NCBI GenBank assembly: GCA_003056085.1
Contig: LSNK01000003.1
Coordinates: 2,744 to 66,743 of the forward strand
Source of the DNA: Parcubacteria group bacterium M6-OD1-1
GTDB lineage: Bacteria; Patescibacteriota; Minisyncoccia; GWC2-36-17; M10-OD1-4
Direction of reading: 5' to 3'
Length of the DNA stretch: 64,000 nt
Shown: piece by piece, positions 1 to 64,000 of the stretch
How positions within the stretch are numbered: position 1 is the first letter of the stretch
Layout: every line of letters starts with the position of its first letter
Made by a program: the position numbers and the translations under genes
Notes under the pieces: generated by a model
The model's database searches: none
What the model was told of the DNA's origin: nothing
The model's input: the letters and a program-made list of their open reading frames with translations, nothing else

Positions 1-3000
1 GCAGAAGTATTTGTTGTTGTGTCTCCACTGTCTACTATTGATGTGTCTGTGTTTGCATCTGCTTCGGCATCAGTTGTTATGTTTGTGGACTCATCATCGG
101 TCGTTGTTGTACTTGTGTCCGATTCATCAGTTGTTGTCGTATCTGCCGCAGAAGCATCGTCGGTTGCAGAAGTGTCGGTTGTTGTTGTGTCTCCGCTATC
201 TGCTGTTGTGTCTGTACTTGTATCTGTACTTGTATCTGCCCCACTATTTACTGATGTATCCGTTCCACTTTCTGTTGTTTCGTCTACTCCACTGTTGTTT
301 AAATCTGTCGCCTCATTTTCGGCTTCTGTTGTTGTTCCTGTCACATCTTCATCAGGACTTAAAAATCCTATTGCAGAAGCTTCCAAAATAGACTTGAGCT
401 GGTCTTTTGTAATACAGAGATCATCTATACAAAGCTTCTTTGTTTTTACTTGGTCAACCTCTATTTGTTTTGCTGTTATCTTTCCAAGCTCATCTATGCC
501 CCAAGCGCCTGAAGCGCTAGCAAGCGCTTTAATGTTTTTAATTTCTTTATTATTTAAATTAAGCGAGTACTGCCCGATGTATGCCGTTTCCCCTTGGTCT
601 GTGTTTATCATCCAAGGATTTGCTGTATTTTCTTCTGCGATATTTTCTGAAATACTGCTATATTTGCTACTTCCTCCTACATTTGCAAACATCATTACTT
701 TTCCAATTTCAGGACTATCATAATTTTCCAAAGCAATACCAAGAACCTTTCCTGTAGAAAATTCTGAACTCAAAGCCACAGCAACTCCGGAAATACTTGA
801 AGCCGTAAGTGTATCGCCTGTTTTTATTACGCCTGAAACTTTAACAGGAATTCTACCTTGTAAAGCAACCGGCAGACCATTTGTTGTTGAATATCCAAGA
901 GTAAATCCAGGTTTTGTTGAGATGACACCTACAGCATTTTTATATTTATCATTTGCCTTAACTATTCCGAAACTATCTTTAAAATCTATTGTTGTTGAAG
1001 CAGTTAAAATGTCTTCTGTTATTGCAACAACATCACCCGCCTCAAGCCCATCCTCAAAAGCTTGATATTTCTCTGCAAGGTCAGCCTGCTGAATAGTTAA
1101 ATTATCAGCATATATTGTTCCGCCTGTTGTACCGCATGCTCCTGCAACAGTAACGCACAAGGAACCTTGAACAGATAAAGTTGAGACAGGACTTGTTGTC
1201 GCAATACCAACTTTTCCACTATCAAGTACGGTAAATAAAGTACTTGAGGCGGAGTCTACAATTTCTAAAGCAGAAACTCCAGAAGTTCCATTCCCCCAAA
1301 CCGAAAGCTTAGCATAAGGTGAAGTTGTTCCGATGCCGATGTTCCCGCTTGAAAGTGTTGCACCTGCTCCATCAAGCCCAGTACCAAAAAGGAGATTACC
1401 TATGTTTAATGTGTTTGCGCTTGATGTACTTATAGCATCTATATTGTAACCAAGAATAATATTGTTTCCTCCTATTGTTAAGTTATCTCCTGCTTGGTAA
1501 CCCAGGAGAATATTGTTGTTTCCTGTTGCTAAAGCGGAACCTGCTTGGTAACCGAGAAATACATTATTTTGAAATGTTGTATTATTCCATCCCGCTCCAA
1601 GTCCCGCTCGGTAACCTACAGCTGTATTTCCATATCCTGTATTGTTGTAACGCATAGCATTTACACCTATCGCTGTATTTTCATACCCTGAAATATTGTA
1701 ATATTGAGCAAGTCTACCCACAGCTGTATTACTATATCCTGTAGTATTATTTCGAAGAGACTGACTACCAACGGATGCATTGTCAGCTCCTGTAGTGACA
1801 TAAAGGGATTCAAAACCAATAGCTGTATTATCAGATACTGAAACAGTATAACGAAGAGCTTTATAACCTATAGCTGTATTTTGATATCCTGTGGTGTTAT
1901 AGAAAAGAGAATCCTTACCAACAGCTATATTAGAATATCCTGTTGTATTTGAGTAAAGAGCTCTATCGCCATTAGCTGCATTTTCATATCCTGTTGTATT
2001 TGAGTAAAGAGCGGTTCTACCAATAGCTGTATTCATGTATCCTGTTGTATTTGCAGTAAGGGCTTGATAACCATTGGCTGTATTTCTATATCCTGTTGTA
2101 TTTGCAGCAAGAGCTTGATAACCATTGGCTGTATTTTCATATCCCACAGTATTTAAACTAAGCGCTTGATAACCAACCGCTGTGCTGCCGTCTGTTGAAG
2201 TCGCAACATTCAACGCTTGATAACCTAAAGCAGTGTTGTAAAACCCATCTGCAAGAAGCGCAGCTCCTGCTCCACTACCAACAAGTGTTGAGAAGTTTGT
2301 TGAAGAAGCGTAGAGTATTGTGTTCCCTGCTTGTTTGTAGCCTGAGTATTGGTCTGTGTTTATAAAGCCTGCTACAGAGAGTTTTGCGTATGGAGAGGTG
2401 GTACCTATTCCCAATCTGTTGTTTGTATCATCCCAGAAAAAGTTTGAGTTGTCTTGTGCTAAGTTTGAGCCGTTTGAGAAAACTACTGAACCTGCTGTTA
2501 GTGCTGTTGCAAAACTTTCTACATTTAAAGCAGATTGGTTTACAGATAGAACTCCTGATGCTGCTTGAAGTCCTGTTCCTGTTATGTCTGTTAAGTAATC
2601 AGAGCCAAGTGTGAATGCTGTTGTTGCGTTTAACATTGGAAGTGTTGAAGTTGCTGATGTTGAGGTTGCGGTAAAGTATTCTGAAACTGTTTCACCCACT
2701 ACTGAAAGCTTTGCGTAAGGGGAGGTTGTGCCGATGCCGATATTACCGGAATTTTTAACAATAAATAAATTACCACTGTCACCGACAGCAGCAGTAGAAG
2801 AAAGCATTAGTAAATCAGTTGCTCCACCATCCGCATTTATTTCCATACGAGCACCTGGGTTAGCCTCCCCAATGCCAAAATCCCCAGCAGTTGTTAAAAA
2901 AGCTACAGGGGTATTATTTGTTACAAAATTTAAATCAACATTTGAAAATGTTCCAAAATTCAGACCGGAAAGATTTACAAAGAAACCTCCTTCAATACCT

Positions 3001-6000
3001 ATTTTATTTTCAATTGTCATTTGTGCGTTATAAGAATTAGGATTTACATATAATCCATTATTAGAATTAGTCGGAGTCTGCCCACCGCCACCAATATGCA
3101 ATTCTTTAGTAGGACTCGCAGTTCCAATTCCAACATAACCCGTTGACCTATCATACACTATCCCACCACTACCAACATTAAACCCACCCGCGAAAGTTGA
3201 AGTTGCAGTTGTACTTGTCGCAGTAAAGTATTCTGCTACAGTTTCACCTACCACGGAAAGTTTTGCGTAAGGACTTGTTGTTCCGATGCCGACGTTGCCT
3301 CCACCTGTAGCAAACCATGCGCCGCCTGATGTGGTGAGTGAAGTTGATGAAGCGTATGTGAATGAAAGTCTGTCTGCGGATGGGTTGTATGTAAATGCTG
3401 ATTCCGATGCTAAAACGTCTGCCGCTGTTGTGTATAATACTGTGTTTGATCCTCCGAATGTTGAAAGTCCTGTGCCTCCATCTGCAACGGCGATATCTGT
3501 TCCGTTCCATACGCCTGAGGTTATTGTACCGAGTGATGTGATATTTCCCTGCACTGTTGTAGGAAGAGTTGAAGATATGGATGGAACTCCTGTTCCGCTG
3601 GTTATTAAAACTCCGTCATTTCCGGTTGTTATGGAAGCAAGTGCGTCTGCCGCTGTTGTGTAAAGCAGTGTGTTTGTTCCTCCAAATGTTGTGAGTCCTG
3701 TACCTCCTCTTGAAACCGCTAATGTTCCTGTTGTATCAGATATTGCGATTGCAAGAGAACTTGTTGCCGTATCAACCCAGCTTGTTCCGTTGTATGTTAT
3801 GACGTTACCGAATGCTACTCCTGTTGTGTCTACGTCTAAAAGGTCTGAAAGATATGAAGCTCCTACTCCTGCTCCTCCACTGTCTGATGAGCATACTAAA
3901 TATCCATTTGCATCTGTTGTTATCTTTCCTCCATTTCCAAGCCCTGAACAATCTATGGCTGCTATTTGAAGTCCTCCGCTTGAGAGTTTAACTCCATTTG
4001 CAAACGTTGAGGTTGCTGTTGTTGATGTTACATTAAGAAGGTTTGTTTGGATGCCTCCTGTGAATGTTGAAGTTGCAGATGTTGTTGCTGTATAGTTTGA
4101 GGCGACTACTTCTCCGACGACGGAGAGTTTGGCGTAGGGGGATGTTGTGCCGATGCCTGTATTGCCTGTGTTGTAATAAATATTAGATCCTGATGTTGTC
4201 CATTGTGAGAATAGGTTTGTTGAACCTTCCACTAAGTTGTCTGTGTTTATTGCAAGAGAACTTGTTGCCGTATCAACCCAGTCTGAACCATCCCATGTCA
4301 GTACATTGCCATATCCTACTCCTGATGTATTTACATCACTTAAATCTGAAATTGTGGCATTAAGTGAAATGGTGCTTCCTGTTAAAGAAAGTCCTGTTCC
4401 TGTCGCAAGGTCGGTATATGGTATCGCTATTGTTGAAGATGCTGTTGCTGTCCCTGAATTTAGATAAATAAATCCTGTTGAAGCGGAGAAGTCTTGACCT
4501 GTACCTCCTCTTGAAGCTGCAAGTGTCCCGGACCATTGTGATGTAAATGTATGGGTGGCTCCTGAACTTGTTATTGTTAGTCCTATATTTGTATCACTTG
4601 ATGTTGCAAAAGTTTGAGAACCTGACAAAAGACCATTTAAAGAAGTTATCCCATCTCCTATTCCAAGACATGTTCCATCGGGTTTCGTAAAGCACCCTGC
4701 TGAAATTGAGATTCCATTTGCAAACGTTGAGGTTGCTGTTGTTGATGTTACATTAAGAAGGTTTGTTTGGATGCCTCCTGTGAATGTTGAAGTTGCGGAT
4801 GTTGTTGCTGTATAGTTTGAAGCGACTACTTCTCCGACGACGGAGAGTTTGGCGTAGGGGGAGGTTGTGCTGATGCCGACGTTGCCTGTTGTACGATATA
4901 CATTGCCGCCAGAAGCACTCCAAGTCCCGACGGATCCGCCTATAAGTGAACCATTCCAATAAAGATCACCCGATGAGTCATTATAAAGTCTATTTGTTGT
5001 TACAGAGGGTGATGTGGCGCTAAAATATATCGGACCATTAACTGATAAAACATCTGTCGGCGATGAAGTTCCAATACCAATATTACCTGAACCATCAATA
5101 ACAAATCTGTCATTTGTTCCAAGTTTGGAAGAAGAGGCAATTTTAAATGAGCCTCCGTCAGAAAAATCAGAACCTATTGACCACTTATAATCCGAAGTAC
5201 TTGTAGAAGAAAAAGTAAGAACGGCATCTGCGCTTGATGTGGCGATGGTAAATGCCGTTGATGTTGCTTGTGTAAATATTGCCGTTGAAGAAGTTGCTGA
5301 ACCTATCGGGGTTGCGTCTATGCTCCCGCTGCCTATCGTTAAACCATCAACAACATAAGAATCGATTATACAATCTGTACACCCTCCTCTTGAAGCCACC
5401 GTACTAAGATCCGATGAATTGGTTATCGTCAAACCGCTTATGGAAATATCCGTACCAGCAGCCAAACTAAGCGCGCCTGTCTCGCCCTGCAAAGAACTAA
5501 CACCGGAAGAACTGACAAAAACAGAACGCCCGGACCCACCCGAAGATGAAATGACCGGATTTGAAGCAGTTCCTGTTATGGTTATATTCGAACCTGCAGT
5601 TATTTTGTTTATTATGTTAGATGCAAAAACTTTTCCTTCTCCCGCATTGATGTCAGTGTTATTGGTTGTTATTCCTCCGAAAGCCTCCATGACACCACGC
5701 GCGGTAATTTTGTTTCCAACATCAAGACTTCCAGTTATAGCCGCGCCTCCTCCTAAGCTAAGACTTCCTGATCCTGCAATATTCCTGCCAACCGTAATAT
5801 TTTTTGAAAAAACACTATTACCTGAAACATTAAGATCTAAGAGCGCAGAAAGATTTCTTGCTGTAAATGACCCTCTCACTGTTCCCGTCCCTTCAACCGT
5901 TATAGATCTCCCTATATTGGCGGAACCTCCGGTAATGAGTGATCCTTGAGAATTTACATTACCTGAAATTGAAAGACCACTGCCAATATCAACACCTGCG

Positions 6001-6800
6001 TTTATCTCAAGAACTTTAAATAAATTTTCTTCTTGATTTGATTTAATATCTTTGACAACTTCTTTTCTTGGTTGCAGCTGCTCCTCTGTAGTTGTACTTG
6101 TTTTTGTTTCTAAAACTTCCTGTGAAATATTTTTTTGTTCTTTAACTTTTTCAACGGTACTTGGTTTTTCTTCAATCTTTTTTCCAAAAAACCATTCTCT
6201 TATATTTTTTGCTATGCCGGTAAAAATATTTGCAGAAATATTTACATTTTCTTTTTTGGTCAAAACAAAACCATCGGCTGCAGAAGCAATTCTTGAAGAA
6301 TCACCCTCTGACAAAAATACTATGGAACTTCCGATATCAAAACCTGTGGACTCTGAAATTATTTTAGTAAAATTATGTCTTAAATAATTTTCATTTGCTT
6401 TTATAAATTTTACGGACTGTCCAAGTAAAATACCAAAAATAATAAAAACCCCCACATACATGACGGTTGTTTTTTTAGAAAATACTTTACTCAAAAAAAT
6501 CTCCTTAGCTAAAATTAGTTTTTTGTTTTTTAACGTCTGGGGATTTTTTTGGAATTTATTGTATTCTTGTTTTTGTTTTTGAGAAAGTTCTTTTTTTTGT
6601 TTTTGTTTTTTCTTGGTGTTTTGCTTCAAAAAAACTTCAAATGCATCTTCCTTTACATACCAAGAATTTCCAACTTTTTTCCCTTCCAATTTTCCCTGCC
6701 GACACAAACGAGAAATGTAGTCGTGAGTAAAACCACACCTTGAACCGGCATGCTTTGAAGAGATATATTTTTTCTTTTCAAAATAGAGAATTTTATCCAT
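1..6800 (-). CDS. Giant multi-domain membrane/surface protein, truncated at the window edge (more than 2266 aa in window). It has an N-terminal excisionase-type HTH, a Lys-rich linker, a TM helix and an extracellular tail-fibre-like body. That body carries GIGTTSPYAKLSV repeats, Hep_Hag-like repeats and an acidic Thr/Asp/Ser-rich C-terminal tail.
   Basis: The minus-strand frame (codon low-coordinates congruent to 0 mod 3) has no stop between the TAG at 6837-6839 and position 1. I checked this codon by codon over 6462-6836; the rest follows from the absence of any reported minus ORF in this frame. ATG at 6800 gives MDKILYFEKKKYISSKHAGSRCGFTHDYISRLCRQGKLEGKKVGNSWYVKEDAFEVF (HTH_17/excisionase-like), then a K/Q-rich linker. 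Alternative starts are TTG 6494 (strong AAGGAG SD 6 nt upstream) or ATG 6461, followed by the TM helix VMYVGVFIIFGILLG. Repeated SGNIGIGTTSPYAKLSV motifs occur (e.g. around 2706-2750, 3240-3300, 4130-4160, 4850-4880). NTxGYxNTAxGYxAL repeats are encoded around 1560-2290. All plus-strand ORFs in 11-6400 are antisense artefacts. Confidence 0.6.
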   Translation of the reverse strand, partial: MDKILYFEKKKYISSKHAGSRCGFTHDYISRLCRQGKLEGKKVGNSWYVKEDAFEVFLKQNTKKKQKQKKELSQKQKQEYNKFQKNPQTLKNKKLILAKEIFLSKVFSKKTTVMYVGVFIIFGILLGQSVKFIKANENYLRHNFTKIISESTGFDIGSSIVFLSEGDSSRIASAADGFVLTKKENVNISANIFTGIAKNIREWFFGKKIEEKPSTVEKVKEQKNISQEVLETKTSTTTEEQLQPRKEVVKDIKSNQEENLFKVLEINAGVDIGSGLSISGNVNSQGSLITGGSANIGRSITVEGTGTVRGSFTARNLSALLDLNVSGNSVFSKNITVGRNIAGSGSLSLGGGAAITGSLDVGNKITARGVMEAFGGITTNNTDINAGEGKVFASNIINKITAGSNITITGTASNPVISSSGGSGRSVFVSSSGVSSLQGETGALSLAAGTDISISGLTITNSSDLSTVASRGGCTDCIIDSYVVDGLTIGSGSIDATPIGSATSSTAIFTQATSTAFTIATSSADAVLTFSSTSTSDYKWSIGSDFSDGGSFKIASSSKLGTNDRFVIDGSGNIGIGTSSPTDVLSVNGPIYFSATSPSVTTNRLYNDSSGDLYWNGSLIGGSVGTWSASGGNVYRTTGNVGISTTSPYAKLSVVGEVVASNYTATTSATSTFTGGIQTNLLNVTSTTATSTFANGISISAGCFTKPDGTCLGIGDGITSLNGLLSGSQTFATSSDTNIGLTITSSGATHTFTSQWSGTLAASRGGTGQDFSASTGFIYLNSGTATASSTIAIPYTDLATGTGLSLTGSTISLNATISDLSDVNTSGVGYGNVLTWDGSDWVDTATSSLAINTDNLVEGSTNLFSQWTTSGSNIYYNTGNTGIGTTSPYAKLSVVGEVVASNYTATTSATSTFTGGIQTNLLNVTSTTATSTFANGVKLSSGGLQIAAIDCSGLGNGGKITTDANGYLVCSSDSGGAGVGASYLSDLLDVDTTGVAFGNVITYNGTSWVDTATSSLAIAISDTTGTLAVSRGGTGLTTFGGTNTLLYTTAADALASITTGNDGVLITSGTGVPSISSTLPTTVQGNITSLGTITSGVWNGTDIAVADGGTGLSTFGGSNTVLYTTAADVLASESAFTYNPSADRLSFTYASSTSLTTSGGAWFATGGGNVGIGTTSPYAKLSVVGETVAEYFTATSTTATSTFAGGFNVGSGGIVYDRSTGYVGIGTASPTKELHIGGGGQTPTNSNNGLYVNPNSYNAQMTIENKIGIEGGFFVNLSGLNFGTFSNVDLNFVTNNTPVAFLTTAGDFGIGEANPGARMEINADGGATDLLMLSSTAAVGDSGNLFIVKNSGNIGIGTTSPYAKLSVVGETVSEYFTATSTSATSTLPMLNATTAFTLGSDYLTDITGTGLQAASGVLSVNQSALNVESFATALTAGSVVFSNGSNLAQDNSNFFWDDTNNRLGIGTTSPYAKLSVAGFINTDQYSGYKQAGNTILYASSTNFSTLVGSGAGAALLADGFYNTALGYQALNVATSTDGSTAVGYQALSLNTVGYENTANGYQALAANTTGYRNTANGYQALTANTTGYMNTAIGRTALYSNTTGYENAANGDRALYSNTTGYSNIAVGKDSLFYNTTGYQNTAIGYKALRYTVSVSDNTAIGFESLYVTTGADNASVGSQSLRNNTTGYSNTAVGRLAQYYNISGYENTAIGVNAMRYNNTGYGNTAVGYRAGLGAGWNNTTFQNNVFLGYQAGSALATGNNNILLGYQAGDNLTIGGNNIILGYNIDAISTSSANTLNIGNLLFGTGLDGAGATLSSGNIGIGTTSPYAKLSVWGNGTSGVSALEIVDSASSTLFTVLDSGKVGIATTSPVSTLSVQGSLCVTVAGACGTTGGTIYADNLTIQQADLAEKYQAFEDGLEAGDVVAITEDILTASTTIDFKDSFGIVKANDKYKNAVGVISTKPGFTLGYSTTNGLPVALQGRIPVKVSGVIKTGDTLTASSISGVAVALSSEFSTGKVLGIALENYDSPEIGKVMMFANVGGSSKYSSISENIAEENTANPWMINTDQGETAYIGQYSLNLNNKEIKNIKALASASGAWGIDELGKITAKQIEVDQVKTKKLCIDDLCITKDQLKSILEASAIGFLSPDEDVTGTTTEAENEATDLNNSGVDETTESGTDTSVNSGADTSTDTSTDTTADSGDTTTTDTSATDDASAADTTTTDESDTSTTTTDDESTNITTDAEADANTDTSIVDSGDTTTNTS
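1560..2290 (-). repeat. Tandem 42-51-bp coding repeats encoding 14-17-aa NTTGYxNTAxGYQAL (Hep_Hag/YadA-head-like) units
   Basis: e.g. 2041-2091 and 2092-2142 are near-identical 51-mers (cctgttgtatttgcag.aag.gcttgataaccattggctgtattt..atat); more degenerate copies flank them. Confidence 0.7.
3992..4160 (-). repeat. Intragenic direct repeat copy A (about 170 bp); near-identical copy B lies exactly 720 bp downstream
   Basis: Lines 3961-4160 and 4681-4880 align base-for-base with about 3-4 mismatches (ccatttgcaaacgttgaggttgctgttgttgatgttacattaagaaggtttgtttggatgcctcctgtgaatgttgaagttgc...). Confidence 0.85.
4712..4880 (-). repeat. Intragenic direct repeat copy B (about 98% identical to 3992-4160)
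   Basis: Direct comparison of sequence lines; encodes a repeated protein module of the giant protein. Confidence 0.85.
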
Positions 6801-7486
6801 AAAATATTTCAGAATTTCTTGGGTCGTATTCCCGAACTAACTATAGTTTAACACGAAAAGTCGCCTAAGTTAAAACTAAAAACAACAAAATCTGTGGATA
6901 AAAAATAATGTTTGTTTTTTAGTAAAATATACTAAATTATCAACCTCAGAATTTCATTTTTAAAAAGCCTAACATTGCTATAAAATAAAATTAAAAGTCG
7001 TCTAAACGAACAGACGACCTTACCCCTTTTAGAGATAAAATGATCTAAATTTTACAATTTATAAATACAAAATAGAATTAATTTGGAAGCAAGGCTTCCA
7101 AATTAAAAGGTTTTAAGATTTTAAGATTTAAAAGCTTAAGGACTTAAATATTTAAACTTTTAAATATACCTGTATTTATTTCTTCAAAATATATAATTTT
7201 AAGCAACAAACTACAATAAAGCACAAACTTCTGTTTATAAGGCTTATATTCTATTTTTTGAGTTTTAATTTGGCATATTTTGTATTTTTTTGACTTTGTG
7301 ATTTACAATCACATTATTTGAAAATCAGTAATTTATTGTAATTTTACTGCAAAAACACCCTATCCAAAATAAATAAGATGCTTTTGTTTGAAATTCTAAA
7401 TTTAGTCTATTTTATTAGTTATTTCGCCTTAACGAACTGGTTAATTTTGTTCGTTATACTATAAAAATAATCAAAATACTATTAAA

Positions 7487-7525
7487 AAACCCCACTTGGA
7501 GACCTCATCTCCAGGTGGGGTTAAT
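7487..7525 (-). terminator. Rho-independent terminator downstream of atpC (13-bp stem ccccacttggaga/tctccaggtgggg, then U-run on minus strand)
   Basis: Inverted repeat with one G-U wobble, A6 run on plus strand immediately 5' (equals U-run on minus-strand transcript). Confidence 0.6.
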
Positions 7526-7540
7526 TATAGAATATTACTA

Positions 7541-7822
7541 TTATGACTCTATCTGAGTAAATATTAAAACATCATTTCCATGCACTTGCATCACAGCGCT
7601 ATCAAATGAAAACTCCTTTTCTCCTTCTGATGCACTACGAACGATAATCGGGATTTTTTCTTTAATTAAAGTAATAAAATTTGCATGCTGGGGAAGAATA
7701 TCAAAAGGACCGGAAGCGTTTTTTGAAGATATGGAATACGCCTTCCCTTCCCATAATATTTCATTGGGATTTAGAATTTTTACAGACAATAATTCTGATG
7801 TATTTATTTTGGTTTTAAACAT
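7541..7822 (-). CDS. atpC: F-type ATP synthase epsilon subunit
   Basis: 93 aa; GPFDILPQHANFITLIKEKIPIIV matches the F1-epsilon beta-sandwich motif (ILPxHAPLxTxLKPG); follows atpD. Confidence 0.75.
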   Translation of the reverse strand: MFKTKINTSELLSVKILNPNEILWEGKAYSISSKNASGPFDILPQHANFITLIKEKIPIIVRSASEGEKEFSFDSAVMQVHGNDVLIFTQIES

Positions 7823-8067
7823 ACCTTTAAGCTACAATTTAGGAAGTAGGAAGTTAAAATAAATTTTCAATTTATACTTTTGAATTTTGATTGAATTTTT
7901 AAAAAATAACCAAGATACAAGAAACAAGTTACAAACAAAATATAATAATCAAATTCCAAGTTAAAACATGATGCCGTTTTGATTATTGATTTTTAGAATT
8001 TGTTTGTTACTTGGGATTTGTTTCTTGTTACTTTATCTTCTATTCAAAATTAAAGTTTAAAGTTTAT

Positions 8068-10279
<2,212 letters not shown>

Positions 10280-10289
<10 letters not shown>

Positions 10290-11728
10290 ATTTTTTCTAA
10301 AATTTCTGTCTTCGTTTCAATATGTTTAATAAACTCATCTAAAGATATTTCTTCTTTTGCAAGTTTTCTGGTGTCGTTAAAATTTGGATCTTCTCTAAGT
10401 GATTCAATTAATATTTTTTTATATTTATCTAAAAATACTTCTTCTTTATCTAATAAAAAAGGAATGAAAGCCAAGGAAAGCAGCATTATTTGAACATTTG
10501 ATAAAACTTCATCAAAAGGATTTTGTCTTAACAACTCTTTTAAAAGTGAGCCTTGGTGTAAAATTTTCTGAGTTCTGCTGCTTACTTGCGACCCGAACTG
10601 GCTATATTCTTTTTGTCTTTCATATTCTGAAAGAAGAACCAAAACACGGTTTGCTAATTGTCTTTGTAAAATAGTTTGAGTATGACTTCCCACACGTGTT
10701 ACCGACTGCTCTACACTAATAGATGGATAATGTCCTTGTGCGCGCAATGCTGAAGAAAAAGAAAAATGACCGTCAGTTGCTGACATGATATTAGTAGGAA
10801 TCAAGTCTGTGCTGCTCTTTATACCTATTTCAAGAACAGGTAAAAGAGTAATAGAGCCACCTCCATATTTGTCATTGAAATGCCCGGAACGCTCCATAAG
10901 ATGAGCATGCTGATAAAACATATCTCCAGGATATGATTCACGACCCGGTAAACGTTCTTCAAGCAATGCTATTTCACGAACATATTTTGCATGTGTGCTT
11001 AAATCATCCAAAATAAGCAAAACATTTTTTCCTTGCTTGGAAAAGTGCTCGGCTATTGAAAATGCCACGGATGGTGCTATGGAAATAAGAGATGGCAAAT
11101 CACTTGAAAGAGCTCCTAAAACAATTGTATTCTTACCGCCATTTTTCTCAAATATACTTGAAGCAATTCTACCAACGGCATCAAGAGATTTGCCGATAGC
11201 CGCGTAGATGCAAACTGTATCCGTATCCTTTTGATTAATCACAGCATCTTTTAAAAATGAGGTTTTCCCGCTTCTTGGGGGTCCAAACACAAGTTGTCTT
11301 TGACCCATTCCAAGTGGAAATAAAACATCAACAAATGTAAGCCCTGTCAAAAACTGATCTTTTATTTCTTCTCTTGAACTAATTCCTGAGGCTATCACAT
11401 TAAGCTCAAGAGAGGTATTGTTTTCCGGGAAGCCTCCTTTGCCATCAATGCTTTTCCCAAGAGCATTGATAATGCGACCAAATAGATGATCTCCAAAAGA
11501 AAATATTTTCTCGCTTCCGCGCAGAAAAAAACGATCTCCCGGTTTTTTAAAAACAGAATCCAGCATAAGAGCTTTCACATGATCTTTTTCAAGTGAAATT
11601 ACAAGGGCCTTATTCCCATCTTCATCTCTTAAAATATTATTTATTTTTGCAGACGGCAAACCCTCAAGCGCAATCAAATATCTTTTTGCGCTAACCACAA
11701 GCCCAACTTCATTTTCATTTATTTCCAT
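10280..11728 (-). CDS. atpA: F-type ATP synthase alpha subunit
   Basis: GQRQLVFGPPRSGKTSFLKDAVINQK (P-loop), IYAAIGKSLDAVGRI, 482 aa. Confidence 0.9.
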
Positions 11729-12294
11729 TATTTTGATTGATTAAATTGATTGATCATACTAATAATTTCTTCTTCTCTTTTTTTAACAGAATTTTTAAAA
11801 GAAAAATTATAATAAATACTATTCCACACAAAAGCGCAACCCGCGACAATAGAAGAATCAACTTCTACATCCATAAATATATTTTCATTTATATTTTTGC
11901 GAAACCACTCCCCCAAATGAGAAATCTCGTCATCTGAGAACTTAACGGGCAAGTAAATTTTTATATTTGGAAGAAGATTAATATCGTTGGTTATTTCTTT
12001 TAAAATATACTGAAAGTTCTCTGTATTGAATTTAGTATAAAAATCATCTCCGTAACTCAAAAGATCATTGATTATTTTTTCAGATTCTCCACCCTCTTTT
12101 TCTTTTAAAAAATAACTCAATAGTTCTTTTGTTGCTTGAGTTTTATTTAAAGAAAAAAATGTATATTCAAAAAATTCCTTAAGCAAAGCCACTTTATGGT
12201 AAAAACCTGACTTTGTGTATGTATTGTTTATAATTTTATATGTTTGATTATTCATTTGAATTTTTGCTATCAAAAATATTTTCTTTTTTTGCAT
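11728..12294 (-). CDS. atpH: F-type ATP synthase delta (OSCP) subunit
   Basis: 188 aa, operon position between b and alpha; C-terminal VDSSIVAGCAFVWNSIYY resembles the OSCP C-terminus. Confidence 0.55.
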   Translation of the reverse strand: MQKKKIFLIAKIQMNNQTYKIINNTYTKSGFYHKVALLKEFFEYTFFSLNKTQATKELLSYFLKEKEGGESEKIINDLLSYGDDFYTKFNTENFQYILKEITNDINLLPNIKIYLPVKFSDDEISHLGEWFRKNINENIFMDVEVDSSIVAGCAFVWNSIYYNFSFKNSVKKREEEIISMINQFNQSK

Positions 12295-12967
12295 CTTCTA
12301 AAGCCTTATAAACAAGATCTGTATGATCTGACATTGATAATTCTTTCTGAAGCGCAATGGAAGCGGTTTTTTCAACTAAAGCTACTATTTGCTTATCAAC
12401 AAAATCCATTCGTTTTTTTTGATAATTATCAATTATCTTTTTTATTTCTTCAAGCTCTCCATTTAAATATTTATCTACTTTAGTCGCGCTTTCTTTTTCA
12501 AATTCTGAAAGTGTTTCTTTTATTTCATCCATTATACTATCCATTTTCTTTTCTGCTGTTTCTTTGTTTTCCTCAACGCGTTTTTGAAAAGAAAGTGAAA
12601 ATTTAGAATACATTTCTTCCGCTTTTTTTGCTGATTGTGAAATTGAGTCTTCTATTTCTTGAGTTAATTTATCAAGATGTTTTTTGTAGGATGATTCTAT
12701 TTTTTTGTTTGTAATTTTTCCATTTGAAATAAGTCTTATACTTTCAAGCTCAGCTTCAACAAGTATTTTTTGCGCCTCTTTTTGAGCATTTCCTATAATT
12801 TTTTGGGACTTGCTCTTTGCCTTTTTTATCATACGGCCATAAATAGGATAAGTAAGATCTCTTATTTGTCCATTGCTTTTAAAGTACATAAACAAAAAAA
12901 CAAGAACTAAAAAGGCCAACAAAGACACAAGACCAATAAGTAAATAAAAAATTAAAAAATTTGTCAT
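12248..12967 (-). CDS. atpF: F-type ATP synthase b subunit (long form)
   Basis: N-terminal TM helix (LIFYLLIGLVSLLAFLVLVFLF) followed by a long charged coiled-coil; operon position. Confidence 0.6.
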   Translation of the reverse strand: MTNFLIFYLLIGLVSLLAFLVLVFLFMYFKSNGQIRDLTYPIYGRMIKKAKSKSQKIIGNAQKEAQKILVEAELESIRLISNGKITNKKIESSYKKHLDKLTQEIEDSISQSAKKAEEMYSKFSLSFQKRVEENKETAEKKMDSIMDEIKETLSEFEKESATKVDKYLNGELEEIKKIIDNYQKKRMDFVDKQIVALVEKTASIALQKELSMSDHTDLVYKALEDAKKENIFDSKNSNE

Positions 12968-12978
12968 AAAAAAAATTA

Positions 12979-13854
12979 TTAAAATATTACTATTATCACA
13001 CTTATAAATATTCCCACAACGCCTATCATTAAAGCTACAATTGAATTTAAGATAATAACGGACCAGACAGATGATTTTGCAAGCGGATTTCTTCCTATTG
13101 AGATAATGCTTCTGTCTACTGCGGACATAAAATTTTTAAAAGCTGCAAATATAGCACCAAATGCGATAAGAGCTGCAATAATATATTTTATGATATTAAC
13201 CTTTGTTTCATCTTCAATTCCTCCAAATATTCCCACCTTACCGCCTTCGCTGTTACTTACCAATTCGTTTAAAAAAGGAATGCTTTTATCCGTTGATGAA
13301 TCCGAAGCGGCGATACCAACATCAAGAAGCACTTTTATGCTTCCTGTCACGATATTTTTTCCATCTATGATTTCTGTTTTTACTCCTTCTGTCTTTTCAT
13401 CAAAAGGCTCGAGTGCAACTCCTAATATGTACGAATCTTTTTTAACAACCTTCTGCCCCTTCCCCGGGACATCAGAAGATGTAATGTTGTCTCCTGGCTG
13501 TATGGGACCTCCTTCCAATGTTACATTTACCAATACTTGGCCGGACCTTACTACTGGAATCTTATTTGTTTCCGTCCTTAAAACCAAAACAGGGTTTTCT
13601 ACGGTAATTCCAAAAATATCCTCATCCCCAACCTTGCGAGACAAACTATAGACTCCATTTTTTTTATCATAGGAAATTATATCTCCGAAAAGAACATTAT
13701 CATCGGTGATGGTATATGTTAAAGCAACATTAAGGTCACTTTTTTGAGCATGCGAAAAAGGAACAAACAATATAACGCTTGTTGCTAAAACTAATAATAC
13801 TGTTAAATTAATCAAAATGCGAAACTGCATGTATAAAAATAAAAAACTTGGCAA
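12979..13854 (-). CDS. Secreted/periplasmic domain fused to a C-terminal c-subunit-like two-helix hairpin. It occupies the atpE/atpB position of the operon but lacks the conserved carboxylate.
   Basis: Signal peptide (SHA|QK). An approximately 190-aa soluble domain is followed by IIAALIAFGAIFAAFKNFMSAVDRSIISIGRNPLAKSSVWSVIILNSIVALMIGVVGIF. This is a G/A-rich helix, an RNP loop (compare ARQPE), and a second helix with no Asp/Glu. Confidence 0.4.
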   Translation of the reverse strand: MPSFLFLYMQFRILINLTVLLVLATSVILFVPFSHAQKSDLNVALTYTITDDNVLFGDIISYDKKNGVYSLSRKVGDEDIFGITVENPVLVLRTETNKIPVVRSGQVLVNVTLEGGPIQPGDNITSSDVPGKGQKVVKKDSYILGVALEPFDEKTEGVKTEIIDGKNIVTGSIKVLLDVGIAASDSSTDKSIPFLNELVSNSEGGKVGIFGGIEDETKVNIIKYIIAALIAFGAIFAAFKNFMSAVDRSIISIGRNPLAKSSVWSVIILNSIVALMIGVVGIFISVIIVIF

Positions 13855-14031
13855 ATAAGCTGCGAAACTTTTTTCACTTGTTTTTATTTTAACATATAGC
13901 CACTACAGAATAAATAGTATATTTTAATATTAACCCGACATTACAAAGCAAGGTGCTATATTCAAAAAAAACAGTTTAATAAATGGCTTTTTTATGCTAA
14001 AATAGTTAAATTATGATGGATTTATCCTGAA

Positions 14032-14556
14032 ATGTTTTTTAGGATAAAATTAAATATTATTAATTTTGATTTATTTATGAGCTTGCAATCCTTAGAAATA
14101 CAAAATATTTTACTTATAATACTGTCTGTATTGGTTTTTTTGCTGATTATTCAAAACTTTTTTTTAAGAAAAAGATATAAGAAAATATTTAAGAAAAATG
14201 ACGAACACTCAATAGAGAATGTTTTATCTGAATATTTGTCAAGAACGGAAAAAACAGAGAGAAACATCAAAAAACTTATGAACGACCTTATAAAGTTAGA
14301 AAAACATTCTGAAAGTTTAGTCAGAAGAACATTAATAAAAAGATATAACCCATTTAAAGATTCTGGATCAGACCAAAGCTTTACAATCTCTTTGTTAGAT
14401 GGTACTAATAATGGGCTGCTTCTTACTGGATTATATTCAAGGGACGGAGTAAGAGTATATGCAAAACCCGTGGAAAACGGATTAACAAAACACGGACTGT
14501 CAAATGAAGAAGCAGAGATATTAAAAAAATCCATTTTGCTTAATAAAAAAGACTAA
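14032..14556 (+). CDS. Membrane-anchored hypothetical protein (DUF4446-like)
   Basis: N-terminal TM; RYNPFKDSGSDQSFTISLLDGTNNGLLLTGLYSRDGVRVYAKPVENG resembles the DUF4446 core; start may be the internal ATG at 14077. Confidence 0.4.
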   Translation: MFFRIKLNIINFDLFMSLQSLEIQNILLIILSVLVFLLIIQNFFLRKRYKKIFKKNDEHSIENVLSEYLSRTEKTERNIKKLMNDLIKLEKHSESLVRRTLIKRYNPFKDSGSDQSFTISLLDGTNNGLLLTGLYSRDGVRVYAKPVENGLTKHGLSNEEAEILKKSILLNKKD

Positions 14557-14577
14557 TATAGATAAAACTAAATAAAA

Positions 14578-16092
14578 ATGACAAAAGAAAAGGAACAAAA
14601 TTCAATAGAACGCCCTCCTGTTATTGTGGTTTTAGGACATATAGACCATGGAAAAACCGCTCTTTTAGACTATATTAAAAAAACAAATGTAGTTTCAAAT
14701 GAATCCGGCAATATTACACAGCATATAGGAGCTTATGAAATAACCCACAATAATAAAAAAATGACATTCATAGACACTCCCGGTCATGAGGCGTTTTCCA
14801 AGATGCGTTCAAGAGGCGCTAAGGTGGCTGATATTGCTATTTTGGTTATTGCGGCAGATGAAGGCTTGAAACTTCAAACTAAAGAAGCCATAGAACATAT
14901 CAAAAAAGCGGGACTTGATATGATAGTAGCAATAAACAAAATAGACAAACCTGAAGCAGCTCCTGAAAAAATAAAACAGCAACTTGCGGAAGAAGGGATA
15001 ATGCTTGAAGGTTGGGGCGGAACTGTTTCAAATCAAGAAATATCCGCTAAGTCAGGAAAAGGTATAAATGAGCTTTTGGACCTCATAGCTCTCGCAACAG
15101 AAATTGAAGAACTTAAAGCCAATAAAGACATCCCCGGAGAAGGAGTCATTATTGAGGCGAGAACTGACGCAAAAATTGGAAACATAACTTCCCTTTTAAT
15201 TAAAAATGGACTTATAAAAACAGGGGATTTTATAGTGGCGGGAACTTCATTTGGAAAGATAAAAAAAATGGAGGATGACAGAGGAAATATTATAAAAGAA
15301 GCTCAATTTTCCGCCCCTGTTCAAGTAACCGGGTTTGACTCCCTGCCAACAGTGGGAGATGAGTTTTATATTACAAAAAATAAAAAAGAATCTGAAAAAT
15401 TAACTGAACTTAAAAAAGAAACTGAATCTTTAGGGGTTAAGTCTCAAGATAAAGACCTAACAGATAAAAAACTTATAAATATACTTTTAAAAGCCGATGT
15501 TTCAGGAACTGAAGAAGCTCTCAAAAGTATGGTTTCTGACTTGATATTTGACGATGTTGCAGTAAATATAACAAAATCAGATATTGGGGATATAACAGAA
15601 AATGATATTAAATTTTCCAGATCAACAAACTCAATAATAGCGGGATTTAAAATACAAGCATCGGGACAAATTAAAAAATTAGCTGAACAGAATGAAGTTA
15701 AAATAATAACAGCAAATGTTATTTATGAAGTAATAGAATCTATAAAAAAAGAATTAGCTTCTCTGCTAACTCCTGAAATAACAAAAAATGTAATAGGAAA
15801 ACTCCAAATACTTGCAACATTTAAACAGGATAAAACAAAAATGATAGTAGGTGGAAAAATAATAGACGGAAAAGCAAAGAGAAGGGCGAAAATGGAAGTT
15901 ACAAGAAAAGGAGAACCAATAATAACAGGTGTATTAGTTCAACTTCAACAAAACAAAGAAGATGTTACTGAGGTTGCCTTGGGTAAAGAATGCGGAATAG
16001 CATTTCAACCGGACAAATCAACAGAGGAAAAAATTGAAGTTGGAGATATTTTAGAAATATACGAAGAAGAAGAAACAATAAAGACACTATGA
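14578..16092 (+). CDS. infB: Translation initiation factor IF-2 (short form, GTPase core + C-terminal domains)
   Basis: GHIDHGKTALLD (G1), DTPGHEAFSKMRSRG, NKIDKPEA (G4); followed by rbfA. Confidence 0.9.
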   Translation: MTKEKEQNSIERPPVIVVLGHIDHGKTALLDYIKKTNVVSNESGNITQHIGAYEITHNNKKMTFIDTPGHEAFSKMRSRGAKVADIAILVIAADEGLKLQTKEAIEHIKKAGLDMIVAINKIDKPEAAPEKIKQQLAEEGIMLEGWGGTVSNQEISAKSGKGINELLDLIALATEIEELKANKDIPGEGVIIEARTDAKIGNITSLLIKNGLIKTGDFIVAGTSFGKIKKMEDDRGNIIKEAQFSAPVQVTGFDSLPTVGDEFYITKNKKESEKLTELKKETESLGVKSQDKDLTDKKLINILLKADVSGTEEALKSMVSDLIFDDVAVNITKSDIGDITENDIKFSRSTNSIIAGFKIQASGQIKKLAEQNEVKIITANVIYEVIESIKKELASLLTPEITKNVIGKLQILATFKQDKTKMIVGGKIIDGKAKRRAKMEVTRKGEPIITGVLVQLQQNKEDVTEVALGKECGIAFQPDKSTEEKIEVGDILEIYEEEETIKTL

Positions 16093-16427
16093 CAGACAGA
16101 CTAAACAAAATAAATGAACTTATCAAACAAGAAGTTGGTAAGATAATAATAAGAGAATTGGACATCCCAAGGAATGTTCTTGTTACTATAACAAGAACAA
16201 AGACAGAACCGAATCTTAGAAAATCAACAATCTTTATAACTACATTCCCGGAAAGGTTAGGAAAAGATGTTATTTTAGAGCTTGAACTTGGTATATATGA
16301 CATTCAAAAAGCCTTAAATAGAAAACTCAATATGAAGCCTGTCCCAAAAATAGAATTTAAAATAGACAAACAATCTCAGACTGAACAGAAAATTTTCAAA
16401 CTTTTAGGTAAAAACAGAAAAGATTAA
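16089..16427 (+). CDS. rbfA: Ribosome-binding factor A
   Basis: 112 aa; INELIKQEVGKIIIREL ... ITRTKTEPNLRKSTIFIT typical RbfA KH fold; ATGA overlap with infB. Confidence 0.8.
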   Translation: MTDRLNKINELIKQEVGKIIIRELDIPRNVLVTITRTKTEPNLRKSTIFITTFPERLGKDVILELELGIYDIQKALNRKLNMKPVPKIEFKIDKQSQTEQKIFKLLGKNRKD

Positions 16428-16524
16428 AATAGTTGCAAAAAATAGATCTTTTGTATACAATTTTAAAATATCAATGATGTAAAAAATTGATAAAATAATT
16501 CGTCTTATTTAAATTTTTGGATAT

Positions 16525-16575
16525 AATGGCCATGTGGCGGAGTGGTTACGCAGCGGTTTGCCCCGCTCAAAGGTC
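16525..16575 (+). other. Pseudo-tRNA: duplicated 5' portion of tRNA-Cys (acceptor 5' strand, D-arm, degenerate anticodon arm) lacking a T-arm
   Basis: 16532-16560 is identical (29/29) to 16581-16609 inside the tRNA-Cys gene. Confidence 0.7.
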
Positions 16576-16649
16576 TGGCGCTGTGGCGGAGTGGTTACGC
16601 AGCGGTTTGCAAAACCGTGCACACCGGTTCAATTCCGGTCAGCGCCTCC
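16576..16649 (+). tRNA. tRNA-Cys (GCA), CCA encoded
   Basis: Acceptor GGCGCTG/CAGCGCC, D-arm GCGGAGTGGTTACGC, anticodon loop TTGCAAA, T-arm ACCGGTTCAATTCCGGT, discriminator T + CCA. Confidence 0.85.
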
Positions 16650-16721
16650 AAGCCAGACCTTTGTGTGGGATTGCAATTTGTCATCAAATTAAAGATTTAT
16701 TTTTTTAATTTTGAATTTTTA

Positions 16722-16808
16722 TGCCCGGGTGGTGAAATTGGTATACACGAGAGACTTAAAATCTCTTGGTCGCAAGACCGTGCCGGTTCAAGTCCGGCTC
16801 CGGGCACC
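16722..16808 (+). tRNA. tRNA-Leu (TAA), class II with long variable arm, CCA encoded
   Basis: Acceptor GCCCGGG/TCCGGGC, anticodon loop CTTAAAA, variable arm TGGTCGCAAGACCGT, T-arm GCCGGTTCAAGTCCGGC, A + CCA. Confidence 0.85.
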
Positions 16809-16845
16809 ACAAAAAACTCCTGATTTTAATCAGGAGTTTTTTGAT
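16805..16845. repeat. 41-bp perfect direct repeat copy 1 (overlaps tRNA-Leu 3' end and a bidirectional terminator hairpin)
   Basis: accacaaaaaactcctgattttaatcaggagttttttgatt identical to 20054-20094. Confidence 0.9.
16811..16845. terminator. Bidirectional rho-independent terminator (ctcctgatt/aatcaggag stem flanked by A-run and T-run) serving tRNA-Leu (+) and nrdG (-)
   Basis: 9-bp stem, 4-nt loop, A6 upstream and T6 downstream. Confidence 0.7.
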
Positions 16846-16868
16846 TTTAAAAACAGCAAAATTAAAAA

Positions 16869-17558
16869 TTACCGCACATAACAATTTTTAACATATTTTT
16901 TTAATTCTTCTGCTAACTCACTTAACTCATTATCCGAATATGAAGATTCTTTTTTTAAAGCAGGTTCAATTAATTTTGTCGGAATAAATTTCTGTAAGAA
17001 ATAATTTTCCGCACCTTTGATTTCTTGCGCAATTTTTCTTAAATCATCTTTACTTAGAATAGACTTTACAATAGTTGTTCTAAACTCATATCCAACACTT
17101 GAGCTCATTAAAAGACTTATACTTTTTTTTAATTTTTCAACCGGGATTTGCCACCCTATGACTTTTGAATATTTCTTCAGCGGCGCCTTGATATCCATAG
17201 CAACATAATCAACTAATTTTCTTTTAATAAAGTTTTCTAAAACCTCCGGCCTGCTGCCGTTACTGTCTAATTTTACCAAAAAACCCATTGCTTTTATGTT
17301 TTCTATCATTTCAGATAAATCCGCATGCTGTGTTGGTTCACCTCCGGTAATGCACACCGCATCAAGTTTCCCGCGCCTATTATTTAAAAAATCATAAACT
17401 TCTGAAAGCGAAATTTCCGCGGTGTATCTTTCAGGAATAACCAATTCCGGATTATGGCAATACCTACAACGAAAATTACAACCAATCGTAAAAATTATTG
17501 CTGAAGTTTTACCCGGATAATCTATCAAAGAAAATTTTTGCAATCCACCAATAATCAT
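16869..17558 (-). CDS. nrdG: Anaerobic ribonucleoside-triphosphate reductase activating protein (radical SAM)
   Basis: CNFRCRYCHNPEL radical-SAM cluster motif; 229 aa; overlaps nrdD stop by 4 bp. Confidence 0.85.
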   Translation of the reverse strand: MIIGGLQKFSLIDYPGKTSAIIFTIGCNFRCRYCHNPELVIPERYTAEISLSEVYDFLNNRRGKLDAVCITGGEPTQHADLSEMIENIKAMGFLVKLDSNGSRPEVLENFIKRKLVDYVAMDIKAPLKKYSKVIGWQIPVEKLKKSISLLMSSSVGYEFRTTIVKSILSKDDLRKIAQEIKGAENYFLQKFIPTKLIEPALKKESSYSDNELSELAEELKKYVKNCYVR

Positions 17559-19645
17559 ACCGTTGTTTTATATGTTTCTCGTATATCAAATTCAGCTTTT
17601 TTACCGTCATTCCACTGCATTGTTGGGCGCAAGTAACCAACGATTCTTGAATACACCTCGCACGAGCTCTGACATTTGTCACAAACTTTTATCTCTCCTG
17701 AAATATATCCATGATTTTTACAAACGCTAAAGGTTGGTGTTAAAGTAAAATAAGGCAACTCATAATTTTCACATATTTTTCTCACTAAATTTTTAACACT
17801 TTCTCCGTCTCTTATCATTTCACCAAGAAAAAAGTGTAAAACCGTACCTCCGGTATATTTTGTCTGCAAACTATCTTGCAACTCTAAGGCCTCAAAAATA
17901 TCTTCTGTAAAATTAACAGGTAAATGTGTTGAATTGGTGTAAAATGGACTTTCTACGTCATCGCCTTTTCCATTGGCAAAGTTTGCATTTTCATATTTTT
18001 TTTGATCAAGAAGGGCCAGTCTAAATGATGTCCCTTCTGCCGGAGTTGCTTCAAGATTATAATTATTGCCGGTTTCTTTTTGAAAAGAAACCATTGTGTT
18101 ACGCATATAATCAAGCACTTTTTCTGCAAATTCTTTGCCTTTTGTTGTGGTTATTGTTTCTCCAAAAAGATTTTGCGTTGCTTCGCTCATCCCTACAAGA
18201 CCAATAGTAGAAAAATGATTTTCCCAATATTTCCCATAAGAAGATTTTATTTTTCTTAAATAAAATTTAGTATATGGATATAGTCCGCTATCAGTAAACC
18301 GTTCTAATACTTTTCTTTTTATTTCCAAACTTTCTTTAGCTAAAATCATTAATTCTTTCAATTTATTAAAAAATTCTTTCTTATTTTTTGCATCAAGAGC
18401 AATACGCGGTAAATTTATAGTTACAACCCCGATTGATCCTGTTAAAGGATTTGCACCAAAAAGCCCTCCACCGCGTTTTTGTAATTGTCTGTTATCTATT
18501 CTCAATCTACAACACATTGAGCGGGCATCATCAGGATCCATATCGGAGTTGATAAAATTTGAAAAATAGGGTAAACCATATTTCCCTGTTGCCTGCCATA
18601 ATAATTTAATGGAATCATTATCCCAATTAAAATCTTTTGTAATATTGTAAGTTGGAATTGGAAATGTAAAAACGCGGCCACTGGCATCTCCCTCCGACAT
18701 TACTTCTAAAAATGCTTCATTAAACATATCCATCTCTTTTTGAAATTCATGATATGTTTCTTTTTGCGGCTTGCCGCCGACTATAACCGACTGCTTTGCA
18801 TAATGCTTTGGAACCGTTAAATCTAAAGTGACATTTGTAAACGGCGTCTGAAAACCAACACGAGTTGGAACGTTAATATTAAAAATAAATTCTTGAAGAG
18901 CTTGCTTGACTTCTTTGTACCTTAATTTATCATATCTTATAAACGGAGCCAGCAAAGTGTCAAAATTACTGAATGCCTGGGCTCCCGCGGCTTCACCCTG
19001 TAAAGTATAGAAAAAATTAACAACCTGCCCAAGAGCAGACCGAAAATGCTTTGGAGGCTTGCTTGACACTTTGCCCTCAACTCCCTTAAAACCTTCCGCC
19101 AATAAGTCAAAGAGATCCCAGCCGACACAATAAACTGAAAGCAAATTTAAATCATGAATATGAAAATCACCATTTATATGAGCATTCTTGCTATTATCGG
19201 GATAAATTTTATTTAACCAATAATTCTTGCTTATTTCACTGGAAATATAATTATTTAAGCCCTGTAATGAATAGGACATATTGCTGTTTTCCTTAACCTG
19301 CCAATCAGTTTTGTGTAAATACTGCTCAACAAAATTATTATTAAAAGAATTATTAATATCTCTTAATTGTTTGTGTTGTTCTCTGTATAAAATATAAGCC
19401 TTGGCGGTTTTTTTAAATTTTGAACGCAATAAAACATTCTCGACTATATCTTGAATTTGTTCAACTTTAGGAATTTTGTCTTTTATGGTTTTATCAGCGC
19501 AATTTACAACTTTTTTTGTCAGTTCATTTGCTTCTTTAGAGCCAAATTCATCGGTTGCCTTCCCGGCCTTTATGATTGCAATAACAACTTTTTTTATATT
19601 AAAAGACACTGTCCTGCCGCTTCTTTTTTTTATTTGCTTATACAT
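17555..19645 (-). CDS. nrdD: Anaerobic ribonucleoside-triphosphate reductase, class III
   Basis: 696 aa; N-terminal ATP-cone-like region; C-terminal glycyl-radical motif SRIVGYLRP and Cys-rich Zn ribbon (CDKCQSSC). Confidence 0.88.
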   Translation of the reverse strand: MYKQIKKRSGRTVSFNIKKVVIAIIKAGKATDEFGSKEANELTKKVVNCADKTIKDKIPKVEQIQDIVENVLLRSKFKKTAKAYILYREQHKQLRDINNSFNNNFVEQYLHKTDWQVKENSNMSYSLQGLNNYISSEISKNYWLNKIYPDNSKNAHINGDFHIHDLNLLSVYCVGWDLFDLLAEGFKGVEGKVSSKPPKHFRSALGQVVNFFYTLQGEAAGAQAFSNFDTLLAPFIRYDKLRYKEVKQALQEFIFNINVPTRVGFQTPFTNVTLDLTVPKHYAKQSVIVGGKPQKETYHEFQKEMDMFNEAFLEVMSEGDASGRVFTFPIPTYNITKDFNWDNDSIKLLWQATGKYGLPYFSNFINSDMDPDDARSMCCRLRIDNRQLQKRGGGLFGANPLTGSIGVVTINLPRIALDAKNKKEFFNKLKELMILAKESLEIKRKVLERFTDSGLYPYTKFYLRKIKSSYGKYWENHFSTIGLVGMSEATQNLFGETITTTKGKEFAEKVLDYMRNTMVSFQKETGNNYNLEATPAEGTSFRLALLDQKKYENANFANGKGDDVESPFYTNSTHLPVNFTEDIFEALELQDSLQTKYTGGTVLHFFLGEMIRDGESVKNLVRKICENYELPYFTLTPTFSVCKNHGYISGEIKVCDKCQSSCEVYSRIVGYLRPTMQWNDGKKAEFDIRETYKTTV

Positions 19646-19963
19646 AAGACTTTTTTTGAATTAATTATTAAAAAAACTTGGCTAAAACGCCAAGCATCAA
19701 ACAATATCCAATATAGTCTTGAGACTTAAACGCGAGCCGAGAGCGGACTAATGCAGTCAAATTGTATGAGACCGGACTTTAACCGTTGCGCGACAGTGAG
19801 GGAATCACACCCTACTTCATCATACAAACCGCTATCTATAATTTTGTAAATACATAATAGCACAAAAAAATAATTTTCCAAAATCTTATATTTTTTGGTT
19901 TTTTGCCTTTTTTAAAAATTAAATTAAAATATTTCCAAATTTTTTCAATTAAATCCCTTCCTT

Positions 19964-20007
19964 TTAACGTAGCATATGGTGACGGTCGTCACCATATGCT
20001 ACGTTAA
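19964..20007. repeat. Perfect 20-bp-stem hairpin with GGTC tetraloop (ttaacgtagcatatggtgac-ggtc-gtcaccatatgctacgttaa)
   Basis: Base-by-base complementarity checked; followed by T-run; lies between nrdD start and the 3D-domain gene end. Confidence 0.85.
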
Positions 20008-20053
20008 TTTTTTAATTAGAATATTAGGGAAGAAATTATTTTGATATCAAAAA

Positions 20054-20094
20054 ACCACAAAAAACTCCTGATTTTAATCAGGAGTTTTTTGATT
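20054..20094. repeat. 41-bp perfect direct repeat copy 2 (terminator hairpin downstream of 20116..20607)
   Basis: Identical to 16805-16845. Confidence 0.9.
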
Positions 20095-20115
20095 ATATTT
20101 TTTGAATTTTATTTC

Positions 20116-20607
20116 TTACTCGGCGATTTCCACAATGGTATATTTCATCCCAAAACTTAAAGCCTCAGATCTTGATTCTATCCAAATATCTATCCTGTCC
20201 TGAAACCTTTTGTTCATTCTATCTTCTACTGTAAAAACTTTATCTCCAAAAAGTTCCGGAAATCTTACTTTTGTACCCAAGGGTAAGAAGTTTGCAGCTA
20301 TAGCGCCGTCATAAACATAATTTCCGCTTGCCATTATAAATGGCGTATCATCTGTTTGCCCTACCGTTGAAGAATATGCCGTTATTTTAGATTTTCCAAT
20401 GTTTTTCCATATGACAGGAGAACTTTCGCCTAAAAATGAATCATTCCCCGTGATAATTACTGCACTTTTTTCAATAGCCGTACTTGCAACTTTGCTCTCT
20501 TGTTGTAAATAAGCATCTGCTTCAATACTTTTATTTGCTGCGGCAAATAGATTTAATGGGCCAACTAAAATACTCGCAAGAACAACCCAACCAAATAATA
20601 TCTTCAT
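20116..20607 (-). CDS. Secreted 3D-domain protein (MltA-like/YuiC-like cell-wall-binding or lytic domain)
   Basis: Signal peptide; GQTDDTPFIMASG ... RIDIWIESRSEALSFGMKYTIVEI matches the 3D-domain C-terminal signature (IDxxxxSxxEAxxxG). Confidence 0.6.
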   Translation of the reverse strand: MKILFGWVVLASILVGPLNLFAAANKSIEADAYLQQESKVASTAIEKSAVIITGNDSFLGESSPVIWKNIGKSKITAYSSTVGQTDDTPFIMASGNYVYDGAIAANFLPLGTKVRFPELFGDKVFTVEDRMNKRFQDRIDIWIESRSEALSFGMKYTIVEIAE

Positions 20608-20798
20608 TTTTAAAATTTAATTTTTAGCTTTTTTACTGGAATTACTTTAAAATATCTGCATTTCCAATAAAAAAACTCCCCATAACAAAGGGAGATTCAT
20701 AGGACAATACTACACTATTTACTAAAATATGTCAACCCCATCACTTAGACACACAAACATCCTAATAATAGGTTTTGTCTTTTAATTTTTATACCTTA

Positions 20799-21431
20799 TT
20801 AGTCTTTCTTAGTCTTGTATTTTAAAAAAAGAATTACAGATGCCAAGAAAGAAACAACTATAAATAAAATGATCTGTTGTTTTAAGCTCACCATACCAAC
20901 ATAAGACAAAATAAATGCAAATGGCGTTATCCCCAATATTGTAGCACTCATATAAACTTTTAGATTAACTTTTGTAAAAGTACCTAAAGCATAACTTAAA
21001 ATATCAACAGGAATAAGCATTCTTAAAAAAACTATAGTCCAAAATACATTCTCCTTTGGCATCTTGCTTTCGTATTTTTCTAATTTTTCTAACGAAATAA
21101 ATCTTTTTACCACCGGCTTCCCAAACTTTACCGCTATTAAAAATGCAACAAAAGACCCCAAACTCCAACTTAGAATACTTAAAACTCCTGTTATCTGCCA
21201 ACCCCACAAATTTGCGGCAATAGGCATTAAAGGAACAGATGTTAAAGGAGCAATTACCGTTGTTATAAACGCAAGCAACACATATATTAAAGCTCCCCAA
21301 AAAAATGAAAAATTACTCATATAAGATTTGAGAGTTTCAATATTCTCTTGGACGAAATAAGAAACTGCCACAAATATTGCAGCAATTAATATTAAAGATA
21401 CCAAATTTTCTAAAATTCCTTTTTTGCTCAT
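20799..21431 (-). CDS. DedA/TVP38-family (SNARE-associated) membrane protein
   Basis: 210 aa polytopic; VPLMPIAANLWGWQITGVLSILSWSLGSFVAFLIAVKFGKPVV core. Confidence 0.65.
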   Translation of the reverse strand: MSKKGILENLVSLILIAAIFVAVSYFVQENIETLKSYMSNFSFFWGALIYVLLAFITTVIAPLTSVPLMPIAANLWGWQITGVLSILSWSLGSFVAFLIAVKFGKPVVKRFISLEKLEKYESKMPKENVFWTIVFLRMLIPVDILSYALGTFTKVNLKVYMSATILGITPFAFILSYVGMVSLKQQIILFIVVSFLASVILFLKYKTKKD

Positions 21432-21585
21432 TATTTTTAACTTTATACTTAAATTCTAACAAAATAATTTAATATTACAATAACGTTTAAAACCCGCTCT
21501 CACAATTAAGAATTAAACTAATATTCCATAACCTTATCATTAAATGAGATAAAAAAAGCGGTCAATACATTGACCGCTTAGAACG

Positions 21586-22329
21586 CTATACTTTCATAGA
21601 CTTTACTAAATATTTAACTTTTTTTTCATCTAATTCTGTAAAACTTCTGCTTATCCCGGAGGCAACCAAAAAACAATCCACAAGATCTACGTATTGACTG
21701 ATATTGTCAGCTGTTATGCCGCTTGCGACTGCGATTGGAAAATTCCCAACTGCATCTCGTATAATTTTGAGTTTTTTTGGTTCAGCTGGCATACCAGTCC
21801 CATCACCGCTTGTTGTTATGACATCCACAAACTCCGTTGCAAGCTTTGAAACTCGAGCAAGATCCAGTACTGGCTTTTGGTATTTGAAGGCTACTCCTCC
21901 AAAATAAAGACCATTCCAATCTTGTCTTTTTTCTAGCTCTTTTAGATTTTCTTTAGCATTAGATGCAGAATCCAAAAAACAGTTAATTCCTGCATTATCC
22001 ACCCATAAGCCTGATGCTCCAGACGGAACTTGTCTGATTGCATTTTTTGAATAGAGATCAAGACAATTTAAACCTATCCACCAATTAGGATAAGATTGAC
22101 GAATTATCTGATAAATACTCAATAATTTAACCGCAGACATTCTATGATTAATTAAAAAAACTCCATCCACTTCGGACTCTCTTGCTATCTTAACATTTCT
22201 TAAAGTCTGTTTTTGTGACTCTGCATGAATAACAACAATAAGACTGTTTTTGTTTTTAAACACTTCTTTATAACAAGACATATCGGTCTCCTTTTTAAAG
22301 TAAAAAGAACAATACCCACAACATAGCAA
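21586..22329 (-). CDS. BtpA/SgcQ-family TIM-barrel protein (start possibly at ATG 22281)
   Basis: LIVVIHAES...GVFLIN..., GGVAFKYQKPV, IAVASGITADNISQYVDLVDCFLVASGISR resemble the BtpA N- and C-terminal motifs. Confidence 0.4.
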   Translation of the reverse strand: MLCCGYCSFYFKKETDMSCYKEVFKNKNSLIVVIHAESQKQTLRNVKIARESEVDGVFLINHRMSAVKLLSIYQIIRQSYPNWWIGLNCLDLYSKNAIRQVPSGASGLWVDNAGINCFLDSASNAKENLKELEKRQDWNGLYFGGVAFKYQKPVLDLARVSKLATEFVDVITTSGDGTGMPAEPKKLKIIRDAVGNFPIAVASGITADNISQYVDLVDCFLVASGISRSFTELDEKKVKYLVKSMKV

Positions 22330-22411
22330 ATGAATCGCCTCCTGTAAACTAAACTAATTTATTTTAGGATTTAAAAAATCCAAACAAGAATGTTTGGGTT
22401 TTTTAAAATTT

Positions 22412-22486
22412 TGGAGCGGGTAGGGGGAATCGAACCCCCGTCTTATCCATGGCAAGGACATATAATAGCCACTATACGATACCCGC
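22412..22486 (-). tRNA. tRNA-Gly (GCC), CCA encoded
   Basis: Reverse complement GCGGGTATCGTATAGTGGCTATTATATGTCCTTGCCATGGATAAGACGGGGGTTCGATTCCCCCTACCCGCTCCA; anticodon loop TTGCCAT. Confidence 0.75.
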
Positions 22487-22570
22487 TTAGGATATTAATA
22501 GCTTATGGTTATTAGTGATTAGTATAAAAAATTACTAAAAACTATCAACTACAACCTATCTCCTAATTTG

Positions 22571-22646
22571 TGGTGCCCGGGGTGGGAATTGAACCCACGA
22601 CACCACGATTTTCAGTCGTGTGCTCTACCAACTGAGCTACCCGGAC
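22571..22646 (-). tRNA. tRNA-Phe (GAA), CCA encoded
   Basis: Reverse complement GTCCGGGTAGCTCAGTTGGTAGAGCACACGACTGAAAATCGTGGTGTCGTGGGTTCAATTCCCACCCCGGGCACCA. Confidence 0.85.
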
Positions 22647-22691
22647 AATTCTCTCATTAAAATTTTAAAACCTTTAATGAGAGGTTAAGTG

Positions 22692-22765
22692 TGCGCGCTG
22701 AGGGATTCGAACCCCCGACCCCCTCGGTGTAAACGAGATGCTCTAGCCAACTGAGCTAAGCGCGC
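22692..22765 (-). tRNA. tRNA-Val (TAC), no encoded CCA
   Basis: Reverse complement GCGCGCTTAGCTCAGTTGGCTAGAGCATCTCGTTTACACCGAGGGGGTCGGGGGTTCGAATCCCTCAGCGCGCA. Confidence 0.85.
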
Positions 22766-22924
22766 AAAAAGTATTAATCTACAATATATCACACAAAATC
22801 TCATTATTCAATACAAAATTCTGAATAACTCAACGCGTTGAGTTATTCAGAATTTTGTATATCTTTTTTGAAATACGAGAATAATAAGTATGGTGCGTTT
22901 ATTGTACCAAACTCGCACTTACTT

Positions 22925-23035
22925 TCAAAGCAACCACTGACGCACGCTCCGCGTGCGTGGTAATGCGAAACCAAGTCGTACGCTCGTAGAACGCCACAAT
23001 GCCCACCTCCGCTATCGTTACGGCAGAACCTCGCA
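22925..23035 (+). repeat. GC-rich structured element, copy 1 (ncRNA- or MITE-like); inverted copy at 32440-32640
   Basis: Shared blocks: gtggtaatgcg (22957-22967) equals the reverse complement of cgcattaccac (32557-32567). cctccgctatcgttacggcag (23007-23027) matches the reverse complement of ccgtagcgtagcggagg (32461-32477). A local hairpin acgcacg-ctccg-cgtgcgt is also present. Confidence 0.6.
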
Positions 23036-23121
23036 GAAATTTTCCCTTACAATTTTTCTTTTGTGAGAGCCTTTTTTTTAAAATCTAAAAAGGAAAGGGA
23101 AAATATCGACAAGTTCTATTC

Positions 23122-23208
23122 TGGTGCGCGGAAGAGGACTTGAACCTCCAAGGGATTGCTCCCACAAGCCCCTCAAGCTTGCGTGTTTACCGATTTCACC
23201 ACCCGCGC
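23122..23208 (-). tRNA. tRNA-Leu (GAG), class II, CCA encoded
   Basis: Reverse complement GCGCGGGTGGTGAAATCGGTAAACACGCAAGCTTGAGGGGCTTGTGGGAGCAATCCCTTGGAGGTTCAAGTCCTCTTCCGCGCACCA. Confidence 0.85.
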
Positions 23209-23252
23209 ATAACTTTTTTATTTTACGATTTTAATTTTAAAATAGCAAACTT

Positions 23253-23299
23253 TTACTTACTCAAAATAAAAATCCCGAGTAATCGGAATTTTTATTTTG
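23253..23299 (-). terminator. Long hairpin terminator after rplS (21-bp near-perfect stem tactcaaaataaaaatcccga / tcggaatttttattttgagta, GTAA loop)
   Basis: Inverted repeat with a single mismatch, immediately downstream of the rplS stop (23306). Confidence 0.6.
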
Positions 23300-23305
23300 A
23301 GTAAT

Positions 23306-23800
23306 CTATTTCTCCTCTTTTTTTTCTTCTTTAGACTCTTCTTTAACAACATCCTCTTTGGTTTTTTCAACAACTTCGTTTGTTTTTTGTTCTGCCTTAG
23401 CATCTTCTGATATTTCTTTTTTTGGAGCTTCTTTTATTTCCTCTTCATTTTTTAATTTTCTTTTAACCTCTTTCAGCCTTCCTCTTCTTCCTGTTGCATC
23501 TCTTATGTAATAAATTTTGGCTCTTCTCACTCTTCCGCTTTTCATTATTTCAAGCTTATCAATCACCGGGGAATGGATTGGAAAAATCTTCTCAACACCA
23601 ACACCGGAAGAAACTTTTCTTACTGTAAATGTTCCATTAATTCCATTTCCATGCTTTTTTGCAATAACAAGACCTTCAAAAACCTGAACTCTTTCTTTTG
23701 TTCCTTCTTTAATTTTTTGGTGAACTTTTACGGTATCACCTACTTTTAAGTCAACTTTGTTTTTCAGCTGACTTTCTGTAAATTTTCTTACTTTATCCAT
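23306..23800 (-). CDS. rplS: 50S ribosomal protein L19 with Lys/Glu-rich C-terminal extension
   Basis: KVGDTVKVHQKIKEGTKERVQVFEGLVIAKKHGNGINGTFTVRKV...RRAKIYYIRD; about 50-aa KE-rich tail. Confidence 0.9.
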   Translation of the reverse strand: MDKVRKFTESQLKNKVDLKVGDTVKVHQKIKEGTKERVQVFEGLVIAKKHGNGINGTFTVRKVSSGVGVEKIFPIHSPVIDKLEIMKSGRVRRAKIYYIRDATGRRGRLKEVKRKLKNEEEIKEAPKKEISEDAKAEQKTNEVVEKTKEDVVKEESKEEKKEEK

Positions 23801-23906
23801 ATATTTAAAATAGTATTTAAAACAATTAGATTTTGACGGTAAACCTGTTTTTCTAAATAAAATTCCGATGAAAATTATTTGAGAATAGGTCTAACATAGC
23901 AGATTT

Positions 23907-24851
23907 CTACTTATTTTTCAACCCCTCCAAGCACTTTTTTAAATCAACGGGTAAATCAGCAGAAAATTTCATCTTTTCTCCATTTGGCAAAAAAAATGAA
24001 ATCTCAGCTGCATGTAGAAATTGACGCTCAAATGGCAATTTCTGAAATGTTTTTTTTGATGTATATTTCTTATCCCCCACCACAGGATGTCCAATGTATG
24101 CAAAATGAACCCTTATTTGATGCATTCTGCCGGTTTTTGGCATAGCTTCAACCAAAGTAAAGTCGTCAATGTATTTTTTTACTTTAAATTCTGTTTTGGC
24201 TTCTTTTGTCTTTGTGATTTTACCATGCCTTCTTCCCTTCCCTAAAGCAACTTGTTTTGCGCCGGATCTTGCAATGGGTGCCGTTATCTCACCTTTTTTA
24301 TCTTTTATATTTCCAAATACTAAAGCTATGTATTTCTTTTTTAATTTTCTTTCTTTAAATTGATCTTTTAACCAAAAAAATATTTTATTTGTTTTAGCTA
24401 CAACCATAACACCTGATGTTTCTTTATCCAACCTGTGAACTATCCCCGGTCTAAGCTCATCTTCCCCCACATTTTTTATCTTTGGCCACTTTGCCAAAAG
24501 CCCATTTACCAATGTTTCTTTTTTATGAGATTTACTCGGATGAACAACCAAGCCTGCCGGTTTATCTATCACTGCAAAATCTTTATTCTCAAAGATTATT
24601 TTAAATTTTACATCTTTGTCCGGACTTACACTTATCTTTTCAGGGAAACTCAAGCTTACTTTTATATCATCTTTCTCTTTTAGTTTATAGTTTTTTGACA
24701 TTAAAAAACCATTAACCTTAACACCGCCATCTTCTATTAATTTTTGAAGATAACTTCTCGAATATTCTTGAAGTTTTGATGAAAGAAATTTATCAAGACG
24801 AGCTCCCACCTCATTCTCTGATATCTTAAAATCCAAGCTTTTTGTAATCAT
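23907..24851 (-). CDS. rluD: RluA-family 23S rRNA pseudouridine synthase (RluD-like, N-terminal S4 domain)
   Basis: HRLDKETSGVMVVAKT catalytic Asp motif; S4-like N-terminus; 314 aa. Confidence 0.8.
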   Translation of the reverse strand: MITKSLDFKISENEVGARLDKFLSSKLQEYSRSYLQKLIEDGGVKVNGFLMSKNYKLKEKDDIKVSLSFPEKISVSPDKDVKFKIIFENKDFAVIDKPAGLVVHPSKSHKKETLVNGLLAKWPKIKNVGEDELRPGIVHRLDKETSGVMVVAKTNKIFFWLKDQFKERKLKKKYIALVFGNIKDKKGEITAPIARSGAKQVALGKGRRHGKITKTKEAKTEFKVKKYIDDFTLVEAMPKTGRMHQIRVHFAYIGHPVVGDKKYTSKKTFQKLPFERQFLHAAEISFFLPNGEKMKFSADLPVDLKKCLEGLKNK

Positions 24852-25818
24852 ATTTCATAGCCTTTCTTACTTCCTTAAGAGTTTTTTCCGCCTCTTCGGA
24901 AGCCTTCTCTGTTCCTTCTTTTAAAATTTGAGATATATATTTTTCATCTTTTTCAAATTCTTTTCTTTTTTCTCTTATTGGATCCAAAAATTTATTTATT
25001 ACATCAGAAAGCCCTTCTTTAAACTCTTTGTACCCCAAACCTTCGTATTTTTTTTCTATATCTTTTATATCTTTTCCGGAAAAAAGATGATACATCATAA
25101 GCAAGTTTGCTAAAGCTAACCTCTTGTCTTTGTCGTAAACTATATCTTTTTTTGAATCTGTTACCGCTTTTTTTATTTTTTTAATAACTTCATCTTTTGA
25201 ATCCGATAAAAACACTGCATTATTTCTGGATTTTGACATTTTATTTTCTGCATCAAGACCCATAAGTCTTGGAGATTTTGAAATTAGAGCTTTTGGCATT
25301 TTAAATACTTCGCCAAATGTATTATTAAAAGTTTTTACCACATCTCTTGTTTGCTCTATGTGCGGTAACTGATCTTCTCCGACTGGAATTAAGTCAGCAT
25401 TAAAAGCTAATATATCAGCGGCTTGTGAGACAGGCATATTAAGCATCCCTAAAGACATCTTCCCCCCGGCAGTTGCCTGAACCTCTTCTTTTATAGTAGG
25501 ATTTTGCTGGGCGCGAGAAACTGTTACCAACATAGAAATATAAACAAAAAGCTCTGATAGCTGAGGAACTTTTGATTGTATAAATATATTTGTCTTTTTT
25601 GGATCTAAGCCGACCGATAAATAATCCAAGACTAATTCCCTAATATTTTCTTCAACCTCATCTGTTTCCATTCTGTCTGTAAGCACCTGAAAATCAGCTA
25701 TGATGTTAAACATTTCATAATCTTCATTTTGCAGTTTAATTCTGTTTTGGAGCGAACCGACATAGTGCCCCAAGTGTAAAGGACCAGTTGGTCTATCGCC
25801 TGTTAAAATTCTTTTCAT
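24826..25818 (-). CDS. trpS: Tryptophanyl-tRNA synthetase
   Basis: TGDRPTGPLHLGHYVG (HIGH), KMSKS, 330 aa. Confidence 0.88.
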   Translation of the reverse strand: MKRILTGDRPTGPLHLGHYVGSLQNRIKLQNEDYEMFNIIADFQVLTDRMETDEVEENIRELVLDYLSVGLDPKKTNIFIQSKVPQLSELFVYISMLVTVSRAQQNPTIKEEVQATAGGKMSLGMLNMPVSQAADILAFNADLIPVGEDQLPHIEQTRDVVKTFNNTFGEVFKMPKALISKSPRLMGLDAENKMSKSRNNAVFLSDSKDEVIKKIKKAVTDSKKDIVYDKDKRLALANLLMMYHLFSGKDIKDIEKKYEGLGYKEFKEGLSDVINKFLDPIREKRKEFEKDEKYISQILKEGTEKASEEAEKTLKEVRKAMKYDYKKLGF

Positions 25819-25828
25819 ATTTTAAATA

Positions 25829-26644
25829 TTAACTTTTATTATACCACTTCCAGACATACTTCAGATAACTATATATATGAACTCTTGTCAACTCACTTTT
25901 AAAAACATCAAAAAAACCAAGACCGTTATAAGAACCTCTCATATGATGATGGATAAACTCAGCCATCGGATAATAAACAACCCTAAAACCATTTTTTTTA
26001 AATCTCCTGCAAAGATCAACATCTTCAAAATACATAAAAAATCTATCATCAAAATAAGTGCCAACTTTATTTAATCTGCTTCTTTTCATTAAAAATGCTG
26101 AACCCATAAGCCAATCAACTTCCAATGGCTCTTTTACATTTTTTTTATCTTCGTATTTAAACCTATTTATTGCCTTTTTTCCGATGTTGGTTTTCCCAAA
26201 AAGAGTTCTTCTCGCCAAGACAGTCATAAATGTATAATTTCTAAAATAGTTTTGCTGGAAAGATGCGTCTTTATTTGTAAGTCTTGGGCTTAATACTCCT
26301 ACATCTTCATTTTTTTTAAGATAATCCATCATTTCAGAAATATTACTGCTTCTTTTTTTAAAAAGAATATCCGCATTTATAATAAAGATGTAATCTCCAT
26401 TCGTTTCTTTTATTACAGGATTTACTATTTTTGAAAAACCTAAATTATCTTTATTTTTGATGAACCTCACTTCCGGATATTCTTTCTCCATTTCAGAAAT
26501 CTTTTTAAAATCGGTATTGCTGTCTGCAACAGAAACATCATAATCAATGTCTTCTATATTTTTTTTTATAGAATCCAAACACATCCTCAATATTTCATGA
26601 GTTTTGTAATGGGTTACTATTATGTTTAAGATTTTCTGATTCAT
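25829..26644 (-). CDS. Family-2 glycosyltransferase
   Basis: N-terminal GT2 Rossmann core (IIVTHYKTHEILRMCLDSI...VADSNTD), DxD-like region. Confidence 0.7.
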   Translation of the reverse strand: MNQKILNIIVTHYKTHEILRMCLDSIKKNIEDIDYDVSVADSNTDFKKISEMEKEYPEVRFIKNKDNLGFSKIVNPVIKETNGDYIFIINADILFKKRSSNISEMMDYLKKNEDVGVLSPRLTNKDASFQQNYFRNYTFMTVLARRTLFGKTNIGKKAINRFKYEDKKNVKEPLEVDWLMGSAFLMKRSRLNKVGTYFDDRFFMYFEDVDLCRRFKKNGFRVVYYPMAEFIHHHMRGSYNGLGFFDVFKSELTRVHIYSYLKYVWKWYNKS

Positions 26645-26650
26645 TTTAAA

Positions 26651-27376
26651 CTAATTTTTATTTAAGAAGATGTCTCTTGCTATTTTATTTGCTTCAAACA
26701 AAGATTCAAATGTCCCGGCATCTGTCCAAGCTCCTTTCAATAAAGAAAAATTCATCAACTTTTCTTTAATATAAAAATTATTTACATCTGTTATTTCAAG
26801 CTCCCCCCTTTCTGAAAGAGAAAGTTTTTTTACAAAATTAAACACATTATTATCATACATATAAAGTCCGGCAACCGCTAAATTTGTTTTTGGATTTTTC
26901 GGTTTTTCTTCCACATTTACAATATATCCCTCATTAATCTCCGCAACACCAAATCTATTTGCATCCTCAACTTCTTTTAAGAAAACTTTGGCTCCATTTT
27001 TTTGTTTTTCAAATTCTAAAACTGCCTCTGTTATATCATCTTCAAAAATATTATCTCCCAAAATAACCGTGATTTTATCATTTCCGGCAAAATCTTCACA
27101 TAAACTTAAAGCATCTGCCACACCAAGAGCTTCTTTTTGAACCCCATAAGACAATTTTACATTAAATTCTTCCCCAGAACCAAGTAAATCCAAAAAATGC
27201 CCTGTATGATTGTCACTGGAAATTATCATAATATCATCTATGCCGGCTTTTGCTAAAGTATTTAAAGGATAATAAATCATCGGATACTTATATATCGGCA
27301 AAAGATGTTTGTTTGTAACTTTTGTTAAGGGGTGAAGCCTGCTTCCCGTACCACCCGCTAAAATAATTCCTTTCAT
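26651..27376 (-). CDS. rmlA: Sugar-phosphate nucleotidyltransferase (RmlA-like glucose-1-phosphate thymidylyltransferase, short form)
   Basis: MKGIILAGGTGSRLHPLT signature; 241 aa. Confidence 0.75.
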   Translation of the reverse strand: MKGIILAGGTGSRLHPLTKVTNKHLLPIYKYPMIYYPLNTLAKAGIDDIMIISSDNHTGHFLDLLGSGEEFNVKLSYGVQKEALGVADALSLCEDFAGNDKITVILGDNIFEDDITEAVLEFEKQKNGAKVFLKEVEDANRFGVAEINEGYIVNVEEKPKNPKTNLAVAGLYMYDNNVFNFVKKLSLSERGELEITDVNNFYIKEKLMNFSLLKGAWTDAGTFESLFEANKIARDIFLNKN

Positions 27377-27413
27377 ATTTTTTAAAAACCTACTCTTAGA
27401 AAATAGTTTATGT

Positions 27414-28244
27414 CTATTGTGTGGGAGTTGGTTTATATTTTTTTAATATTTCTTTTACAGCTTTGTGTATTTCCGGAATTTCTATTCCTTCATTTTTTAG
27501 CTTATCAGTATTTAAAACACAATTTGACCTTCCTGCTTTTGTATTTAAATCTTCTGTGTTTATTATTTGATACCTAAATTCCTGGTCAACCAACTCCTTA
27601 TACATTTCCAATATTTCTTTATGTGTTATGCTTCCAGGATTTGTAACGTTGTATATTCCTGTTTTTCTCTTTTTTACAAGCTGAATTACGGCAAATATCA
27701 AATCGTCAATAACCGTCATAGAATTTGGTTCATTTATGACTTTTTTGTAATTTGTTATCTTGGTGATAAAATTTCTGGGACCGCTCTCACTATCAAGAGG
27801 CATCCTTAAACGCGCCTGAAGAACCTGAAAATTATTTAACATATATTCTGAAACAAATTTAGTTAAAGAATAAAAACTCGGCATAGATGCAATTTCCGGA
27901 ACATCATCCTCAGAAAATCCTTTCCCATCATTATCACCCTGATATATGCAGCCGGAGCCCAAATGAACCATAAAAATATCTTTTTCAAAACATACTTTTG
28001 CAAGGACTAAAGGACCGGTAAGATTTGAATACATCGTCTCATCTTTATTGTCCTCACACCAATCAATGTTTGGTTTTCCTGTTTTCCCGGCGCAGTTTAT
28101 TACAATTTCCGGTTTTTTATCTTCTAAAACATTTCTTAATTTTTCTATATTTCCTATATCAACAGAAGCTACCTCAGCTTCATCTGCTAAAAAATCCTTA
28201 AACTTATTTCCCAAATAACCATTTCCAAATATTAAATACTTCAT
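27414..28244 (-). CDS. rmlD: NAD(P)-dependent sugar-nucleotide reductase (dTDP-4-dehydrorhamnose reductase RmlD-like)
   Basis: N-terminal GxGxxG (IFGNGYLG); 276 aa; context beside rmlB/rmlA. Confidence 0.55.
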   Translation of the reverse strand: MKYLIFGNGYLGNKFKDFLADEAEVASVDIGNIEKLRNVLEDKKPEIVINCAGKTGKPNIDWCEDNKDETMYSNLTGPLVLAKVCFEKDIFMVHLGSGCIYQGDNDGKGFSEDDVPEIASMPSFYSLTKFVSEYMLNNFQVLQARLRMPLDSESGPRNFITKITNYKKVINEPNSMTVIDDLIFAVIQLVKKRKTGIYNVTNPGSITHKEILEMYKELVDQEFRYQIINTEDLNTKAGRSNCVLNTDKLKNEGIEIPEIHKAVKEILKKYKPTPTQ

Positions 28245-28248
28245 TTTT

Positions 28249-29205
28249 TTAAATATTAATTTTACCGTCTTTATACCAATCTATCGTTTTTTTTATTCCC
28301 TCCTCAAAAGAAATTTCCGGCTCCCAACCAAACTCTTTTTTTGCTCTTGAAAAATCTATGGCATACCTTCTGTCATGTCCCGGTCTGTCATCCACAAACT
28401 TTTTTAAGCTTTCCGGTTTTTCCAAAAGCTTCAAAATTGTATCTGCCATTTCTATTGCATTTATTTCAGTATTTCCGCCAAAACAATAACTTTCTCCTAT
28501 TTTACCATTATGTAAAACCAAGTCTACACCACGACAATGATCTTTGACAAATAGATAATCTCTCACGCACTTTCCATCTCCATAAATAGGCAATCGCTTG
28601 TCTCTTAAAGCATTCAGTATAAAAAGAGGTATTATTTTTTCTGAAAATTGAAAAGGACCATAATTGTTTGAACAATTTGATATTGTTATCGGTAAATTAT
28701 AAGTATGATAATACACCCTAACTAAATGATCCGATGATGCCTTGGAAGCGGAATAAGGACTTCTTGGGTCATAAGGAGAATTTTCATCAAACTTACTTCC
28801 GTTTAAATCTAAAGCGCCGAAAACCTCATCGGTGGATATATGATGAAATCTTTTTTTATTATTTTTTAAAGCCGCTTTAAGAAGGGTGTGTGTTCCTATT
28901 ATGTTCGTTTTAAGAAATATATCCGGTTCTTCTATGCTATTGTCAACATGGCTTTCTGCAGCAAAATGAACAATTATATCACTTTCGGAAACTATTTTAT
29001 CTACTAAACTTTCGTCACATATATCGCCTTTTATAAACTGATATCTATCTTTAAATTTTTCTTCTGCTTCTTTAAGATTTTTAAGATTAGCGGCATAAGT
29101 TAACTTATCCAAATTTACAATTTTGTAATTTGAATATTTTTTGAGCATATATAAGATAAAATTAGAACCTATAAAGCCGGCTCCTCCTGTTACTAATATT
29201 TTCAT
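28249..29205 (-). CDS. rmlB: dTDP-glucose 4,6-dehydratase
   Basis: MKILVTGGAGFIGSNF, HFAAESHVDNSI, catalytic YxxxK region; 318 aa. Confidence 0.85.
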   Translation of the reverse strand: MKILVTGGAGFIGSNFILYMLKKYSNYKIVNLDKLTYAANLKNLKEAEEKFKDRYQFIKGDICDESLVDKIVSESDIIVHFAAESHVDNSIEEPDIFLKTNIIGTHTLLKAALKNNKKRFHHISTDEVFGALDLNGSKFDENSPYDPRSPYSASKASSDHLVRVYYHTYNLPITISNCSNNYGPFQFSEKIIPLFILNALRDKRLPIYGDGKCVRDYLFVKDHCRGVDLVLHNGKIGESYCFGGNTEINAIEMADTILKLLEKPESLKKFVDDRPGHDRRYAIDFSRAKKEFGWEPEISFEEGIKKTIDWYKDGKINI

Positions 29206-29209
29206 AATG

Positions 29210-30136
29210 TTATTTTTTAAACTTTCCGAAATTTCCCTTGTAAAAATCTTCTATGCCCCGCATTATCATTTGAGCCGATTTTCTTTTTTTGGAGATTACA
29301 GCAAATTTTAATATTTGCTTCAAATAAAGATAAAAACTCCAAAAATATACTCCCCACAAAACAATTAATGGCGCGTTTCTTTTAGAAAGTAAAATTGCAT
29401 TTCTAACATGATAATAATGAACTTCAGGACGCGTCATAGCTTTAAATGTGGAACGCGAAACTTTATGCCAAATATGCGCTGAAGGAACATATAAAAGTTC
29501 AAACCCTGCATTTTTTGCCCTTAAACTAAAATCAGTATCTTCATAATACATAAAAAAACTTTCTTCCAAATACCCTATCTTTTCAATAACTTCTTTTTTT
29601 ATAAGCATCGCGCATCCGGAAACATATTGAGTTTTTTTTATTTTACTCTCTTTAGGATTTTTATCCACTTCTTCATACTGTAAAGGTCTGCCTCCACCCA
29701 TCCATGAAAATTTGCAAACTGCATGCCATATAACATTTGGTTTATCATAAAAATATATTTTTGGAGCCAAAATTCCGCTTTTTTTATTATTTTCCGCCAC
29801 TTCAATGAGCTTGTCCAAAAAATCTTCTTTTACCTCCGTGTCATTATTTAAAAGCAAAAAGTAGTCAAACTCATCTTTAAATGCTTTTTTCAATGCAATG
29901 TTGTTTCCTGCGCTAAAACCCGTATTTTCCTGATTTTTTATAAATTCTATTTTTAAATCAGAATTTTTTAAACAATACTCTTCTAAAATATCTTGAGACT
30001 TCTTCTCTGAATTATTATCAACTAAAAAAATCTTATAATTAGGATAATTAATCCTCTTTAAACTTTCTATACACGAAATAGTATCTTCTTCTCCATTCCA
30101 ATTTAAAATAATAATAGCGACAGAATGATAATTCAT
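29210..30136 (-). CDS. Family-2 glycosyltransferase
   Basis: IIILNWNGEEDTISCIESL...KIFLVDNNS GT2 core; 308 aa. Confidence 0.7.
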   Translation of the reverse strand: MNYHSVAIIILNWNGEEDTISCIESLKRINYPNYKIFLVDNNSEKKSQDILEEYCLKNSDLKIEFIKNQENTGFSAGNNIALKKAFKDEFDYFLLLNNDTEVKEDFLDKLIEVAENNKKSGILAPKIYFYDKPNVIWHAVCKFSWMGGGRPLQYEEVDKNPKESKIKKTQYVSGCAMLIKKEVIEKIGYLEESFFMYYEDTDFSLRAKNAGFELLYVPSAHIWHKVSRSTFKAMTRPEVHYYHVRNAILLSKRNAPLIVLWGVYFWSFYLYLKQILKFAVISKKRKSAQMIMRGIEDFYKGNFGKFKK

Positions 30137-30145
30137 TTTAAAATT

Positions 30146-31351
30146 TTAAATTTTTATCTTCAAAAACCTTCTTTTTCCAACTTGAATTATTTCTCCACCC
30201 TTAAATAATACAACATTTTCTTTTGTATCTTTATGAACTTCATCATTTATTTTCACTCCTCCCTGCTCTATTAAGCGTCTTGCATCCGACTTGCTTTTTG
30301 CAAGTTTTGTTTCTGCGAGAAGCTCGGCAAGAGAAATTTCTTTTTTAGAAAGTTTGTATTCTTCAACATCCGTTGGTATTTCTTTTTTTGAAAAAACTTT
30401 TATAAATTCTTCTTTTGCTTTTTCCCCGGCTTTTTTTGAATGATAAATACCGACGATTGTTTCTGCTAATTCCAACTTAATATCTCTTGGGTTTTCACCG
30501 CTTTTTAATCTTTCCGAAATCTTTTTTATTTCATTCTGTGTCGCTTCAGTACAGAGCAGGAAATATTTTTCTATTTGGAAATCTTGTATTAACATTACCT
30601 TTTCAAAAATTGAAAATGGTTTTTCTCCGATACTAATATAATTTCCAATACTTTTTGACATTTTTTTAACACCATCAGTTCCTTCAAGCAAAGGAGTGGT
30701 TAATATATCCTGCTCTGGCATGTTGTAATGTCTTTGCACCCTTCTACCCATTAAAAGATTAAAAAGCTGATCAGTTCCTCCAATTTCAACATCGGCTTTT
30801 ATTTTAACGGAATCATATCCTTGAAATAAAGGATACAGTGTTTCAGTCAGTGTTATATCATTCCCTTCTTTAATTCGTTTTTTAAAATCTGATCTCCTCA
30901 AAATCTGCTGAATACTTCCTGCCATTGAGAGTTGAAACATCGTCTCTACTCCCTCTTTTAAAAACCATTCGCTATTGTAATGCACCTCTACTTTTTTTAA
31001 ATCTAATATTTTTTCTGCATGTTCTAAATAATTTTCCATATTCTTTTTGATTTCCTTATCAGTCAGTGGTTTTCTCATTTCATTTCTACCGGTAGGATCA
31101 CCTATTTTTGCAGTAAAATCACCTATTATTAATACAACTTTATGTCCAAGATCTTGAAACTGTTTTAATTTTCTCAATGGAACAGAATGTCCAAGATGTA
31201 AGTCAGGAGCAGTAGGGTCCACACCAAACTTTATCCTTAATTGTTTTTTAGAAAGCAAAGCATTTTTTAAATGCTCCTTTTCTATAACATCCTCCACGCC
31301 ACGAAAAAGGACTTCATCTATTATTTTTTCATCAGTAATTATTTTAGACAT
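30146..31351 (-). CDS. tyrS: Tyrosyl-tRNA synthetase (with C-terminal S4 domain)
   Basis: DPTAPDLHLGHSVP (HIGH), KMSKSIGN, 401 aa. Confidence 0.9.
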   Translation of the reverse strand: MSKIITDEKIIDEVLFRGVEDVIEKEHLKNALLSKKQLRIKFGVDPTAPDLHLGHSVPLRKLKQFQDLGHKVVLIIGDFTAKIGDPTGRNEMRKPLTDKEIKKNMENYLEHAEKILDLKKVEVHYNSEWFLKEGVETMFQLSMAGSIQQILRRSDFKKRIKEGNDITLTETLYPLFQGYDSVKIKADVEIGGTDQLFNLLMGRRVQRHYNMPEQDILTTPLLEGTDGVKKMSKSIGNYISIGEKPFSIFEKVMLIQDFQIEKYFLLCTEATQNEIKKISERLKSGENPRDIKLELAETIVGIYHSKKAGEKAKEEFIKVFSKKEIPTDVEEYKLSKKEISLAELLAETKLAKSKSDARRLIEQGGVKINDEVHKDTKENVVLFKGGEIIQVGKRRFLKIKI

Positions 31352-31425
31352 ACATTTAAATTAACATATTTAAATGCTTAAAATCAAATATATAAAACTC
31401 CTTAAATTTAAAATAAGGAGTTTTA

Positions 31426-31649
31426 TGTGCCTCTATTTTACCAAATCCGAACCTATTTTCAAAACAAACACCGCACGAAAGATAAAAGAAAGATTTCCCA
31501 TTCTTAAAAAACACTACTGGGGTACAGATAGTCTTTGGTCGGCAGGCTACTTTGTTTCTACCGTTGGAATTACCACGGATACAATTAAACGTTATATTGC
31601 AAAACAAGGAGACCTTGATACAGGTCAAACAGCTACTCTGTTTGACTGA
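31426..31649 (+). pseudogene. tnpA: IS200/IS605-family TnpA (Y1 transposase) C-terminal remnant
   Basis: KERFPILKKHYWGTDSLWSAGYFVSTVGITTDTIKRYIAKQ matches the IS200 TnpA C-terminus (EFPxLKKxYWGxxxWSxGYFxxTVG). The N-terminal HxH/Y1 catalytic half is absent, and about 700 bp of non-coding DNA follows. Confidence 0.65.
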
Positions 31650-32439
31650 CGGTGATACCCTGCGGCGTTAGCCTAGGGTAGTTCATTATGAATTGTGCCA
31701 AACTATCGGATGGTACAAGCAGATTGTCTTGCACTTATCCCACCCAACGCATGCAAATTTGCTCCCTTTATTTTATTCAAAATTCACAATTTTGTTGTGA
31801 GTAGTTTTAAGTGGCTATAATAGAACAATTCCACAATTTGTCCTATTAACTCAATTTTAGTGGATAAAAAATGTATCATTTCCAAAACCAATTTCTGGGT
31901 CTATTTTTTTCATTGTTTAATTTTAGCAGAGTTTTGAATTTGGACAAAAGAAAAGGACCTTAGCATATTGCCTCGGTCCTTTGAGTTGAACTCTATACCT
32001 CATGAGTGGAATACCTTTACTGCTCAGATTTTCTTTACTCAAGACACGAACCCAACCGATTTCCGTTACTGCCAATAACGCGACCAAAGCATTAGCGAAG
32101 ATAATAGTATGACAGTGAATAACAATAAAAGAAATGTTCTTAATTTATCTTTCTTATAAAATCTCATTAAAATATTTTTCACATTACACCTCCATTTAAT
32201 TTTTTTTAAATTAAAATTTATGACCTTGAAATAACGCTACTTCAATGCCGATATAAATTACTAATCCAAGAACTACACAGAGCAAAATTCCATTTGAGCG
32301 AAGTCTAGCAAATTAAGACATAAAAGTCAATAGCTGTCTATTTTTTCGAAAATTAAGCGAACTCGCAAAACCAAAATTTACCTTTGCGTTTTTTCCATTT
32401 TTTCGCCCCCCCCAATTTTTTGAATAAAAAGGGAAAGGC

Positions 32440-32640
32440 AAATTTTGTTTTTTGCGGACGCCGTAGCGTAGCGGAGGCGAGTGGCGCAGATGAGTTAGTT
32501 GTTCGCGCCCCAGAGGGCGCGAGAGAAAGTACGCGGAGCGTTCCGCTTTCTTTGTCCGCATTACCACATTATCGGAGCGTAAGATAAAGTTTAGAGTTTC
32601 CACGTGCTCCGCGCGTAAGTTAGTGTTTGTTTTGAAAATA
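32440..32640 (-). repeat. GC-rich structured element, copy 2 (inverted relative to 22925-23035)
   Basis: See copy 1; GC-rich island in an AT-rich intergenic region; spurious ORFs 32313..32603 and 32384..32587 overlap it. Confidence 0.6.
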
Positions 32641-32664
32641 GGTTCGGATTTGGTAAAATAAAAG

Positions 32665-32713
32665 CACCAGAATAGAACTTGTCCGCCTTTGGCGGGCTTT
32701 TTCTATTCTGGTG
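32665..32713 (-). terminator. Composite hairpin terminator downstream of tRNA-Val(GAC). The outer stem is a 13-bp inverted repeat caccagaatagaa/ttctattctggtg that includes the tRNA 3' end. It encloses a GC hairpin gtccgcc-ttt-ggcgggc, and a U-rich tract follows.
   Basis: Inverted repeats read directly; the same ttctattctggtg abuts tRNA-Leu(GAG) at 23114-23126. Confidence 0.5.
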
Positions 32714-32785
32714 GGCGATACAGGATTCGAACCTATGACCTCTTCGACGTCAACGAAGCGCTCTATCCAACTGAGCTAATCGCCC
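32709..32785 (-). tRNA. tRNA-Val (GAC), CCA encoded
   Basis: Reverse complement GGGCGATTAGCTCAGTTGGATAGAGCGCTTCGTTGACGTCGAAGAGGTCATAGGTTCGAATCCTGTATCGCCCACCA. Confidence 0.85.
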
Positions 32786-32788
32786 TTT

Positions 32789-34078
32789 TTATGGATGCAG
32801 CCTCTTTACATCGCGTGGAAAGAGCACCGCTTCTTTTACACTTCCTAAATTAAGAAGCTTATAAACTATTCTTTCAGAGCCCATACCCCATCCTCCGTGT
32901 GGAGGCATTGCGTATTTAAAAGCATGCAGATAATGTTCAAAGTCTGCCGGATTTACTTTAAAATCCTTCATGCTTTTTATGAGATTATCATAATTATGAA
33001 TACGTTGAGATCCTGTTGAAATTTCAATTCCTTTATACAAAAGGTCAAAACTTTTAGTTTCTTCCGGATTCTCATCATCAAGCATTGTATAGAAAGGACG
33101 CTTACGCTTTGGATAATGAGTTAAAAATATAAAATCTGAATTAAATTTTTCTTTTGCATATTGCCCTGCATAAACTTCACCTTGAGGATCAATGTCAGTA
33201 TCTTTTGACATTTCATATCCGTATTTTTCCTTTATTATCTTTTTCATTTCTTGGAGTTTTATAGCAGGAATTTTTTCCGGAATTTTAGGAAGCTCTGCTT
33301 TGTAGAGCTCTAAGTCTTTTTGGTTTTTTTCTTCTATTTTTTTAAAAATATGTTTTATAACCTTAGTAAGCATTTCCATAATATCCTCATAACCTTTTAT
33401 AAAACCAAATTCCGCATCTAAGCTTATATATTCATTTACATGCCTTGATGTAAAATGTCTTTCTGCACGAAATGCCGGACCTATCTCAAAAACTCTCTCA
33501 AAAGCACCAACACAAATTTGTTTATAAAGCTGTGGACTCTGCGTTAAATAAGCTTTTTTATCAAAATATTCTAAAGTAAAAAAGTTCGCTCCTCCTTCTG
33601 ATGCCGCTCCTGAAGTTTTCGGAGTTTTTATCTCTTTAAAATCCATATCTCTCATAACCTCGTTGTATGCGTTCAAAACCGTGTCATATACATTAAAAAT
33701 AGATCTTATAGTTTCATGTCTTATCGTTAAAGGTCTATGATCCAATAAAGTACTCAGCTCAACTTTTAAAGTTTTCTTGCTTATGTCAAAAGGCAACTCT
33801 TCTTTTGGAGACTCTATAATCTCTATACTTTCACCCATAACTTCAACCCCCATAGCAGCTCTTTCTTCTTTTTTAACGACTCCTGAAGCCTTTATAATAG
33901 AGCCAACTTTAGCGTCTATTTTTATGCCTTCAAAAACAAATTGAACCAGCCCGGACCTGTCTTGAATATTAACAAAAGCAAGCTCATTTGAAAGCTCCCT
34001 TAAACTATAAAGACGACCCCAAAGTTCCACCTTTTTGCCTATATGATTTTTAAGTTCTTTTGATAATACTCTTGGCAT
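32789..34078 (-). CDS. aspS: Aspartyl-tRNA synthetase, archaeal/eukaryal type (class IIb; possibly non-discriminating)
   Basis: 429 aa; FRAERHFTSRHVNEYISLDAEFGF (motif 2); GSQRIHNYDNL; C-terminal PHGGWGMGSERIVYKLLNLGSVKEAVLFPRDVKRLHP typical of archaeal-type AspRS. Confidence 0.75.
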   Translation of the reverse strand: MPRVLSKELKNHIGKKVELWGRLYSLRELSNELAFVNIQDRSGLVQFVFEGIKIDAKVGSIIKASGVVKKEERAAMGVEVMGESIEIIESPKEELPFDISKKTLKVELSTLLDHRPLTIRHETIRSIFNVYDTVLNAYNEVMRDMDFKEIKTPKTSGAASEGGANFFTLEYFDKKAYLTQSPQLYKQICVGAFERVFEIGPAFRAERHFTSRHVNEYISLDAEFGFIKGYEDIMEMLTKVIKHIFKKIEEKNQKDLELYKAELPKIPEKIPAIKLQEMKKIIKEKYGYEMSKDTDIDPQGEVYAGQYAKEKFNSDFIFLTHYPKRKRPFYTMLDDENPEETKSFDLLYKGIEISTGSQRIHNYDNLIKSMKDFKVNPADFEHYLHAFKYAMPPHGGWGMGSERIVYKLLNLGSVKEAVLFPRDVKRLHP

Positions 34079-34145
34079 AAAAACTAATTTAAAATGAGAA
34101 ATAAATAAACTATTACTTTAATAAAAAAGCTAAATCTGTCTAATT

Positions 34146-34225
34146 TTGGTGCGCCCAAAAGGACTCGAACCTGGGACCGCCGAGATATATCAGTGATATA
34201 ATTCTTCATTTGCACAAAATGCAAA
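34146..34225 (-). other. tRNA-like 3' fragment. A T-arm-like atatctcggcggtcccaggttcgagtcc is followed by a ...tgggcgcacca 3' end. It is preceded by an 8-bp hairpin catttgca-ttttg-tgcaaatg and has no cognate 5' half.
   Basis: Shares atatctcggcggtccc.ggttc.agtcc with the adjacent intact tRNA(UAU). Confidence 0.5.
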
Positions 34226-34231
34226 TGCCCG

Positions 34232-34304
34232 TCCACCCTCCTGGACTTGAACCAGGGACCGCCGAGATATAAGCTCGGTGCTCTACCGACTGAGCTAAGG
34301 GTGG
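34232..34304 (-). tRNA. tRNA with anticodon UAU (tRNA-Ile2-like, decoding AUA); C1:G72, discriminator A, no CCA
   Basis: Reverse complement CCACCCTTAGCTCAGTCGGTAGAGCACCGAGCTTATATCTCGGCGGTCCCTGGTTCAAGTCCAGGAGGGTGGA; anticodon stem CCGAG/CTCGG, loop CTTATAT. Confidence 0.65.
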
Positions 34305-34329
34305 ACGCACATTTTCATTTTGCTGCTCA

Positions 34330-34440
34330 TTTAAAATTATAAGCTCGGTGTTCCCTGTTTGTCCAAGAGCTAAAGCGATTGGCTAATAAACAGCAATGCT
34401 TTAGCCTCTAACCAACTGAGCTAAGAGTGGACACAAAACT
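34330..34440 (-). other. Degenerate tRNA-like fragment. The 5' half gtccactcttagctcagttggttagagg is interrupted by a gctaaagc...gctttagc hairpin, and ends in caccgagcttataat.
   Basis: Similarity to the 5' half and anticodon arm of the adjacent tRNA(UAU); no foldable cloverleaf. Confidence 0.45.
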
Positions 34441-34508
34441 CCACATAATGCTTTATAAATTATTTTATTTTCAATACAAACAAATAAATATGCTAAATAT
34501 ATGAGTTT

Positions 34509-36389
34509 TTACTCAAATTCTTTCATAAGCTCCTCAAACTCCTCCTTCTCTATAGTTTCTTTTTCAATAAGCACCTTTGCTATTTTATCTAATTTATTTT
34601 TGTTTTTACTCAAAACATCCTTGGTTCTTTGGTGAGCCTCAGATAAAACTTTTTTAAGCTCCTCATCAATTTCCGCTGCAACAGCTTCGGAATAATTTCT
34701 GCTTTCATGAATTTCTTTACCTAAGAAAATCATCTCTTCCTTATGCCCAAACATAATAGGACCAAATTTATCTGACATACCAAATTGAGTAATAAATTTT
34801 CTTGCAAGCTCTGTCGCTCTTTGAATATCATTTGACGCTCCTGTTGTCAATTCGCCAAAAACCAATTCTTCTGCAGAATATCCTCCAAGCATAACCGCTA
34901 AATCAGCCAAAAACTCGGTCTTAGTCTTAAGACTTCTTTCTTCTGTTGGAAGTCTTAGCGTGTAACCTCCGGCTCTACCTCTTGAGATGATGGATATTTT
35001 ATGAACAAGCTCTTTGTGCGCGAGCTCATAAGTTACAAGCGCATGCCCAGCCTCATGATATGCTGTGATTTTCTTTTCTTTTTCGGACAAAATATGACTT
35101 TTTCTTTCCGGGCCAAGCATAACTTTTTCAATTGATTCTAAAAGATCCTCTTGGGTTATAATCTTTCTGTTATGCCTTGCCGCAAATATTGCAGCCTCAT
35201 TCATAATATTTGCAAGGTCAGCTCCGGAAAACCCGGGAGTTCTTTCCGCCATCCTTTTTAAATTAGTATTTTCTGCAAGAGGCTTTCCTTTTGCGTGAAT
35301 TTTTAATATCTCTTCCCTGTCTTTTAAGTCCGGCTCATCCAAAACAACTCTTCTGTCAAATCTACCCGGACGCAAAAGCGCAGGGTCAAGAACATCCGGT
35401 CTGTTTGTTGCTGAAAGAACTATTAGTTTTGAATCTCTTTCAAAACCATCCATTTCAACCAAAATTTGATTTAAAGTTTGCTCTCTTTCGTCATTTCCTC
35501 CTCCAACTCCAGCACCTCTTTGTCTTCCTATAGCATCTAACTCATCAATAAATAAAATGGCTGGCGCATCTTTCTTTGCCGTTGTAAATGTATCTCTTAC
35601 TCTTCCTGCGCCAACACCAACAAACATTTCTACAAATTCGGATCCCGCCATATGAAAGAAAGGAACACCGGCTTCTCCTGCAACCGCTCTTGCAAGCAAT
35701 GTTTTACCGGTGCCGGGAGGCCCCATAAGTAAAACTCCTCTTGGTATTCTTGCCCCCATATCTAAAAACTTTTTCGGATTTTTCAAAAAATCAACAATCT
35801 CATAAAGCTCCTCCTTTGCTTCTTTAAGTCCAGCCACATCTTTAAAAGTGGTTTTACTGTTAGTGGACATCTTTGCCTTTGATTTTGTAAAAGAAAATGC
35901 CTGCATAGAACCACGCTGAGCTTGCCTCATCATAAACCAGAGAAATAATCCTATTATTAAAAGCGGCAGTAAAAACGGCAAGGTAACAGAAAGCCAAAAT
36001 GCAACACCTGAAGGCTCTTTTACTTGAATATTTATGCTTCTTAATTTTTCAGCTCCAACTCCATAGTTGGTTAAAGACTCTGTAAGTGACGCCTCTTTTT
36101 CTTTTCTTGTCTTTTGTTTTTTGTTTTCCTCTTTTAAAACTATATTTAGATTATCACCTTCAACAAAAATTTCAGAAACTTTATCTTCATTTATCTCAAC
36201 AGCAAGCTGGGATAATGTTATTTCTTCAGGCTTTTCTGTATTTGCGGTAAAAAGAGAGAAAACAGCTGAAACAGCAAGAAAAACAACAAAAGCAATTAAG
36301 ATATTATTGCTAAAACTATTTTTTTTGCCTGATTTCTTCTTTTTTGATGAATTAGGTTTTTTATTTAATCTTTTGATTTTAATTTTCAT
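34509..36389 (-). CDS. ftsH: ATP-dependent zinc metalloprotease FtsH
   Basis: [23 protein letters not shown] (Walker A), SRF region, HEAGHAL zinc motif; two TM segments; Lys-rich N-terminus. Confidence 0.92.
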
Positions 36390-36539
36390 AATAGAACTAT
36401 TTTATAACTATTTGATAAAAATTACAAATAATAAAATTCAAACACCACCTTTAATATTAAAATTCAAATATTAAAAAATTGAGTTTGAAATTTTAATATT
36501 TGAATTTATTCCGGTATTTGGATTTTGAGATTTAGATTT

Positions 36540-37772
36540 TTATTTAGCTTCTTTTTTTTCTTTCTTGTCGCTTTCTTTTTCTGTTTCTTTTTGAGAACTT
36601 AAACTAATTTCTTCAGTTTGTTTTTCTTTTTTAACAACTGAATTGACTTCTTTTATATCTTTCTTGGTTTTTTTACCAAAGCTTAAAGCCATCCTGTGCT
36701 CTTCTTTTTTAATAGATTGAATAGTAAAGTCATATTTTTTATTTTCTTCCAAAGCTTCTTTCATTTTAACCTCATTTCCAAATTCAGAAATATGACAAAG
36801 CCCGTGAATGTTTTCATCTAACTTAATAAATGCGCCAAAAGGATTTATTTTTGTAACAACACCTGAAACAACATCTCCAACTTTGTAATCTTTCTCCACG
36901 TCAATCCATGGATCCTTTTTAAGAGCTTTTATGGAAAGGGATATTTTACCTCCGCTGACTGAAATTATTTTTGCTTTTACTTCATCTCCGATTGTTACAA
37001 CATCAGAAGGATTATCAATTAATTGCCAATCAAGCTCTGAAATATGAACCAAACCTTCAATTTCTTTTATTCCAACCTCTTTTATATCCGGTTTAAATTT
37101 AACAAACGCTCCAAAATCAACTATTCCTGATATTTCCCCTTCTACTATATCACCAACTTTGAAATGCTCAAGAATTTTTTCCATATCATCATTTTGTGCT
37201 GATTTTTCAGAAATTATCAATTTATTTTCTCTTTTATCAAGATCGATAACTTTCACCTTAAATACCTCTCCTATAAATTTTGAAAGTTCTTGATATATTT
37301 TAGACTTATCTCCGCCCTCAACTCTGGGATAATGATTTGCTAAAAGTTGAGAAACCGGCATAAAAGCTGAAACACCGCCTATATTTGCAACGAGTCCGCC
37401 TTTGTTTGCATCTGTTATTTTAATATTGAAAATTTCTGCTGTCTTTTTCTTTTCTAAAAGCTCATCCCATGCCAAATCCTGTCCGGCCTCTTTCAATGAA
37501 AGCTCAACATAACCATTTTCATTTTCCAAATCAACAACTTTACCGGAAACCGAATCTCCCGGCTGCATAGGTTTTATTAAATCTTGCGCCTCATAGAATT
37601 CTCTCCCAAAAACTATTCCTGTTCCAAAAGAACCAAGATCAACATACAATTTTGACCCTTCTTTTTCTATAACAGCACCCTCAACGACATCTCCAACTTT
37701 GGAAATTTTGGAAAATCCTGACTTTAAAGCCTCGTCCATCAACAACTTAACTTGAGTATTATTTTTTTGCAT
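36540..37772 (-). CDS. rpsA: 30S ribosomal protein S1 (four S1 domains) with KE-rich C-terminal tail
   Basis: Repeated S1 OB-fold motifs (VGDVVEGAV, GDIVEGEISGIVDFGAFV, GDVVSGVVTKINPFGAFIKL). Confidence 0.8.
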   Translation of the reverse strand: MQKNNTQVKLLMDEALKSGFSKISKVGDVVEGAVIEKEGSKLYVDLGSFGTGIVFGREFYEAQDLIKPMQPGDSVSGKVVDLENENGYVELSLKEAGQDLAWDELLEKKKTAEIFNIKITDANKGGLVANIGGVSAFMPVSQLLANHYPRVEGGDKSKIYQELSKFIGEVFKVKVIDLDKRENKLIISEKSAQNDDMEKILEHFKVGDIVEGEISGIVDFGAFVKFKPDIKEVGIKEIEGLVHISELDWQLIDNPSDVVTIGDEVKAKIISVSGGKISLSIKALKKDPWIDVEKDYKVGDVVSGVVTKINPFGAFIKLDENIHGLCHISEFGNEVKMKEALEENKKYDFTIQSIKKEEHRMALSFGKKTKKDIKEVNSVVKKEKQTEEISLSSQKETEKESDKKEKKEAK

Positions 37773-37974
37773 TACTTTAATTATTTCCCTGATTTATTAA
37801 TATTTAATAAAAAAGTAAAGTATTTAAATCAGTAAAAATACTTTATTTATAAAGGGTACGATAACTTATTTTTAATGCATTGGCAATATTGACTTTTTTA
37901 TTAAAGTAGTGTATAATTACATTAATTAAAATGCACATTGAAAATCTAATATTATACATGAGGTATAAAACAAT

Positions 37975-38890
37975 GAATATCATTGAAAGTTTAATCTCTA
38001 ACTTTACGTTAGAAGGAATAATCACATTTCTGGTATTTTTATTGATTATCACCACCTTAGCATACCCAGTGATAAGATATTGCGTAAGCCATATCAACGA
38101 CAATGAAATGGCTTTAGCAAATTGGTTATTTGGATTTTACGGAAATGTAAAAGTTGGCCCCAGAGCTGTTCTTAGACTTCCCGGGTCAGAGTTTACTATA
38201 CACAGCACCGAGCCAAGAAAAGATAAGGCGGTGATTGAAAAAGTCTTTAAATCAGAGCCTGATCCAGGAGAATCCGGCTTTACAATTGAAGCTACGCTTT
38301 CATTTATTCTTTCTTTAAGTAAAGATGCTGATTGTGAAGGCTTTAAAGAATTCCATAGAATTCAAGAATCTTTGGAAAATGGAGCTTTTGTCTACATTGA
38401 GGCATGGATAGACAATCAAATAAGAAATTACAGGGGAAATGGAGAAATTGAAAATCCAAAAAATATAAAAAATGTTCAAGATCAGGTTGAAGAATCAGCA
38501 AGAACTGAACTTCAAAGACACATTGATGATTTGTCCAAGAAATCAGTTGTTATATTTGACTTCGGACTAAAACTTGACCTGGAGCAAGACGTAAGAGATG
38601 CAATGAAGCGCTCCGGCATTCAAGAATTAGACAATAAAGCATATGCGGCTAAATTCAAAGAGATTAAAAAAATAACGGCAGAATTGGTTGGAGATGACAT
38701 TAAACTTCCAAACCAACTTGCTGTTCTTATAGCTCTTAAAATTGCAAAAGAGCCCGGAGTGGACCTTTCAAAACAAATCCTTGATATTCAAGGCTTGGAA
38801 AACTTTAGGGGACTTATTGACACTCATGCAATTGAAAAAATAGCTCAAATGGCAACTAATTTCAGCAAGAACAAAAGAGGTGACAAATAA
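37975..38890 (+). CDS. Membrane-anchored SPFH/band-7-like protein (start may be 37931)
   Basis: N-terminal TM. GNVKVGPRAVLRLPGSEF and FGLKLDLEQDVRDAMKRSGIQELDNKAYAAKFKEI resemble the stomatin/HflC SPFH core and its C-terminal helix. Confidence 0.4.
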
Positions 38891-39516
38891 TGAATGCCAC
38901 TCAACTTCAAATACTAAAATTATTCAGAACCATAATAATTTTTAGCATTATTGCTGTAGTTATCCTTTTCTCGTTTTCTAAAATCTCAACTGAAAAAGAA
39001 GATAAGGAATCTCAAATAAAGCCCCGCACGGCAACCAGCAACATCACATGGAATTGCGCCGATAAGGACGGCAAAATTATTGCTATGATGGCATACGGAC
39101 AAAGCATAAAGATTACTCATAAAAAATTTCCGGCAAGGAAAAAAAATGAGTGCTCTTACGCTTATCCGGACAACTTCCGGGTAAACAATACGCCTTATTC
39201 TTCAAAGGTGTACGGCTTTCCCAAAAACAAGCTGCCAAAAAGCACAAGGGAATACATGAACAGCATTCCTTTCCCACAGTTCAAACCATGGACTATTGTG
39301 CTTGTTTTAACCAATAATCCAGACAATCCTCAAAACAACTACATAAAGGCTGCAGCATTTCAGTACGAAGGGCAATCCTTCTCTTTTGAAAATAAAACTT
39401 CAAAAGACAAACCTTTATATGTGGTTGCAATGTTTAACTATCCAGACACTATGTTCAATGAACAGATAGGCTACGGTGGATACACTATAACCTTAGGAGT
39501 TAAGCAATCAACTTAA
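38890..39516 (+). CDS. Membrane-anchored hypothetical protein
   Basis: ATGA-coupled to upstream gene; N-terminal TM; no recognisable motifs. Confidence 0.5.
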   Translation: MNATQLQILKLFRTIIIFSIIAVVILFSFSKISTEKEDKESQIKPRTATSNITWNCADKDGKIIAMMAYGQSIKITHKKFPARKKNECSYAYPDNFRVNNTPYSSKVYGFPKNKLPKSTREYMNSIPFPQFKPWTIVLVLTNNPDNPQNNYIKAAAFQYEGQSFSFENKTSKDKPLYVVAMFNYPDTMFNEQIGYGGYTITLGVKQST

Positions 39517-39523
39517 GCTAAAA

Positions 39524-39560
39524 CCCCTCTGACCAAAATGGTCAGAGGGGTTCTTTTTTT
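39524..39560 (+). terminator. Rho-independent terminator (cccctctgacc/ggtcagagggg, then T8)
   Basis: 11-bp GC-rich stem followed by ttcttttttttg. Confidence 0.8.
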
Positions 39561-39589
39561 TGTAAAATATTTTCAGTTATACCAACTTA

Positions 39590-39976
39590 TTAATACGTCC
39601 ACACACCGGCGATTGATTCTGAAATTGAAACGATAGAAAAAGACAAAATAGCTACAACGACCCCAACTACAACATAAATAAGCACATCTTTTGCTTTTTT
39701 TAATTTAGCCTCGTCTCCGCTGGCTGTTATAAATAAGATTCCTGAATAAAGACCAAAAACCACAGCAAGTAAAGCGACAAACCACGCAAACCAGTTAACT
39801 AATGATACAAATATATCTGCAATACCATAGCTGCCGGTATCAAAATTACCTTGTCTTCCTATTTGATCGCCTGTATATATCTCACCAATCCCTCCTTGCG
39901 GATAATCTTGAGCAAAAGAAACCGTCGGAAACAAAATAAAAACTAACAAAAAAACAGTTGCAATAATTTTTTTCAT
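39590..39976 (-). CDS. TrbC/VirB2-like pilin-family small secreted membrane protein (copy 1)
   Basis: Signal peptide (SFA|QD), Gly-rich spacer, then LVNWFAWFVALLAVVFGLYSGILFITASGDEAKLKKAKDVLIYVVVGVVVAILSFSIVSISESIAG. This is two hydrophobic helices separated by a short charged loop. Confidence 0.6.
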   Translation of the reverse strand: MKKIIATVFLLVFILFPTVSFAQDYPQGGIGEIYTGDQIGRQGNFDTGSYGIADIFVSLVNWFAWFVALLAVVFGLYSGILFITASGDEAKLKKAKDVLIYVVVGVVVAILSFSIVSISESIAGVWTY

Positions 39977-40030
39977 TTTTATAAAAATAAGTAATTATTC
40001 TTATATTATATCAATTCAAATTTAAAAAAA

Positions 40031-40056
40031 CAACCCTGTCAAAAAGACAGAGTTGT
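40031..40056. terminator. Bidirectional terminator hairpin between the pilin-like genes (caaccctgtc-aaaaa-gacagagttg flanked by A7/T5)
   Basis: Inverted repeat with one mismatch. Confidence 0.55.
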
Positions 40057-40080
40057 TTTTGAATGATTTTCTATTCAGTT

Positions 40081-40485
40081 TTACACTCCGGCAATTGATC
40101 TTGAGATTGAAACAATTGAGAATGCTAAAATAGCAACTACGATACCAACGATTGCATAAAGCAAAATGTTTTTTGCTTTTGTAACTTTTTCGTCGTCTCC
40201 CCCAGCTGTAATAAATAAAACTCCTGAATAAAGACCGAAAAGCACAGCAACTAAAGCAACAAACCATGCTACCCAGTTAATTAATCCTAATATCAAGTTT
40301 ACTAATTCTCCTGTTCCCGTTACAGCTCCTGTACTTCCGATATTAACACCTCCTGTAGGCGCTGTTCCAATACCTCCTGAAGGCGCTTGAGCTCCAACCA
40401 TCATAGGTACTGCCACGAAAGCAACTGCAACCATTGCCACCACAACAAATGCAATGGCTGACGGTAATGTTAAAGATAATTTCAT
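40081..40485 (-). CDS. TrbC/VirB2-like pilin-family protein (copy 2)
   Basis: Signal peptide, G/T/A-rich spacer, then LINWVAWFVALVAVLFGLYSGVLFITAGGDDEKVTKAKNILLYAIVGIVVAILAFSIVSISRSIAG (about 75% identical to the copy 1 core). Confidence 0.6.
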   Translation of the reverse strand: MKLSLTLPSAIAFVVVAMVAVAFVAVPMMVGAQAPSGGIGTAPTGGVNIGSTGAVTGTGELVNLILGLINWVAWFVALVAVLFGLYSGVLFITAGGDDEKVTKAKNILLYAIVGIVVAILAFSIVSISRSIAGV

Positions 40486-40701
40486 ATTTTTATTTTTATT
40501 TTAAAAAATTGTTAGATTCGACCTTTTTTGTTTTTAAAACTTATACACTAATTATACAATAAATTCTCTATTTGTGTCTACTAAACTGTTGATAACAAAA
40601 CAAGAATAAGAAATCAGAAATTAAGCATTTACTGTTTACTGTTTAACTTTATGTTTTATTCTTAATTCTTTTTTATATTTTATATTCTTCTCTTTCTACC
40701 T

Positions 40702-41442
40702 TTATCTTATAAATATTTCAACTATAGACAGTATACTAAATGCCAAAATAGCTACTGCTGTTCCAATTATAGCAAAGATAAATGTTTTAAAAGCTTTGGA
40801 AAGCTGCTCTGAATTTCCTGATGAGGTCATATATAAAAATCCGGAATAAAGACCCGCTGTGACAGAGATAATAGCAACAAACCACGCCATCCAATTAACC
40901 AATCCAACAAGAGCATTTACTATAACATTGCTTCCATTTGTTCCGACACAATTTGGCGTTGCAACTCCTGCAGAAGACCCAAATATATTGGAAATTAAGG
41001 CTACAATTCCCGGAGAAAGCAAAACAACAACAATACCTAAAATTGTGAAAACAAGGACTTTATTTGCTAATTTAATTTTTTCCGGATTACCACCTGATGT
41101 TAAAAACAAAAATCCCACTATTAATGTCATTAAAACCGCAATTGGCGGTATTATGTCCTGAGAAAAAAATATTGTTGCAGAACAAATAAAATCTGAAAAT
41201 GTTTCTGTGGCAGTTGGCGGCACAAAAGTATTAGATACAGAAAAATTTGCATTTTGGCACACACCTTGACCAAGATTATTTGGATTTTCAACACAATCAC
41301 TACCTGTTGCACATTCTGTAGGATTTCCTAAAGTACAAACCTGAGCTGAAACAAATCCCGAAAAACTAAAAAACACTGTAAAAAATAAAAATAATGTTAA
41401 TATTGATTTTTTTATTATTGTTCGCATCTTACTTCTGTCCAA
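40702..41442 (-). CDS. Tandem double TrbC/VirB2-like pilin-family protein with Cys-rich N-terminal region
   Basis: Signal peptide; CTLGNPTECATGSDCVENP...; first hairpin IAVLMTLIVGFLFLTSGGNPEKIKLANKVLVFTILGIVVVLL; second hairpin LVNWMAWFVAIISVTAGLYSGFLYMTSSGNSEQLSKAFKTFIFAIIGTAVAILAFSILSI. Confidence 0.55.
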   Translation of the reverse strand: MDRSKMRTIIKKSILTLFLFFTVFFSFSGFVSAQVCTLGNPTECATGSDCVENPNNLGQGVCQNANFSVSNTFVPPTATETFSDFICSATIFFSQDIIPPIAVLMTLIVGFLFLTSGGNPEKIKLANKVLVFTILGIVVVLLSPGIVALISNIFGSSAGVATPNCVGTNGSNVIVNALVGLVNWMAWFVAIISVTAGLYSGFLYMTSSGNSEQLSKAFKTFIFAIIGTAVAILAFSILSIVEIFIR

Positions 41443-41828
41443 GGATTATAAAATATTTTTGCTGTTCCTGTTGCTTGACCTGAAAAAAACAACAAGAATT
41501 CATTTATAATAATCCATGCTCCAAACACTATTAAAAGTCCTATTATTGCAGTTTTTATAGCTTTGTATCCCGCTTGTTTTTTTGCCGGCTCACCTCCGGC
41601 AATTAAAATATTAAAACCTCCCCATGCAATAATAAATACAGCAAGAGAAGGAGCCACTCCCCACATCAAAAAATTTACAATATTTTGCGTTAAATCATAA
41701 AGATCACATAAATTGCAGGGATTTCCAAGTTCACCACAAGGAACAATCGCAGCTGAAGCAGCTACGGGTAAAACTAAAACCGCTACTGAAAAAATAATTA
41801 TTAATTTATAGATTTGATTTTTAAACAT
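41415..41828 (-). CDS. Divergent TrbC/VirB2-like pilin-family protein (copy 4) with N-terminal CxxxxxxCxxC motif
   Basis: Signal peptide; CGELGNPCNLCDL; NFLMWGVAPSLAVFIIAWGGFNILIAGGEPAKKQAGYKAIKTAIIGLLIVFGAWII. Confidence 0.5.
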   Translation of the reverse strand: MFKNQIYKLIIIFSVAVLVLPVAASAAIVPCGELGNPCNLCDLYDLTQNIVNFLMWGVAPSLAVFIIAWGGFNILIAGGEPAKKQAGYKAIKTAIIGLLIVFGAWIIINEFLLFFSGQATGTAKIFYNPWTEVRCEQ

Positions 41829-41914
41829 ACTCTGTAAATTCTAAAATTTGATTTGATTTTTATTTATTCTTTAACAAAAAGATTATACTAAAATCTATAT
41901 TCTAAACTCAAGCC

Positions 41915-44900
41915 CTATATTCCCGCGACAGATCTTGCTATAGCTATTATACTAAACGATAATACAGCTACAACCACTCCAACCATTGTATAAATAATGT
42001 ATCTTTTTGCTAATTCAAGTTTTGCCGCATCTCCAGCTGATGTTATATAAGTATAACCTCCACGAAGACCATAGACAACAGCAAACACGGCAACAAGCCA
42101 AGCAAACCACTGCAAAATTGCAAGAAGCACAGCAACTATAGAACAATTTTGACTTGGACCTATGCCGGTTCCCGGAGCCGTGCCTTGAAACTCAATGCCC
42201 AAAACATTACAAACACTGCCCGAAGACCCTGTTAATTGGTTAGACCCTGTTTCACAAATACCCGTAATAATATTGAAAGACGTTCCTAACGGACAAGGAT
42301 CACCACCGCAAATTCCATCTTGCGGACAAACGCTGCTGTCCGGACATATTGTTCCCGGCGTACAAGATGTTACAAAATCACAAGAACCGGAATTTGAATT
42401 ATATACTGTTCCTGCAGGACAAGTTGGGCAGACTCCGTTTTCCGGACATATTGCTCCATTAGCACATATTGTCCCTGGGTCACAATTTCCTACAGTTGGA
42501 GTGTTGTTGTCTCCCCCAACTTCAAAAGTTATCTGACATTTATTGCTTAAATTCTGTTGTCCGGTATTAATATTTACAGCAAGATCCTGACATTGGACAT
42601 AATATGCATTATATCCTTCAACAAGACCTGAAACACTTTCTGAATGAGAAATATTATCAATGGTACTGAAAGTATTTTCCATTGTAAAAAAGTTTATAAA
42701 GCCTCCATTTTGGTCATAATAATTAGTATCAAACTTACAAACAGACGCCACGCCGGACGTCATTCCTATATTAGTATTTATCGTACCTGAAGGATATATT
42801 GTACCTGCGGGAGGATTAGATCCAGAACAAGCCGGCAAACCGCAATATCCAGAATCAAGACAAATACTGCCACCCGTACAATCAGCATCTACCGTACAAG
42901 CCTCCCCAACTCTAACCGGTATTTGACATGCTGAGGTTTCTTCTCCTGTTGTTGTATTTTCACACCTGATAAGATATCTATTTATGTCGGGTAATGGAAA
43001 TAATCCTGTTACTAAAGTTTCATGACTTAAAAGACCGGTTGCACCAAACAGTGTCATGGTCGGACTATTGAAAGTATCTTCCGGGTTTGTTGAATACTTG
43101 CAATTTACATTTTCATCTGTTGCAAGTCCTATATATGCTTGCGTTATACCAACCGGTAAATTTAAAAATACATTCATAGGATCGCTTGTTTGAGTTTCTT
43201 TAACATAAGCTCCGTCACATTGAGGAATAGTTAACCAGCTTGCAGGTTCACACTGCCCTGTTGTGGAATTCCAAATTTCTCCTTCACCGCACGGAGCAAC
43301 ACAAGAAGCACCTATATCACAAGCATCTGAAACATTTGGGTCACAAGTAGAAACACAAGTTCCGTTCAAGCAGACATCTCCTTGATTTGGACAACTTCCA
43401 TCAGATGAGCATGCGTCTTGAGGATTTATAACCGACCCAACAGAGACATCTGTCAAAACACAATCAACAAAATCAGGACCCAAAGCGGTATCATTTGAAA
43501 TGCCTTTGTAAGAAATACCGTATTCCGGATTTGGGTTATATACATAACCTGAATATGACCTTCCTTGTGAATTGGGATTGGTGCAGTCTATAGCTCCATT
43601 TGAACTGAATATACAACCCGCTCCAGAATTTGAGGTTACCGTATCTGCTGTACAATCAGCTATTGTTTCAAATCCTTGAGTTGAAATATTGCATCCGGCC
43701 GGAATTCCGGCTAAAGACCCTGAAGGCAAGCAATTTGTTAAACCATCTTCATAGTAAATACATCCTGTTGGATATTTTTCATCACAAACATTAACAATCT
43801 CTCCATTTTCTCCATAATAAATACATCCTGACAACTCAAGCGGGGCGTCTGTCGTACAATCTACAAAGCTGTTTCTGTCTACAGGATTTCCGTAAGAATC
43901 ATAATTATAATACAAACACCCATTTATACCTTCGCAATTATTTGGAGCGTTTTGCGTCGGCTGTGTACATGCCTCTCCTCCTGATTGAAGACCTATTGGC
44001 ATAAGAGGCTTCTCTGAAGGTACTATCAAAGTATCAATGATTGTTCCCCTACTCACCCCTGAATCATCAACACAATTATAAACCGCATCTTCCACCGCAG
44101 CCCTGCACTTCGCTTCTCCAGCGGTGCAAGTTGTTCCATCTAAAGGACAAATACCGCTTTCAGGACAAATTTCAAGCTCAGGTCCTATACAAAAATCTCC
44201 CAATACAGCATTCTTTCCGCAGGAAAATTCTGATAAAGAAAAATCTGTGCTAAATATATATTCTCCGGGAGAACATGCATTTCCATTGGAATAAAAACCA
44301 ATTTGAGGACATGCTTCTATAAAAGGACTGCACACGCTCAAAACATTTGGCTGCCTTAAGCTAAGAGCACAATCATAAGGTGATAAACTTTGTGAGTCTC
44401 CCGTTGGCAAAATAGTCTGGGGATTAGTTGATGCTTGAGGACTTGCAATACAAAATCCGCTTGTATTTCCATTTGGAATAAAACATGTATTATCTCCTGG
44501 ACATTGAGAATCGTTTGAGCATGTTATTAAACAAGCATTTAAATCCGGCGAAACAAAAGAAACAGACTGGGTTACTGTATCTATAGCTCCATTAATATCT
44601 GTTACTGTAAGTATTATCGTATAATTACCTTCTGCGTTGTATGTATGAGACACTACAGCCCCTGTTGATGTTGTACTATCTCCCCAATTCCAAAAATAAG
44701 ATAAAGTAGCTGTTTCTCCAAGGTCGGTATCGTAACTTGCTGAAGCATCAGCTTCAACAAAAAAATTAAAACTGTCGTTATTTGATTGGGTTATACTCGG
44801 AGAAACAACCATAGATGCTACAGGAGCAGTATTTTGAGATATTGTATTTAATGGATCGCCCGTATACACTACACTACTTGAGTCAAATTCAATCCAACCC

Positions 44901-45490
44901 AAAACACTATTTCCCCAAGCAAAACCGGACCATGTTCCATTTTGAAATACCGTCACTCCAAGATTAGTGTCCATAAATTGAATCCATCCATCCCAATTTG
45001 GGTCAACTAAAGATGAACATGAAATTGAGGTGCAAGCACTCAAAACCCTCGCCCATCCTATAATTCTATTTGTACTTGAATCTAATTTCGCAAGATAATT
45101 ACTGTTTGTAAATTGACTGTCAAAAGAAGCGTTTCCAGTCGTTGGAGGATCTCCTGTTTCTAATCTTTCAAAACTTATCCAGCCAACATTATCTGACCAA
45201 GCATGCCCTATTACGGTTCTTGCAGGAATGTTTAAAGCCCCTGACTCACTATCCATAACTATGTGAGTCCCCCAATTATTTGCGCAATCTGCAACTTGAT
45301 CACTCAAATTTTGTGATGCCGCCTCACTGCTATGACATGAAAAACTTATCCAACCAATATTATCTGACCAAGCCCAACCTCTTATATTATTATATTCCGT
45401 TCCATTTATATCTATAGCTTCAGAAAAACTCGGCATTAAAAAAAATGCAAAAAGAAAAATTAAAGTAAAAATTTTGAAAATACAACTCAT
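41915..45490 (-). CDS. 1191-aa secreted Cys-rich multi-domain protein. It has N-terminal G(W/H)AWSDN(I/V)GWISF repeats and a PKD domain. A long disulfide-rich body follows, ending in a TrbC/VirB2-like pilin hairpin (a putative pilus-displayed adhesin).
   Basis: Signal peptide; RGWAWSDNIGWISF / IGHAWSDNVGWISF / WDGWIQF / LGWIEF repeats; PKD-like SYFWNWGDSTTSTGAVVSHTYNAEGNYTIILTVTD; more than 90 Cys; C-terminus ILQWFAWLVAVFAVVYGLRGGYTYITSAGDAAKLELAKRYIIYTMVGVVVAVLSFSIIAIARSVAGI. Confidence 0.65.
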   Translation of the reverse strand: MSCIFKIFTLIFLFAFFLMPSFSEAIDINGTEYNNIRGWAWSDNIGWISFSCHSSEAASQNLSDQVADCANNWGTHIVMDSESGALNIPARTVIGHAWSDNVGWISFERLETGDPPTTGNASFDSQFTNSNYLAKLDSSTNRIIGWARVLSACTSISCSSLVDPNWDGWIQFMDTNLGVTVFQNGTWSGFAWGNSVLGWIEFDSSSVVYTGDPLNTISQNTAPVASMVVSPSITQSNNDSFNFFVEADASASYDTDLGETATLSYFWNWGDSTTSTGAVVSHTYNAEGNYTIILTVTDINGAIDTVTQSVSFVSPDLNACLITCSNDSQCPGDNTCFIPNGNTSGFCIASPQASTNPQTILPTGDSQSLSPYDCALSLRQPNVLSVCSPFIEACPQIGFYSNGNACSPGEYIFSTDFSLSEFSCGKNAVLGDFCIGPELEICPESGICPLDGTTCTAGEAKCRAAVEDAVYNCVDDSGVSRGTIIDTLIVPSEKPLMPIGLQSGGEACTQPTQNAPNNCEGINGCLYYNYDSYGNPVDRNSFVDCTTDAPLELSGCIYYGENGEIVNVCDEKYPTGCIYYEDGLTNCLPSGSLAGIPAGCNISTQGFETIADCTADTVTSNSGAGCIFSSNGAIDCTNPNSQGRSYSGYVYNPNPEYGISYKGISNDTALGPDFVDCVLTDVSVGSVINPQDACSSDGSCPNQGDVCLNGTCVSTCDPNVSDACDIGASCVAPCGEGEIWNSTTGQCEPASWLTIPQCDGAYVKETQTSDPMNVFLNLPVGITQAYIGLATDENVNCKYSTNPEDTFNSPTMTLFGATGLLSHETLVTGLFPLPDINRYLIRCENTTTGEETSACQIPVRVGEACTVDADCTGGSICLDSGYCGLPACSGSNPPAGTIYPSGTINTNIGMTSGVASVCKFDTNYYDQNGGFINFFTMENTFSTIDNISHSESVSGLVEGYNAYYVQCQDLAVNINTGQQNLSNKCQITFEVGGDNNTPTVGNCDPGTICANGAICPENGVCPTCPAGTVYNSNSGSCDFVTSCTPGTICPDSSVCPQDGICGGDPCPLGTSFNIITGICETGSNQLTGSSGSVCNVLGIEFQGTAPGTGIGPSQNCSIVAVLLAILQWFAWLVAVFAVVYGLRGGYTYITSAGDAAKLELAKRYIIYTMVGVVVAVLSFSIIAIARSVAGI

Positions 45491-46782
45491 TTAGATAAAA
45501 TTTTTGAATTAATTTCAGAAGCTGCCCTTCTTAAGGCTAAAGCTTCTGACTGCTCGCTTAAAACATGCTGGTCCATCATATTAATCAAAACCTTGTCTAC
45601 AAGAGTATTGTTAAGCTGAAACCAAGAGTCTGCGGTCAATGCTTGGTTTGCAAAAATAGCAAGATTAGGATCATCTTGTTGAATTGCAAGAACAGCTCTC
45701 TGGCTTGCCGGTTCTTCAATTTGAGAAAGGTAAAAAGCAGCATTTTTAGGTTCTGCTAAAAACTTTAAAAAATTCCAAGCAGCAATTTTATCGGGAGAAT
45801 TTGAATAAACACCATAACCCCAATAATTAGCATAATTTTTTTTGATTACACTGTCTTTTTTTTGAGGCATATAGGCTACATTAAATCTTAGCCTCGGGGC
45901 TTTTTGCAATATACTATTTTTTGTCCATGAGTAACCAAACATCATGGCTACTCTTCCTAAAGCAAACATATTTTGAGAATCATTTTTAAAATTTTGAGAC
46001 CAAGAATAATTTTCACTTTTTGGTCTTGCAAATTCAGAATAGAATTTTAGAGCATTTTCAGCTCCGGAATTTTTTTCCCTATCAAAAATAATTTCTCCGG
46101 ATAAAGGATCAGACATTTTAGATCCGTTTTGAATCATAAGCAGCGACAAAATATCGGGAGATCTTAAAATATTTTTCCCAGATCCCAAAGCAGCGCCGGA
46201 AACCAATATTTCTCCTGTTCCTGTTTTTTTCGTCAAAAGTTTTGCGTACTTTTCAAACTCTTCCCAATCTTTTGGCGGCTCTATAAGACCCGCGCTATTG
46301 AAAAGATCTATATTATAATAAAGCGCCAAAGTATCCACATATAAAGGAATCCCGTATATATTTTCTTCAAATGTAAAATCTTTTTGAACTACATCAACAA
46401 ATCTTTTTCTAAAATCATTTATAGAAAATATATCTGAAGTTACAGGAGCTAAAAGATCTCTAAACTTCGGAGTCCATGTGTTGTGTGTCATAAAAATATC
46501 CGGTCCTTTTCCTGCTGCAAAAGCACGAACCAACTCATCTTCATAATTTTGAACAGATTTTTTTCTATAAGTTATAGTTACATTAGGATTCTTTGATGTA
46601 AAAGCTTGAATAAGAGGAGTAATGGCATCTGAATCATCAAAAACCCCCCAAACCTCCAATTCAGAAGGTGGGATATTTTTAAATTTAAATTTAAGCCCAG
46701 GAACAACTCCCAGATAAATCAAAAATATAAAAAGAATAACTAGAACAACTGAACCTATTATAAGTATTTTGGTTAAATTCAT
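45487..46782 (-). CDS. ABC-transporter extracellular solute-binding protein (family 1, sugar-type), orphan
   Basis: N-terminal TM/signal anchor. DIFMTHNTWTPKF, GIPLYVDTLALYYNIDLFNSAGL and PPKDWEEFEKYAKLLTKK are typical of SBP_bac_1. No permease or ATPase is adjacent, and the stop overlaps the giant gene start (ATGA). Confidence 0.65.
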   Translation of the reverse strand: MNLTKILIIGSVVLVILFIFLIYLGVVPGLKFKFKNIPPSELEVWGVFDDSDAITPLIQAFTSKNPNVTITYRKKSVQNYEDELVRAFAAGKGPDIFMTHNTWTPKFRDLLAPVTSDIFSINDFRKRFVDVVQKDFTFEENIYGIPLYVDTLALYYNIDLFNSAGLIEPPKDWEEFEKYAKLLTKKTGTGEILVSGAALGSGKNILRSPDILSLLMIQNGSKMSDPLSGEIIFDREKNSGAENALKFYSEFARPKSENYSWSQNFKNDSQNMFALGRVAMMFGYSWTKNSILQKAPRLRFNVAYMPQKKDSVIKKNYANYWGYGVYSNSPDKIAAWNFLKFLAEPKNAAFYLSQIEEPASQRAVLAIQQDDPNLAIFANQALTADSWFQLNNTLVDKVLINMMDQHVLSEQSEALALRRAASEINSKILSK

Positions 46783-46884
46783 AGTTTGGCTTATTAGAAA
46801 TTAGTTTTATTTCAGCCGGAGACTAACCTACCTCTGACGAAAGCTCATTAGACACCTAAGAAGCTAAAAACTATCAAACTGTAT

Positions 46885-49356
46885 TTAAAGACATGTTACT
46901 GAAGAAACTTTATCTCCCTGAGACAACCTCATAAGTTTTACACCTTGGGTTGCTCTTGAAAGAGATGGAACAGATGCAATACTCATTCTTATAACCTGTC
47001 CTTTATCGGAAATGGTTATTAAATCTTTTTCTAAAGATTCAACGATAAGCGAGGAAACTAAAGTTCCTGTTTTTTCTGTTATTTTTGCCGTTTTGATACC
47101 CGATCCTCCTCTTTTTTGGGTCTTGTATTGTGAAAGTGAAGTTCTCTTGCCAAATCCATTTTTCATAATCACCAAAAGCTCAAGTTCATTGCTTTTGTTT
47201 CCTGAAATAACATCAGTTCCTACAACTCTATCACCCTTTTTCATTTTGATGGACGCAACTCCAGCAGCAGTCCTTCCCATTGACCTTACATCTTTTTCTG
47301 AAAATCTTATCGCTTGTCCATTCTCTGTTAAAATAATTATTTCATCATTTCCATAAGATATTCTGACCCACTTTAAAAGATCATCTCCTTTAAGAGAAAT
47401 GGCCTGCACACCGCTCTTTCTTACCGAATGAAATTCAGATGAAGCAACTTTTTTAATTATACCATTTTGAGTTGACATAACCAAGTAAAGCTTCTCTTGT
47501 GAATCCTTTTTTCCGAGTTTTTCTTTTACAGGCACAATAGCTGTTATTCTTTCTTTTTGACTGATATCTAAGATGTTTATTATCGCTTTTCCTCTTGTTG
47601 TTCTTGAGGACTCCGGAACTTCGTACGCCTTAGTCTGATAAACTTTTCCTCTGTCTGTAAAAAAGAGAAGGTTGTCATGCGTTGAACAAGACAGCAAATG
47701 CTCTATAATATCCTCTTCTTTTGTATCCATTCCGACAACTCCCTTCCCGCCTCTTTTTTGGGTTTTGTAAGTTTTTACATCCACCCTTTTAATATAACCT
47801 CCTCTTGTCATAGCAATAAAAGTATCTTCCTTTGGAATTAAATCTTCTTCTTTAAACTCAGAAATTGTACCTTTGACAACTTTGGTTTTCCTTTCGTCTC
47901 CATGCTTGTCTGCAACTTCTTTAAGTTCTTCTTTTATAATTCCTAAAATCCTCTTTTCATTTTTTAAAAGACTTTCCAAGTCTGCTATTATTTTCAATTT
48001 TTCTTTAAACTCATCTTCGATTTTCTTTCTTTCAAGTCCTGATAAAGTTTGAAGCTTCATTTCTAAAATAGCGGTCGTTTGAAGATCTGAAAGTTTAAAA
48101 TCTTTCATTAAAGTTTTATGCGCCTCTTCTTTATTTTTTGATTTTTTGATTGTTGTTATTATCTTATCAATATGATCAAGCGCTTTTTTAAGACCTTCTA
48201 AAATATGAGCTCTTTGCTTTGCTTTTTTAAGTTCATACTGAGCCCTTTTAGTAACAACATCTTTTCTGTGAGAAATAAAATATTCTAAAATGCTTTTAAG
48301 AGATAAAACCTGAGGCTGAACTCCATCAACAAGCGCCACCATATTTAAGTGAAATACTTTTTGAAGATCTGTAAATTTATAAAGTTTATTTAAAATTTTC
48401 TGCGGATAAGAGTCTGTTTTTAAATCTATTGCAATCCTCAAACCGTCTTTATCAGACTCATCCCGCACATCTCTTATTCCTTCAACTTTTTTATTTCTTA
48501 CAAGATCTGCTATTTTTTCTATCATCGTCGCTTTATTGACTTGATAAGGAATCTCAGAGATTATTATTTGATGCTTACCCGCTTTTTGCTCAACGATATC
48601 AACCTTACCTCTCACTGTTATAGGTCCGCTTCCAGTACTGTATGCTTTTGCAATATCTTTTTTGTTGTAAATAATACCCCCTGTTGGAAAGTCAGGACCT
48701 AAAACAAACTCCAAAAGATCATCTGCATCCGCTTTTTTGTTGTCTATTAGATAAATTACTGCGTCAATGAGTTCGTTTATATTGTGTGGAGGAATATTTG
48801 TCGCCATTCCAACAGCAATACCCATTTGACCGTTTAAAAGTAAATTTGGCAGTTTTGCAGGTAAAACCTTTGGCTCTTTTCTTGAACCGTCATAGTTGTC
48901 TTCAAAATTAACTGTTTCTTTCTCAATATCAAAAAGCATCTCTTCCGCTATTTTTGTAAGTTTTGCTTCCGTGTACCTCATGGCGGCAGGAGAATCACCA
49001 TCAATAGAACCAAAGTTTCCCTGACCGTTTATAAGCATGTATCTTAAAGAAAAATCCTGCGCCATACGAGCAAGCGCCCCATAAACCGAAGAATCTCCAT
49101 GAGGATGATACTTGCCAAGTACGTCTCCAACAACGCGAGCGGATTTTAAAAACTTTGCTGAATGTCTAAGACCCAACTCATGCATGGCATAAAGTATTCT
49201 TCTTTGAACAGGCTTTAGTCCGTCTCTTACATCCGGAAGCGCCCTTGAGACAATAACAGACATAGCATAATCAAGATATGATTCCTGCATTTCATCTGTT
49301 ATTTCTACTTGTGAAATATTTCCTATATCAAATTTTTCTTCTTCTTCTTTTGGCAT
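46885..49356 (-). CDS. gyrA: DNA gyrase subunit A
   Basis: [22 protein letters not shown] (active-site Tyr), [11 protein letters not shown]-terminal beta-pinwheel repeats; 823 aa. Confidence 0.93.
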
Positions 49357-49357
49357 T

Positions 49358-49615
49358 TTATTTTATTTTTATTTTCTGCGGTTCAAAAAAATCTTTGATT
49401 CCGGCTGATAAACTTTCGTAAATAGTTGGTAATTTGATTTTGTAGTTGTCTTCACTTGTTTTTACTTCTTTTTTTTCACCTGATTCATTAAAATTATTTT
49501 TTATAGAATTTAGCCAAACTATAAAAACTAAAAGAAAGGCTATCGTCATTAAAATTAAAAAAATCTTCACTCTGATATGTTTTGGTTTTTTTTGAATGCT
49601 TTCTACAAAATTCAT
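49358..49615 (-). CDS. Small membrane protein, hypothetical
   Basis: 85 aa, single TM ([20 protein letters not shown]); 1-bp gap to gyrA. Confidence 0.4.
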
Positions 49616-49619
49616 TATA

Positions 49620-50279
49620 TTATGCTAATCTCATCAATATAATATCTCTTTCCTCATTGGGCAAATCTTTTTTCTTTAATACATACTTATCAATTGCTTT
49701 AATGTCAGATGCCCCGGATAATTTTAAAAATTTATCTACACTCTCAAGATCAACTTTAAGTTTGGGAATTTTAAAATTCATTGGAATAACAACTCTTGGA
49801 TCTATATTCCCTACAACTTCAACGGCTTTTTCCGCACCTAATGATTTTATTTCTATGTTGTCTATTTTATAATCTCCTCCAACAGGAATCATTAAAATAT
49901 CAACCTGTCCAATTTTATCCAAAACCTCTAATGTCTGCTCCTCTGAAAAATCAGATAAATGACAAATCCTCACACCCTCAATATCAATAATATACATCGT
50001 TGATGTTTTAACTATTTCATTTTTTTCATTAAGATTAAAAGCGGAAATCCCATTGATATGAATCCCGCCAAACTCATACTCTCCGGCTCCAAAAACAGCA
50101 AATTCAGAATCTATTTGAGAATAATCATCTTTGTTTAAAATACTGTCTGAAATAAGCAAAACATCAGCTTTTCCTCTTGGAGGTGTTAAGCCGACATTTT
50201 TACTAAATGGATCAACAACAATTGTAGATCCTCCATTTATTATTTTAAAACAAGATTGTCCGTACCAAATTATCTGCAT
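49620..50279 (-). CDS. Metallo-beta-lactamase-fold metal-dependent hydrolase (UPF0173-like)
   Basis: MQIIWYGQSCFKI...GKADVLLISDS, HLSDF, 219 aa. Confidence 0.6.
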   Translation of the reverse strand: MQIIWYGQSCFKIINGGSTIVVDPFSKNVGLTPPRGKADVLLISDSILNKDDYSQIDSEFAVFGAGEYEFGGIHINGISAFNLNEKNEIVKTSTMYIIDIEGVRICHLSDFSEEQTLEVLDKIGQVDILMIPVGGDYKIDNIEIKSLGAEKAVEVVGNIDPRVVIPMNFKIPKLKVDLESVDKFLKLSGASDIKAIDKYVLKKKDLPNEERDIILMRLA

Positions 50280-50370
50280 AATAAATAAAGCCTAAAAAAT
50301 AGACTTTTAAATTTAAATTAAAAAATAAACTACTTCCAATGATACCTTATTTTAGAAAAAAAATAAAGTT

Positions 50371-51126
50371 TTAGATCTTAAAAAGCTCTCTTGCGTTCTT
50401 TGTGGTTTGTGTCGCCACATCTTCAAATGTCATGCCTTTTATTTCCGCGAGTTTTTCCGCTGTAAATTTTACATACGACGGCTCATTTCTTTTGCCTCTG
50501 TTTGGTACAGGAGCAACAAAAGGAGCGTCTGTTTCAACAAGCACTCTATCTATGGGCACATATTTTACAACTTCATCGTAATCTCTTGTAAAAGTTATAA
50601 CTCCTGCAAAAGATATATGAAATCCCAAATCAATATATTTTTTTGCCTGTTCCTTACTCCCGCTAAAAAAATGAATTACTCCGGCAGTTCCTTCCGCATT
50701 TGCTTTTAATGTTTTTATAGCATCATCATGCGCATCTCTGCAATGCACCACTAAAACTTTATTGAGCTTTTTTGCAATTTTGATATGCTTCATAAAAAAA
50801 TCTATCTGTTTTACTTTTTTATCCTCATCTTTGGTTCTGAAATAATCAAGTCCTGTTTCTCCTATTCCAACAACTTTCTCATCTTGAGAAATTTTCTCCA
50901 AAAGCTTAAAATCAAAATCTAAAGAAACATCATTAGGATGCAAACCGCAAACAGCATAAACTCCTTCTGTGTATTTATGCGCAATTTCTACGGCTTTTTG
51001 TGATGTTGGCATATCAACCCCAACATTTATCATCCAAATATCTTTTAAAAAAGCGCGCTTTATAACCTCATCATAATCGTCTTTAAAATCATCTAAATTT
51101 GTATGAGTGTGAGTATCAATTAACAT
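50371..51126 (-). CDS. tatD: TatD-family metal-dependent DNase/hydrolase
   Basis: MLIDTHTHTN, GLHPND, GETGLDYF, VVHCRDA, ETDAPF; 251 aa. Confidence 0.85.
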   Translation of the reverse strand: MLIDTHTHTNLDDFKDDYDEVIKRAFLKDIWMINVGVDMPTSQKAVEIAHKYTEGVYAVCGLHPNDVSLDFDFKLLEKISQDEKVVGIGETGLDYFRTKDEDKKVKQIDFFMKHIKIAKKLNKVLVVHCRDAHDDAIKTLKANAEGTAGVIHFFSGSKEQAKKYIDLGFHISFAGVITFTRDYDEVVKYVPIDRVLVETDAPFVAPVPNRGKRNEPSYVKFTAEKLAEIKGMTFEDVATQTTKNARELFKI

Positions 51127-51177
51127 GAGAAAGAATTAAGAATAAATATTCAATTTAATTTTACAAACATTAAAAAA

Positions 51178-52668
51178 TTAGTCTAATCTGGGAAAAAGCG
51201 GCTCCGGTTTTTTAATGCTAAGAGGTTTTTCTGACCAATCTTTTTTGTCTTTTGAAATCCCCAAAGCGGAAAAAATTCTTTCCGAAGTATCCGGTAAAAA
51301 TGGCAAAAGAAGATATGCTGTGTAAGCAATACTTAAAATAAGATCTTTTGTAGTTTTTTTGAACTCTTCTTTGTCTTTTTTCGGCAACTCCCAAAGCTTA
51401 GACTCTTCTACCATTTTATCAGAAACATCAATTAATTTAAATATATTTTCCAAAGCAACATTTAAGTGAAAACTTTCAATGTTTTTTTCATATTCTGATA
51501 TCGTATTTCTTATACTTTCAGAAATATCATTTTCAGAAATTTTAATTTCTCCTAAAATATCTTTATTTTTTTCCGCTATCGCAGAAACTCTTAAAACTAA
51601 ATTTCCCAATTTATTTGATAAGTCGCCATATCTCTCTTTAAATCTCTCATCAGAAAAATCACCGTCTTGATAAGAGGGTATCTCCCTTAAAAGATAGTAT
51701 CTGACTGCTTCTTTTCCATATTTTTCTATTAAATCAAATGGACTCACAACATTACCCAAAGACTTGGACATTTTGACGCCTTCATGAGTTATAAAACCAT
51801 GAACATATATATTTTTTGGAAGAGGAAGCTCAAGCGACAAAAGCATAGCGGGCCAAATCATCGCATGAAATCTTAAAATATCCTTCCCCACCAAATGCAC
51901 ATCTGCCGGCCAAAACTTTTCATACAATTTACCGGTTGGACCACCGAGCCCGGAAATATAATTTGTTAAAGCATCTGCCCAAACATATATTTTTTGAGTA
52001 TCATCTGAAGGAACGTTTATCCCCCACCCAACACTTTCTTTTGGTCGAGAAAAAGAGACATCAGAAACTTTTTCACTTTCAAAAAGATTAAGCATTTCTT
52101 TTTTTCTATGCTCCGGAACTATCTTTATTTCGTCTTTTTGTATGAGCTCTTTAACTCTTTCTGCATATTTTGAAAATTTAAAAAAATAATTTTCTTCTGA
52201 CACCTGCTCGGGAGCTTTTTTATGAATAATACACTCTCCATCTTTGAGATCCTTTTCATTTATAAAAGCTTCGCAACCCACACAATAAAAAGCTTCGTAA
52301 GTATTTTTATAAATATCCTCCTTCTCCACAAATTTTTTCCAAAAATCAAAAACAATAGGATAATGCATTTTTTCATCTGAAGTTCTTATGAAAGAATCGT
52401 TGGAAATGCCAAGCTCTTTCGCTAAGCTTTTAAATTTTTCTGAAATCTCGTCTACAAATTCTTTTGGAGTTTTATTTTCCAATTCAGCCTTTTGTTGTAT
52501 TTTTTTTCCATGTTCATCCATTCCTGTTAAGAAAAAAACGTCGTCACCTTTTTGACGATGATATCTTGCAAGGACATCGGCCTGCAAAAGTTCAAGAGCA
52601 TAACCAATATGCGGTTCTGCATTTGCATAAGCAATTGATGTTGTAATATAAAATTTATTTTTTGACAT
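51178..52668 (-). CDS. metG: Methionyl-tRNA synthetase (short form without C-terminal tRNA-binding domain)
   Basis: ITTSIAYANAEPHIGYALE, Zn knuckle CVGCEAF...C, KMSKSLGN; 496 aa. Confidence 0.9.
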   Translation of the reverse strand: MSKNKFYITTSIAYANAEPHIGYALELLQADVLARYHRQKGDDVFFLTGMDEHGKKIQQKAELENKTPKEFVDEISEKFKSLAKELGISNDSFIRTSDEKMHYPIVFDFWKKFVEKEDIYKNTYEAFYCVGCEAFINEKDLKDGECIIHKKAPEQVSEENYFFKFSKYAERVKELIQKDEIKIVPEHRKKEMLNLFESEKVSDVSFSRPKESVGWGINVPSDDTQKIYVWADALTNYISGLGGPTGKLYEKFWPADVHLVGKDILRFHAMIWPAMLLSLELPLPKNIYVHGFITHEGVKMSKSLGNVVSPFDLIEKYGKEAVRYYLLREIPSYQDGDFSDERFKERYGDLSNKLGNLVLRVSAIAEKNKDILGEIKISENDISESIRNTISEYEKNIESFHLNVALENIFKLIDVSDKMVEESKLWELPKKDKEEFKKTTKDLILSIAYTAYLLLPFLPDTSERIFSALGISKDKKDWSEKPLSIKKPEPLFPRLD

Positions 52669-52720
52669 AGCTTTATTTTACACGCAAAAAGAACTTAAGT
52701 AAATTAAAAATAAATGTTTT

Positions 52721-52770
52721 GAAAATCCTGCGATTTATTGAACGACCGTTCAATAAATCGCAGGATTTTC
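52721..52770. repeat. Perfect 23-bp-stem hairpin with GACC/GGTC tetraloop (ttttgaaaatcctgcgatttattgaac-gacc-gttcaataaatcgcaggattttc)
   Basis: Complementarity checked pairwise; sits between metG start and the stop of 52771..53391. Confidence 0.85.
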
Positions 52771-53391
52771 TTATTTAGTTAAAAGCTTCAGGCTTCCTGT
52801 TTTTGTTATTTCAAATATTTCAACAAAATTAATAATTTTCAAATCTTTTAAGTCACTTAAAAAGTCTCTCGGTACAACTACTTTTCCCATCCAAACACTT
52901 TTTTGAACTATTTTAAAATCCATTTTTACAAGAGCATGCCTTAACCATGCTCTCTTATGTCTATCTCTTTCAGGGATATCAAATATTATAATCGTAACTC
53001 TACTACTCTTTTTATTTTTATAATCAATAATAGGAAAATCCCCCATTTTTTTCTGTAAATTTTTTATTAAACTTATTTTTTTAATTCCCTTCTTAGTAAT
53101 TTTAAAAGTAAAACTATGATTACTTTTACGTTTTTCTAATAATCCGCACTTTTCTAATCTGTTTACCATAGAATGAAATCTATCATTTATTTTTTTCTTG
53201 TTATTTTTTGATAATTTCTGATATTCTATATTGAATCTTTTTCTAAATTGTCCATTCTCCGCTTTACGCTCAATCTCATTTAAAGAAGCACCGTAACTAG
53301 AAGTTATAAAAACATCTAAAAGATCCGCTGTATCCAGTGCAGCATCTTTTAATATTTCTAAGAATTTTAAAGTTTTATCTCCTCTTTTCAT
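52771..53391 (-). CDS. Two-domain protein with an N-terminal winged-HTH-like domain and a C-terminal Cas2/VapD-like (PaaX-C-like) domain
   Basis: N-terminal LNEIERKAENGQFRK...LEKCGLLEKRKSNHSFTFKITKKG (wHTH-like). C-terminal RVTIIIFDIPERDRHKRAWLRHALVKMDFKIVQKSVWMGKV fits the Cas2-like pattern (beta1 with Asp, basic helix, G.RVQ.SVW). No CRISPR array or other cas genes lie nearby. Confidence 0.45.
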   Translation of the reverse strand: MKRGDKTLKFLEILKDAALDTADLLDVFITSSYGASLNEIERKAENGQFRKRFNIEYQKLSKNNKKKINDRFHSMVNRLEKCGLLEKRKSNHSFTFKITKKGIKKISLIKNLQKKMGDFPIIDYKNKKSSRVTIIIFDIPERDRHKRAWLRHALVKMDFKIVQKSVWMGKVVVPRDFLSDLKDLKIINFVEIFEITKTGSLKLLTK

Positions 53392-53443
53392 AATTTATGT
53401 TAGGCGACTTTTCTGACGGTCGTTCGATAAATCGTAAATTTAA

Positions 53444-54118
53444 TTATACTTTATTTATAACTACAACAAACTCACCAAGAGTTTTATCATCTTCTAACTT
53501 TTCTAAAACCTCTTTTGCTGTACCCCTGTATGTCGTTTCAAATATTTTAGTAAGCTCACGGCAGAGAACTATTTCTCTTTCTCCTGAAACTTCAGAAAGC
53601 TCCAGAAGCGCCTTCTTTATCCTGTGCTTTGACTCATAAAAAACTATTGTGTCTTTTTCTTTTGAAATATTTCTGAAAAATGTCTGTCTTCCTTTTTTAT
53701 GCGGAGGAAATCCTAAAAACTTAAACTTATCTGCACAAAACCCGGAAATACTCAGAGCGGCCGTTACAGCACTTGGTCCGGGAATAGAAACTATATTTAT
53801 TTCTCCGCCAAAATTTTCAACGATTTTTAAAATTAGAAAACTTCCGGGATCAGATATTGTCGGCGTTCCAGCATCAGACACCAAGGCTAATTCTTTCCCT
53901 TCTTTTAGTAAATCTAAAATTTGATCTATCTTACCAATTTTGCTGTGCTTGTGATAACTTAAAAGAGGTTTTTTTATATCATACGCCATTAAAAGTTTTG
54001 TGGTAACTCTCGTATCTTCACATAAAATAACATCAACGTTACTTAGGGTGTCCAACGCTCTTTGTGTTATGTCTTTTAAATTGCCTATTGGTGTAGCCAC
54101 CACATAAAAAACTGCCAT
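53444..54118 (-). CDS. rsmI: 16S rRNA (cytidine1402-2'-O)-methyltransferase
   Basis: VVATPIGNLKDITQRALDTLSNVDVILCEDTRVTTKLL tetrapyrrole-methylase fold; 224 aa. Confidence 0.85.
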   Translation of the reverse strand: MAVFYVVATPIGNLKDITQRALDTLSNVDVILCEDTRVTTKLLMAYDIKKPLLSYHKHSKIGKIDQILDLLKEGKELALVSDAGTPTISDPGSFLILKIVENFGGEINIVSIPGPSAVTAALSISGFCADKFKFLGFPPHKKGRQTFFRNISKEKDTIVFYESKHRIKKALLELSEVSGEREIVLCRELTKIFETTYRGTAKEVLEKLEDDKTLGEFVVVINKV

Positions 54119-54193
54119 AAAAATTAACGCCTCTTTCTAAAAACATCTTTGAGAGATAAAAATATTTATTTTTCTGATTTAAAGAAATTACAA

Positions 54194-55234
54194 TTAACCT
54201 ATCTCTTCTATCTCTTTTTCTTTAGCTTTTGCATAATCATCCAAAAGCTCCCCCACTATTGTTGCGATTGGAACTGAAATTAACATTCCGATTACTCCGC
54301 CAAGCTCCCAACCTATAAGCAAAGAAATGATAATAACTATTGGGTTTAGCCCTGTCATTTTTTTCATTAAAAATGGGACTAAAATATTATTTTCAAATTG
54401 TTGAACTATTAAATAAAATATAAGAGCAAGTAATGCTAAAAATGGATCTACCATCAAAGCAACTAAAACACCTAAAAATGCGGAAAATATCGGGCCAACA
54501 ACAGGAATAATCTCAAAAATACCAGCAACAATACCCAATAAAAGGGCGTACGGGACTCCTAATATAGAAAGTCCTAAAAAGACCACAAAGCCTATAATTA
54601 TGGCTAAAATAAGCTGCCCCTGAAGCCAAAGCCCGAGCTTTCTTTCCACTCTTTTCCATAAATTTAAAATATAATCTTCGTTTTGTCTCGGAGTTATCAT
54701 TCTTATAAAATGTTCGACTCCTTTCTCTTGAGCCGCAAGATAAAAAGATATAACTATAACTATAAAAAATGTAGCAAAACCTCCAAACACACCGGCAATA
54801 GCGCCAAATGCACTTGAAGCAAACTGCTTTATTTTTTCTCCGGAATTAAGCAAGAAATCCTGTCCCGCCTTTGTGTATTCCGGTGATATTTCTATTATCG
54901 TTTTTGAAAATTTAGTTGAAAGAGTTTCATAATAACTTGGCAAAACAGATGCGAGTTGTCTTATTTCGTCTACTATCGTAGGAACAACCAAATAAAGAAG
55001 CAGAATTAAAAATAAAATGGCAACAAGGTAAACAGAAAGAACTCCTAATATTCTTGGTATCTTCTTCTTTTCAAGATAATTTGCCCATGGATATATAGCA
55101 GAGGCTATCACCAAAGAAAGAAATAAAATAATTAAAATATTTTTTATAAGGAAAAGGAAAAGGAAAAAAAGAATTATTAAAATTACTTTAAATATTGTTC
55201 TTGTTGAAATATCTAATATTTGTCTTGGTATCAT
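54194..55234 (-). CDS. AI-2E family transporter (UPF0118/PerM-like permease)
   Basis: 346 aa, 7-8 TM, characteristic C-terminal ISVPIATIVGELLDDY region. Confidence 0.65.
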   Translation of the reverse strand: MIPRQILDISTRTIFKVILIILFFLFLFLIKNILIILFLSLVIASAIYPWANYLEKKKIPRILGVLSVYLVAILFLILLLYLVVPTIVDEIRQLASVLPSYYETLSTKFSKTIIEISPEYTKAGQDFLLNSGEKIKQFASSAFGAIAGVFGGFATFFIVIVISFYLAAQEKGVEHFIRMITPRQNEDYILNLWKRVERKLGLWLQGQLILAIIIGFVVFLGLSILGVPYALLLGIVAGIFEIIPVVGPIFSAFLGVLVALMVDPFLALLALIFYLIVQQFENNILVPFLMKKMTGLNPIVIIISLLIGWELGGVIGMLISVPIATIVGELLDDYAKAKEKEIEEIG

Positions 55235-55285
55235 TTAATTTAATCTGTTTTTACAAATTGTTTTTTAAGTTAATGTATTAATAGT

Positions 55286-56014
55286 TTATAGTTTTTTGAC
55301 TACTATGTAAAGGTTGGCTCTACCGTTTTTTCCTCCAAAATAACCGCTTTCCTCTATTTTAAACCCTGATTTTTTTACCAATCTTTTAAATTCTCTCTTA
55401 GTAAAAGCATGATAATATCTTTCTGTAATCACTTTTCCTTCTTGATTTTTCCATGGTACAAAAATATCTTTAAAATCTGCCTTATGTTGACCGAGCAGCT
55501 TTTTAATGGCATACTTAAAAATCAGCTTTCTGTATCTTCCCTGCCAAAGATTCCAATTTGTTAAAATCACTCTTCCATTTGGTTTAAGAAGTCTGTGAAA
55601 TTCTTTAAGAAGATTAATTCTCATTTTAGCGGTCGGGATATGATGAAAAGCTGCTATTGAATATATGCTATCAAAAGATTCATCAGAAAAAGAAAGTTTT
55701 AAAGACTCAACAGTTAAAAATTCAATTTTTTTAATTTTGCTTGAAAAAATATCTTGAAATTTTTGTTTTGCAAGATTAATTAACTCCTCCGATGCATCCA
55801 CACCTGTGTAATTAATCTCTTTTTCTAAAAATAAACCGATAAGTCTGCCATTGCCACAGCCAAAATCCAAAACAGAATCCCCGTCTTTTGCATATTTGCC
55901 AAACTGACTTAATTCTCTCCATAAATAAGTCCTTGTCCTGTCAAAATCTTTTGAGATAAGATTATAAGCCTGTTTATTTTTTTCAATTAATTGTTTAGCG
56001 TATTTTTCTTTCAT
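55286..56014 (-). CDS. Class I SAM-dependent methyltransferase
   Basis: VLDFGCGNGRL motif I; 242 aa. Confidence 0.7.
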   Translation of the reverse strand: MKEKYAKQLIEKNKQAYNLISKDFDRTRTYLWRELSQFGKYAKDGDSVLDFGCGNGRLIGLFLEKEINYTGVDASEELINLAKQKFQDIFSSKIKKIEFLTVESLKLSFSDESFDSIYSIAAFHHIPTAKMRINLLKEFHRLLKPNGRVILTNWNLWQGRYRKLIFKYAIKKLLGQHKADFKDIFVPWKNQEGKVITERYYHAFTKREFKRLVKKSGFKIEESGYFGGKNGRANLYIVVKKL

Positions 56015-56179
56015 AACTTACTTTTTAAAAAGATTATTTTAAATAAAATTAGAACTTTTGGATTTGAATGTAGTTTGAGGTAAAAACGAAAAACCGATAG
56101 GAGTCGTACAAAAAGTACGACGAGTGAGATTTTTGATTTTTAACGAAAAAATGCGCCAAATACAAAAATTCTGAATACC

Positions 56180-57757
56180 ATGAAAACAATACTGGAAAAT
56201 TTAATATTGGAAGCCTCATCCCAGAAAAAACTGAGCGAACTTAGCTTTAGCAAGCTAAAAAGAAAACATATGCAGAACCTCGGCATTCACGGGCTTCCTT
56301 CTAATATGAAACTTTTACCAGTTTACCACAGATTAGTAAAGTCAAAAAAAATAAAAGCTAATAAAATTTTAGAATACATTATAAAAAAAAGGAAGATAAG
56401 AACCCTTTCCGGTATTGCTTCTATTACAATTTTAACAAAAAATTGGGGATGTCCTGGAAAATGCAGATTTTGTCCAACAGAAAAAGGTATGCCAAAAAGC
56501 TATCTTTCCAATGAACCTGCTGTTATGCGCGCTATTTTAAATGAGTTTGACCCCTACAAGCAAGTTCAAATGAGATTAGACTCCCTCAAAAATCAAGGAC
56601 ACTCAATAAATAAAATTGAAGTTATAGTTATAGGCGGAACTTGGTCTGCCATTCCGCATGATTATCAAGAGTGGTATATAAAAAGAATATATGAAGCGTT
56701 AAATAAAAAAGAATCAAAAACTCTTGAGATTGCAATGAAAAAAAATGAGACTTCAGAACAAAAATTAGTCGGCTTAACTTTAGAAACGAGACCGGACTGG
56801 ATAACAGAAGAAGAACTAAAAATAATGCGAAAATATGGATGTACGAGAGTAGAACTTGGAGTTCAAAGTATTTATGATGATGTTTTGGACGCATCACAAA
56901 GAGGACACAAAATAGATGCAACAATAAAAGCAACAAGAATGCTTAAAGACTCAGGATTTAAAATCAACTATCATATGATGCCAAATCTCCCGAAGTCAAC
57001 CGTCAAAAAAGATATAAAAATGCTCAAAGATATATTTTTAGATCAAAATTTTCAACCCGATCTTCTGAAAATTTATCCTTGTATGGTTCTTAAAAATACA
57101 AAGCTTTATCAAGATTTTAAAGATGGAAAATTCAAGCCTTACACAGACAAACAATTAATAAAAATAATGAAAGAAGCAAAAGAAAATGTACCTCAATATT
57201 GCAGAATCGTAAGAATCATACGTGATATTCCGGCAACGAGCATAGCCGGAGGAAGCCATACCTCAAATTTGAGAGAATTTGTTCATAAAGAAATGAAAGG
57301 AGAAGGAAAAAAATGCAAATGCATAAGATGCCGAGAAATAATGGGCGATGAATTTGATTTAAAAAATGTAAAAATGATAAGAAGAGATTATGATGCATCC
57401 AATGGAAAAGAAATATTTTTATCTTTTGAAGATACAAAAAATGATAAAATTATTTCTCTTTTAAGATTACGCATCCCTTCTCAGAAAAAAAATGAGATAT
57501 TTCCTGTTTTGTCTAATGCTTCAATTATAAGAGAAATTCATACATACGGAAATGTTGTGCCTGTTTCAAAAACAGATAAAAAAGCTCAACAGCATAAAGG
57601 ATTAGGTAAAAAATTATTAAAAGAAGCGGAAAAAATCACCAAAAAAGAATTTAATTTAAACAAAATAACTGTTATCGCAGCTGTTGGAGTACGAGATTAC
57701 TATAAAAAATTTGGATATAAAACAAAAGACACTTACATGTACAAAACATTAAAATAA
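56180..57757 (+). CDS. elp3: Elp3-family radical-SAM/GNAT protein (bacterial homologue of the tRNA wobble-uridine carboxymethyl-transferase Elongator subunit 3)
   Basis: GCPGKCRFCPTEKGMPKSYLSNEPAVMRA (Elp3 radical-SAM cysteine motif); C-terminal GNAT QQHKGLGKKLLKEAEKITKKEFNLNKITVIAAVGVRDYYKKFGY; 525 aa. Confidence 0.75.
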   Translation: MKTILENLILEASSQKKLSELSFSKLKRKHMQNLGIHGLPSNMKLLPVYHRLVKSKKIKANKILEYIIKKRKIRTLSGIASITILTKNWGCPGKCRFCPTEKGMPKSYLSNEPAVMRAILNEFDPYKQVQMRLDSLKNQGHSINKIEVIVIGGTWSAIPHDYQEWYIKRIYEALNKKESKTLEIAMKKNETSEQKLVGLTLETRPDWITEEELKIMRKYGCTRVELGVQSIYDDVLDASQRGHKIDATIKATRMLKDSGFKINYHMMPNLPKSTVKKDIKMLKDIFLDQNFQPDLLKIYPCMVLKNTKLYQDFKDGKFKPYTDKQLIKIMKEAKENVPQYCRIVRIIRDIPATSIAGGSHTSNLREFVHKEMKGEGKKCKCIRCREIMGDEFDLKNVKMIRRDYDASNGKEIFLSFEDTKNDKIISLLRLRIPSQKKNEIFPVLSNASIIREIHTYGNVVPVSKTDKKAQQHKGLGKKLLKEAEKITKKEFNLNKITVIAAVGVRDYYKKFGYKTKDTYMYKTLK

Positions 57758-57807
57758 AATGACAACTTTGGGGACGGTCGTCCCCAAAGTTGTCATTTTA
57801 TTTTAAT
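57748..57807. repeat. Perfect 28-bp-stem hairpin with GGTC tetraloop overlapping the elp3 stop (attaaaataaaatgacaactttggggac-ggtc-gtccccaaagttgtcattttattttaat)
   Basis: Pairwise check of 28 consecutive complementary positions; bidirectional terminator position between convergent elp3 and murD. Confidence 0.85.
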
Positions 57808-57947
57808 TTAGCAATCCATAAAACATAACTTACAATCAAAGCAAGGAATGAAAAAATCCAGTCGCCCGCAGCTATAAATACTGCCGTTACTATTATTGTT
57901 GTTGAAACCCAGAAATAATATTTTATATCATCCATATTTTTTTAACT

Positions 57948-59357
57948 TTAAATTACTTTTTTTACTGCGGCACGAAACTTATCACCCCTATCAAATTCAT
58001 TTTTAAATACTCCAAAACTTGCGGCTCCGGGAGAAAGCAAGACAACATCCTCCTTCTTAGAATTTTTTAAAGCTTCGGAAACTGCGTCTTCCATATTATC
58101 AACCTCAGCTAAAATATTTTTATACTTTATTTTCCTTAACTCTTTTTTTATCTTTTCTGTTGCGTCCCCATTAAACAAAATAATGCTTTTTGTATACCTT
58201 TTAATATATTTTGCAAACTCTTTATAATCCAATTTTTTATCAGAACCTCCGGCAAGTAAAATTATATTTTTAGTTTTATTAAAATCTTTACTTAAGGTTT
58301 TAAGCGCCACTATAGACGCATCCGGAGAAGTTGCCGTTGTGTCATTGTAAAATTTAACACCTCTCAATTCTCTTAAAAATTCTAATCTATTTTTTACTCC
58401 TGAAAAATCATTAACAACCTTTTGAAGGTCTGATTTTTTAATATTTAAAATACAAGCAACACACAAAGCGGCTAAAATATTTTGTTTGTTATGCTCTCCT
58501 TGTAATTTTGTTTTTTTAATATTTACAACTTTAATTATTCTTAATTTGTCTTGAAAATATACATTATTTTCTTTTAGAAAAACTCCTTTTTCTTTTTTTG
58601 ATAAAGCTTTCTCTGAAAACCAAAAAATATCGCTTTTAGCCTCTTTTGCTAACTTTTTTGTTTCTTTATTATCTTTATTAAGTATTAAAATATCATCTTT
58701 TTTCTGGTATTTAAAAATATTTTTCTTATCATTATAATACTCTTTTAAACTTTTATACTTATCTAAATGATCCGGCATCAAGTTTGTTATGACAGAAATA
58801 TTAGGACTTTTTTTAACAATTTTGAAATTATGCAAAAGCCAACTTGAAAGTTCGGCCATTAAAACATCCTCCTTTTTTATTTTTGAAATAATAGCCAAAG
58901 GAGAGACTCCTATATTCCCGCAAAGATGAATTTTTAACTTTTTTTTCAAAAGCTCATATATTAAAGTTGCTGTTGTGCTTTTTCCTCTTGTGCCTGTAAC
59001 AGCAACGAGAAAATTGTCTTTTTGAGTCAAAAATATACTCCAGTCATTGTGAATTGGGACATTATTTTTTTCTGCAATTTTTAAATACTTAGAATCTTTT
59101 GGAACAGCAGGATTTTTAATTACAATATCACAGTTTTTAAAATCCTCTTCTCTGTGTGAGCCTAAAATATATTTAATATTTTTATATTTTTTTAATTTCC
59201 TAATCTGACTACTCAATTCATCTTTGCTCCTTAAGTCTGTAATTAGAACTCTTGCCTTTTGTTTTGCAAAAAACTCCGCAGCGGCAACACCACTACCCCC
59301 TTCATACAAACCTAATCCCATTATTACAATTTTTTTATCTTTGAAAGAATTATCCAT
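57948..59357 (-). CDS. murD: UDP-N-acetylmuramoylalanine--D-glutamate ligase
   Basis: VAVTGTRGKSTTATLI (ATP-binding), N-terminal Rossmann GLGLYEGGSG; 469 aa. Confidence 0.85.
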   Translation of the reverse strand: MDNSFKDKKIVIMGLGLYEGGSGVAAAEFFAKQKARVLITDLRSKDELSSQIRKLKKYKNIKYILGSHREEDFKNCDIVIKNPAVPKDSKYLKIAEKNNVPIHNDWSIFLTQKDNFLVAVTGTRGKSTTATLIYELLKKKLKIHLCGNIGVSPLAIISKIKKEDVLMAELSSWLLHNFKIVKKSPNISVITNLMPDHLDKYKSLKEYYNDKKNIFKYQKKDDILILNKDNKETKKLAKEAKSDIFWFSEKALSKKEKGVFLKENNVYFQDKLRIIKVVNIKKTKLQGEHNKQNILAALCVACILNIKKSDLQKVVNDFSGVKNRLEFLRELRGVKFYNDTTATSPDASIVALKTLSKDFNKTKNIILLAGGSDKKLDYKEFAKYIKRYTKSIILFNGDATEKIKKELRKIKYKNILAEVDNMEDAVSEALKNSKKEDVVLLSPGAASFGVFKNEFDRGDKFRAAVKKVI

Positions 59358-59368
59358 AAAAACAATCT

Positions 59369-60535
59369 TTAAAACTTAAAAATCTCAACTTCCGATATTG
59401 CTTTTTTTATCATATCCTCCACATTAAGCTTTTTTTCAAGCTGCAAAATCATATCAATCTTTCCATGAGTTTCCGGACTTGTTGGAAGAAAAAGAGAACA
59501 ACAGTCTTCATAGGGCTGCGCTGAAATATCATGAGTATTAATTTCAGAAGCTAAATCTATGATGTCATTTTTATTCTCGCCTATCAGAGGTCTTAAAATC
59601 GGCATTTTAACAGATTCTGCAATAACAAAAATATTATCTAATGTTTGTGAAGCAACCTGCCCAAGAGAGTCTCCTGTAACCAAGGCTTTTATTTCTTCTT
59701 TTTCCGCCAATTTTTCTGCGATACGAAGCATAAATCTTCTATATAAAATAACCCTTTGTGAAGATGGGCATTTTGCTGATATCTCTTTTTGTATATCAAC
59801 AAAAGGAACAAAATACACCTTTGAACCAAATTGGTATTCATCTAATTTTTTAATCAACGCCTTTACATTTTCAGAGGATGCCTTTGTTGTATAAGGATAA
59901 CTGTGAAAATGAATATAAACAACTTTTGCCCCTCGACGCATCATTTTCCAGGAAGCCACAGGAGAATCAAACCCTGCAGATATCAAAGACATAACCCTCC
60001 CGGCTGTTCCGACAGGAAGCCCGGCATAGCCCTTTTCTTTTTTAAAATAAAAATATATATTTTTCTCTCCTACCTCACAAAAACAATTTAATTTGAAATT
60101 TTTTAAATTAACCTTTGCTTTTCCTTCAAACTTTTCAAATAAAAAACTTCCAAGCTCTACCGCTATTTCTTGAGAATTTTTAGGAAAATTTTTATTTGAT
60201 CTTTTTGCTGTTACACGAAAAGTTTCCGGAATGTCTTTTCCCTTCAGCTCATTCCAAATATCTTTTTTCAAAAGTTCAAAATCAAGAGCACTCGCAAATC
60301 CAAAAGAAAAGTTAGCAATGCCAAATACTTTTTTTAGTTTGCTTCGCACCCTCTGTTTGTCTGCCTCAAAATTTAAAAATACTACAATTCTTCCGTGTCT
60401 TCTTTCCACTTTTAAATAATCCTGCTCCTCTAAGCTTTTTTTAATATTTTGAAGCAAAACATTCTCAAAAAAATCCCTGTTTTTTCCTTTCAGGGCTATT
60501 TCATGATAGTGAATTATAGCTACTTCTTTATTCAT
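59369..60535 (-). CDS. thiI: tRNA 4-thiouridine synthase
   Basis: THUMP-like N-terminus; PP-loop SGGFDSPVASW; 388 aa. Confidence 0.85.
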   Translation of the reverse strand: MNKEVAIIHYHEIALKGKNRDFFENVLLQNIKKSLEEQDYLKVERRHGRIVVFLNFEADKQRVRSKLKKVFGIANFSFGFASALDFELLKKDIWNELKGKDIPETFRVTAKRSNKNFPKNSQEIAVELGSFLFEKFEGKAKVNLKNFKLNCFCEVGEKNIYFYFKKEKGYAGLPVGTAGRVMSLISAGFDSPVASWKMMRRGAKVVYIHFHSYPYTTKASSENVKALIKKLDEYQFGSKVYFVPFVDIQKEISAKCPSSQRVILYRRFMLRIAEKLAEKEEIKALVTGDSLGQVASQTLDNIFVIAESVKMPILRPLIGENKNDIIDLASEINTHDISAQPYEDCCSLFLPTSPETHGKIDMILQLEKKLNVEDMIKKAISEVEIFKF

Positions 60536-60543
60536 AAAATGAG

Positions 60544-61305
60544 TTACTGATTTTTCTCTCCCAGTTTTTTTTCTATTTTTTCAAGTTTTTCTAAAATTTC
60601 ATCCATTTTAGAAGCTTCGTCTTCGCCTCCTACAAATTTTGACATTTTTAAATTTCCTACACTAATTCCTTCACCTCTTTTCATAAAAAAAGAAACTGCT
60701 CCTGCAACTATAATAGAGAATAAGGCAAAACCCAAAGTCATTAAAAAGATTGCTATTATCCTGCCCCCAAATGTTATAGGAAATTTATCTCCATAACCCA
60801 AGGTCGAAAATGTAACAAATCCCCACCAAACGGCATCTTCAAATGTTTTTATATTAGAAGCAGGATCTATTCTTTCAAAAAATAGAACGACATCTGCGGA
60901 AATTAAAATAATAACTATAGTGACAATAAAAAAATAAAGAAAGTTTAATTTTTGTGATTTAAAAAATTTTAAAAACTCATCAGACACTAAAAGAATTGGT
61001 GTTCTTAAAAGATGGAAAATTTTAAAACTCCTAAAAATTGGAGCTAAAACAACGAGAACATCAAGCCAGTTTTCTCTCATATAACCAAATTTATTTTTTG
61101 CAAGATACAGTTTTGAAAAAAATTCCATAGTAAAAACCAACCATAAAGCAACATAGTAAATATTAAAATAAGCTAAAGTTGCAGGATCAATTCCTATAAA
61201 AAACTCTGCAATAAGCATAGGAATAAGCGGTAATGATGCTATTAAAAGCAAAGAATCAAACCTTTTAATAAACTCTCTTAATTTTACTTTTTTAATATAT
61301 TTCAT
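60544..61305 (-). CDS. Potassium channel (ion-transport family with TLGYGD selectivity filter)
   Basis: WWGFVTFSTLGYGDKFPIT; 5-6 TM; 253 aa. Confidence 0.75.
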   Translation of the reverse strand: MKYIKKVKLREFIKRFDSLLLIASLPLIPMLIAEFFIGIDPATLAYFNIYYVALWLVFTMEFFSKLYLAKNKFGYMRENWLDVLVVLAPIFRSFKIFHLLRTPILLVSDEFLKFFKSQKLNFLYFFIVTIVIILISADVVLFFERIDPASNIKTFEDAVWWGFVTFSTLGYGDKFPITFGGRIIAIFLMTLGFALFSIIVAGAVSFFMKRGEGISVGNLKMSKFVGGEDEASKMDEILEKLEKIEKKLGEKNQ

Positions 61306-61336
61306 AGAAAAATAAATAAACTTTTAATTTATAATT

Positions 61337-63049
61337 TTAAGTAGCCTCATGTCTTGGATGTTCGTGACCGGCTTTTAATCTTTTGTTTAGATTTTCTATA
61401 TGACTGTCTCTTTCTTCTAAAAACTTACTGAGATCAAGTCCATGTTTTTTTATCATTGCAGACACGTGATACCCCCCAAGAAAATGAGGAAGTAAAACAT
61501 AAGTAGCTCCCGCATCATACAACTTCATCGCTTCATCAATCTGATGAGACACAACTGTTATTATAGCATTTTTATTGGACTCTCTGATTTTACTTATAAG
61601 CAGTAAGTTTGTATCTAATTTTGGAATCGTTGAAACAGCCATTTTTATACTTCCAAGATTCAGCTCATTTAGAAGTTCTACATCATCCGCATCTCCATAC
61701 TCACACCTTATGCCGTCATCAGATAATTTTTGAATAATTTCCGGATTATAATCCAAAACTAAAAACTTTTTCTTTATTTTTTTAAATGTTTCCAAAACAT
61801 CGTATCCTATTCTGTCATATCCGAATAAAATTATATCATAAACACAATCCTGATAATTTTCGCTTTCATCTACTTTTTTTCCTTTTCTTTCAAATACACT
61901 TAAGTACTTTGATAAATAAGGATATATCTTATCTGCATACAAAATAAGATATGTAGATCCGGCAATAGTTATCAGCCCAACTGAAGTTACAATGGAAAGA
62001 ACCGCCTCTGTTACATGTCCGATACTAACCCCTAAAGCAACAAAAATTAAAGAAAATTCACTTATTTGAGCAACCGTAAGCCCAGCCATAAAACCCGTCC
62101 TTTTTGTATAGCCAAGCATACCCATCACTATCATAACTATAACAGGATTTCCTATTAGAATAAATGCTGAAAATACCAAAATAGGAATAATGTATTGACT
62201 TATATCCGTAAAAACCAATTGAGACCCGAGCATTATAAAAAATAGAATAATAAAGAAATCGCGTAATGGTCTCATTTTAGAACTTATTTCATAACGATAC
62301 GGCGATGTCGCAAGAGTAATACCGGCAAGAAATGCGCCTATTTCAATAGAAAGACCAAGATAATAAGAAAAAGAAGCCAACGCCAAAGACCAGCTAATGG
62401 CAAATAAAAGCAAAAATTCTTGAGACTTTGCAGCAGCTTTTGTAATTATTGGCAATATATAAAATCCAACAAGAAATATGGCTATTAGAAATCCTATACC
62501 CTTCAACACAACTTCGGACATTATGGACATAACGCTAAAATCTCCCGCGATAGAAGGAACTATCATTAAAATAACAATGACTATCAAATCTTGTATCAAT
62601 AAAAACCCAATGGAAATTTTGCCGTACAAGCTTTTCATATCCCCCTTATCTGAAAGAAGTTTTGTTATTATTATTGTGCTTGAAAATGTTAAAGCTATTG
62701 CAATATAAATTGAGGTTACAATAGGAAAGCCCATAGCCATAGAAATAAGAAATCCGACTATGGAAGTAAATATAACCTGACCTACTCCGGTTATCAAAGA
62801 CACTTTTCCAACATCTTTGATAATTTTTGGATTTAAACTCAATCCAACAGTAAAAAGCAATAACGCTATACCTATGTGCGCAAAGGCTCCGATGGTTTCA
62901 TCTGACTTAATAATATTAAGCATTGATGGACCAACAAAAATTCCCGTTATTATATAACTTATAATAAGAGGTTGCTTAAAAAGCCTAACTATTCCGGCAA
63001 TAATAGCAGTTGCGACAATGATTATACTTATTTCTACAAAAACTTCCAT
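61337..63049 (-). CDS. CPA2-family cation/proton antiporter (Kef-type) with C-terminal TrkA-N/RCK domain
   Basis: About 12 TM N-terminal region; C-terminal IILFGYDRIGYDVLETF Rossmann (RCK) domain; 570 aa. Confidence 0.8.
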   Translation of the reverse strand: MEVFVEISIIIVATAIIAGIVRLFKQPLIISYIITGIFVGPSMLNIIKSDETIGAFAHIGIALLLFTVGLSLNPKIIKDVGKVSLITGVGQVIFTSIVGFLISMAMGFPIVTSIYIAIALTFSSTIIITKLLSDKGDMKSLYGKISIGFLLIQDLIVIVILMIVPSIAGDFSVMSIMSEVVLKGIGFLIAIFLVGFYILPIITKAAAKSQEFLLLFAISWSLALASFSYYLGLSIEIGAFLAGITLATSPYRYEISSKMRPLRDFFIILFFIMLGSQLVFTDISQYIIPILVFSAFILIGNPVIVMIVMGMLGYTKRTGFMAGLTVAQISEFSLIFVALGVSIGHVTEAVLSIVTSVGLITIAGSTYLILYADKIYPYLSKYLSVFERKGKKVDESENYQDCVYDIILFGYDRIGYDVLETFKKIKKKFLVLDYNPEIIQKLSDDGIRCEYGDADDVELLNELNLGSIKMAVSTIPKLDTNLLLISKIRESNKNAIITVVSHQIDEAMKLYDAGATYVLLPHFLGGYHVSAMIKKHGLDLSKFLEERDSHIENLNKRLKAGHEHPRHEAT

Positions 63050-63076
63050 ATCCTGATAGTGATTTGAACTATTTTT

Positions 63077-63724
63077 TTATTTTAAATAAGCTCTATTTAT
63101 TAGATCTCCTTTTTTTATAGACAAAACTACATCCATTCCATTTATAACTTTGCCAAAAACAGGATGTTTGCTTGCGGAAGGCTCTTTGTCAAAATCAAGA
63201 TAAACATTATCCACTGTGTTTATAAAAAACTGCGACCCGCCTGTATTTGGTCCCGAGTTTGCCATGGAAATTGTTCCTTTTATATTTGAGAGCCCGTCTA
63301 CAAACTCATCTTCAATTGCATATCCCGGACCTCCTGTCCCCCATAAAGCTTCGTTTGATTTATCTTTTGAAATAGGGTCTCCTCCCTGTACCATAAAGTT
63401 GTCAATTACTCTGTGAAATCTGGTGCCGTCATAAAACTTCTCCTCTACCAACTTTTTAAAATTCCCCGCTGTAATCGGCATTTTATCTAAAAATAATTCT
63501 ATTTCAATATTTCCTTTTTCTGTTTCAAAAACAACAGTGGAATTTCCCACTTCACTTTTAGAAACTTGCTTTGGAGCTTCATTGATAACATTTTCTTCTT
63601 TTTTTTGTGAATTCATAAAAAAATATAACCCGCCAATAATTAATATTAATACTAAAAGCCCCAAAATGGACTTTGAATTTGAATTTTCCTGCATTTGATT
63701 TTTAAAGATTAATGATATATTCAT
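63077..63724 (-). CDS. ppiB: Cyclophilin-type peptidyl-prolyl cis-trans isomerase (membrane-anchored/secreted)
   Basis: FHRVIDNFMVQGGDP, GTGGPGYAIEDEF, FGKVINGMDVV; N-terminal TM. Confidence 0.85.
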   Translation of the reverse strand: MNISLIFKNQMQENSNSKSILGLLVLILIIGGLYFFMNSQKKEENVINEAPKQVSKSEVGNSTVVFETEKGNIEIELFLDKMPITAGNFKKLVEEKFYDGTRFHRVIDNFMVQGGDPISKDKSNEALWGTGGPGYAIEDEFVDGLSNIKGTISMANSGPNTGGSQFFINTVDNVYLDFDKEPSASKHPVFGKVINGMDVVLSIKKGDLINRAYLK

Positions 63725-63884
63725 CTATATTAGCATACCCAAATTAAGCTTTCAATAAATTTATTTAAATAAGCCTTAAAACACTAACTTTAAGACTCAA
63801 CCGCCAAGTGAGCATTAAGAGGTTTGAATATTTGGCAAAAAGTGATAATATCAATAGACTTACTGCATAATAAAGTCTAAACAT

Positions 63885-64000
63885 ATGGAAAAAGATCAAT
63901 TATACAAAATACGGCATTCTTTAGCGCATCTTCTTGCTATAGCTGTATTGGAGCATGTGTGTCCACTTACCAAAATAGCGATAGGACCCGTCATTGATGA
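63885..64000 (+). CDS. thrS: Threonyl-tRNA synthetase, 5' end (partial; short form lacking N-terminal TGS/editing domains)
   Basis: MEKDQLYKIRHSLAHLLAIAVLEHVCPLTKIAIGPVIDD matches the ThrRS catalytic-core entry motif (RHSxAHLL...IGPxIxxGFYYD); runs off the window. Confidence 0.6.
   Translation, partial: MEKDQLYKIRHSLAHLLAIAVLEHVCPLTKIAIGPVID

Follow-up and report, generated by a model that had tools for sequence, protein, structure and literature searches.

Membrane-bound regulators of the ToxR type (ToxR, TcpP, CadC and VtrA) consist of an N-terminal cytoplasmic DNA-binding-type domain, one transmembrane (TM) helix and an extracytoplasmic C-terminal part, and the protein described here shares this layout. 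However, its N-terminal domain is of the HTH_17 type and not an OmpR/PhoB winged helix (Trans_reg_C; Pfam reports only HTH_17), and its ectodomain is a predicted fibre of ~2,200 aa, whereas that of the ToxR-type proteins is a small sensor domain. RodZ is likewise composed of a cytoplasmic N-terminal helix-turn-helix (HTH), a basic linker, a single TM helix and an external C-terminal part, and provides the precedent for a membrane-anchored HTH that binds a protein (MreB) and not DNA. The Xre-type HTH (HTH_25) and the small RodZ_C domain of RodZ were, however, both missing from the Pfam scan of our protein, and RodZ is single-copy, in contrast to the highly paralogous family of HTH_17-linker-TM proteins reported here. 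The best structural matches to residues 1–60 are RacA, BldC, Xis/RdfS and TraN, all of which bind double-stranded DNA (dsDNA) and lack both a TM helix and an extracellular part. RacA additionally resembles our protein in the long helix that follows the HTH, and it anchors the chromosome at the cell envelope, reaching the membrane indirectly, via DivIVA.

On the extracellular side, the closest described systems are the S74 phage tail fibres and tailspikes (K1F endosialidase, T5 pb1) and their bacterial "tail fiber domain-containing" relatives. The similarities comprise a Gly/Thr/Ser-rich repetitive shaft with GNxGIGTxxP units, a 17-aa repeat array that is matched by PHROG tail-spike families, and the polarity, from an N-terminal anchor to a distal C-terminus. 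Unlike the S74 proteins, ours has neither an S74 domain nor the SDxRxK motif and carries another domain, named ADLAE here, in that position; moreover, it is TM-anchored in the cell membrane instead of the virion, and its gene is native to the chromosome. The YadA/Hep_Hag adhesins are also giant adhesin-like surface proteins with short Asn/Thr/Gly/Ala-rich repeats, which suggest a solenoid head, but the period in our protein is 17 aa and not 7 or 14, its anchor is N-terminal, and it has no C-terminal β-barrel and no outer-membrane context.

Patescibacteria (CPR), which contribute much of bacterial diversity, are ultrasmall bacteria that live attached to other microbes; to our knowledge, it is largely unexplained by what means they perceive and hold on to their hosts and regulate their genes with so few regulators. 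The HTH–TM–fibre fusion at the 5′ end of the window (the whole 64-kb stretch of DNA that was analysed) is a genuine single native gene of such a bacterium, and we lean towards the reading that it encodes, from the ATG at position 6800, a membrane-anchored host-contact fibre with a DNA-binding cytoplasmic HTH. It belongs to a very large and apparently undescribed family in which a single membrane helix joins a DNA-binding-type domain to surface structures of widely differing size (up to 7,214 aa), and whose genes possess conserved promoter elements, among them one that equals the DnaA box. The family may connect contact with the host to gene expression and perhaps to the replication cycle, and even on the most conservative reading it represents the membrane anchor of a major class of CPR surface fibres.

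A sequence-only reading of the window had noticed a minus-strand frame that is open from position 6836 to position 1, and this frame indeed contains no stop codon; it is closed by a TAG at 6839–6837. The ATG at 6800, proposed there as the start of translation, is the first canonical start in the frame and was also chosen by the gene caller. The complete product (P0002) comprises 2,355 aa and is 100% identical over the part within the window, so that only 89 aa lie beyond it; the full length was taken from the protein collection, and the atpC-bearing Logan and metagenome contigs end inside the gene. A sequencing error or frameshift, which might have produced the open frame, is contradicted by the independent Logan assembly L001, which is base-for-base identical over 12,003 bp that include atpC and the gene's first 656 codons with the HTH and the TM helix. 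Two syntenic orthologues, L029 and L030, also lie downstream of the atp operon (78% identity in atpD) and keep HTH, linker, TM helix and body as one ORF, with the HTH as the best-conserved segment (72–77% identity versus 30–63% elsewhere). Besides these, the fusion is kept in dozens of other genomes. It is therefore genuine, since the orthologues retain a single ORF in which the HTH is best conserved, the genome uses almost no Shine-Dalgarno (SD) sites and the module occurs family-wide.

The N-terminal domain (aa 1–60; 6621..6800, minus strand, as are all features of this gene) was assigned as a winged HTH of the excisionase/MerR-like HTH_17 type from its Pfam score, AlphaFold model, Foldseek matches and conservation. 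HTH_17 (PF12728) matched aa 22–61 with 26.4 bits when aa 1–113 were used as the query, against a gathering cut-off of 27, and with 20.7 bits in the full-length protein, while all of the 10 family members scanned passed the cut-off (27.8–61.3 bits); the NCBIfam model "excise" scored 13.6 for the window protein, far below its cut-off of 28.8. AlphaFold predicted aa 10–80 with a pLDDT of ~94 and the order β-β-α-α-β-β-long helix (E4–7, E10–14, H15–22, H26–35, E40–43, E46–50 and a helix starting at residue 51), which reproduces the β-hairpin, HTH, β-hairpin wing and C-terminal helix of the HTH_17 fold. The closest PDB folds found by Foldseek with aa 1–60 were TraN, Pukovnik Xis, BldC, RacA and RdfS, at a probability of ~1, a target TM-score of 0.55–0.8, an rmsd of 1.6–2.5 Å and a sequence identity of 10–20%. 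Because these closest structural relatives all bind dsDNA, we infer that the HTH does so as well, and this prediction has indirect support from the conserved cis-elements next to family genes and from a basic surface: the net charge of the domain is +6, compared with a mean of +2.8 for the HTH core in the family, 89% of whose members have a basic HTH. The signature D27-Y28-x-x-x-L32-x-R34-x-G36 ... W47 runs across the family.

The segment that follows (aa 61–113; 6462..6620) is a helical linker according to composition, AlphaFold and conservation. It had been described as Lys/Gln-rich, in agreement with a Lys content of 32%, was modelled as a continuous helix (H51–85 and H88–139) and carries the family motif ELSxxxKxEY with the conserved columns L72, S73, R76, E79 and Y80. 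The single TM helix postulated behind it (aa 114–134, or about 111–135; 6399..6461) was recovered as the sole strongly hydrophobic segment in 2,266 residues and the only hydropathy peak >1.6, and is predicted to be a signal-anchor in N-in/C-out orientation. Because homologous bodies in other proteins start with a Sec signal peptide, the body is placed outside the cytoplasm. The prediction is thus an N-in bitopic protein with a cytoplasmic DNA-binding-type domain, and the overall architecture of cytoplasmic HTH_17, linker, single TM helix and giant extracellular tail-fibre-like body, first deduced from the letters of the window, was upheld.

The ~2,200 extracellular residues make up a phage-tail-fibre-like filament, as judged from their sequence. 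They begin with a charged, low-complexity juxtamembrane spacer (aa 135–330; 5811..6398) that is ~30% identical to the orthologues and may span the cell wall, followed by a Gly/Ser/Thr-rich, solenoid-like segment (aa 331–560; 5121..5810) without a Pfam family, whose identity to the orthologues (59–63%) is second only to that of the HTH. The putative fibre shaft (aa 561–1519; 2244..5120), delimited by motifs, DNA repeats and the body homologues P0003–P0033, consists of large units that each contain a GNxGIGTTSPYAKLSV motif, and holds the DNA repeat families D2, D3, D4 and D6–D8. At least five such motifs had been counted, and there are six exact and three degenerate copies of TTSPYAKLSV; the near-identical 170-bp repeats noticed in the DNA correspond to a pair of 192 nt, 92% identical and 720 bp apart (3993–4184 and 4713–4904).

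Period and register define the next segment (aa 1520–1808; 1377..2243) as an array of ~16 units of 17 aa (xxNTAxGYxALxxNTTG). The NTTGYxNTAxGYQAL units of the sequence-only reading are thus real, with a 17-aa (51-nt) period and ~16 units over aa 1520–1790, but the resemblance to Hep_Hag/YadA-head repeats seen there was not borne out as membership, with zero Pfam matches to Hep_Hag, YadA_head, stalk or anchor at E ≤ 1. Within the array, aa 1568–1732 only were matched by PHROG 23837 (virion structural protein, E = 9.3e-36) and PHROG 4636 (tail spike, E = 7.4e-30). Two terminal GIGT units (aa 1809–1885; 1146..1376; motifs at aa 1819 and 1862) lead to the ADLAE domain (aa 1886–2090; 531..1145), which has the pattern ADLAEKY...GDVV...GRIPVKV...GDxLT, is shared with P0020 and P0005 and is homologous to the ectodomain of a 291-aa membrane protein encoded at 12979–13854 (BLASTP 2e-7, hhalign 94%). 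Pfam and PDB sequence searches with this domain returned nothing significant, Phage_cement being sub-threshold, and an AlphaFold model built from 3 sequences reached a pLDDT of 31. Weak similarities of the domain to Phage_cement and XM1_gp53 were observed.

The ADLAE domain is followed by a conserved C-terminal block, ASGAWGIDELGKITAK...LCIDDLCITKDQLKSIL (aa 2091–2175; 276..530), which is also present in P0020 and follows the S74 domain of P0017 and P0030. The link between the GIGT motif and S74 chaperones that had been suggested exists at the level of the family, with a C-terminal PF13884 domain in 17 of 32 body homologues, and not in the protein itself: P0002 has zero matches to PF13884 at E ≤ 1 and zero SD.R.K autocleavage motifs. 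A PDB sequence search with the full-length protein found no relative. The part in the window ends with the start of a low-complexity acidic tail (aa 2176–2266; 3..275), whose description as Thr/Asp/Ser-rich fits its composition (T 25%, D 17%, S 11%) and which continues for the 89 aa outside the window.

We delimited the family of CPR HTH_17-linker-TM proteins, for which we found no published name, by three features: an N-terminal HTH with the pattern D-Y-[IV]-x-x-L-[CA]-R-x-G ... W; a linker that is helical and charged and contains LSxxRxxEY; and a TM helix located 60–330 aa from the N-terminus. A word-indexed protein search with the N-terminal 330 aa yielded one match only, and an exhaustive HMMER search was required; with the N-terminal module as the query it returned 11,054 matches at E ≤ 1e-3 and 3,688 at E ≤ 1e-10, the latter counted as protein clusters at 50% identity. 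The window protein scored 182.9 bits (E = 2.3e-49) against the family profile. Among the best 150 matches, 132 have a TM helix 60–330 aa from the N-terminus and 20 are at least 1,000 aa long, with a maximum of 7,214 aa, and the ectodomains in the family range from ~150 to >7,000 aa. Nearly all family genomes that could be located are Patescibacteria, one or several HTHs followed by linker and TM helix were found in all 18 Patescibacteria loci (19 genome hits), and two or three tandem HTHs are common. The architecture had been called unusual, which overstates the case for one member of a family of thousands. A literature search returned no description of the family, of a membrane-tethered excisionase-type HTH or of TTATCCACA in CPR.

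The family genes carry a (T/A)TATCCACA box upstream of the −10 element, a promoter element that recurs across the family and is new here. In the window gene, this box is TTATCCACA (6893..6901, minus strand). It is situated 93–101 nt ahead of the ATG and corresponds exactly to the DnaA-box consensus, and no other perfect match to the 9-mer occurs in the 64-kb window. The degenerate form WWTCCACA occurs at −130 to −30 in 23 of 36 family genes compared with 3 of 193 other genes (Fisher p = 2e-19), and the box is present in 17 of 25 metagenome loci; that of the window gene likewise falls 30–130 nt upstream of the start codon. A candidate extended −10 region, TGtTAAACTATAGT (6840..6853, with TATAGT at 6845–6840), can be read from the sequence, and other family loci have TGnTAnAAT-type −10 elements 31–32 or 40–42 nt downstream of the box. 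The palindrome TCGGGAATACGA (6824..6835) lies 23 nt before the ATG, where the transcript is predicted to begin. Palindromes of the type TCG-N5-7-CGA were found within 70 nt of the ATG in 13 of 36 family genes versus 2 of 193 others (p = 4e-10); the long forms share TCG-N6-CGA at the predicted transcript start, and a palindrome 22–24 nt from the ATG also occurs in the Saccharibacteria-type giants L020, L021, L046 and L050. The fold of the leader RNA with the palindrome was not more stable than that of shuffled sequences (z = −0.49), and the 740-bp intergenic region had zero Rfam family matches. The box also precedes paralogues with a divergent recognition helix (YSPEYLTRLVQSG; L005 at 1997, L013 at 1894), and it is absent before Saccharibacteria-type genes with nearly the same helix. 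Box and recognition helix thus lack clean covariation, a pattern that suits a separate factor, e.g., DnaA, and TTATCCACA may be read either by the HTH or by DnaA.

In the reading that we favour, the TM helix would act as an uncleaved signal-anchor, so that the HTH would stay in the cytoplasm and the fibre would project from the cell, where it may attach to, or recognise, the host cell on which the episymbiont lives. This suggested adhesin role is based on the likeness to tail fibres and on the lifestyle of cultivated relatives. If the HTH binds dsDNA as predicted, the protein would be a membrane-tethered DNA-binding protein, and its most plausible targets would be the conserved promoter elements of the family genes themselves. 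Binding there might exert feedback control, and such elements would fit regulation as in the ToxR-type systems; alternatively, it might hold the locus at the membrane during translation and export of the 7-kb message. A one-component signalling function, in line with the sequence-only reading, is conceivable.

That the frame yields two products, or is an artefact, with the fibre starting at TTG 6494 or ATG 6461 and the HTH belonging to an upstream ORF, a frameshift or a chimera, is very improbable. Its attraction is an AAGGAG, 7 nt before the in-frame TTG, that had been regarded as a strong SD. The hexamer is present within the linker (6505–6500) but represents a Lys-Glu codon pair, its position is not conserved in the orthologues, and the genome is essentially SD-less: an SD-like 4-mer precedes only 3 of 46 window genes, which renders the internal AAGGAG uninformative and the absence of an SD at ATG 6800 normal. 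Furthermore, if translation began at 6461, the TM helix would have no positively charged n-region (a start at TTG 6494 retains four Lys), and both the persistence of the fusion in syntenic orthologues and dozens of genomes and the identity of an independent assembly speak against the alternative starts. Even harder to maintain is the idea of a prophage or phage tail-fibre gene in the chromosome, despite the PHROG matches to virion-structural and tail-spike families and the S74 chaperones in many body homologues. Housekeeping genes, namely the atp operon, infB and rbfA, surround the gene, and the loci of the orthologues are syntenic; the gene has an N-terminal TM anchor and native codon usage, and no other phage genes lie nearby. 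Its GC3 (0.246) equals that of the genome (mean 0.241 ± 0.018), which identifies it as native, and a foreign origin was rejected for this reason; a viral origin of the HTH–TM cassette was rejected as the N-terminal module has no relatives in IMG/VR.

A more serious competitor, though in our view an unlikely one, keeps the same architecture and makes the HTH a cytoplasmic docking module that does not bind DNA and attaches the fibres to a cytoplasmic partner, or assists in their insertion and sorting, with TTATCCACA read by DnaA or another regulator. The cassette occurs in hundreds of paralogues with unrelated ectodomains, often in tandem arrays, and in this respect resembles a generic anchoring or sorting cassette; its helix-2 signature is nearly invariant, unlike that of paralogous transcription factors with different targets, and a conserved "recognition" helix across many paralogues would also be expected from a common protein partner. 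The missing covariation between box and helix and the identity of the box with the DnaA consensus point in the same direction. However, every close structural neighbour binds dsDNA, the domain is basic in 89% of the members, two or three tandem HTHs are typical of DNA-binding avidity, and no partner is known. Quite improbable is a membrane-tethered precursor from which a site-2 protease would free the HTH into the cytoplasm after export or engagement of the fibre, similar to the regulated intramembrane proteolysis known from anti-sigma factors and from factors of the SREBP type. The layout, a cytoplasmic HTH on one TM helix, fits this reading, and a gene for a 207-aa Peptidase_M50 lies directly upstream in all eight short-form loci with a visible upstream gene (L003, L010, L012, L014, L015, L016, L025 and L026). 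Yet these eight loci come from one lineage (M50 72–82% identical), and the adjacency may therefore be inherited gene order; Peptidase_M50 genes were found neither in the 64-kb window nor adjoining any giant-form gene, and no cleavage motif was identified.

We regard as distinctly doubtful a wider role of the HTH_17–TM cassette as a Patescibacteria-wide coupler of DNA to the surface, in which the HTHs would bind TTATCCACA and/or TCG-N6-CGA and hold their own loci, and possibly a DnaA-box-rich origin, at the membrane beneath the fibres. If it were true, host attachment would feed directly into transcription or replication control, providing control by attachment in cells with very few conventional regulators. 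As a minor observation, a 1,191-aa ORF that was considered as RpoB for taxonomy pointed to Patescibacteria, but it was rejected as RpoB and corresponds to a PKD-domain surface protein.

The minus-strand frame from 6836 down to position 1 contains no stop codon, as the sequence-only reading had proposed; a TAG at 6839-6837 closes it upstream, and its first canonical start is the ATG at 6800. A search of protein collections returned a complete product, P0002 (2,355 aa, from an NCBI contig of 82,402 bp), which is 100% identical to the 2,266 residues encoded in the window, and the giant gene therefore stops just 89 codons past it, which supplies the C-terminus that the reading had lacked. L001, assembled by Logan from a public read set, agrees with the window at every base of a 12,003-bp stretch; this begins with rbfA and infB, continues over the atp operon and the intergenic region, and takes in the first 656 codons of the giant gene with its HTH and TM helix. 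In L001 the gene caller likewise starts at ATG 6800. Further features noted from the sequence are present in the protein: a single TM helix at about aa 111-135, the sole hydrophobic segment; six exact TTSPYAKLSV motifs plus three degenerate ones, where at least five had been noted; ~16 NTTGYxNTAxGYQAL-type units arrayed across aa 1520-1790 and repeating every 17 aa (51 nt); and the Thr/Asp/Ser-rich tail. The near-identical DNA repeats described as 170 bp long correspond to a 192-nt pair, 92% identical and 720 bp apart.

The HTH-TM-fibre fusion is real, on four lines of evidence. The genome is essentially without Shine-Dalgarno sites: an SD-like motif, even a 4-mer, occurs within 20 nt before the start in 3 of 46 window genes, the usual leaders are A/T-rich and resemble that of ATG 6800, and the AAGGAG at 6505-6500 forms the codons Lys-Glu inside the Lys-rich linker. 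In the syntenic orthologous loci L029 and L030, both on metagenome contigs, atpA, atpG, atpD and atpC share 60-78% identity and precede a homologue of the giant gene (45-49% identical across the first 500-600 aa); in both, HTH, linker, TM helix and body form a single unbroken ORF, with linkers of unequal length and AAGGAG occurrences at unrelated positions. The HTH is the most conserved segment in this comparison: identity is 72-77% there, drops to 30-38% in the linker and TM helix and to about 30% in the spacer, and is 41-63% in the body. The same HTH-linker-TM arrangement also starts five other giants with different bodies, namely P0004 (1,451 aa), P0013 (2,395 aa), P0017 (2,627 aa), P0030 (3,796 aa) and the truncated P0007; P0017 has two HTHs, and both it and P0030 contain an S74 domain. 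An alternative start near 6494 behind a strong SD, as considered in the sequence-only reading, is contradicted by the scarcity of such motifs and by the shifting AAGGAG positions in the orthologues. We reject an unterminated upstream ORF or a frameshift because of the same four lines of evidence, and an internal start or assembly artefact is rejected as well.

By fold, the N-terminal HTH is of the HTH_17/excisionase class. The isolated N-terminus scores 26.4 bits against Pfam HTH_17 (cut-off 27), and 10 of 10 scanned family members exceed the cut-off at 27.8-61 bits. AlphaFold, with a 6-sequence alignment, models aa 10-80 at a pLDDT of about 94 as a beta-hairpin, two helices, a beta-hairpin wing and a long helix running via the linker into the TM segment. 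The top Foldseek matches in the PDB were excisionase/MerR-like dsDNA binders (TraN of pIP501, mycobacteriophage Pukovnik Xis, BldC, DNA-bound RacA and RdfS), with a probability of about 1, TM-scores on target of 0.55-0.8 and rmsd of 1.6-2.5 Å, at E values of 0.03-0.3 for a domain of 50 residues. Across 288 aligned domains, A18, D27, Y28, L32, R34, G36 and W47 are near-invariant, and 89% of members have a basic HTH core (mean charge +2.8; +6 in the giant protein).

The HTH-linker-TM profile, searched exhaustively with HMMER against 1.84 billion representatives, matched 11,054 proteins at E≤1e-3; this number falls to 3,688 at E≤1e-10 and to 50 at E≤1e-30. Among the best 150, a TM-like segment lies 60-330 aa from the N-terminus in 132 (the remainder are mostly short fragments); 100 have a length of 250-450 aa and 20 reach at least 1,000 aa, with a maximum of 7,214 aa and GIGTxxP motifs in nearly all of these long members. 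Many members carry two or three tandem HTHs, and the genes are frequently clustered: three are consecutive in L023 (2408-7005), and in L004, L006, L007, L009 and L011 (about 8400-13900) a ~400-aa double-HTH gene lies directly 5′ of a 1,000-1,300-aa single-HTH gene. Relatives of the giant protein and of other window proteins carry Patescibacteria names, 18 of 19 genomes with the N-terminal signature are Saccharibacteria, Kaiserbacteria, Parcubacteria or Paceibacteria MAGs, and a search of IMG/VR found no family relatives. A literature search found no paper describing the HTH_17-TM family; the literature that could be searched describes neither this combination nor its scale (thousands of clusters) nor the promoter elements that go with it.

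Most of the 32 proteins sharing the fibre body start with ordinary Sec signal peptides and without the HTH-TM cassette, and 17 of them have Peptidase_S74, which serves phage tail fibres as an intramolecular chaperone, at the C-terminal end; this indicates that the giant-protein body is probably a tail-fibre-type structure outside the cytoplasm. The suggested S74 association thus holds for body homologues and not for the giant protein, where both the S74 domain and the SDxRxK motif are absent; the supposed likeness to Hep_Hag/YadA heads found no Hep_Hag or YadA match in this protein. PHROG virion-structural (E=9e-36) and tail-spike (E=7e-30) families match the 17-aa array only, and a prophage tail fibre, to which these matches might point, was rejected. 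The giant gene follows, on the same strand, an F1-type atp cluster (delta-, alpha-, gamma-, beta- and epsilon-subunit homologues, 7541-12294, minus strand). Its G+C rises to 39-43%, vs 30-35% in the window, with the excess wholly in codon positions 1 and 2; GC3 (0.246) is on par with that of 18 other genes (0.241 ± 0.018), and the gene is therefore native. The position of S74 is occupied by an 'ADLAEKY...GDVV...GRIPVKV...GDxLT' domain, followed by a conserved block, ASGAWxIDExGKITAK...LCxxDxCIT..QL, and the acidic tail. This ADLAE module recurs in P0020 and partly in P0005, and the Cys block also lies C-terminal to the S74 domain in P0017 and P0030; the module has no significant Pfam or PDB match, and its AlphaFold model has a pLDDT of 31. 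The first gene of the atp cluster (12979-13854, minus strand) codes for a protein of 291 aa that starts with a signal or TM segment and has an ectodomain homologous to the ADLAE domain (BLASTP 2e-7, hhalign 94%). It ends in a two-helix hairpin whose 'IGRNP' loop recalls ATP synthase subunit c but whose helix 2 is without an acidic residue. The three scanned genes heading the cluster gave no match to Pfam ATP-synt_A or ATP-synt_C.

Two elements, a box and a palindrome, emerge from the lined-up upstream regions of family genes. The box is (T/A)(T/A)TCCACA; its window copy, TTATCCACA at 6901-6893 (minus strand), is the textbook DnaA-box consensus and the sole perfect 9-mer within the 64 kb. The palindrome, TCG-N6-CGA, lies immediately 3′ of the -10, in the window as TCGGGAATACGA at 6835-6824 (minus strand), 23 nt 5′ of the ATG. 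The 8-mer TATCCACA occurs 30-130 nt 5′ of 16/36 family genes vs 1/193 other genes of the same loci (Fisher p=7e-14), a degenerate box in 23/36 vs 3/193 (Fisher p=2e-19) and the palindrome in 13/36 vs 2/193 (p=4e-10), many of the loci being related so that independence is overstated. Several first-pass control genes with the box proved to be unrecognised family members, and it was found again in 17 of 25 additional metagenome loci. Besides the window, box loci are L003, L006, L010, L012-L016, L023, L025-L027, L029-L034, L036, L038, L043, L044 and L049; palindrome loci are L004, L006, L007, L009, L011, L017-L021, L029, L030, L046 and L050-L052. The box lies 31-32 or 40-42 nt from a -10-like hexamer, two spacings that differ by one helical turn (about 45-60 bp 5′ of the -10 in the giant gene), and some family promoters, including those of some tandem clusters, hold a second, inverted copy (CCACA...TGTGG). 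The palindrome is found chiefly in long forms, at the predicted transcript 5′ end; Saccharibacteria-type giants are without the box and carry the palindrome 22-24 nt before the ATG, as in the window. As RNA the window palindrome has no notable stability, and it may act either in the DNA, as an operator, or at the 5′ end of the RNA. The box also precedes paralogues with divergent helix 2 and is absent 5′ of some genes with near-identical helix 2; this failure to track makes a separate factor, with DnaA the obvious candidate, seem at least as likely to read the box as the HTH itself.

The evidence establishes the gene, where it starts, the order of its domains, the fold of the N-terminus, the family and the cis-elements. 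Beyond these, we infer with high confidence an N-in/C-out topology, with the HTH cytoplasmic and the fibre outside. The fibre plausibly serves as an attachment or recognition organelle, and it would be anchored by its N-terminus like a tail fibre on its baseplate, quite possibly with the C-terminal module at the tip. More tentatively, the HTH may bind dsDNA, making this a membrane-tethered DNA-binding protein that might control family promoters by feedback or else keep the locus close to the membrane. The HTH could instead dock a protein partner, as in RodZ. The giant protein resembles a tail fibre that is anchored in a cell and has a bitopic N-terminus of the ToxR or RodZ kind, yet by their defining features it is neither RodZ nor a ToxR-type regulator (OmpR winged-helix), nor an S74 fibre or a TAA. 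Release of the HTH by intramembrane proteolysis is also suggested, the one observation pointing to it being a 207-aa Peptidase_M50 (site-2 protease) gene that always lies directly 5′ of short-form genes (280-380 aa) at 8/8 loci of one lineage (L003, at 9301-9924, L010, L012, L014, L015, L016, L025 and L026), whereas no such gene was seen near giant forms. Genes for signal-peptide proteins, some with GIGT motifs, follow the short-form genes 3′, and comEC, a metallo-beta-lactamase gene and sodA also lie nearby. The interest of the HTH_17-TM family is mainly that of a tractable hypothesis for CPR biology.

The A/T-rich spacer that separates atpC from the giant gene (6801-7540, 740 bp; 1.3-1.6 kb in the two orthologous loci) contains three terminator-like hairpins on the minus strand, at about 7520-7490, 7106-7078 and 7021-6994, the last with the stem GTCGTCT...AGACGAC; it has no match in Rfam, so it may carry small transcripts. 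An AdoCbl-II (cobalamin) riboswitch at 19759-19837 (minus strand; 40.3 bits vs a gathering score of 36.5) lies directly 5′ of a 696-aa ORF (17555-19645). A second big surface-type protein, of 1,191 aa with PKD domains, is encoded at 41915-45490 (minus strand), its nearest named relative being 53% identical and from a Patescibacteria MAG. ARAGORN identified a tRNA-Ile with the anticodon TAT (UAU) at 34231-34304 (minus strand), an uncommon bacterial route to the reading of AUA.

Follow-up and report, generated by a model that had tools for sequence, protein, structure and literature searches.

An nrdDG operon has likely been inserted, as a cassette, beside tRNA-Leu(UAA) in a Patescibacteria chromosome, and the native terminator at that spot was duplicated along with the insertion; this is the reading that we favour for the 64-kb stretch of DNA analysed here (the window), leaving aside the enzymology of the event. 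We arrive at it because relatives carry the same site empty and because the window becomes colinear with its closest relative once the insert and one repeat are removed. In outline, a class III ribonucleotide reductase operon would have landed in the short spacer that separates tRNA-Leu(UAA) from a convergent 3D-domain gene, and the event would have duplicated a 41-bp native unit consisting of the ACCA end of the tRNA, a 34-bp terminator hairpin and 3 further nucleotides, with the outcome that one 41-bp copy stands on each side of the insert. The features of the locus are collected in Table 1.

Table 1. Features of the nrdDG locus, in window coordinates
Feature	Position	Strand	Basis or remark
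tRNA-Leu(UAA) gene, CCA encoded	16723..16809	+	ARAGORN tRNA-Leu(TAA); Rfam tRNA 56 bits
Direct repeat copy 1 (41 nt)	16806..16846	+	ACCA, 34-nt hairpin (16810-16843), ATT
Inserted segment, 3,207 bp	16847..20053		Absent at orthologous site of relatives
nrdG, radical-SAM activase of class III ribonucleotide reductase, 229 aa	16869..17558	-	Pfam Radical_SAM 1.2e-20, Fer4_12
nrdD, anaerobic ribonucleoside-triphosphate reductase, 696 aa, N-terminal ATP-cone	17555..19645	-	Pfam
Terminator-like hairpin GCTTGGCGTTTTAGCCAAGT followed by TTTTTTT	19676..19695	-	Between riboswitch aptamer and nrdD start
AdoCbl-II (cobalamin) riboswitch aptamer, nrdD 5' leader	19759..19837	-	Rfam RF01689
Sigma-70-like promoter (TTGGAA, 16 nt, TG-TATTAT)	19854..19881	-	Consensus scan only; just upstream of riboswitch
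Perfect palindrome, 21-nt arms, 2-nt centre, then + strand T-run	19964..20007		Fold -32.6 kcal/mol
Direct repeat copy 2 (41 nt)	20054..20094	+	Identical to copy 1, ACCA included
3D-domain gene, 163 aa	20116..20607	-	Homologues named 3D-domain proteins by their sources

A direct repeat made of a tRNA end and a predicted terminator

The + strand of the window contains exactly two copies of the 41-mer ACCACAAAAAACTCCTGATTTTAATCAGGAGTTTTTTGATT. An earlier note on this DNA had described the pair; its second copy lies exactly where reported, while the first begins one nucleotide further on, at 16806 and not 16805. No third copy appears within the 64 kb at up to three mismatches, 100 dinucleotide-preserving shuffles of the sequence give no match to the 41-mer (the chance expectation is none), and with one mismatch tolerated the repeat lengthens to 44 nt. 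Over the available 64 kb, then, it does not behave as the genome-wide terminator cassette that further copies would have indicated. As the same note had observed, copy 1 opens with the terminus of tRNA-Leu: its first nucleotides are the discriminator A plus CCA (ARAGORN end 16809). The tRNA share of the repeat is only these 4 of 41 nt, in the distal copy as in the first, and the remaining 37 nt are terminator. Described by its symmetry, the repeat is a 34-nt palindrome with 4 nt on one flank and 3 nt on the other, and so nearly symmetric.

The hairpin has a perfect 15-bp stem and a fold of -20.0 kcal/mol (z = -8.5); its stability is -20 kcal/mol on both strands, it is flagged as a terminator on both strands, and both copies score as terminators. 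With an A-tract before it, a T-tract after it and a position between convergent genes, it has the makings of a predicted intrinsic bidirectional terminator. The 22 nt between nrdG and copy 1 hold no separate nrdG hairpin. Copy 1 would be placed to end the convergent tRNA-Leu and nrdG transcripts, and copy 2 to end that of the 3D-domain gene, keeping read-through away from the nrdD promoter. A reused bidirectional terminator cassette, the second interpretation offered for the repeat, is thus apt in that both copies are predicted bidirectional terminators sitting where terminators are needed, but we attribute the second copy to duplication by the insertion and not to independent reuse.

Relatives carry the site without nrdDG

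The closest relative found (L043) has the 3D gene, a single terminator, TGGT and tRNA-Leu(TAA) in succession, with no nrdDG; its 3D protein is 82% identical in amino acids to that of the window and its DNA 81%. Deletion of 16847-20094 (the insert plus one repeat, 3,248 bp) leaves the window colinear with this locus. The two hairpins are set apart by one change in the loop and two compensatory pair changes (5 of 41 positions differ), so the hairpin is native and structurally conserved. The site is empty as well in at least eight more distant Patescibacteria (L001, L007, L012, L013, L014, L015, L023 and L030, of which L014 is a complete genome), each with tRNA-Leu, a terminator of its own and the 3D gene, and nrdDG absent. 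In all nine of these loci a 3D-gene homologue adjoins tRNA-Leu(TAA), and the 3D-domain gene is by all appearances the ancestral convergent neighbour of the tRNA. For its 163-aa product an exact look-up came back empty, yet a homology search gave a 100% match.

More than ten relatives, spanning 38-82% protein identity, have either an empty site or unrelated cargo in all cases; the syntenic relative L047 (IF2 73%, AtpA 75%) is among those with no nrdDG at the tRNA-Leu site. A sister strain (NrdD 99.6%, 3D protein 99.4%) has both the nrdD and the 3D gene. The comparison of synteny proposed in the earlier note therefore comes out in favour of its suspicion: empty-site relatives exist, nrdDG is an insertion at tRNA-Leu, and the bracketing by the repeat is exact. 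Absence from the orthologous site, one of the marks of a tDNA island, is observed for the nrdDG module. A scan of metagenome contigs with the 3' 25-mer of tRNA-Leu brought up 120 contigs of unrelated taxa, with a GC of 0.30-0.70, and since none carries a homologue of any flanking gene, it is uninformative on relatives.

The insert as a regulated unit

The insert is a self-contained unit, in which nrdD and nrdG are preceded by a promoter and by an AdoCbl-II riboswitch that brings its own terminator. That nrdD and nrdG are the only two genes of the interval had been read from the letters, and Pfam domains identify both. NrdD matches PF13597 (NRDD, 3.2e-203) over profile positions 1-562 of 562 and PF03477 (ATP-cone, 6.6e-20); nrdG, which lies downstream of nrdD and overlaps it, encodes PF04055 and PF13353. 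With NrdD and NrdG domains together, nrdDG corresponds to the definition of a class III (anaerobic) ribonucleotide reductase operon. The GC-rich structured segment that had been noticed upstream exists, and it can now be named an AdoCbl-II cobalamin riboswitch: RF01689 scores 40.3 bits against a gathering threshold of 36.5 over model positions 1-81 of 81, and the same riboswitch occupies the corresponding position in L037, L039 and L040 (38.5-43.4 bits). The terminator-like hairpin 64 nt downstream of the aptamer is probably its expression platform. Score, leader placement and this platform agree with an AdoCbl-II riboswitch, which would shut off nrdDG when adenosylcobalamin is available. A cobalamin riboswitch in the leader of nrdDG is a known arrangement (PMC3848588).

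The palindrome at 19964-20007, inside the insert and outside the stretch homologous to other nrdDG loci, is perfect as described, with arms of 21 nt in place of the 20 bp first given. It has no homologue in the other loci compared and probably came along from the donor context as a terminator. Comparable palindromes lie at 22812-22859 in the window, at 3168-3210 in L039 and at 12907-12944 in L040. We considered it as an NrdR operator and rejected this by eye, equally long and unrelated perfect palindromes being common terminators here.

Source of the operon

The nearest NrdD homologues (80-84% amino acid identity) all lie in other genomic contexts, and NrdG is 68-79% identical to the NrdG encoded beside NrdD at other loci. 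Flanks of these other nrdDG loci include tRNA-Phe/HSP20, SIMPL/KilA-N and TfoX/Wzy. In the genomes with 81-84% NrdD, S1, SBP and ATP-synthase subunits are only 32-46% identical, a contrast weakened by the strong intrinsic conservation of NrdD. At the DNA level the match to other nrdDG loci is confined to 16866-19884; for what is specific to the window within the insert (19838-20053 and the 22 nt following nrdG) no locus compared has a homologue, and no bracketing repeats were found around nrdDG in L037-L040.

The checks of codon usage, GC3 and GC-skew suggested earlier reveal no anomaly: nrdDG has a GC3 of 0.265 against 0.242 +/- 0.035 for host genes, and its codon usage likewise does not differ. 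Because composition is host-like, the argument for transfer is drawn from synteny and from the identity contrasts, and on this footing we infer that nrdDG is a horizontally acquired operon. Of a phage origin there is no sign, the best viral NrdD being 64% identical and so below the bacterial matches; neither the repeat hairpin nor the palindrome is present in viral_contigs.

Other cargo at the same spot

The gap that separates tRNA-Leu(UAA) from the 3D gene looks like an insertion hot spot. In L047, 2.6 kb of unrelated cargo lie between copies of a 43-nt repeat that joins the (C)ACCA end of tRNA-Leu to a different terminator palindrome; the inverted ends of this cargo, ~200-330 bp, are transposon-like, and here the palindrome makes direct and inverted readings inseparable. 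In L020 a 28-bp repeat reaching from the T-loop to 7 nt past the tRNA-Leu 3' end brackets 110 bp (a tRNA-fragment scar), and L031 has a LAGLIDADG gene at the same spot. Pfam returns only a weak met-zincin signal for the L047 cargo, with no transposase or Cas1; PADLOC and PHROGs return nothing for the cargo of L047 and L002, and Rfam has no match in the L047 inverted ends or the inserts of L002, L005, L020 and L031. Among the Patescibacteria loci examined, a 3'-end-spanning repeat is found at 3 of 24 tRNA-Leu(TAA) genes and at 0 of 157 other tRNAs (Fisher p = 0.002), with two of the three coming from an automated scan and L047 from manual inspection, and with the window itself chosen for having the repeat. 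In compact genomes few places tolerate an insertion, and adjacency to a tRNA may reflect selection and not targeting.

The window also holds tRNA-fragment scars broken at anticodon loops, namely a tRNA-Cys 5' half (16528-16561) and a tRNA 3' half (34139-34200). A BtpA-like gene beside tRNA-Gly is another lineage-specific insertion, without a repeat.

How the repeat may have been duplicated

Recombinase, transposase and Cas1 domains are lacking in the 58 largest ORFs of the window, among them all those up to 8 kb from the module, and the Pfam scan of these 58 gives no Phage_integrase domain, the interval itself holding only nrdD and nrdG; for the 64 kb, the earlier statement that no integrase survives is borne out. 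Apart from the hairpin there are no terminal inverted repeats between 16847 and 20053, and the resemblances that might be decayed hairpin copies at the insert ends (ATCAAAAAAC, TTTTGAT) are not significant (p > 0.1).

As the origin of the repeat we favour a one-step target duplication, spanning 41 bp at the insert, and give it somewhat under an even chance. It could have come about by staggered breaks on the two sides of the hairpin followed by fill-in, or by a replication template switch at the hairpin, with the enzyme of duplication acting in trans. Perfect identity over a fast-evolving hairpin fits a target duplication better than it fits an att site brought by a foreign element. We know of no enzyme that makes a 41-bp target duplication and of no transposase precedent for one of 41-48 bp, and 41 bp is far beyond the target-site duplications known from transposons with terminal inverted repeats.

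Recombination with a circular cassette that carried the same 41-mer is conceivable and rather doubtful. Much the same holds for its elaboration, the remnant of a tRNA-targeting integrative element, in which the attP core of the circle was the tRNA-Leu 3' end plus terminator, the repeats are attL and attR, and the tyrosine integrase has been lost or lies elsewhere. A common core of 41-43 bp is a usual size in phage/tRNA systems, and the repeat does start inside the tRNA; only 4 nt of tDNA are duplicated, however, and the other 37 nt form a lineage-specific hairpin that differs from that of L043 at 5 of 41 positions, so that a perfect match to a foreign attP would be unexpected. The textbook scar of L020 at the same tRNA and the tRNA fragments elsewhere in the window speak for such elements, as does the 41-mer, which would be the sole terminator of the cassette in circular form, yet the 64 kb contain no integrase and homologous nrdDG modules elsewhere lack such flanks. 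A regenerated tDNA with a displaced fragment is also the pattern on which the Islander principle rests (PMC4383910). The decayed island bounded by attL and attR that had first been proposed is thus retained as to insertion at a tRNA, exact bracketing and missing integrase, and lacks support as to the repeat, which is not a typical tRNA att core because 37 of its 41 nt are a native lineage-specific terminator that is single in the closest relative.

Insertion directed by the hairpin, with a long target-site duplication, is on balance unlikely. Nicks would fall a few nucleotides outside the palindrome or cruciform, the DNA would be joined, and repair would copy the hairpin, comparable to the copying of a repeat in CRISPR adaptation or of the target by a casposase; the near symmetry of the repeat around the 34-nt palindrome, the perfect identity of the copies and the concentration of such repeats at tRNA-Leu(TAA) agree with this, and L047 shows the geometry again around another hairpin sequence, there with transposon-like inverted ends. 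The window itself, though, has no terminal inverted repeats, neither it nor the L047 cargo has a transposase or Cas1, and there are just two examples, one of them blurred by its palindrome. Taken a step further, Patescibacteria might possess an undescribed way of inserting DNA, guided to the terminator hairpin behind tRNA-Leu(UAA) by its structure and place and not by its sequence, a proposal that we think improbable. Such a mechanism would cut each strand a few nucleotides outside the palindrome, insert ready-to-express cassettes and duplicate the terminator with the CCA end, as a counterpart on a larger scale to the duplication of CRISPR repeats, and it would explain the equal repeat geometry in the window and L047 despite unrelated hairpins and cargo.

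An ancestral nrdDG, deleted between the repeats in relatives while gene conversion kept the terminators identical, is very improbable: 41-bp direct repeats do allow precise deletion to the exact L043-type empty site, the composition is host-like and the sister strain has both genes, but the more than ten relatives are all empty or carry unrelated cargo, the nearest NrdD homologues are all in other contexts, and a second copy containing ACCA still requires a duplication event. An assembly artefact (a misjoined segment from another genome sharing the 41-mer, or a 3.25-kb molecule apart from an empty chromosomal site) is just as remote, for although at k <= 41 the integrated form and an empty site plus circle give the same de Bruijn graph, and short contigs of other assemblies (2,986, 2,878 and 599 bp) all stop close to the repeat, common assemblers use k > 41, the source contig extends over 82 kb and keeps its colinearity with relatives to either side, a 3.25-kb circle without a replication gene is unlikely to persist, and the composition matches the host. 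An independent Logan assembly of SRR14803397 (L036), identical to the window at 100%, stops at window position 16817, 30 nt inside copy 1; Logan presumably uses k = 31, in which case this end would equal k-1, the graph branch expected at a two-copy repeat.

Relation to known systems and significance

With tRNA 3'-end islands and CIME-like elements, the inserted nrdDG cassette and its duplicated terminator share an accessory module, a direct repeat overlapping a tRNA, absence in relatives and a reused site, whereas the window has no integrase, an insert of only 3.2 kb, a repeat of 4 nt tRNA plus 37 nt terminator and a composition that is not foreign. In CRISPR spacer acquisition and casposons (Cas1-family), too, a ~30-40-bp partly palindromic unit beside a fixed 'leader' (here the tRNA end) is duplicated, and casposons reportedly use the 3' ends of tRNA-Leu or other genes; unlike them, the window has a 3.2-kb insert, neither Cas1 nor PolB and no terminal inverted repeats, and casposon duplications are about 14-15 bp against 41 bp here. 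Integron cassettes and pdif modules are likewise small gene units between identical palindromic sites that could be recombined in trans. Here the unit has its own promoter-like site and riboswitch, the attC cores RYYYAAC / GTTRRRY are absent from the native-terminator hairpin (CAAAAAACTCCTGAT/ATCAGGAGTTTTTTG), and the window has no IntI or Xer gene. As regards cargo, the closest likeness is an nrdDG operon under a cobalamin riboswitch, such as that of Propionibacterium acnes (PMC3848588), a B12-independent reductase with a B12 riboswitch leader and expected repression with B12; the window differs in its AdoCbl-II variant (RF01689), in its Patescibacteria host and in the whole regulated unit having moved as a cassette.

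With their tiny genomes, Patescibacteria rely on other organisms, and little is understood of how they acquire metabolic genes. The nrdDG case is a cleanly resolved gain, with both junctions, the empty site of a relative and a regulated cargo, an oxygen-free DNA-precursor enzyme predicted to be switched by vitamin B12. It indicates that a whole promoter-riboswitch-operon unit can enter a ~58-nt spacer and leave the neighbours undisturbed because the terminator is duplicated, and the tRNA-Leu(UAA)/3D-gene spacer looks like a recurrent insertion point that could be surveyed across the phylum. If a dedicated enzyme lies behind the duplication of the terminator, it would represent a new kind of integration chemistry; if none does, the locus still documents gene gain beside a tRNA without an integrase.

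Results

The window is a stretch of ordinary Patescibacteria (candidate phyla radiation) chromosome, with genes for ATP synthase, a short IF-2, RbfA, L19, several tRNA synthetases, FtsH, S1 and GyrA and for type IV secretion pilins, and none of the 58 window ORFs scanned carries an integrase, transposase or Cas1 domain. We sought relatives by IF-2, taking one genome per species (best identity at most 50%), and compared gene order in eight loci: L001, L007, L012, L013, L014 (a complete genome), L015, L023 and L030. All eight share the order DUF4446, IF-2, RbfA, tRNA-Cys, tRNA-Leu(UAA) and then, on the opposite strand, a homologue of the window's 163-aa gene (20116-20607), which several sources call a '3D domain' protein. 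Roughly 30-100 nt separate tRNA-Leu(UAA) from the stop codon of this homologue, most of the loci have a lineage-specific hairpin with A and T runs directly after the tRNA, and none has nrdDG (class III, anaerobic ribonucleotide reductase and its radical-SAM activase) in the spacer.

The closest relative found, an 884-bp marine metagenome contig (L043; 3D protein 82% identical in amino acids, DNA 81%), has the 3D gene, a 74-nt spacer and tRNA-Leu(UAA), with a single ACCA and terminator in the spacer. The tRNA directly adjoining the 3D gene without nrdDG, an arrangement that the earlier note suggested looking for, thus occurs in L043 as well as in the eight loci. Taking out 16847-20094 leaves the window colinear with L043 in alignment; the two hairpins agree at 36 of 41 positions, with two base pairs changed in compensatory fashion and one difference in the loop. 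This colinearity, taken with the compensatory changes, indicates that the 41-mer is the spacer's native terminator, conserved in structure and ancestrally single-copy. nrdDG is an insertion, and the event doubled the terminator along with four nucleotides of the tRNA.

The repeat itself, ACCACAAAAAACTCCTGATTTTAATCAGGAGTTTTTTGATT, is present in exactly two plus-strand copies, at 16806-16846 (copy 1) and 20054-20094 (copy 2), which bears out the 41-bp perfect direct repeats that the earlier note had seen around nrdDG; its position for the second copy holds, and that for the first was 1 nt off. A search for further copies, also proposed there, finds none in the 64 kb at up to three mismatches (shuffled sequence gives 0 matches), and the repeat lengthens to 44 nt if one mismatch is allowed. 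It begins with the discriminator A and encoded CCA of tRNA-Leu; the other 37 nt form a perfect hairpin (15-bp stem, 4-nt loop) between A6 and T6, with a folding energy of about -20 kcal/mol for each strand, and are predicted to terminate transcription both ways. A 2,986-bp Logan contig from SRR14803397 matches 16817-19802 at 100% identity and ends 30 nt inside copy 1. If the Logan k is 31, as we take it to be, this overhang would equal k-1. Such an end is the graph branch point expected at a two-copy repeat, which suggests that this independent assembly also has the repeat.

The contents of the insert are listed in the table. The 22 nt between the nrdG stop codon and copy 1 are free of hairpins, leaving copy 1 as the sole candidate terminator for nrdG. 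A cobalamin riboswitch is known in the nrdDG leader of Propionibacterium acnes, where it is thought to lower the B12-independent reductases when B12 permits use of NrdJ (PMC3848588). Both the cargo (class III reductase) and its regulation (B12 riboswitch) are of already known kinds.

Features of the insert and tRNA genes near nrdDG in the window and other loci
Feature	Locus	Coordinates	Strand	Remark
tRNA-Leu(UAA)	window	16723-16809		
Perfect palindrome, 44 bp	window	19964-20007		first in minus-strand order
Sigma-70-like promoter	window	19881-19854	-	
AdoCbl-II cobalamin riboswitch	window	19837-19759	-	40.3 bits; gathering score 36.5
Hairpin and T-run	window	19695-19676	-	
nrdD	window	19645-17555	-	ATP-cone and full NRDD domain
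nrdG	window	17558-16869	-	radical SAM
tRNA-Phe	L038	9647-10001 (region)		upstream of nrdD
tRNA-Phe	L039	3072-3474 (region)		upstream of nrdD
tRNA-Ser	L040	9068-10001 (region)		upstream of nrdD

Homologues of NrdD at 70-84% identity number in the hundreds. Those nearest to it (84%) all share one other context (L037, L039 and L170-L172), ordered glutaredoxin, tRNA-Phe, palindrome, riboswitch, nrdDG, HSP20 and PrsW; elsewhere nrdDG sits between SIMPL/tRNA-Phe and KilA-N/EF-Tu (L038) or between tRNA-Ser/TfoX and a Wzy cluster (L040). Each of these three contexts, otherwise unrelated, has a tRNA gene 0.3-0.85 kb upstream of nrdD. The AdoCbl-II riboswitch is missing in L038 and present in L039 and L040. 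DNA similarity of the other nrdDG loci to the window is confined to 16866-19884 (riboswitch, nrdD and nrdG), no bracketing repeats surround nrdDG there, and L038 and L039 have nothing in common beyond the two genes. On these contigs housekeeping proteins are 32-46% identical to those of the window as against 81-82% for NrdD, a contrast that fits horizontal spread of the module but is weakened by the inherent conservation of NrdD. At the tRNA-Leu/3D site nrdDG is missing from L047, a syntenic relative (IF-2 73%, AtpA 75%). The codon-usage difference that the earlier note thought worth checking is absent: GC3 is 0.265 in both genes, where host genes have 0.242 +/- 0.035, and codon-usage distance is within range. 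The donors were probably other low-GC Patescibacteria; the best viral NrdD homologue reaches just 64% identity. A sister strain, on short contigs, has NrdD and 3D proteins 99.6% and 99.4% identical to those of the window, and the insertion is therefore probably shared within the species.

The same spacer has received other DNA. In L047, 2.6 kb of unrelated cargo (10532-13167; a met-zincin-like protein and two unknowns) lies between the 3D gene and tRNA-Leu(UAA). The 43-nt repeat on its two sides has one mismatch, reaches about 47 nt with one indel, and comprises the (C)ACCA end of the tRNA and a palindromic terminator differing from that of the window. The ends of this insert are inverted relative to each other over about 200-330 bp and abound in GC hairpins. 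It encodes no recombinase and has no match in Rfam, PADLOC or PHROGs. L020 (12001-12166) has a 28-bp direct repeat, TTCGAGTCCCACCCGCGGCACAATAAAA, around a 110-bp GC-rich remnant, running from the T-loop of tRNA-Leu to 7 nt beyond its 3' end, and this looks like a textbook integrase (att) scar at the same tRNA. The spacer holds a LAGLIDADG homing-endonuclease gene in L031 (3153-3923) and a 168-aa ORF, unknown, in L002 (12280-12786). Among the Patescibacteria loci compared, repeats spanning the 3' end occur at 3 of 24 tRNA-Leu(UAA) genes and 0 of 157 other tRNAs (Fisher p = 0.002, inflated by the selection of the window; two cases come from an automated scan and L047 from manual inspection). The tRNA-Leu(UAA)/3D spacer looks like a recurrent insertion hot spot, bearing in mind that compact genomes tolerate insertion at few positions. 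Nearby, a BtpA-like gene (21586-22329, minus strand) between tRNA-Gly and a VTT-domain gene is absent from that spacer in L047, L048 and L049, which makes it another lineage-specific insertion adjoining a tRNA; no direct repeat surrounds it, and its two flanking terminators are unrelated.

Several further features of the window concern tRNAs and repeats. A tRNA-Cys 5' half (16528-16561, plus strand), reaching to the anticodon and having another acceptor stem, precedes the intact tRNA-Cys (16577-16650) by 16 nt, and a 9-bp inverted repeat (caaaggtct / agacctttg) surrounds the intact gene; in L043 just a 3' half of tRNA-Cys, from the anticodon, adjoins tRNA-Leu (about 700-750). These halves suggest past recombination at the anticodon loop in this clade. 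About 30 nt downstream of tRNA-Ile(TAT) (34231-34304), a displaced tRNA 3' half (34139-34200, minus strand), running from the anticodon loop to ...GCGCACCA and again with another acceptor stem, is a classical mark of old anticodon-loop integration by an element now almost wholly gone. A perfect 48-bp palindrome (22812-22859) separates tRNA-Val(TAC) from tRNA-Leu(GAG), and it seems that transcription in this genome and its relatives usually terminates at very long perfect hairpins. Adjacent ORFs of 319 and 208 aa (37931-39516, plus strand), next to the type IV secretion pilin cluster (39590-45490), deviate more than any other ORFs of the window in GC3 (0.29 and 0.40) and codon usage, lack Pfam and PHROG matches, and may be foreign. 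Dense diverged direct repeats at 1300-4900 (51-nt period at about 1438-2238, 100-200-nt units to about 4900) probably belong to a large repetitive surface-protein gene running past the window start. A 206-aa protein (52771-53391, minus strand) has a PaaX central, Cas2-like domain (PF20803, 2.7e-10; weak CRISPR_Cas2 match), and no CRISPR array was noticed near it.

Discussion

Insertion into the spacer with a 41-bp target duplication is the established part of this history, and we judge an inserted cassette plus a duplicated native terminator, whatever the mechanism, to be a probable description of the locus. How the duplication was produced we infer, choosing among three families of mechanism. 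Somewhat short of an even chance, in our estimate, is that the target itself was duplicated, by staggered breaks on either side of the hairpin and fill-in or by a template switch at the hairpin. This would account for the perfect identity across a fast-evolving hairpin, for the near-symmetric limits (4 nt, a 34-nt palindrome, 3 nt) and for the L047 parallel with another hairpin sequence; the lack of inverted ends on the window insert counts against it, and we know of no enzyme that makes such a duplication.

Site-specific recombination in trans with a circular cassette bearing the same 41-mer is rather unlikely. It would explain why the repeat overlaps the tRNA end with a core of typical size, it has company in the integrase scars of L020 and the tRNA-half fragments at 16528-16561 and 34139-34200, and the 41-mer would serve as the cassette's terminator; yet a foreign attP is not expected to match a lineage-specific hairpin perfectly, and the ORFs scanned in the window include no integrase. 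That a distinct hairpin-duplicating integration mechanism lies behind the repeat seems improbable to us, and that nrdDG is ancestral and was lost elsewhere, or that the arrangement is an assembly artefact, is very unlikely even with the two taken together.

The insert acts like a small genomic island of the tRNA-associated kind. Of the two features that define such islands (PMC4383910), however, it has no integrase, and all that copy 2 holds by way of a displaced tRNA fragment is ACCA. Nor does it qualify as a transposon with inverted ends or as an integron cassette. The earlier note's island beside tRNA-Leu survives in part: the empty sites confirm that nrdDG was inserted there, and it was right that no integrase survives in the window, but the att-like repeat is mostly native terminator. 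Its alternative, a reused bidirectional terminator, was half right, since the repeat is predicted to be one but was duplicated by the insertion event. The locus shows gene gain beside a tRNA with no integrase, in which the flanking repeat is a duplicated native terminator: a clean case, with clear limits, of metabolic genes acquired at what looks like a repeatedly used site, in a phylum that is poorly understood.

Follow-up and report, generated by a model that had tools for sequence, protein, structure and literature searches.

Palindromes with a shared centre and the Cas2-like protein that may bind them in a Patescibacteria chromosome

Several long intergenic palindromes in the window, which is the whole 64,000-nt stretch of a Patescibacteria (Paceibacteria-like) chromosome analysed here, close on the same few nucleotides, which raises the question of what recognises that centre. 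Patescibacteria have very few recognisable transcription factors, and to our knowledge almost nothing is known about gene regulation in these bacteria. The initial annotation had suggested recognition of a hairpin loop. In comparisons of sequence across relatives, the pattern fits a dyad-symmetric operator in double-stranded DNA better than a loop signal. The features concerned are the following.

Site 1: 19964..20007, no strand assigned; solo perfect palindrome, 21-bp arms, centre GT
Site 2: 52721..52770, no strand assigned; downstream gene-flanking palindrome, 24-bp perfect arms, centre AC
Site 3: 53403..53436, no strand assigned; upstream, promoter-proximal gene-flanking copy, imperfect dyad around CG-GT-CG
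Site 4: 57748..57807, no strand assigned; solo perfect palindrome, 29-bp arms, centre GT
Cas2-like gene: 52771..53391, minus strand; 206 aa, N-terminal winged helix and C-terminal Cas2-like domain (PaaX_M)
Weak -10 box candidate: 53397..53402, minus strand; TAACAT, 5 nt before the ATG, from direct reading and analogy with relatives
Possible relative: 22811..22860, no strand assigned; perfect palindrome, 25-bp arms, centre AACG/CGTT, no 2-nt spacer

The shared centre and the arms

Three of the palindromes are perfect, with arms of 21, 24 and 29 bp flanking a 2-nt centre. The initial annotation had them as 20-, 23- and 28-bp stems with a GGTC tetraloop, which is the same structure with the innermost G:C pair uncounted, and all of its coordinates hold. 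The 8-mer ACGGTCGT occurs four times in the window, against 0.16 expected, and all four occurrences are palindrome centres, the fourth being that of the decayed site 3; this count was reached in 0 of 100 shuffles. Occurrence counts and shuffles thus rule out chance as the source of the shared centre, in keeping with the earlier suggestion that the conserved core signals a specific recognition event. The palindromes are not an artefact of one assembly, since independent assemblies of the same organism carry them (NCBI GCA_003056185.1, Logan SRR14803397 and others), and an assembly or adapter artefact is further ruled out by sites lying precisely at gene ends and by arms that are genome-specific. 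Some contigs of these assemblies end exactly at palindrome centres, and the palindromes explain why short-read assemblies of these genomes break there.

What is special about the palindromes is their centre, not their length. Stems of this kind had been called extraordinarily long, but perfect palindromes with 14-25-bp arms are common in the intergenic DNA of Patescibacteria loci, long palindromic terminators among them, so length alone does not set the sites apart. Among 693 kb of other Patescibacteria loci, by contrast, none of the 202 CGGTCG hexamers lies within a strong palindrome. A restriction-modification or methylation motif was rejected as a source of the core, as CGGTCG is not avoided in the window (8 observed against about 4.6 estimated from base composition, an excess for which the palindromes account). 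Palindromes with the same centre also occur in Cloacimonadota (L055, L056 and L058), beside PPIase and aspartokinase genes and with no Cas2-like gene; we treat these as a separate coincidence. A full-text literature search for the 8-mer returned only primers, and nothing relevant was found in the literature on Patescibacteria terminators, palindromes or winged-helix Cas2-like proteins. An Rfam scan of the window found only tRNAs and an AdoCbl-II riboswitch, with spurious microRNA-hairpin matches at 22811-22860. The ORF-poor left end of the window is a giant minus-strand ORF running off the edge.

Within the 64 kb, sites 2 and 3 are the sole pair of sequence copies; sites 1 and 4 differ in their arms. 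Site 3, previously taken for a degenerate fourth copy on the other side of the gene, is indeed imperfect and shares the core, but is more than a degenerate remnant: its sequence repeats that of site 2 in inverted orientation, with arm A (CGTCAGAAAAGTCGCC) on one side and arm B (CGTTCGATAAATCGTA) on the other, where site 2 has arm B on both. Both arms of site 4 are of type A (CGTCCCCAAAGT). Site 1 has only its central 10 nt, GACGGTCGTC, in common with site 4.

A scoring matrix built exclusively from the arms of other genomes was applied to the window, and its three top positions were site 3 (23.4 bits), site 2 (19.2) and site 4 (16.5); the highest score among shuffles was 15.3, and about three independent matches of at least 16.5 bits arose in 2.04 Mb of unrelated loci. 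The claim that all stems are unrelated in sequence therefore survives for site 1 (53rd percentile for resemblance to the consensus, that is, none) but not for sites 2, 3 and 4, which fit the position-specific arm consensus from other genomes, although the arm-only support for site 4 is modest (top 2.6%). The palindrome at 22811-22860, which lies between tRNA genes and was absent from the initial annotation, is of uncertain membership in the family because its arms score at the 5.5th percentile.

As RNA, sites 1, 2 and 4 have folding energies of -33 to -41 kcal/mol (z-scores -9.5 to -14). No mismatch and no G.U pair occurs in 183 stem pairs of the palindromes; the ordinary rplS terminator (23257-23304) has a sense-strand G.U pair. 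Site 3 folds weakly (-6.8 kcal/mol, z -1.2), and its sequence is nonetheless conserved. The centre of site 2, AC, is the reverse complement of the GT of the others, and the orientation of the GT/AC centre relative to transcription is inconsistent. Perfect Watson-Crick arms, inconsistent orientation and the conservation of the unfolded site 3 argue for a signal at the level of DNA rather than RNA.

A Cas2-like gene bracketed by palindromes

The candidate to bind the palindromes is the 206-aa protein whose gene lies between sites 2 and 3. It matches PF20803 (2.7e-10) and PF09827 (4.9e-5), and its AF2 model (pLDDT 82) retrieves PaaX (8a39) as the top full-length Foldseek match, followed by Cas2 and PadR/LmrR structures. 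The protein stops about 8 residues past the Cas2-like domain, where chain 8a39 has 305 aa, and a search of it for the PaaX_C domain gave no match. Its family is large, with 752 clusters at 50% identity (E<1e-30), and homologues give weak PadR Pfam matches. An Asp at the conserved, catalytic position of Cas2 is invariant (D138, motif FDIPE). Many homologues are named 'CRISPR-associated endonuclease Cas2' in databases, probably a misannotation: the 206-aa protein scores 21.0 bits against TIGR01573, below the cutoff of 24.5, tandem-repeat scans found no repeat array, and no transposase, integrase or Cas1 domain was found in the ~39 window ORFs that were scanned or matched to annotated loci. The scanned ORFs include no paa genes, and the IMG/VR viral contigs contain no homologue of the Cas2-like protein.

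The initial annotation had proposed looking for an association with flanking genes, and this link proves central: in 9 of 9 contexts examined (the window, L146, L147/148, L149, which is a paralogue within the L146 genome, L150/151, L152, L153, L154 and L155) the gene or its homologue has the same lineage-specific palindrome upstream and downstream. The two flanking copies have common arms within a genome and different arms between genomes, and gene neighbourhoods vary among the more distant lineages, with six distinct ones. The centres follow CG-(GT/AC/AT/GC)-CG (CGGTCG/CGACCG, CGATCG and CGGCCG), with TGATCA in one lineage; in L150 and L152 the centre is not the same in the two copies. Across contexts the centre is the most conserved element of the palindrome and the arms are the least. 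Because sites 1 to 4 share their centre with the paired sites that bracket the gene, they are likely binding sites of its product.

The upstream copy adjoins or includes the gene's -10 box (AAGTAGTATAAT, AAGTCGTATAAT, AAGTAATATAAT), and in five of the nine contexts 28-31 nt separate its dyad centre from the ATG. In L146, L147, L149, L154 and L155 the -10 box falls within or at the edge of the proximal arm, 7-8 nt ahead of the ATG; the L146 and L147 orthologues of site 3 abut TATAAT 7 nt before the ATG, and in L146 TTGAAC-17-TATAAT spans the core. The mRNA of the gene is predicted to be leaderless in most relatives. In L146 and L147, the best-resolved relatives, the upstream copy precedes the predicted transcription start and would therefore be absent from the gene's own transcript. 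In the window, the outer edge of the proximal arm, where relatives have TATAAT, reads TAACAT; a perfect TATAAT is found immediately upstream of the site 3 palindrome (53443-53448, minus strand), and a consensus promoter scan of the window did not call the -10 box at 53397..53402, leaving the gene's own promoter weak or ambiguous. The downstream copy lies in the gene's 3' untranslated region in every context; site 2 begins immediately after the stop codon, with the MetRS start 53 bp further downstream.

In the L001 genome, the gene and its palindromes are exactly absent, RsmI and MetRS being 13 bp apart, and the small DNA_binding_1 gene and the palindrome of the MurD/RadSAM gap are missing too. 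No relatives with MetRS identity above 73% were found in genome or JGI metagenome collections.

Operators, hairpins or terminators

We propose, with a confidence slightly better than even, that the palindromes are double-stranded DNA operators of the Cas2-like regulator, some of which were made perfect, probably by template switching, and double as terminators. The observed association of gene and sites across lineages, the observed promoter overlap, the PaaX-like fold and the matrix test all argue for this, as does the core itself, which is specific relative to the 693 kb of other loci and is kept by solo palindromes in relatives. In the MurD/RadSAM gap of L147 and L146, the counterpart of site 4 between its convergent RadSAM/GNAT and MurD genes, the palindromes keep or nearly keep the core with different arms, which by similarity to the consensus are among the top 1.4-2.6%; in the two sister species the arms have diverged yet are perfectly complementary.

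The protein would probably act as a dimer, its winged helices reading the outer parts of the arms (AAGT-n-GTA, at 9-16 bp from the dyad) and its dimerised Cas2-like domains covering the invariant CG-nn-CG centre. As site 3 overlaps the gene's own promoter, its occupancy would repress the gene (autoregulation), and site 2 may either cooperate with site 3 by looping or block read-through into MetRS. Site 4 and, less surely, site 1 would be additional binding sites at terminator positions, with the shape of bidirectional terminators. Imperfect palindromes may be copied arm to arm by template switching during replication, turning A/B into A/A or B/B. The common generative mechanism considered earlier is plausible in this sense for the perfect symmetry, though only as an inferred origin. 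Symmetrisation of site 2 is suggested by the gene-flanking copies of the window, L146 and L147: five of the six conserve arm A, site 2 alone has the exact complement of arm B in its place, and L146 and L147 retain the asymmetric A/B form at the same position.

Several observations speak against operators. Convergent genes flank site 4 and its orthologues, where an operator would have no evident promoter to act on. Site 1, with the terminator of ORF 20116-20607 on one side and the nrdD promoter with its B12 riboswitch on the other, matches nothing beyond its central 10 nt, and the nrdD upstream regions of two relatives, L158 and L159, have no core palindrome and thus no counterpart of it. An NrdR box in the arms of site 1 was considered and dropped (about 10 of 16 positions by eye, neither arm being itself palindromic). 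A centre more conserved than the arms is the reverse of most winged-helix operators, and the weak or ambiguous promoter of the window's gene and the modest arm-only score of site 4 weigh on the same side. Moreover, perfect arms of 21-29 bp extend far past a plausible footprint, so a mutational process, or a role for the structure itself as RNA hairpin or cruciform, is needed as well.

Closest to the initial annotation, and in our estimate unlikely, is that the protein recognises a folded nucleic acid, whether a hairpin of RNA or an extruded hairpin or cruciform of DNA, with a CGGUCG/CGACCG tip, which its Cas2-like domain would bind or cleave to control mRNA 3' ends or nick DNA. Cas2 and VapD folds include nucleases, and the invariant D138 makes a nuclease role conceivable here, although we know of no nuclease activity of the Cas2-like domain of PaaX, the closest structure, which is a double-stranded DNA repressor. 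The conservation of the centre, the perfect stems with covarying arms, which imply that pairing matters, and the constant presence of a copy in the 3' untranslated region all favour folding. Recognition of a loop is, however, hard to reconcile with a centre that lacks a consistent orientation, differs between the paired copies of L150 and L152 and is replaced at equivalent sites by CGATCG, CGGCCG or TGATCA, or with upstream copies in the window, L146 and L147 that are poor hairpins, are conserved and overlap the promoter, those of L146 and L147 lying ahead of the predicted transcription start.

That the sites are ordinary bidirectional intrinsic terminators, whose common tip was inherited from duplicated terminators or is favoured by folding without any protein, seems quite unlikely. 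In its favour, Patescibacteria loci often contain long perfect palindromes flanked by an A-tract and, on the opposite side, a T-tract; the hairpins are highly stable, site 2 directly follows a stop codon, and site 4 fits a terminator on both strands, with T-rich tails on each. However, sites 1 and 2 have their T-tail only on the strand without an upstream gene (antisense for site 2), site 1 follows a separate terminator, and the conserved upstream copies barely fold. Nor would terminators explain why the core tracks the Cas2-like gene and is absent from palindromes elsewhere, why it is kept at an orthologous position where stems have turned over completely, or why 183 pairs include no G.U.

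We give a similarly low probability to a self-contained Cas2-fold module in which the gene always travels with its CG-nn-CG palindromes, the protein recognises and perhaps nicks a hairpin or cruciform at the dyad, template-switch repair generates and extends perfect palindromes, and solo copies gather at the boundaries of variable cassettes such as the DNA_binding_1 gene and the nrdDG segment with its direct repeats. Such a module would resemble REP/RAYT or attC systems but lack a known recombinase and, if real, would give the Cas2 fold a new role outside CRISPR. Weakest, and very improbable, is that the palindromes are boundaries of mobile or variable cassettes as in REP/RAYT or integron attC, in which case the bracketed gene would be the autonomous unit and the solo palindromes its derivatives or recombination scars: the different genomic contexts of gene and palindromes, the exact absences in L001 and the position of site 1, 47 bp inside a 3.2-kb nrdDG segment flanked by 41-bp direct repeats, would suit it, but no transposase, integrase or Cas1 domain occurs in the ~39 window ORFs, none of the solo palindromes is a copy of another, target-site duplications were not seen, IMG/VR has no member of the family, the sample is three loci only, and gene loss in the very compact L001 genome accounts equally well for the absences. 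An invertible segment was rejected, as the gene keeps one orientation throughout the assemblies and species, with no recombinase close by.

Comparison with known systems

If the palindromes are operators of the Cas2-like protein, a large and widely mislabelled family becomes linked to a concrete DNA site, in an unusual architecture where the regulator's own palindrome stands on either side of its gene, and in a possible natural case of operators turned into long perfect palindromes that double as terminators. This protein has the fold of CRISPR Cas2 and, in its C-terminal domain, the same N-terminal strand motif, but the fused winged helix, the score below the TIGR01573 cutoff and the lack of cas1 among scanned ORFs and of a repeat array set it apart.

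REP/RAYT systems (REPINs) also have a gene flanked by two palindromic elements and further intergenic palindromes at gene 3' ends. Here, however, the protein is not an HUH/Y1 (IS200/IS605-like) transposase, its only Pfam matches being PaaX_M and Cas2, and the solo palindromes are few, differ in their arms and lack a GTAG head. In integrons, which have an integrase and attI nearby, attC sites form an imperfect hairpin whose base carries the R''/R' core sites (GTTRRRY), whereas here the conserved motif is at the tip, the stems are perfect and no integrase domain is found in the ~39 ORFs. Bidirectional intrinsic terminators share with site 4 the order of A-tract, G+C-rich stem-loop and T-tract between convergent genes, on both strands; they differ from the present sites in the conserved 8-nt tip common with the regulator's operators, in the perfect 21-29-bp Watson-Crick stems and in that sites 1 and 2 have no sense-strand U-tract. 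Quasipalindrome correction by template switching, reportedly described in Ripley's model and examined by Lovett and others in E. coli, would need just one event to render an imperfect palindrome perfect, as comparative sequence suggests for the change of arm A to B' at site 2.

PadR-family repressors are likewise small winged-helix proteins that are autoregulated through palindromic operators at their own promoters; homologues give weak PadR matches and structural matches to LmrR, Rv3488 and BCE3449. PadR has a C-terminal helical dimerisation domain in place of the Cas2 fold, and its operators are shorter, that of B. subtilis being ATGT-N8-ACAT. The nearest parallel is PaaX, the phenylacetate repressor of E. 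coli, which has the same winged helix followed by a Cas2-like middle domain (PF20803; Foldseek 8a39) and acts through a long dyad-symmetric operator overlapping promoters. A dyad site overlapping the promoter is likewise found in L146, L147, L149, L154 and L155, and in the window with a weak or ambiguous -10 box. Unlike PaaX, the 206-aa protein lacks the C-terminal domain and has no paa genes among the scanned ORFs, and its putative operator is unrelated in sequence, paired around the regulator's own gene and most conserved at the dyad centre.

Palindromes with a common centre

Three perfect inverted repeats (sites 1, 2 and 4) were found at exactly the coordinates given by the initial annotation, and the GGTC tetraloop it described is the same structure as the 2-nt centre used here, with the innermost G:C pair left out of the count.

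Palindromes of the window and the gene they bracket
19964-20007: site 1, perfect palindrome, 21-bp arms, 2-nt centre GT
22811-22860: perfect palindrome, 25-bp arms, centre AACG-CGTT with no 2-nt spacer
52721-52770: site 2, perfect palindrome, 24-bp arms, 2-nt centre AC (the reverse complement of GT)
52771..53391, minus strand: gene for a 206-aa protein with a winged helix and a Cas2-like domain
53403-53436: site 3, imperfect dyad
57748-57807: site 4, perfect palindrome, 29-bp arms, 2-nt centre GT

Perfect hairpins with stems of at least 10 bp number only 11 in the window, and the four longest are sites 1, 2 and 4 and the 22811-22860 palindrome. Sites 1, 2 and 4 have folding energies of -33 to -41 kcal/mol (z-scores -9.5 to -14). 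The window has four copies of the sequence ACGGTCGT, where 0.16 would be expected, and each lies at a palindrome centre. All three perfect sites are present in independent assemblies of the same organism, where several contigs stop exactly at a palindrome centre: the palindromes are real, and they fragment short-read assemblies. The contig ends in question (L064 start, L066 end and L156 end) are the exact centres of sites 2 and 4.

The extraordinary stem length claimed at first did not withstand comparison, as the other Patescibacteria loci fetched often contain perfect palindromes with arms of 14-25 bp. Typically these consist of an A-tract, a G+C-rich stem and a T-tract, with varied centres; in 693 kb of such loci, none of the 202 CGGTCG/CGACCG hexamers lies in a strong palindrome. 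The specific feature is the common centre, not the length of the stem. Two palindromes of another Patescibacteria genome (L159, 2648-2687 and 12907-12944) have their outer arms (ATAAGTCCGA) in common and differ at the centre, the reverse of the window pattern, a hint that the phylum has further families of palindromes. Three Cloacimonadota loci (L055 3919-3998, L056 10065-10110 and L058 6921-6966, the last upstream of aspartokinase) hold a conserved perfect palindrome with 22-38-bp arms built of 11-nt repeats (ATAACCTTAGT); two of the species have the centre TTACG-GT-CGTAA, the other one has ACGGCTGT. Its 8-mer centre is identical to that of the window palindromes, no Cas2-like gene is nearby, and it may be a coincidence or a distant analogue.

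The window comes from a Patescibacteria (Paceibacteria-like) chromosome of ~32% G+C with housekeeping gene content, whose closest representative genome has 73% MetRS identity; no transposase, integrase or Cas1 domain was found among ~39 window ORFs scanned or matched to annotated loci. Site 1 is flanked by a separate terminator (20058-20091) and by the nrdD promoter with its AdoCbl riboswitch. Site 2 begins at the first base past the stop codon of the 206-aa gene, with MetRS 53 bp further downstream, site 3 separates the RsmI stop codon from the start of the same gene, and site 4 occupies the gap between the convergent RadSAM/GNAT and MurD genes.

Several other features of the window deserve mention. 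An AdoCbl-II riboswitch (19759-19837, minus strand) immediately upstream of the anaerobic ribonucleotide reductase gene nrdD implies that B12 controls a reductase that does not itself need it. Two identical 41-bp direct repeats (16806-16846 and 20054-20094), each made of the last 4 nt (ACCA) of tRNA-Leu, a 34-bp palindromic terminator and 3 nt, surround a 3.2-kb segment with nrdG, nrdD, the riboswitch and site 1; the pair looks like either a duplicated terminator or an att-like scar from an inserted nrdDG cassette. The 22811-22860 palindrome has ACG/CGT flanks as in the core and sits between tRNA-Val and a G+C-rich block of ~170 nt (22880-23050, minus strand). This block, between tRNA-Val and tRNA-Leu in an otherwise A+T-rich genome, matches no Rfam family, folds with a z-score of -1.1, and could be a decayed gene or a small RNA not yet recognised. 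The seemingly ORF-poor left end (3-6836, minus strand), of higher G+C, is a single giant ORF of >2278 aa that continues past the window edge and carries 51-nt (17-aa) repeats at 1854-2175. A tRNA-Ile with a UAU anticodon, uncommon in bacteria, lies at 34231-34304 (minus strand).

The pair around the 206-aa gene

The suggestion that the palindromes might be associated with the Cas2-like gene was borne out, as the same bracketing surrounds every homologue inspected. In two sister species with the synteny of the window (L146 and L147/148), an inverted pair of 35-36 nt surrounds the gene; its two members are exact reverse complements in L147 and differ by one mismatch in L146. The paralogue L149, encoded at another place in the L146 genome, likewise has a palindrome close upstream that recurs close downstream, and more distant homologues that sit among different genes (L150, L152, L153, L154 and L155) still have the same palindrome on both sides. 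The arms of the pair are common within a genome and differ between genomes; the centres are CGGTCG/CGACCG, CGATCG or CGGCCG, and TGATCA in a Colwellbacteria example. The core at 53405-53440, first described as a degenerate fourth copy, is there, but site 3 repeats the sequence of site 2.

The upstream copy holds the promoter: in L146, L147, L154 and L155 the proximal arm has a TATAAT or near variant on its outer edge, 7-8 nt ahead of the ATG, implying a leaderless mRNA. The TATAAT of L149 is likewise at the edge of the arm but leaves a longer leader, and in L146 a TTGAAC-17-TATAAT straddles the core. The window equivalent is a weak TAACAT, and since a perfect TATAAT also occurs immediately upstream of the palindrome, the precise promoter there is uncertain. 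On the opposite strand of the downstream copies, promoter-like sequences point back into the regulator gene in both L146 (10640-10680, TTGAAC-17-TATAAA) and L147 (10645-10690, TTGTCC-17-TAAGCT), and antisense transcription from these copies is possible. Just downstream of the same copy in the L147/148 species, a contig break (L148 end / L069 start) falls in ~100-bp tandem repeats.

The convergent MurD/RadSAM gap, an orthologous position filled by site 4 in the window, holds two palindromes in L147 (centres GACG-GT-CGTC and CGCG-AC-CGCG) and one in L146, with a core one substitution off; between window, L147 and L146 the arms are wholly different, and complementarity is always perfect. The much more compact L001 genome is without the Cas2-like gene, with RsmI and MetRS 13 bp apart, and also without the small DNA_binding_1 gene of the MurD/RadSAM gap and without cores or long hairpins of any kind.

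Arms aligned by distance from the dyad give the consensus CGT-Y-M-A-A-W-A-A-G-T-n-G-T-A. With a matrix made from other genomes only, the three top-scoring positions in the window are site 3 (23.4), site 2 (19.2) and site 4 (16.5), against a shuffle maximum of 15.3, and in 2.04 Mb of unrelated loci about three independent hits reached 16.5 or more. As the centre accounts for much of the score, arms were also ranked alone (positions 4-16, percentile against the window background): site 3 falls in the top 0.3-0.5%, the L146_II element of the sister species at 1.4%, site 2 at 1.6%, site 4 and the L147_a element at 2.6%, the 22811 palindrome at 5.5% and site 1 at 53%. The claim that all stems are unrelated is thus retained for site 1 and withdrawn for sites 2, 3 and 4; sites 1 and 4 have only GACGGTCGTC in common.

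Proposed recognition and possible origin of the symmetry

We lean towards the view that the palindromes are operators bound by a dimer of the 206-aa protein, some of them also acting as terminators. Such a dimer would bind a ~34-bp dyad, its winged helices probably reading the outer AAGT-n-GTA, with CG-nn-CG at the dimer axis. Binding to the promoter-proximal copy would cause autorepression; the downstream copy might cooperate by looping or block read-through, and solo sites might be further targets or roadblocks, whose stable hairpins and T-rich flanks would let them terminate transcription as well. Complementarity that runs far past any footprint, and a centre that is better conserved than the half-sites, speak against operators pure and simple.

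Loop-specific recognition, as initially proposed, fares less well than recognition of double-stranded DNA by the putative binder, which the sequences favour on several counts. The centre has no fixed orientation relative to the upstream gene, and in L150 and L152 the two copies differ in it. Sequence is conserved among the upstream copies of the window, L146 and L147, yet these barely fold, their inner arms being unpaired, and those of L146 and L147 sit upstream of the predicted transcription start. Finally, the 183 stem pairs include no mismatch and no G.U, whereas the ordinary rplS terminator (23257-23304) has one sense-strand G.U pair. We regard binding or cleavage of a hairpin or cruciform by the Cas2-like domain as unlikely, though the finding would be of greater significance if that domain did act on the hairpin form. 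That the palindromes are plain terminators we think quite improbable. Cassette-boundary or REP-like elements are very improbable, and a small share of the probability goes to none of the readings named.

The perfect symmetry may have arisen secondarily. The element that flanks the gene in the window, L146 and L147 has two unlike arms, arm A (CGTCmmAAAAGT) and arm B (CGTTCAATAAGT, which includes a -35-like TTGAAC). Elements that are solo or have become perfect are either A/A (site 4, L146_II) or B/B (site 2, L149, L147_b). The arms of the 22811-22860 palindrome are faintly like arm B. At site 2, the ancestral arm A appears to have been swapped, all the way to the stop codon, for a sequence exactly complementary to arm B and its flank; a single arm-to-arm template switch would account for this better than many coordinated substitutions. 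A common generative mechanism, also raised initially, would take the form of template switching, but one acting on a pre-existing putative protein site.

A protein resembling a truncated PaaX

The 206-aa protein matches PaaX_M (a Cas2-like domain) and, marginally, Cas2 in Pfam, and is under the cutoff of the NCBIfam cas2 model. AlphaFold2 predicts (pLDDT 82) a winged helix at the N-terminus and a ferredoxin-like domain at the C-terminus; over its full length the model best matches the structure of E. coli PaaX, and Cas2 proteins and PadR/LmrR-type regulators come next. The family comprises 752 clusters (50% identity) at E<1e-30, with a nearly invariant C-terminal motif FDIPE...R.WLR...QKSVW.GK, is absent from IMG/VR and is frequently labelled 'CRISPR-associated endonuclease Cas2'. 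Neither a CRISPR array nor cas1 was found in the window. Searches of the literature returned no account of this family, of the putative operator pair that brackets its gene or of long palindromes centred on operators. The protein is not a CRISPR Cas2, nor is the window system a REP/RAYT system, and the missing C-terminal domain sets the protein apart from full PaaX. In its build, and in a putative mode of action through a palindromic operator, it resembles a truncated PaaX/PadR-type repressor.

Follow-up and report, generated by a model that had tools for sequence, protein, structure and literature searches.

A solute-binding-type protein gene heads a patescibacterial array of T4SS_pilin-family genes, one of them fused to a large adhesin-like ectodomain

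Six open reading frames were confirmed between positions 39590 and 46782 of the analysed window, a stretch of 64 kb, and all lie on the minus strand. The leader gene (45487..46782) encodes a 431-aa, membrane-tethered protein with a solute-binding fold of the sugar-binding type (SBP_bac_1, PF01547, 121 bits; SBP_bac_8, 108 bits). Its stop overlaps, as ATGA, the start of a gene for a 1191-aa secreted, PKD-containing and Cys-rich protein with a C-terminal pilin hairpin (41915..45490), an overlap already seen in the preliminary description. Further along the operon follow a divergent 137-aa pilin with a Cys pattern (41415..41828), a tandem-hairpin pilin (40702..41442, 246 aa if started at TTG 41442), a 134-aa small pilin with a Gly-rich spacer (40081..40485) and a 128-aa small pilin (39590..39976), so that five consecutive genes carry hairpins. 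The same operon order is found again in related genomes, and the core of binding protein and pilin array recurs across diverse Patescibacteria.

Terminator-like hairpins are found only behind the two last genes. Behind the 134-aa gene, a hairpin followed by a T-run resembles an intrinsic terminator (40060-40026, minus strand). Behind the 128-aa gene, a hairpin with a 14-bp stem (39522..39552, not directed to either strand) lies between this gene and the convergent gene 38890-39516, and looks like a bidirectional terminator closing the operon. A promoter-like site upstream of the 134-aa gene (40551..40580, minus strand; TAGACA-18-TATAAT, 11/12 positions) is a consensus match only. Neither promoter-like counts (37 vs 27.2±4.8 in shuffled sequence) nor terminator-like counts (7 vs 4.9±2.7) are clearly raised. 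The initial idea that each pilin gene has a promoter and terminator of its own can stand for only two of the four genes; it fails for the 137-aa and double-pilin genes, which overlap each other.

The four small proteins all belong to the Pfam family T4SS_pilin (PF18895), with scores of 34.8 (128 aa), 44.2 (134 aa), 46.0 (double pilin) and 41.3 bits (137 aa) above a gathering cut-off of 26.6 bits. In agreement with the preliminary description, they share a signal peptide, a variable spacer and a two-helix hairpin. For each of them, hydropathy predicts a hydrophobic leader at the N-terminus, containing an AxA-type site, and two hydrophobic helices with a short polar loop between them, or four helices in the double pilin. 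In the AF2 model of the 134-aa pilin (pLDDT 76), the helices span residues 58-93 and 98-132. The proposed tandem arrangement in one gene is likewise evident, as the 246-aa protein contains two PF18895 stretches (HMM domains 76-155 and 169-246). Its likelier translation start is ATG 41427 (241 aa) rather than TTG 41442; with this ATG the gene overlaps the stop codon of the 137-aa pilin gene. Counterparts of 206-253 aa are present in the orthologous loci examined, and a two-hairpin ORF occurs in 15 more distant loci; tandem hairpins within one protein are common in the family. The 137-aa pilin is set apart by the motif VPCG...CNLC past its leader and a lone Cys near its C-terminus. Pilins of this type come first behind the binding protein in 37/61 loci.

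The 1191-aa protein contains 69 Cys (5.8% of its residues) and several recognisable modules. An N-terminal module of ~170 aa (residues 30-210; 44861..45403) carries GWxWS..GWI.F repeats. Four copies of GWAWSDN(I/V)GWISF had been described here, of which two are exact and the other two degenerate. The module has no Pfam match, even at E = 1, and is common to ~38 other large proteins, several of them annotated as Patescibacteria. It is followed by the previously noted PKD domain (residues 245-309; 44564..44758), which is matched by PKD_4 (PF18911, 57.2 bits) and in Foldseek by PKD domains at TM 0.74-0.89. Outside the PKD stretch and the hairpin, residues 751-995 (42506..43240) form the sole extended region modelled at pLDDT ~70-86 and are predicted to fold into two beta-sandwich domains.

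The C-terminus of this protein (residues 1111-1191; 41918..42160) had been suspected to repeat the hairpin of the small proteins. PF18895 itself reaches 26.0 bits on residues 1117-1178, 0.6 under its cut-off. An HMM built from 55 small pilins, with the 1191-aa protein left out, scores 90.2 bits (i-E 3e-27) on residues 1111-1190, compared with at most 15.3 bits for 2000 shuffled C-termini. Searched against 551 stop-to-stop segments of the window, it matches these five genes only. The closest paralogue is the 128-aa pilin, with 53% identity over 74 aa in BLASTP, and the structure model places the two helices at residues 1118-1150 and 1155-1188. Full-length orthologues (~12, 38-56% identity) keep the gene order, and a 1887-aa SBBP/PKD variant has the same architecture. 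Across the orthologues, the hairpin and the adjoining stretch before it are best conserved, at 0.72-0.80 identity vs 0.26-0.59 for the ectodomain. The significant similarity to the small proteins and this strong conservation led us to reject a generic transmembrane anchor. By sequence comparison, the C-terminus is a true and strongly conserved copy of the T4SS_pilin module.

Fusions of hairpins to cargo recur in these arrays. Besides the PKD/SBBP giants (T4SS_pilin+PKD), relatives carry SLT lytic transglycosylase (T4SS_pilin+SLT) or combine PG_binding_1 with hairpins, and the cargo occurs in either orientation, which fits a hairpin with both ends outside. Fusion of pilin hairpins to extracellular cargo within such arrays appears undescribed in the searchable literature. 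The logic is known from FimH and PapG, which combine a receptor-binding domain with a pilin domain; the homology of the latter to the fibre subunits allows the adhesin to be built into the fibre. The analogy is one of logic only: FimH and PapG use Ig-like donor-strand exchange, whereas the present module is a helical hairpin, the assembly machines are unrelated, and in the hairpin family cargo may be attached at either terminus of the pilin module.

The core of the locus is of a known kind, as tandem arrays of VirB2-like pilin genes have been published for Patescibacteria (PMC12102498, PMC10633639). With these arrays it shares PF18895 membership, tandem runs of 2-11 strongly diverged paralogues and a monoderm, ultra-small host; by the published definition (2-11 PF04956 or PF18895 genes in tandem or one gene apart; PMC12102498), it is such an array. 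Such arrays were reported for 383 assemblies of Patescibacteria; VirB4 was present in 2,407 of ~3,035 (PMC12102498). In Southlakia epibionticum, an array of the same Pfam family lies inside the T4SS (virB4) cluster and is essential (Wang et al. 2023, PMC10633639), and in Paceibacterales T4SS pilins rank with the unknown genes of highest expression (PMC10936435). The present array differs from the published ones in its solute-binding-type leader, the fusion of one pilin to an ectodomain of 1,100 residues and the conserved tandem-hairpin subunit. The 2025 survey by Quiñonero-Coronel et al. mentions neither fused pilins nor a binding protein, and by its own account detected no adhesins (PMC12102498). 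In contrast to the S. epibionticum array, the one described here is adjacent to gyrA, and the 64-kb window yielded no T4SS gene.

How close these proteins are to conjugative pilins is less clear-cut. The preliminary description assigned them the architecture of conjugative T4SS pilins, and the Pfam T4SS_pilin membership agrees with this. They also share with TrbC/VirB2/TrwL/TraA (PF04956) a leader, two hydrophobic helices, a short polar loop and a predicted topology with both ends outside. However, PF04956 gives 20 bits for two of the five proteins, including the 137-aa pilin (cut-off 27.9), and leaves the others unmatched; virB3 and virB4 are not adjacent; and hhalign probabilities against VirB2/TrwL are not significant (9%, 5%, 4% and 0.3%). 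The pilin hairpins have no sequence match in the PDB, and fold searches return a generic helical hairpin that does not discriminate between families. Conjugative pilins of PF04956, by comparison, polymerise together with phospholipid to give helical fibres outside the cell, and their termini are processed or cyclised. Indirect links come from relatives. hhalign gives 64% probability to a relative's hairpin that itself scores 60.8 bits on PF04956, and some family members combine strong PF04956 TrbC hairpins with PF18895 hairpins in one protein (58-109 bits). Homology of the window pilins to TrbC/VirB2 proper is at best weakly indicated at the sequence level. Unlike Gram-negative T4SS pilins, they have short leaders (22-34 aa) and no outer membrane to face. 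The pilin-like conjugal transfer protein of Mycoplasma ICEs (NF045849, Mbov_0395 family) likewise comes from a monoderm host, and all five hairpins match nearly the whole 80-residue model at E 1e-7 to 4e-3 (17-31 bits, all under the family cut-off of 40); unlike that protein, the locus here is not on a mobile element.

In line with the preliminary description, Pfam scans of ~44 ORFs revealed no VirB4, VirB6, VirD4, VirB3 or pilus ATPase in the 64-kb window. In 80 related loci, the genes that recur within 8 kb are all housekeeping genes, and T4SS genes were found near none of about 90 loci. VirB4, VirB6 and VirB3/PrgI thus appear near the pilins neither in the window nor among the recurrent neighbours of related loci.

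The best explanation, in which we place about even confidence as a whole, is that the locus, next to gyrA on the chromosome of a Candidatus Azambacteria-like Patescibacterium, is an operon for one set of PF18895-hairpin envelope subunits, with the 1191-aa protein displayed as an adhesin on a VirB2-type filament and the binding protein as an accessory. All subunits would be exported by Sec and their leaders cleaved. The hairpins would insert into the cytoplasmic membrane so that both tails face outward and the Lys-rich loop points inward, and from this pool would be drawn into a homotypic assembly, most likely a short VirB2-type filament. Its most likely builder would be the MPF_FATA-like VirB4 machine, which is encoded elsewhere in the genomes of most Patescibacteria. 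The small pilins would provide the bulk of the subunits, and the 1191-aa protein would enter as a minor subunit via its pilin module. We infer that its ~1,100 residues, which comprise GW-repeat, PKD, beta-sandwich and disulfide-rich modules, would then face outward and serve as a host-cell adhesin; in other lineages, a cell-wall hydrolase would take the same position. The binding protein would serve assembly rather than uptake. It would most likely bind a glycan of the host or of the cell's own envelope, and thereby position or trigger assembly; a role as chaperone is also possible.

Several observations speak against a filament. The searchable literature offers no sighting of a VirB2-type filament in any Patescibacterium, and a 1,100-residue ectodomain would be sterically demanding on a tightly packed VirB2-type fibre. 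The missing VirB4/VirB6/VirB3/VirD4 genes of the window and the non-significant similarity to bona fide VirB2/TrwL weigh in the same direction. The locus does not resemble Pam pili of CPR bacteria, which are built from Ig-like pilins by donor-strand exchange and encoded in a pam operon: only a weak PamR match was obtained, on the PKD domain (16 bits vs a cut-off of 300), and the fold class is different (bioRxiv 2026.03.03.709456).

It is conceivable, if somewhat unlikely, that the hairpins stay in the cytoplasmic membrane as a ring or raft, where the 1191-aa protein would be an anchored adhesin co-assembled with its paralogues and the binding protein would dock. The lack of T4SS genes near any of about 90 loci, the generic fold-search result and the insignificant link to VirB2/TrwL all suit such a platform. 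Polyproteins with 2-17 tandem hairpins (4-34 transmembrane helices) are no less compatible with an array embedded in the membrane than with a fibre. However, the same Pfam family forms the essential pilin array inside the S. epibionticum T4SS cluster, a simple anchor needs no four to seven divergent paralogues per operon, and conservation of the hairpin (0.72) above that of the ectodomain would not be expected of one.

The place of the binding protein raises a separate question. It has an N-terminal hydrophobic anchor (residues 1-34), and its nearest solved relatives are the sugar-binding Lin1841, MalE-type proteins and UgpB (E 4e-19 and weaker). In 50/53 informative metagenomic loci a pilin array lies directly downstream of a gene of this SBP_bac_1 subfamily, and in 2/53 upstream. 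The hosts of these loci are diverse, with GyrA only 51-62% identical to that of the window and GC contents of 28-60%. As claimed before, the binding protein has no partner for transport: Pfam scans found no ABC permease or ABC ATPase among ~44 window ORFs, and in the 737 kb that surround 80 binding-protein homologues, a screen for Walker A plus an LSGGQ-type signature detected no ABC-ATPase-like ORF. The data support a specific coupling of the binding protein to pilin arrays, without ABC partners here and in related loci. This coupling appears to be undescribed in the searchable literature.

Such a protein could be the centre of a capture or uptake device, in which the hairpin structure holds it beyond the wall or S-layer, or passes host-derived glycans inward in place of an ABC permease. 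There are precedents for the association. Sulfolobus sugar-binding proteins are assembled by the pilin-like Bas system (bindosome), which is type IV pilin-like, and PrgZ of pCF10 recruits the chromosomal Opp permease. Both pair a solute-binding-fold protein with a pilin-like or conjugation-related surface system in place of an adjacent permease of its own; the binding-protein clusters and pilin types differ from those here. The position of the binding protein as first gene and invariant partner, the strictly conserved aromatic residues of its subfamily and the lack of an ABC-ATPase-like ORF nearby would agree with capture. Set against this, no energising component was identified, and adhesin and peptidoglycan-hydrolase cargo point to attack or attachment instead of transport. 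We regard this device as quite unlikely.

Coincidence is a similarly doubtful account. Here, the binding protein would be an ordinary part of an ABC importer with its permease and ATPase elsewhere, and the gyrA-to-ftsH block would have been inherited intact in small genomes. It does resemble normal sugar-binding proteins, and gyrA, an MBL-fold gene, rpsA and ftsH are conserved neighbours as well; as gyrA is also syntenic, part of the kept gene order could reflect an inherited block and not functional coupling. Yet the two remain linked in 5 loci that lack gyrA upstream, the spacing is tight or overlapping, and inserted cargo genes sit between the binding-protein gene and the first pilin while leaving the unit whole. 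The 737 kb of flanks, in which the motif screen found no ABC-ATPase-like ORF, also speak against it. Finally, small proteins with two transmembrane helices in tandem might suggest a holin, bacteriocin-immunity or other small-membrane-protein cassette unrelated to pili, but this is extremely improbable given the above-threshold T4SS_pilin assignment, the lack of a PHROGs match, the housekeeping rather than phage context and the cleavable signal peptides predicted from hydropathy.

Beyond the favoured filament reading, a more far-reaching proposal, which we consider unlikely, is that the binding protein, the Cys-patterned first pilin, the tandem-hairpin pilin, the small pilins and the cargo-fused pilins make up a surface organelle in its own right, widely conserved in Patescibacteria and genetically separate from the virB4 cluster. 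A VirB2-like scaffold would carry interchangeable adhesin and cell-wall-hydrolase cargo, and a glycan-binding protein would prime or target the organelle. Apart from this proposal, the locus shows that a large share of so-called T4SS pilin genes belong to a type of operon that has no T4SS gene nearby, which casts doubt on whether all of them encode T4SS substrates.

Patescibacteria are estimated to make up 15-50% of all bacterial species (bioRxiv 10.64898/2026.03.03.709456), and the mechanism by which they attach to and exploit their hosts is largely obscure. In the only species tested genetically, their VirB2-like pilins proved essential, yet have come without an identified adhesin or pilin function. 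The locus and its relatives provide concrete candidates, namely pilin modules with adhesin-like and peptidoglycan-cleaving domains and a conserved ligand-binding partner. Should such a distinct organelle exist, it would in effect be the device, missing until now, with which these epibionts attach to or attack their hosts, and would represent a new principle for building a modular fibre.

The pilus-like module comprises six consecutive open reading frames on the minus strand (39590-46782), each recovered where the preliminary description had placed it. In transcription order, they encode a 431-residue SBP_bac_1 binding protein (45487-46782), a giant protein of 1191 residues (41915-45490), a small protein of 137 residues (41415-41828), a double-hairpin protein of 246 residues (40702-41442) and two further small proteins of 134 (40081-40485) and 128 residues (39590-39976). 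The stop of the binding-protein gene overlaps the start of the giant gene in the ATGA noted before. The 137-residue gene in turn overlaps the double-hairpin gene, for which the ATG at 41427, giving 241 residues and also chosen by an independent gene call, is the likelier start. Clear terminator-like hairpins are found only 3' of the 134- and 128-residue genes. Given these overlaps and terminators, the genes from the binding protein to the double pilin appear to be transcribed together, and each of the last two seems to form a unit with its own terminator. The earlier suggestion of a separate promoter and terminator for every pilin gene holds only in part: the 137-residue and double-hairpin genes lack a clear terminator-like hairpin. 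A promoter-like site, near consensus, is present upstream of the 134-residue gene; over the region, the frequency of such sites is not clearly above that in shuffles. Converging with the pilin operon at its end are two overlapping plus-strand genes (37931-38890 and 38890-39516) that encode membrane-anchored proteins of 319 and 208 residues without Pfam match. Similar-sized opposite-strand pairs, likewise without Pfam match, lie at the equivalent position in several orthologous loci (L001, L004, L005 and L103).

The pilin-like character proposed for the four small proteins is borne out by Pfam, as each scores above the gathering threshold of PF18895 (T4SS_pilin). The 246-residue protein has two such matches, in keeping with the tandem hairpins noticed in its gene. 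All four carry cleavable-looking leaders (SFA/Q, AQA/P, VSA/Q and ASA/A), followed by a variable spacer and two hydrophobic helices. An AF2 model of a small pilin, based on an alignment of 55 homologues, predicts two helices of ~35 residues linked through a turn of 4 residues; pLDDT is 85-91 over the hairpin. The family comprises a very large number of clusters (62,104 at 50% identity, E ≤ 1e-3), and since it includes proteins with 2-17 tandem hairpins, the double hairpin of the window is not unusual. The homologues P0271, P0295, P0305 and P0311 contain up to 17 tandem hairpins (1775 residues); some of them combine PF18895-type with PF04956 TrbC-type hairpins and terminate in large ectodomains, and P0311 has a HELAH zinc-protease-like motif. 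In alignments, the 137-residue type shows a conserved Cys pattern after the leader, 'VP-CG ... C(N/T)LC', and a single Cys at the extreme C-terminus ('NPWT..C' or 'WN.FP.C'). As the hairpin is predicted to leave both tails on its outer side, a disulfide could tie them together, which would amount to a covalent counterpart of the TrbC/VirB2 head-to-tail cyclisation.

Our own comparisons with genuine VirB2 were weak, and we therefore assign the window proteins to PF18895 and to the VirB2-like arrays published for Patescibacteria. PF04956 (TrbC/VirB2) fell below its cut-off for two window proteins and was absent for the others. The hhalign probability did not exceed 9%, either against Agrobacterium VirB2 alone or against a 7-sequence VirB2/TrwL alignment that is shallow and covers only MPF_T sequences from annotated plasmids. 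The hairpin profile found no relevant match among PDB sequences, a relative's TrbC-type hairpin had none by tblastn against plasmids, and fold searches with the hairpin were non-discriminating. Indirect support for homology to VirB2 comes from relatives in which above-threshold PF04956 hairpins stand beside PF18895 hairpins in the same polypeptide, from the alignment of the 137-residue type with one relative's PF04956 hairpin (probability 64%), and from the Mycoplasma ICE pilin-like family, which all hairpins match with scores below that family's cut-off. In the literature, PF18895 proteins are regarded as VirB2-like pilins (PMC12102498, PMC10633639). Such tandem arrays, of 2-11 VirB2-like genes each, are known from 383 Patescibacteria assemblies, with VirB4 present in 2,407 of ~3,035 (PMC12102498). 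The pilin array of S. epibionticum, which lies within a T4SS cluster, is essential (PMC10633639), and in Paceibacterales the genes for such pilins rank among the unknown genes with the highest expression (PMC10936435). Pam pili, which are Ig-like, represent a different system.

The giant protein was recognised early on as ending in the same hairpin (residues 1111-1191), and the comparisons agree. Against a profile of 55 small pilins, from which the giant was left out, its C-terminus scores 90.2 bits, while 2000 composition-preserving shuffles reach a maximum of 15.3 bits. It shares 53% identity over 74 residues with the 128-residue pilin and is thus closer to it than the 137-residue pilin is to its own neighbours. 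Across the whole window, the profile matched the five genes of this locus only, despite many other membrane proteins encoded there. Among ten orthologues of the giant, conservation is highest in the hairpin (0.72) and the preceding 20 residues (0.80), compared with 0.26-0.59 in the ectodomain. A word-indexed homologue search with the 91-residue C-terminus gave only 12 candidates and was uninformative. Judged by these sequence comparisons, the C-terminus is a real pilin module. At the other end, a leader precedes an N-terminal module of ~170 residues that belongs to no Pfam family and recurs in ~38 further large proteins, of which several carry a Patescibacteria annotation. The PKD domain and Cys-rich build described for the giant were both found (69 Cys, with long Cys-rich stretches), together with two beta-sandwich domains. 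Of four reported GWAWSDN(I/V)GWISF repeats, which lie in the N-terminal module, two are exact and the other two degenerate (GWxWS..GWI.F). The AF2 model of the giant, based on 11 orthologues, has a mean pLDDT of 54.7 and is usable only for the PKD domain, the two beta-sandwich domains and the hairpin; Foldseek confirmed the PKD domain only.

Homologues of the giant share 38-56% identity, and every such locus examined has the order gyrA, binding protein, giant, ~140-residue pilin, tandem pilin of ~206-253 residues, 2-4 small pilins, (rpsA, ftsH). Another genome encodes an SBBP/PKD protein of 1887 residues with the same hairpin at its end (91.4 bits), followed by a tandem pilin and three small pilins. 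Because this variant and the orthologous loci keep the hairpin, the ectodomain can be called exchangeable and the pilin module constant.

A scan of metagenome contigs based on aligned binding proteins yielded 80 loci (35-71% identity), 53 of them informative in that at least 1.5 kb was present downstream. Directly 3' of the binding-protein gene, 50 of these 53 have 1-7 same-strand hairpin ORFs, usually less than 100 nt away, whereas the upstream control gave hairpin ORFs in 2 of 53. Among the three exceptions is a locus whose ORFs of 900 and at least 1766 residues reach past the end of the fetched stretch. The usual first pilin is of the window's 137-residue type (37 of 61 loci), and a tandem-hairpin ORF is present in 15 related loci. 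GyrA is 51-62% identical to that of the window in all related loci but two, and GC ranges from 28% to 60%, indicating diverse organisms. Recurrent neighbours are gyrA, a small SAM methyltransferase, an MBL-fold protein, S1, FtsH and VanW, with no T4SS protein among them, and a motif screen of 737 kb around the binding-protein homologues found no ABC-ATPase-like ORF. Since gyrA is also syntenic, part of the conserved order may be inherited block structure; even so, five loci (four independent) without upstream gyrA retain 5-7 pilin genes after the binding-protein gene. The partnership of the binding protein with pilin arrays extends far outside the window's lineage. In ~56 of the 80 loci, a SAM-methyltransferase-like protein of ~181 residues is encoded between gyrA and the binding-protein gene (e.g. 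L062 7317-7862), a position at which it is absent in the window.

Pilins with cargo are met repeatedly in related arrays, where the first pilin is enlarged. In locus L058 (4830-6113) it combines T4SS_pilin with an SLT lytic transglycosylase, both above Pfam cut-offs, and in others T4SS_pilin with PKD repeats (912 residues). In these fusions an N-terminal hairpin is followed by the cargo at the C-terminus; a further relative joins PG_binding_1 to two hairpins. A topology with both ends outside would allow fusions at either end of the hairpin. By eye, the cargo of L091 (2314-3507) resembles that of L058. Those of L060 (3471-4547) and L040 (9370-10896), without Pfam match, share the motif 'SCHYGG(K/R)TG..GA.A(V/I)D', reminiscent of LAS/M15 peptidases.

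The rest of the window (GC ~0.32) is housekeeping, with ATP synthase, IF-2, NrdD, several aminoacyl-tRNA synthetases, FtsH, S1, GyrA, MurD and ThiI, and relatives carry the label Candidatus Azambacteria or Patescibacteria group. Positions 1-6836 (minus strand) form a single ORF of at least 2278 residues that extends past the window start, which explains the GC of 0.39-0.43 and the absence of listed ORFs there. It runs from a helix-turn-helix-like N-terminus through a transmembrane segment and long Gly/Ser/Thr-rich repeats to Thr/Asp-rich low-complexity sequence at the window edge; an rRNA operon, considered for the high-GC, ORF-poor stretch 1-6000, is rejected, as there was no Rfam match. An AdoCbl-II (B12) riboswitch (19759-19837, minus strand; 40.3 bits against a gathering score of 36.5) lies directly 5' of nrdD, the anaerobic ribonucleotide reductase gene (17555-19645), and its radical-SAM activase (16869-17558). 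A 206-residue protein (52771-53391, minus strand) has a PaaX central/Cas2-like domain (40.6 bits; CRISPR_Cas2 23.9 against a cut-off of 23.8), and no other cas genes were seen in the window.

Building on the observed family membership, fusion, operon structure and conserved binding-protein partnership, we propose that the subunits would be exported through Sec, followed by leader cleavage, and that the hairpins would be inserted so that both ends lie outside and the Lys-rich loop faces inward. The small pilins may then form a homo-typic VirB2-type fibre, built by a VirB4 machine encoded elsewhere. The giant would be incorporated via its pilin module and display its ectodomain as an adhesin, with the binding protein as a ligand-sensing or assembly accessory. 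We regard display on such a fibre as an evenly balanced proposition; our literature search found no report of a VirB2-type fibre in any Patescibacterium. As previously stated, the 64 kb encode neither VirB4, VirB6, VirD4 or a pilus ATPase, nor any ABC permease or ABC ATPase. The lack of a T4SS gene near the locus and the existence of polyproteins with many hairpins both speak for the main rival, a membrane-resident platform of hairpins that forms no fibre, which we nevertheless consider less likely than the fibre. A generic anchor at the giant C-terminus is ruled out by the profile score, the shuffles, the identity to the 128-residue pilin and the conservation of the hairpin above that of the ectodomain. 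A holin identity is rejected, as a PHROGs scan gave no match.

Taken together, the preliminary description was correct in its observation and largely sound in its interpretation. At its core the locus is of a known kind, an array of VirB2-like pilins in a Patescibacterium. The 2025 survey of such arrays detected no adhesins and makes no mention of fused pilins or of a solute-binding protein (PMC12102498), and our literature search returned no paper joining the candidate phyla radiation, a solute-binding protein and a pilin. Both the operon led by the binding protein and the ectodomains fused to pilins are well-supported and apparently new variants that merit follow-up.
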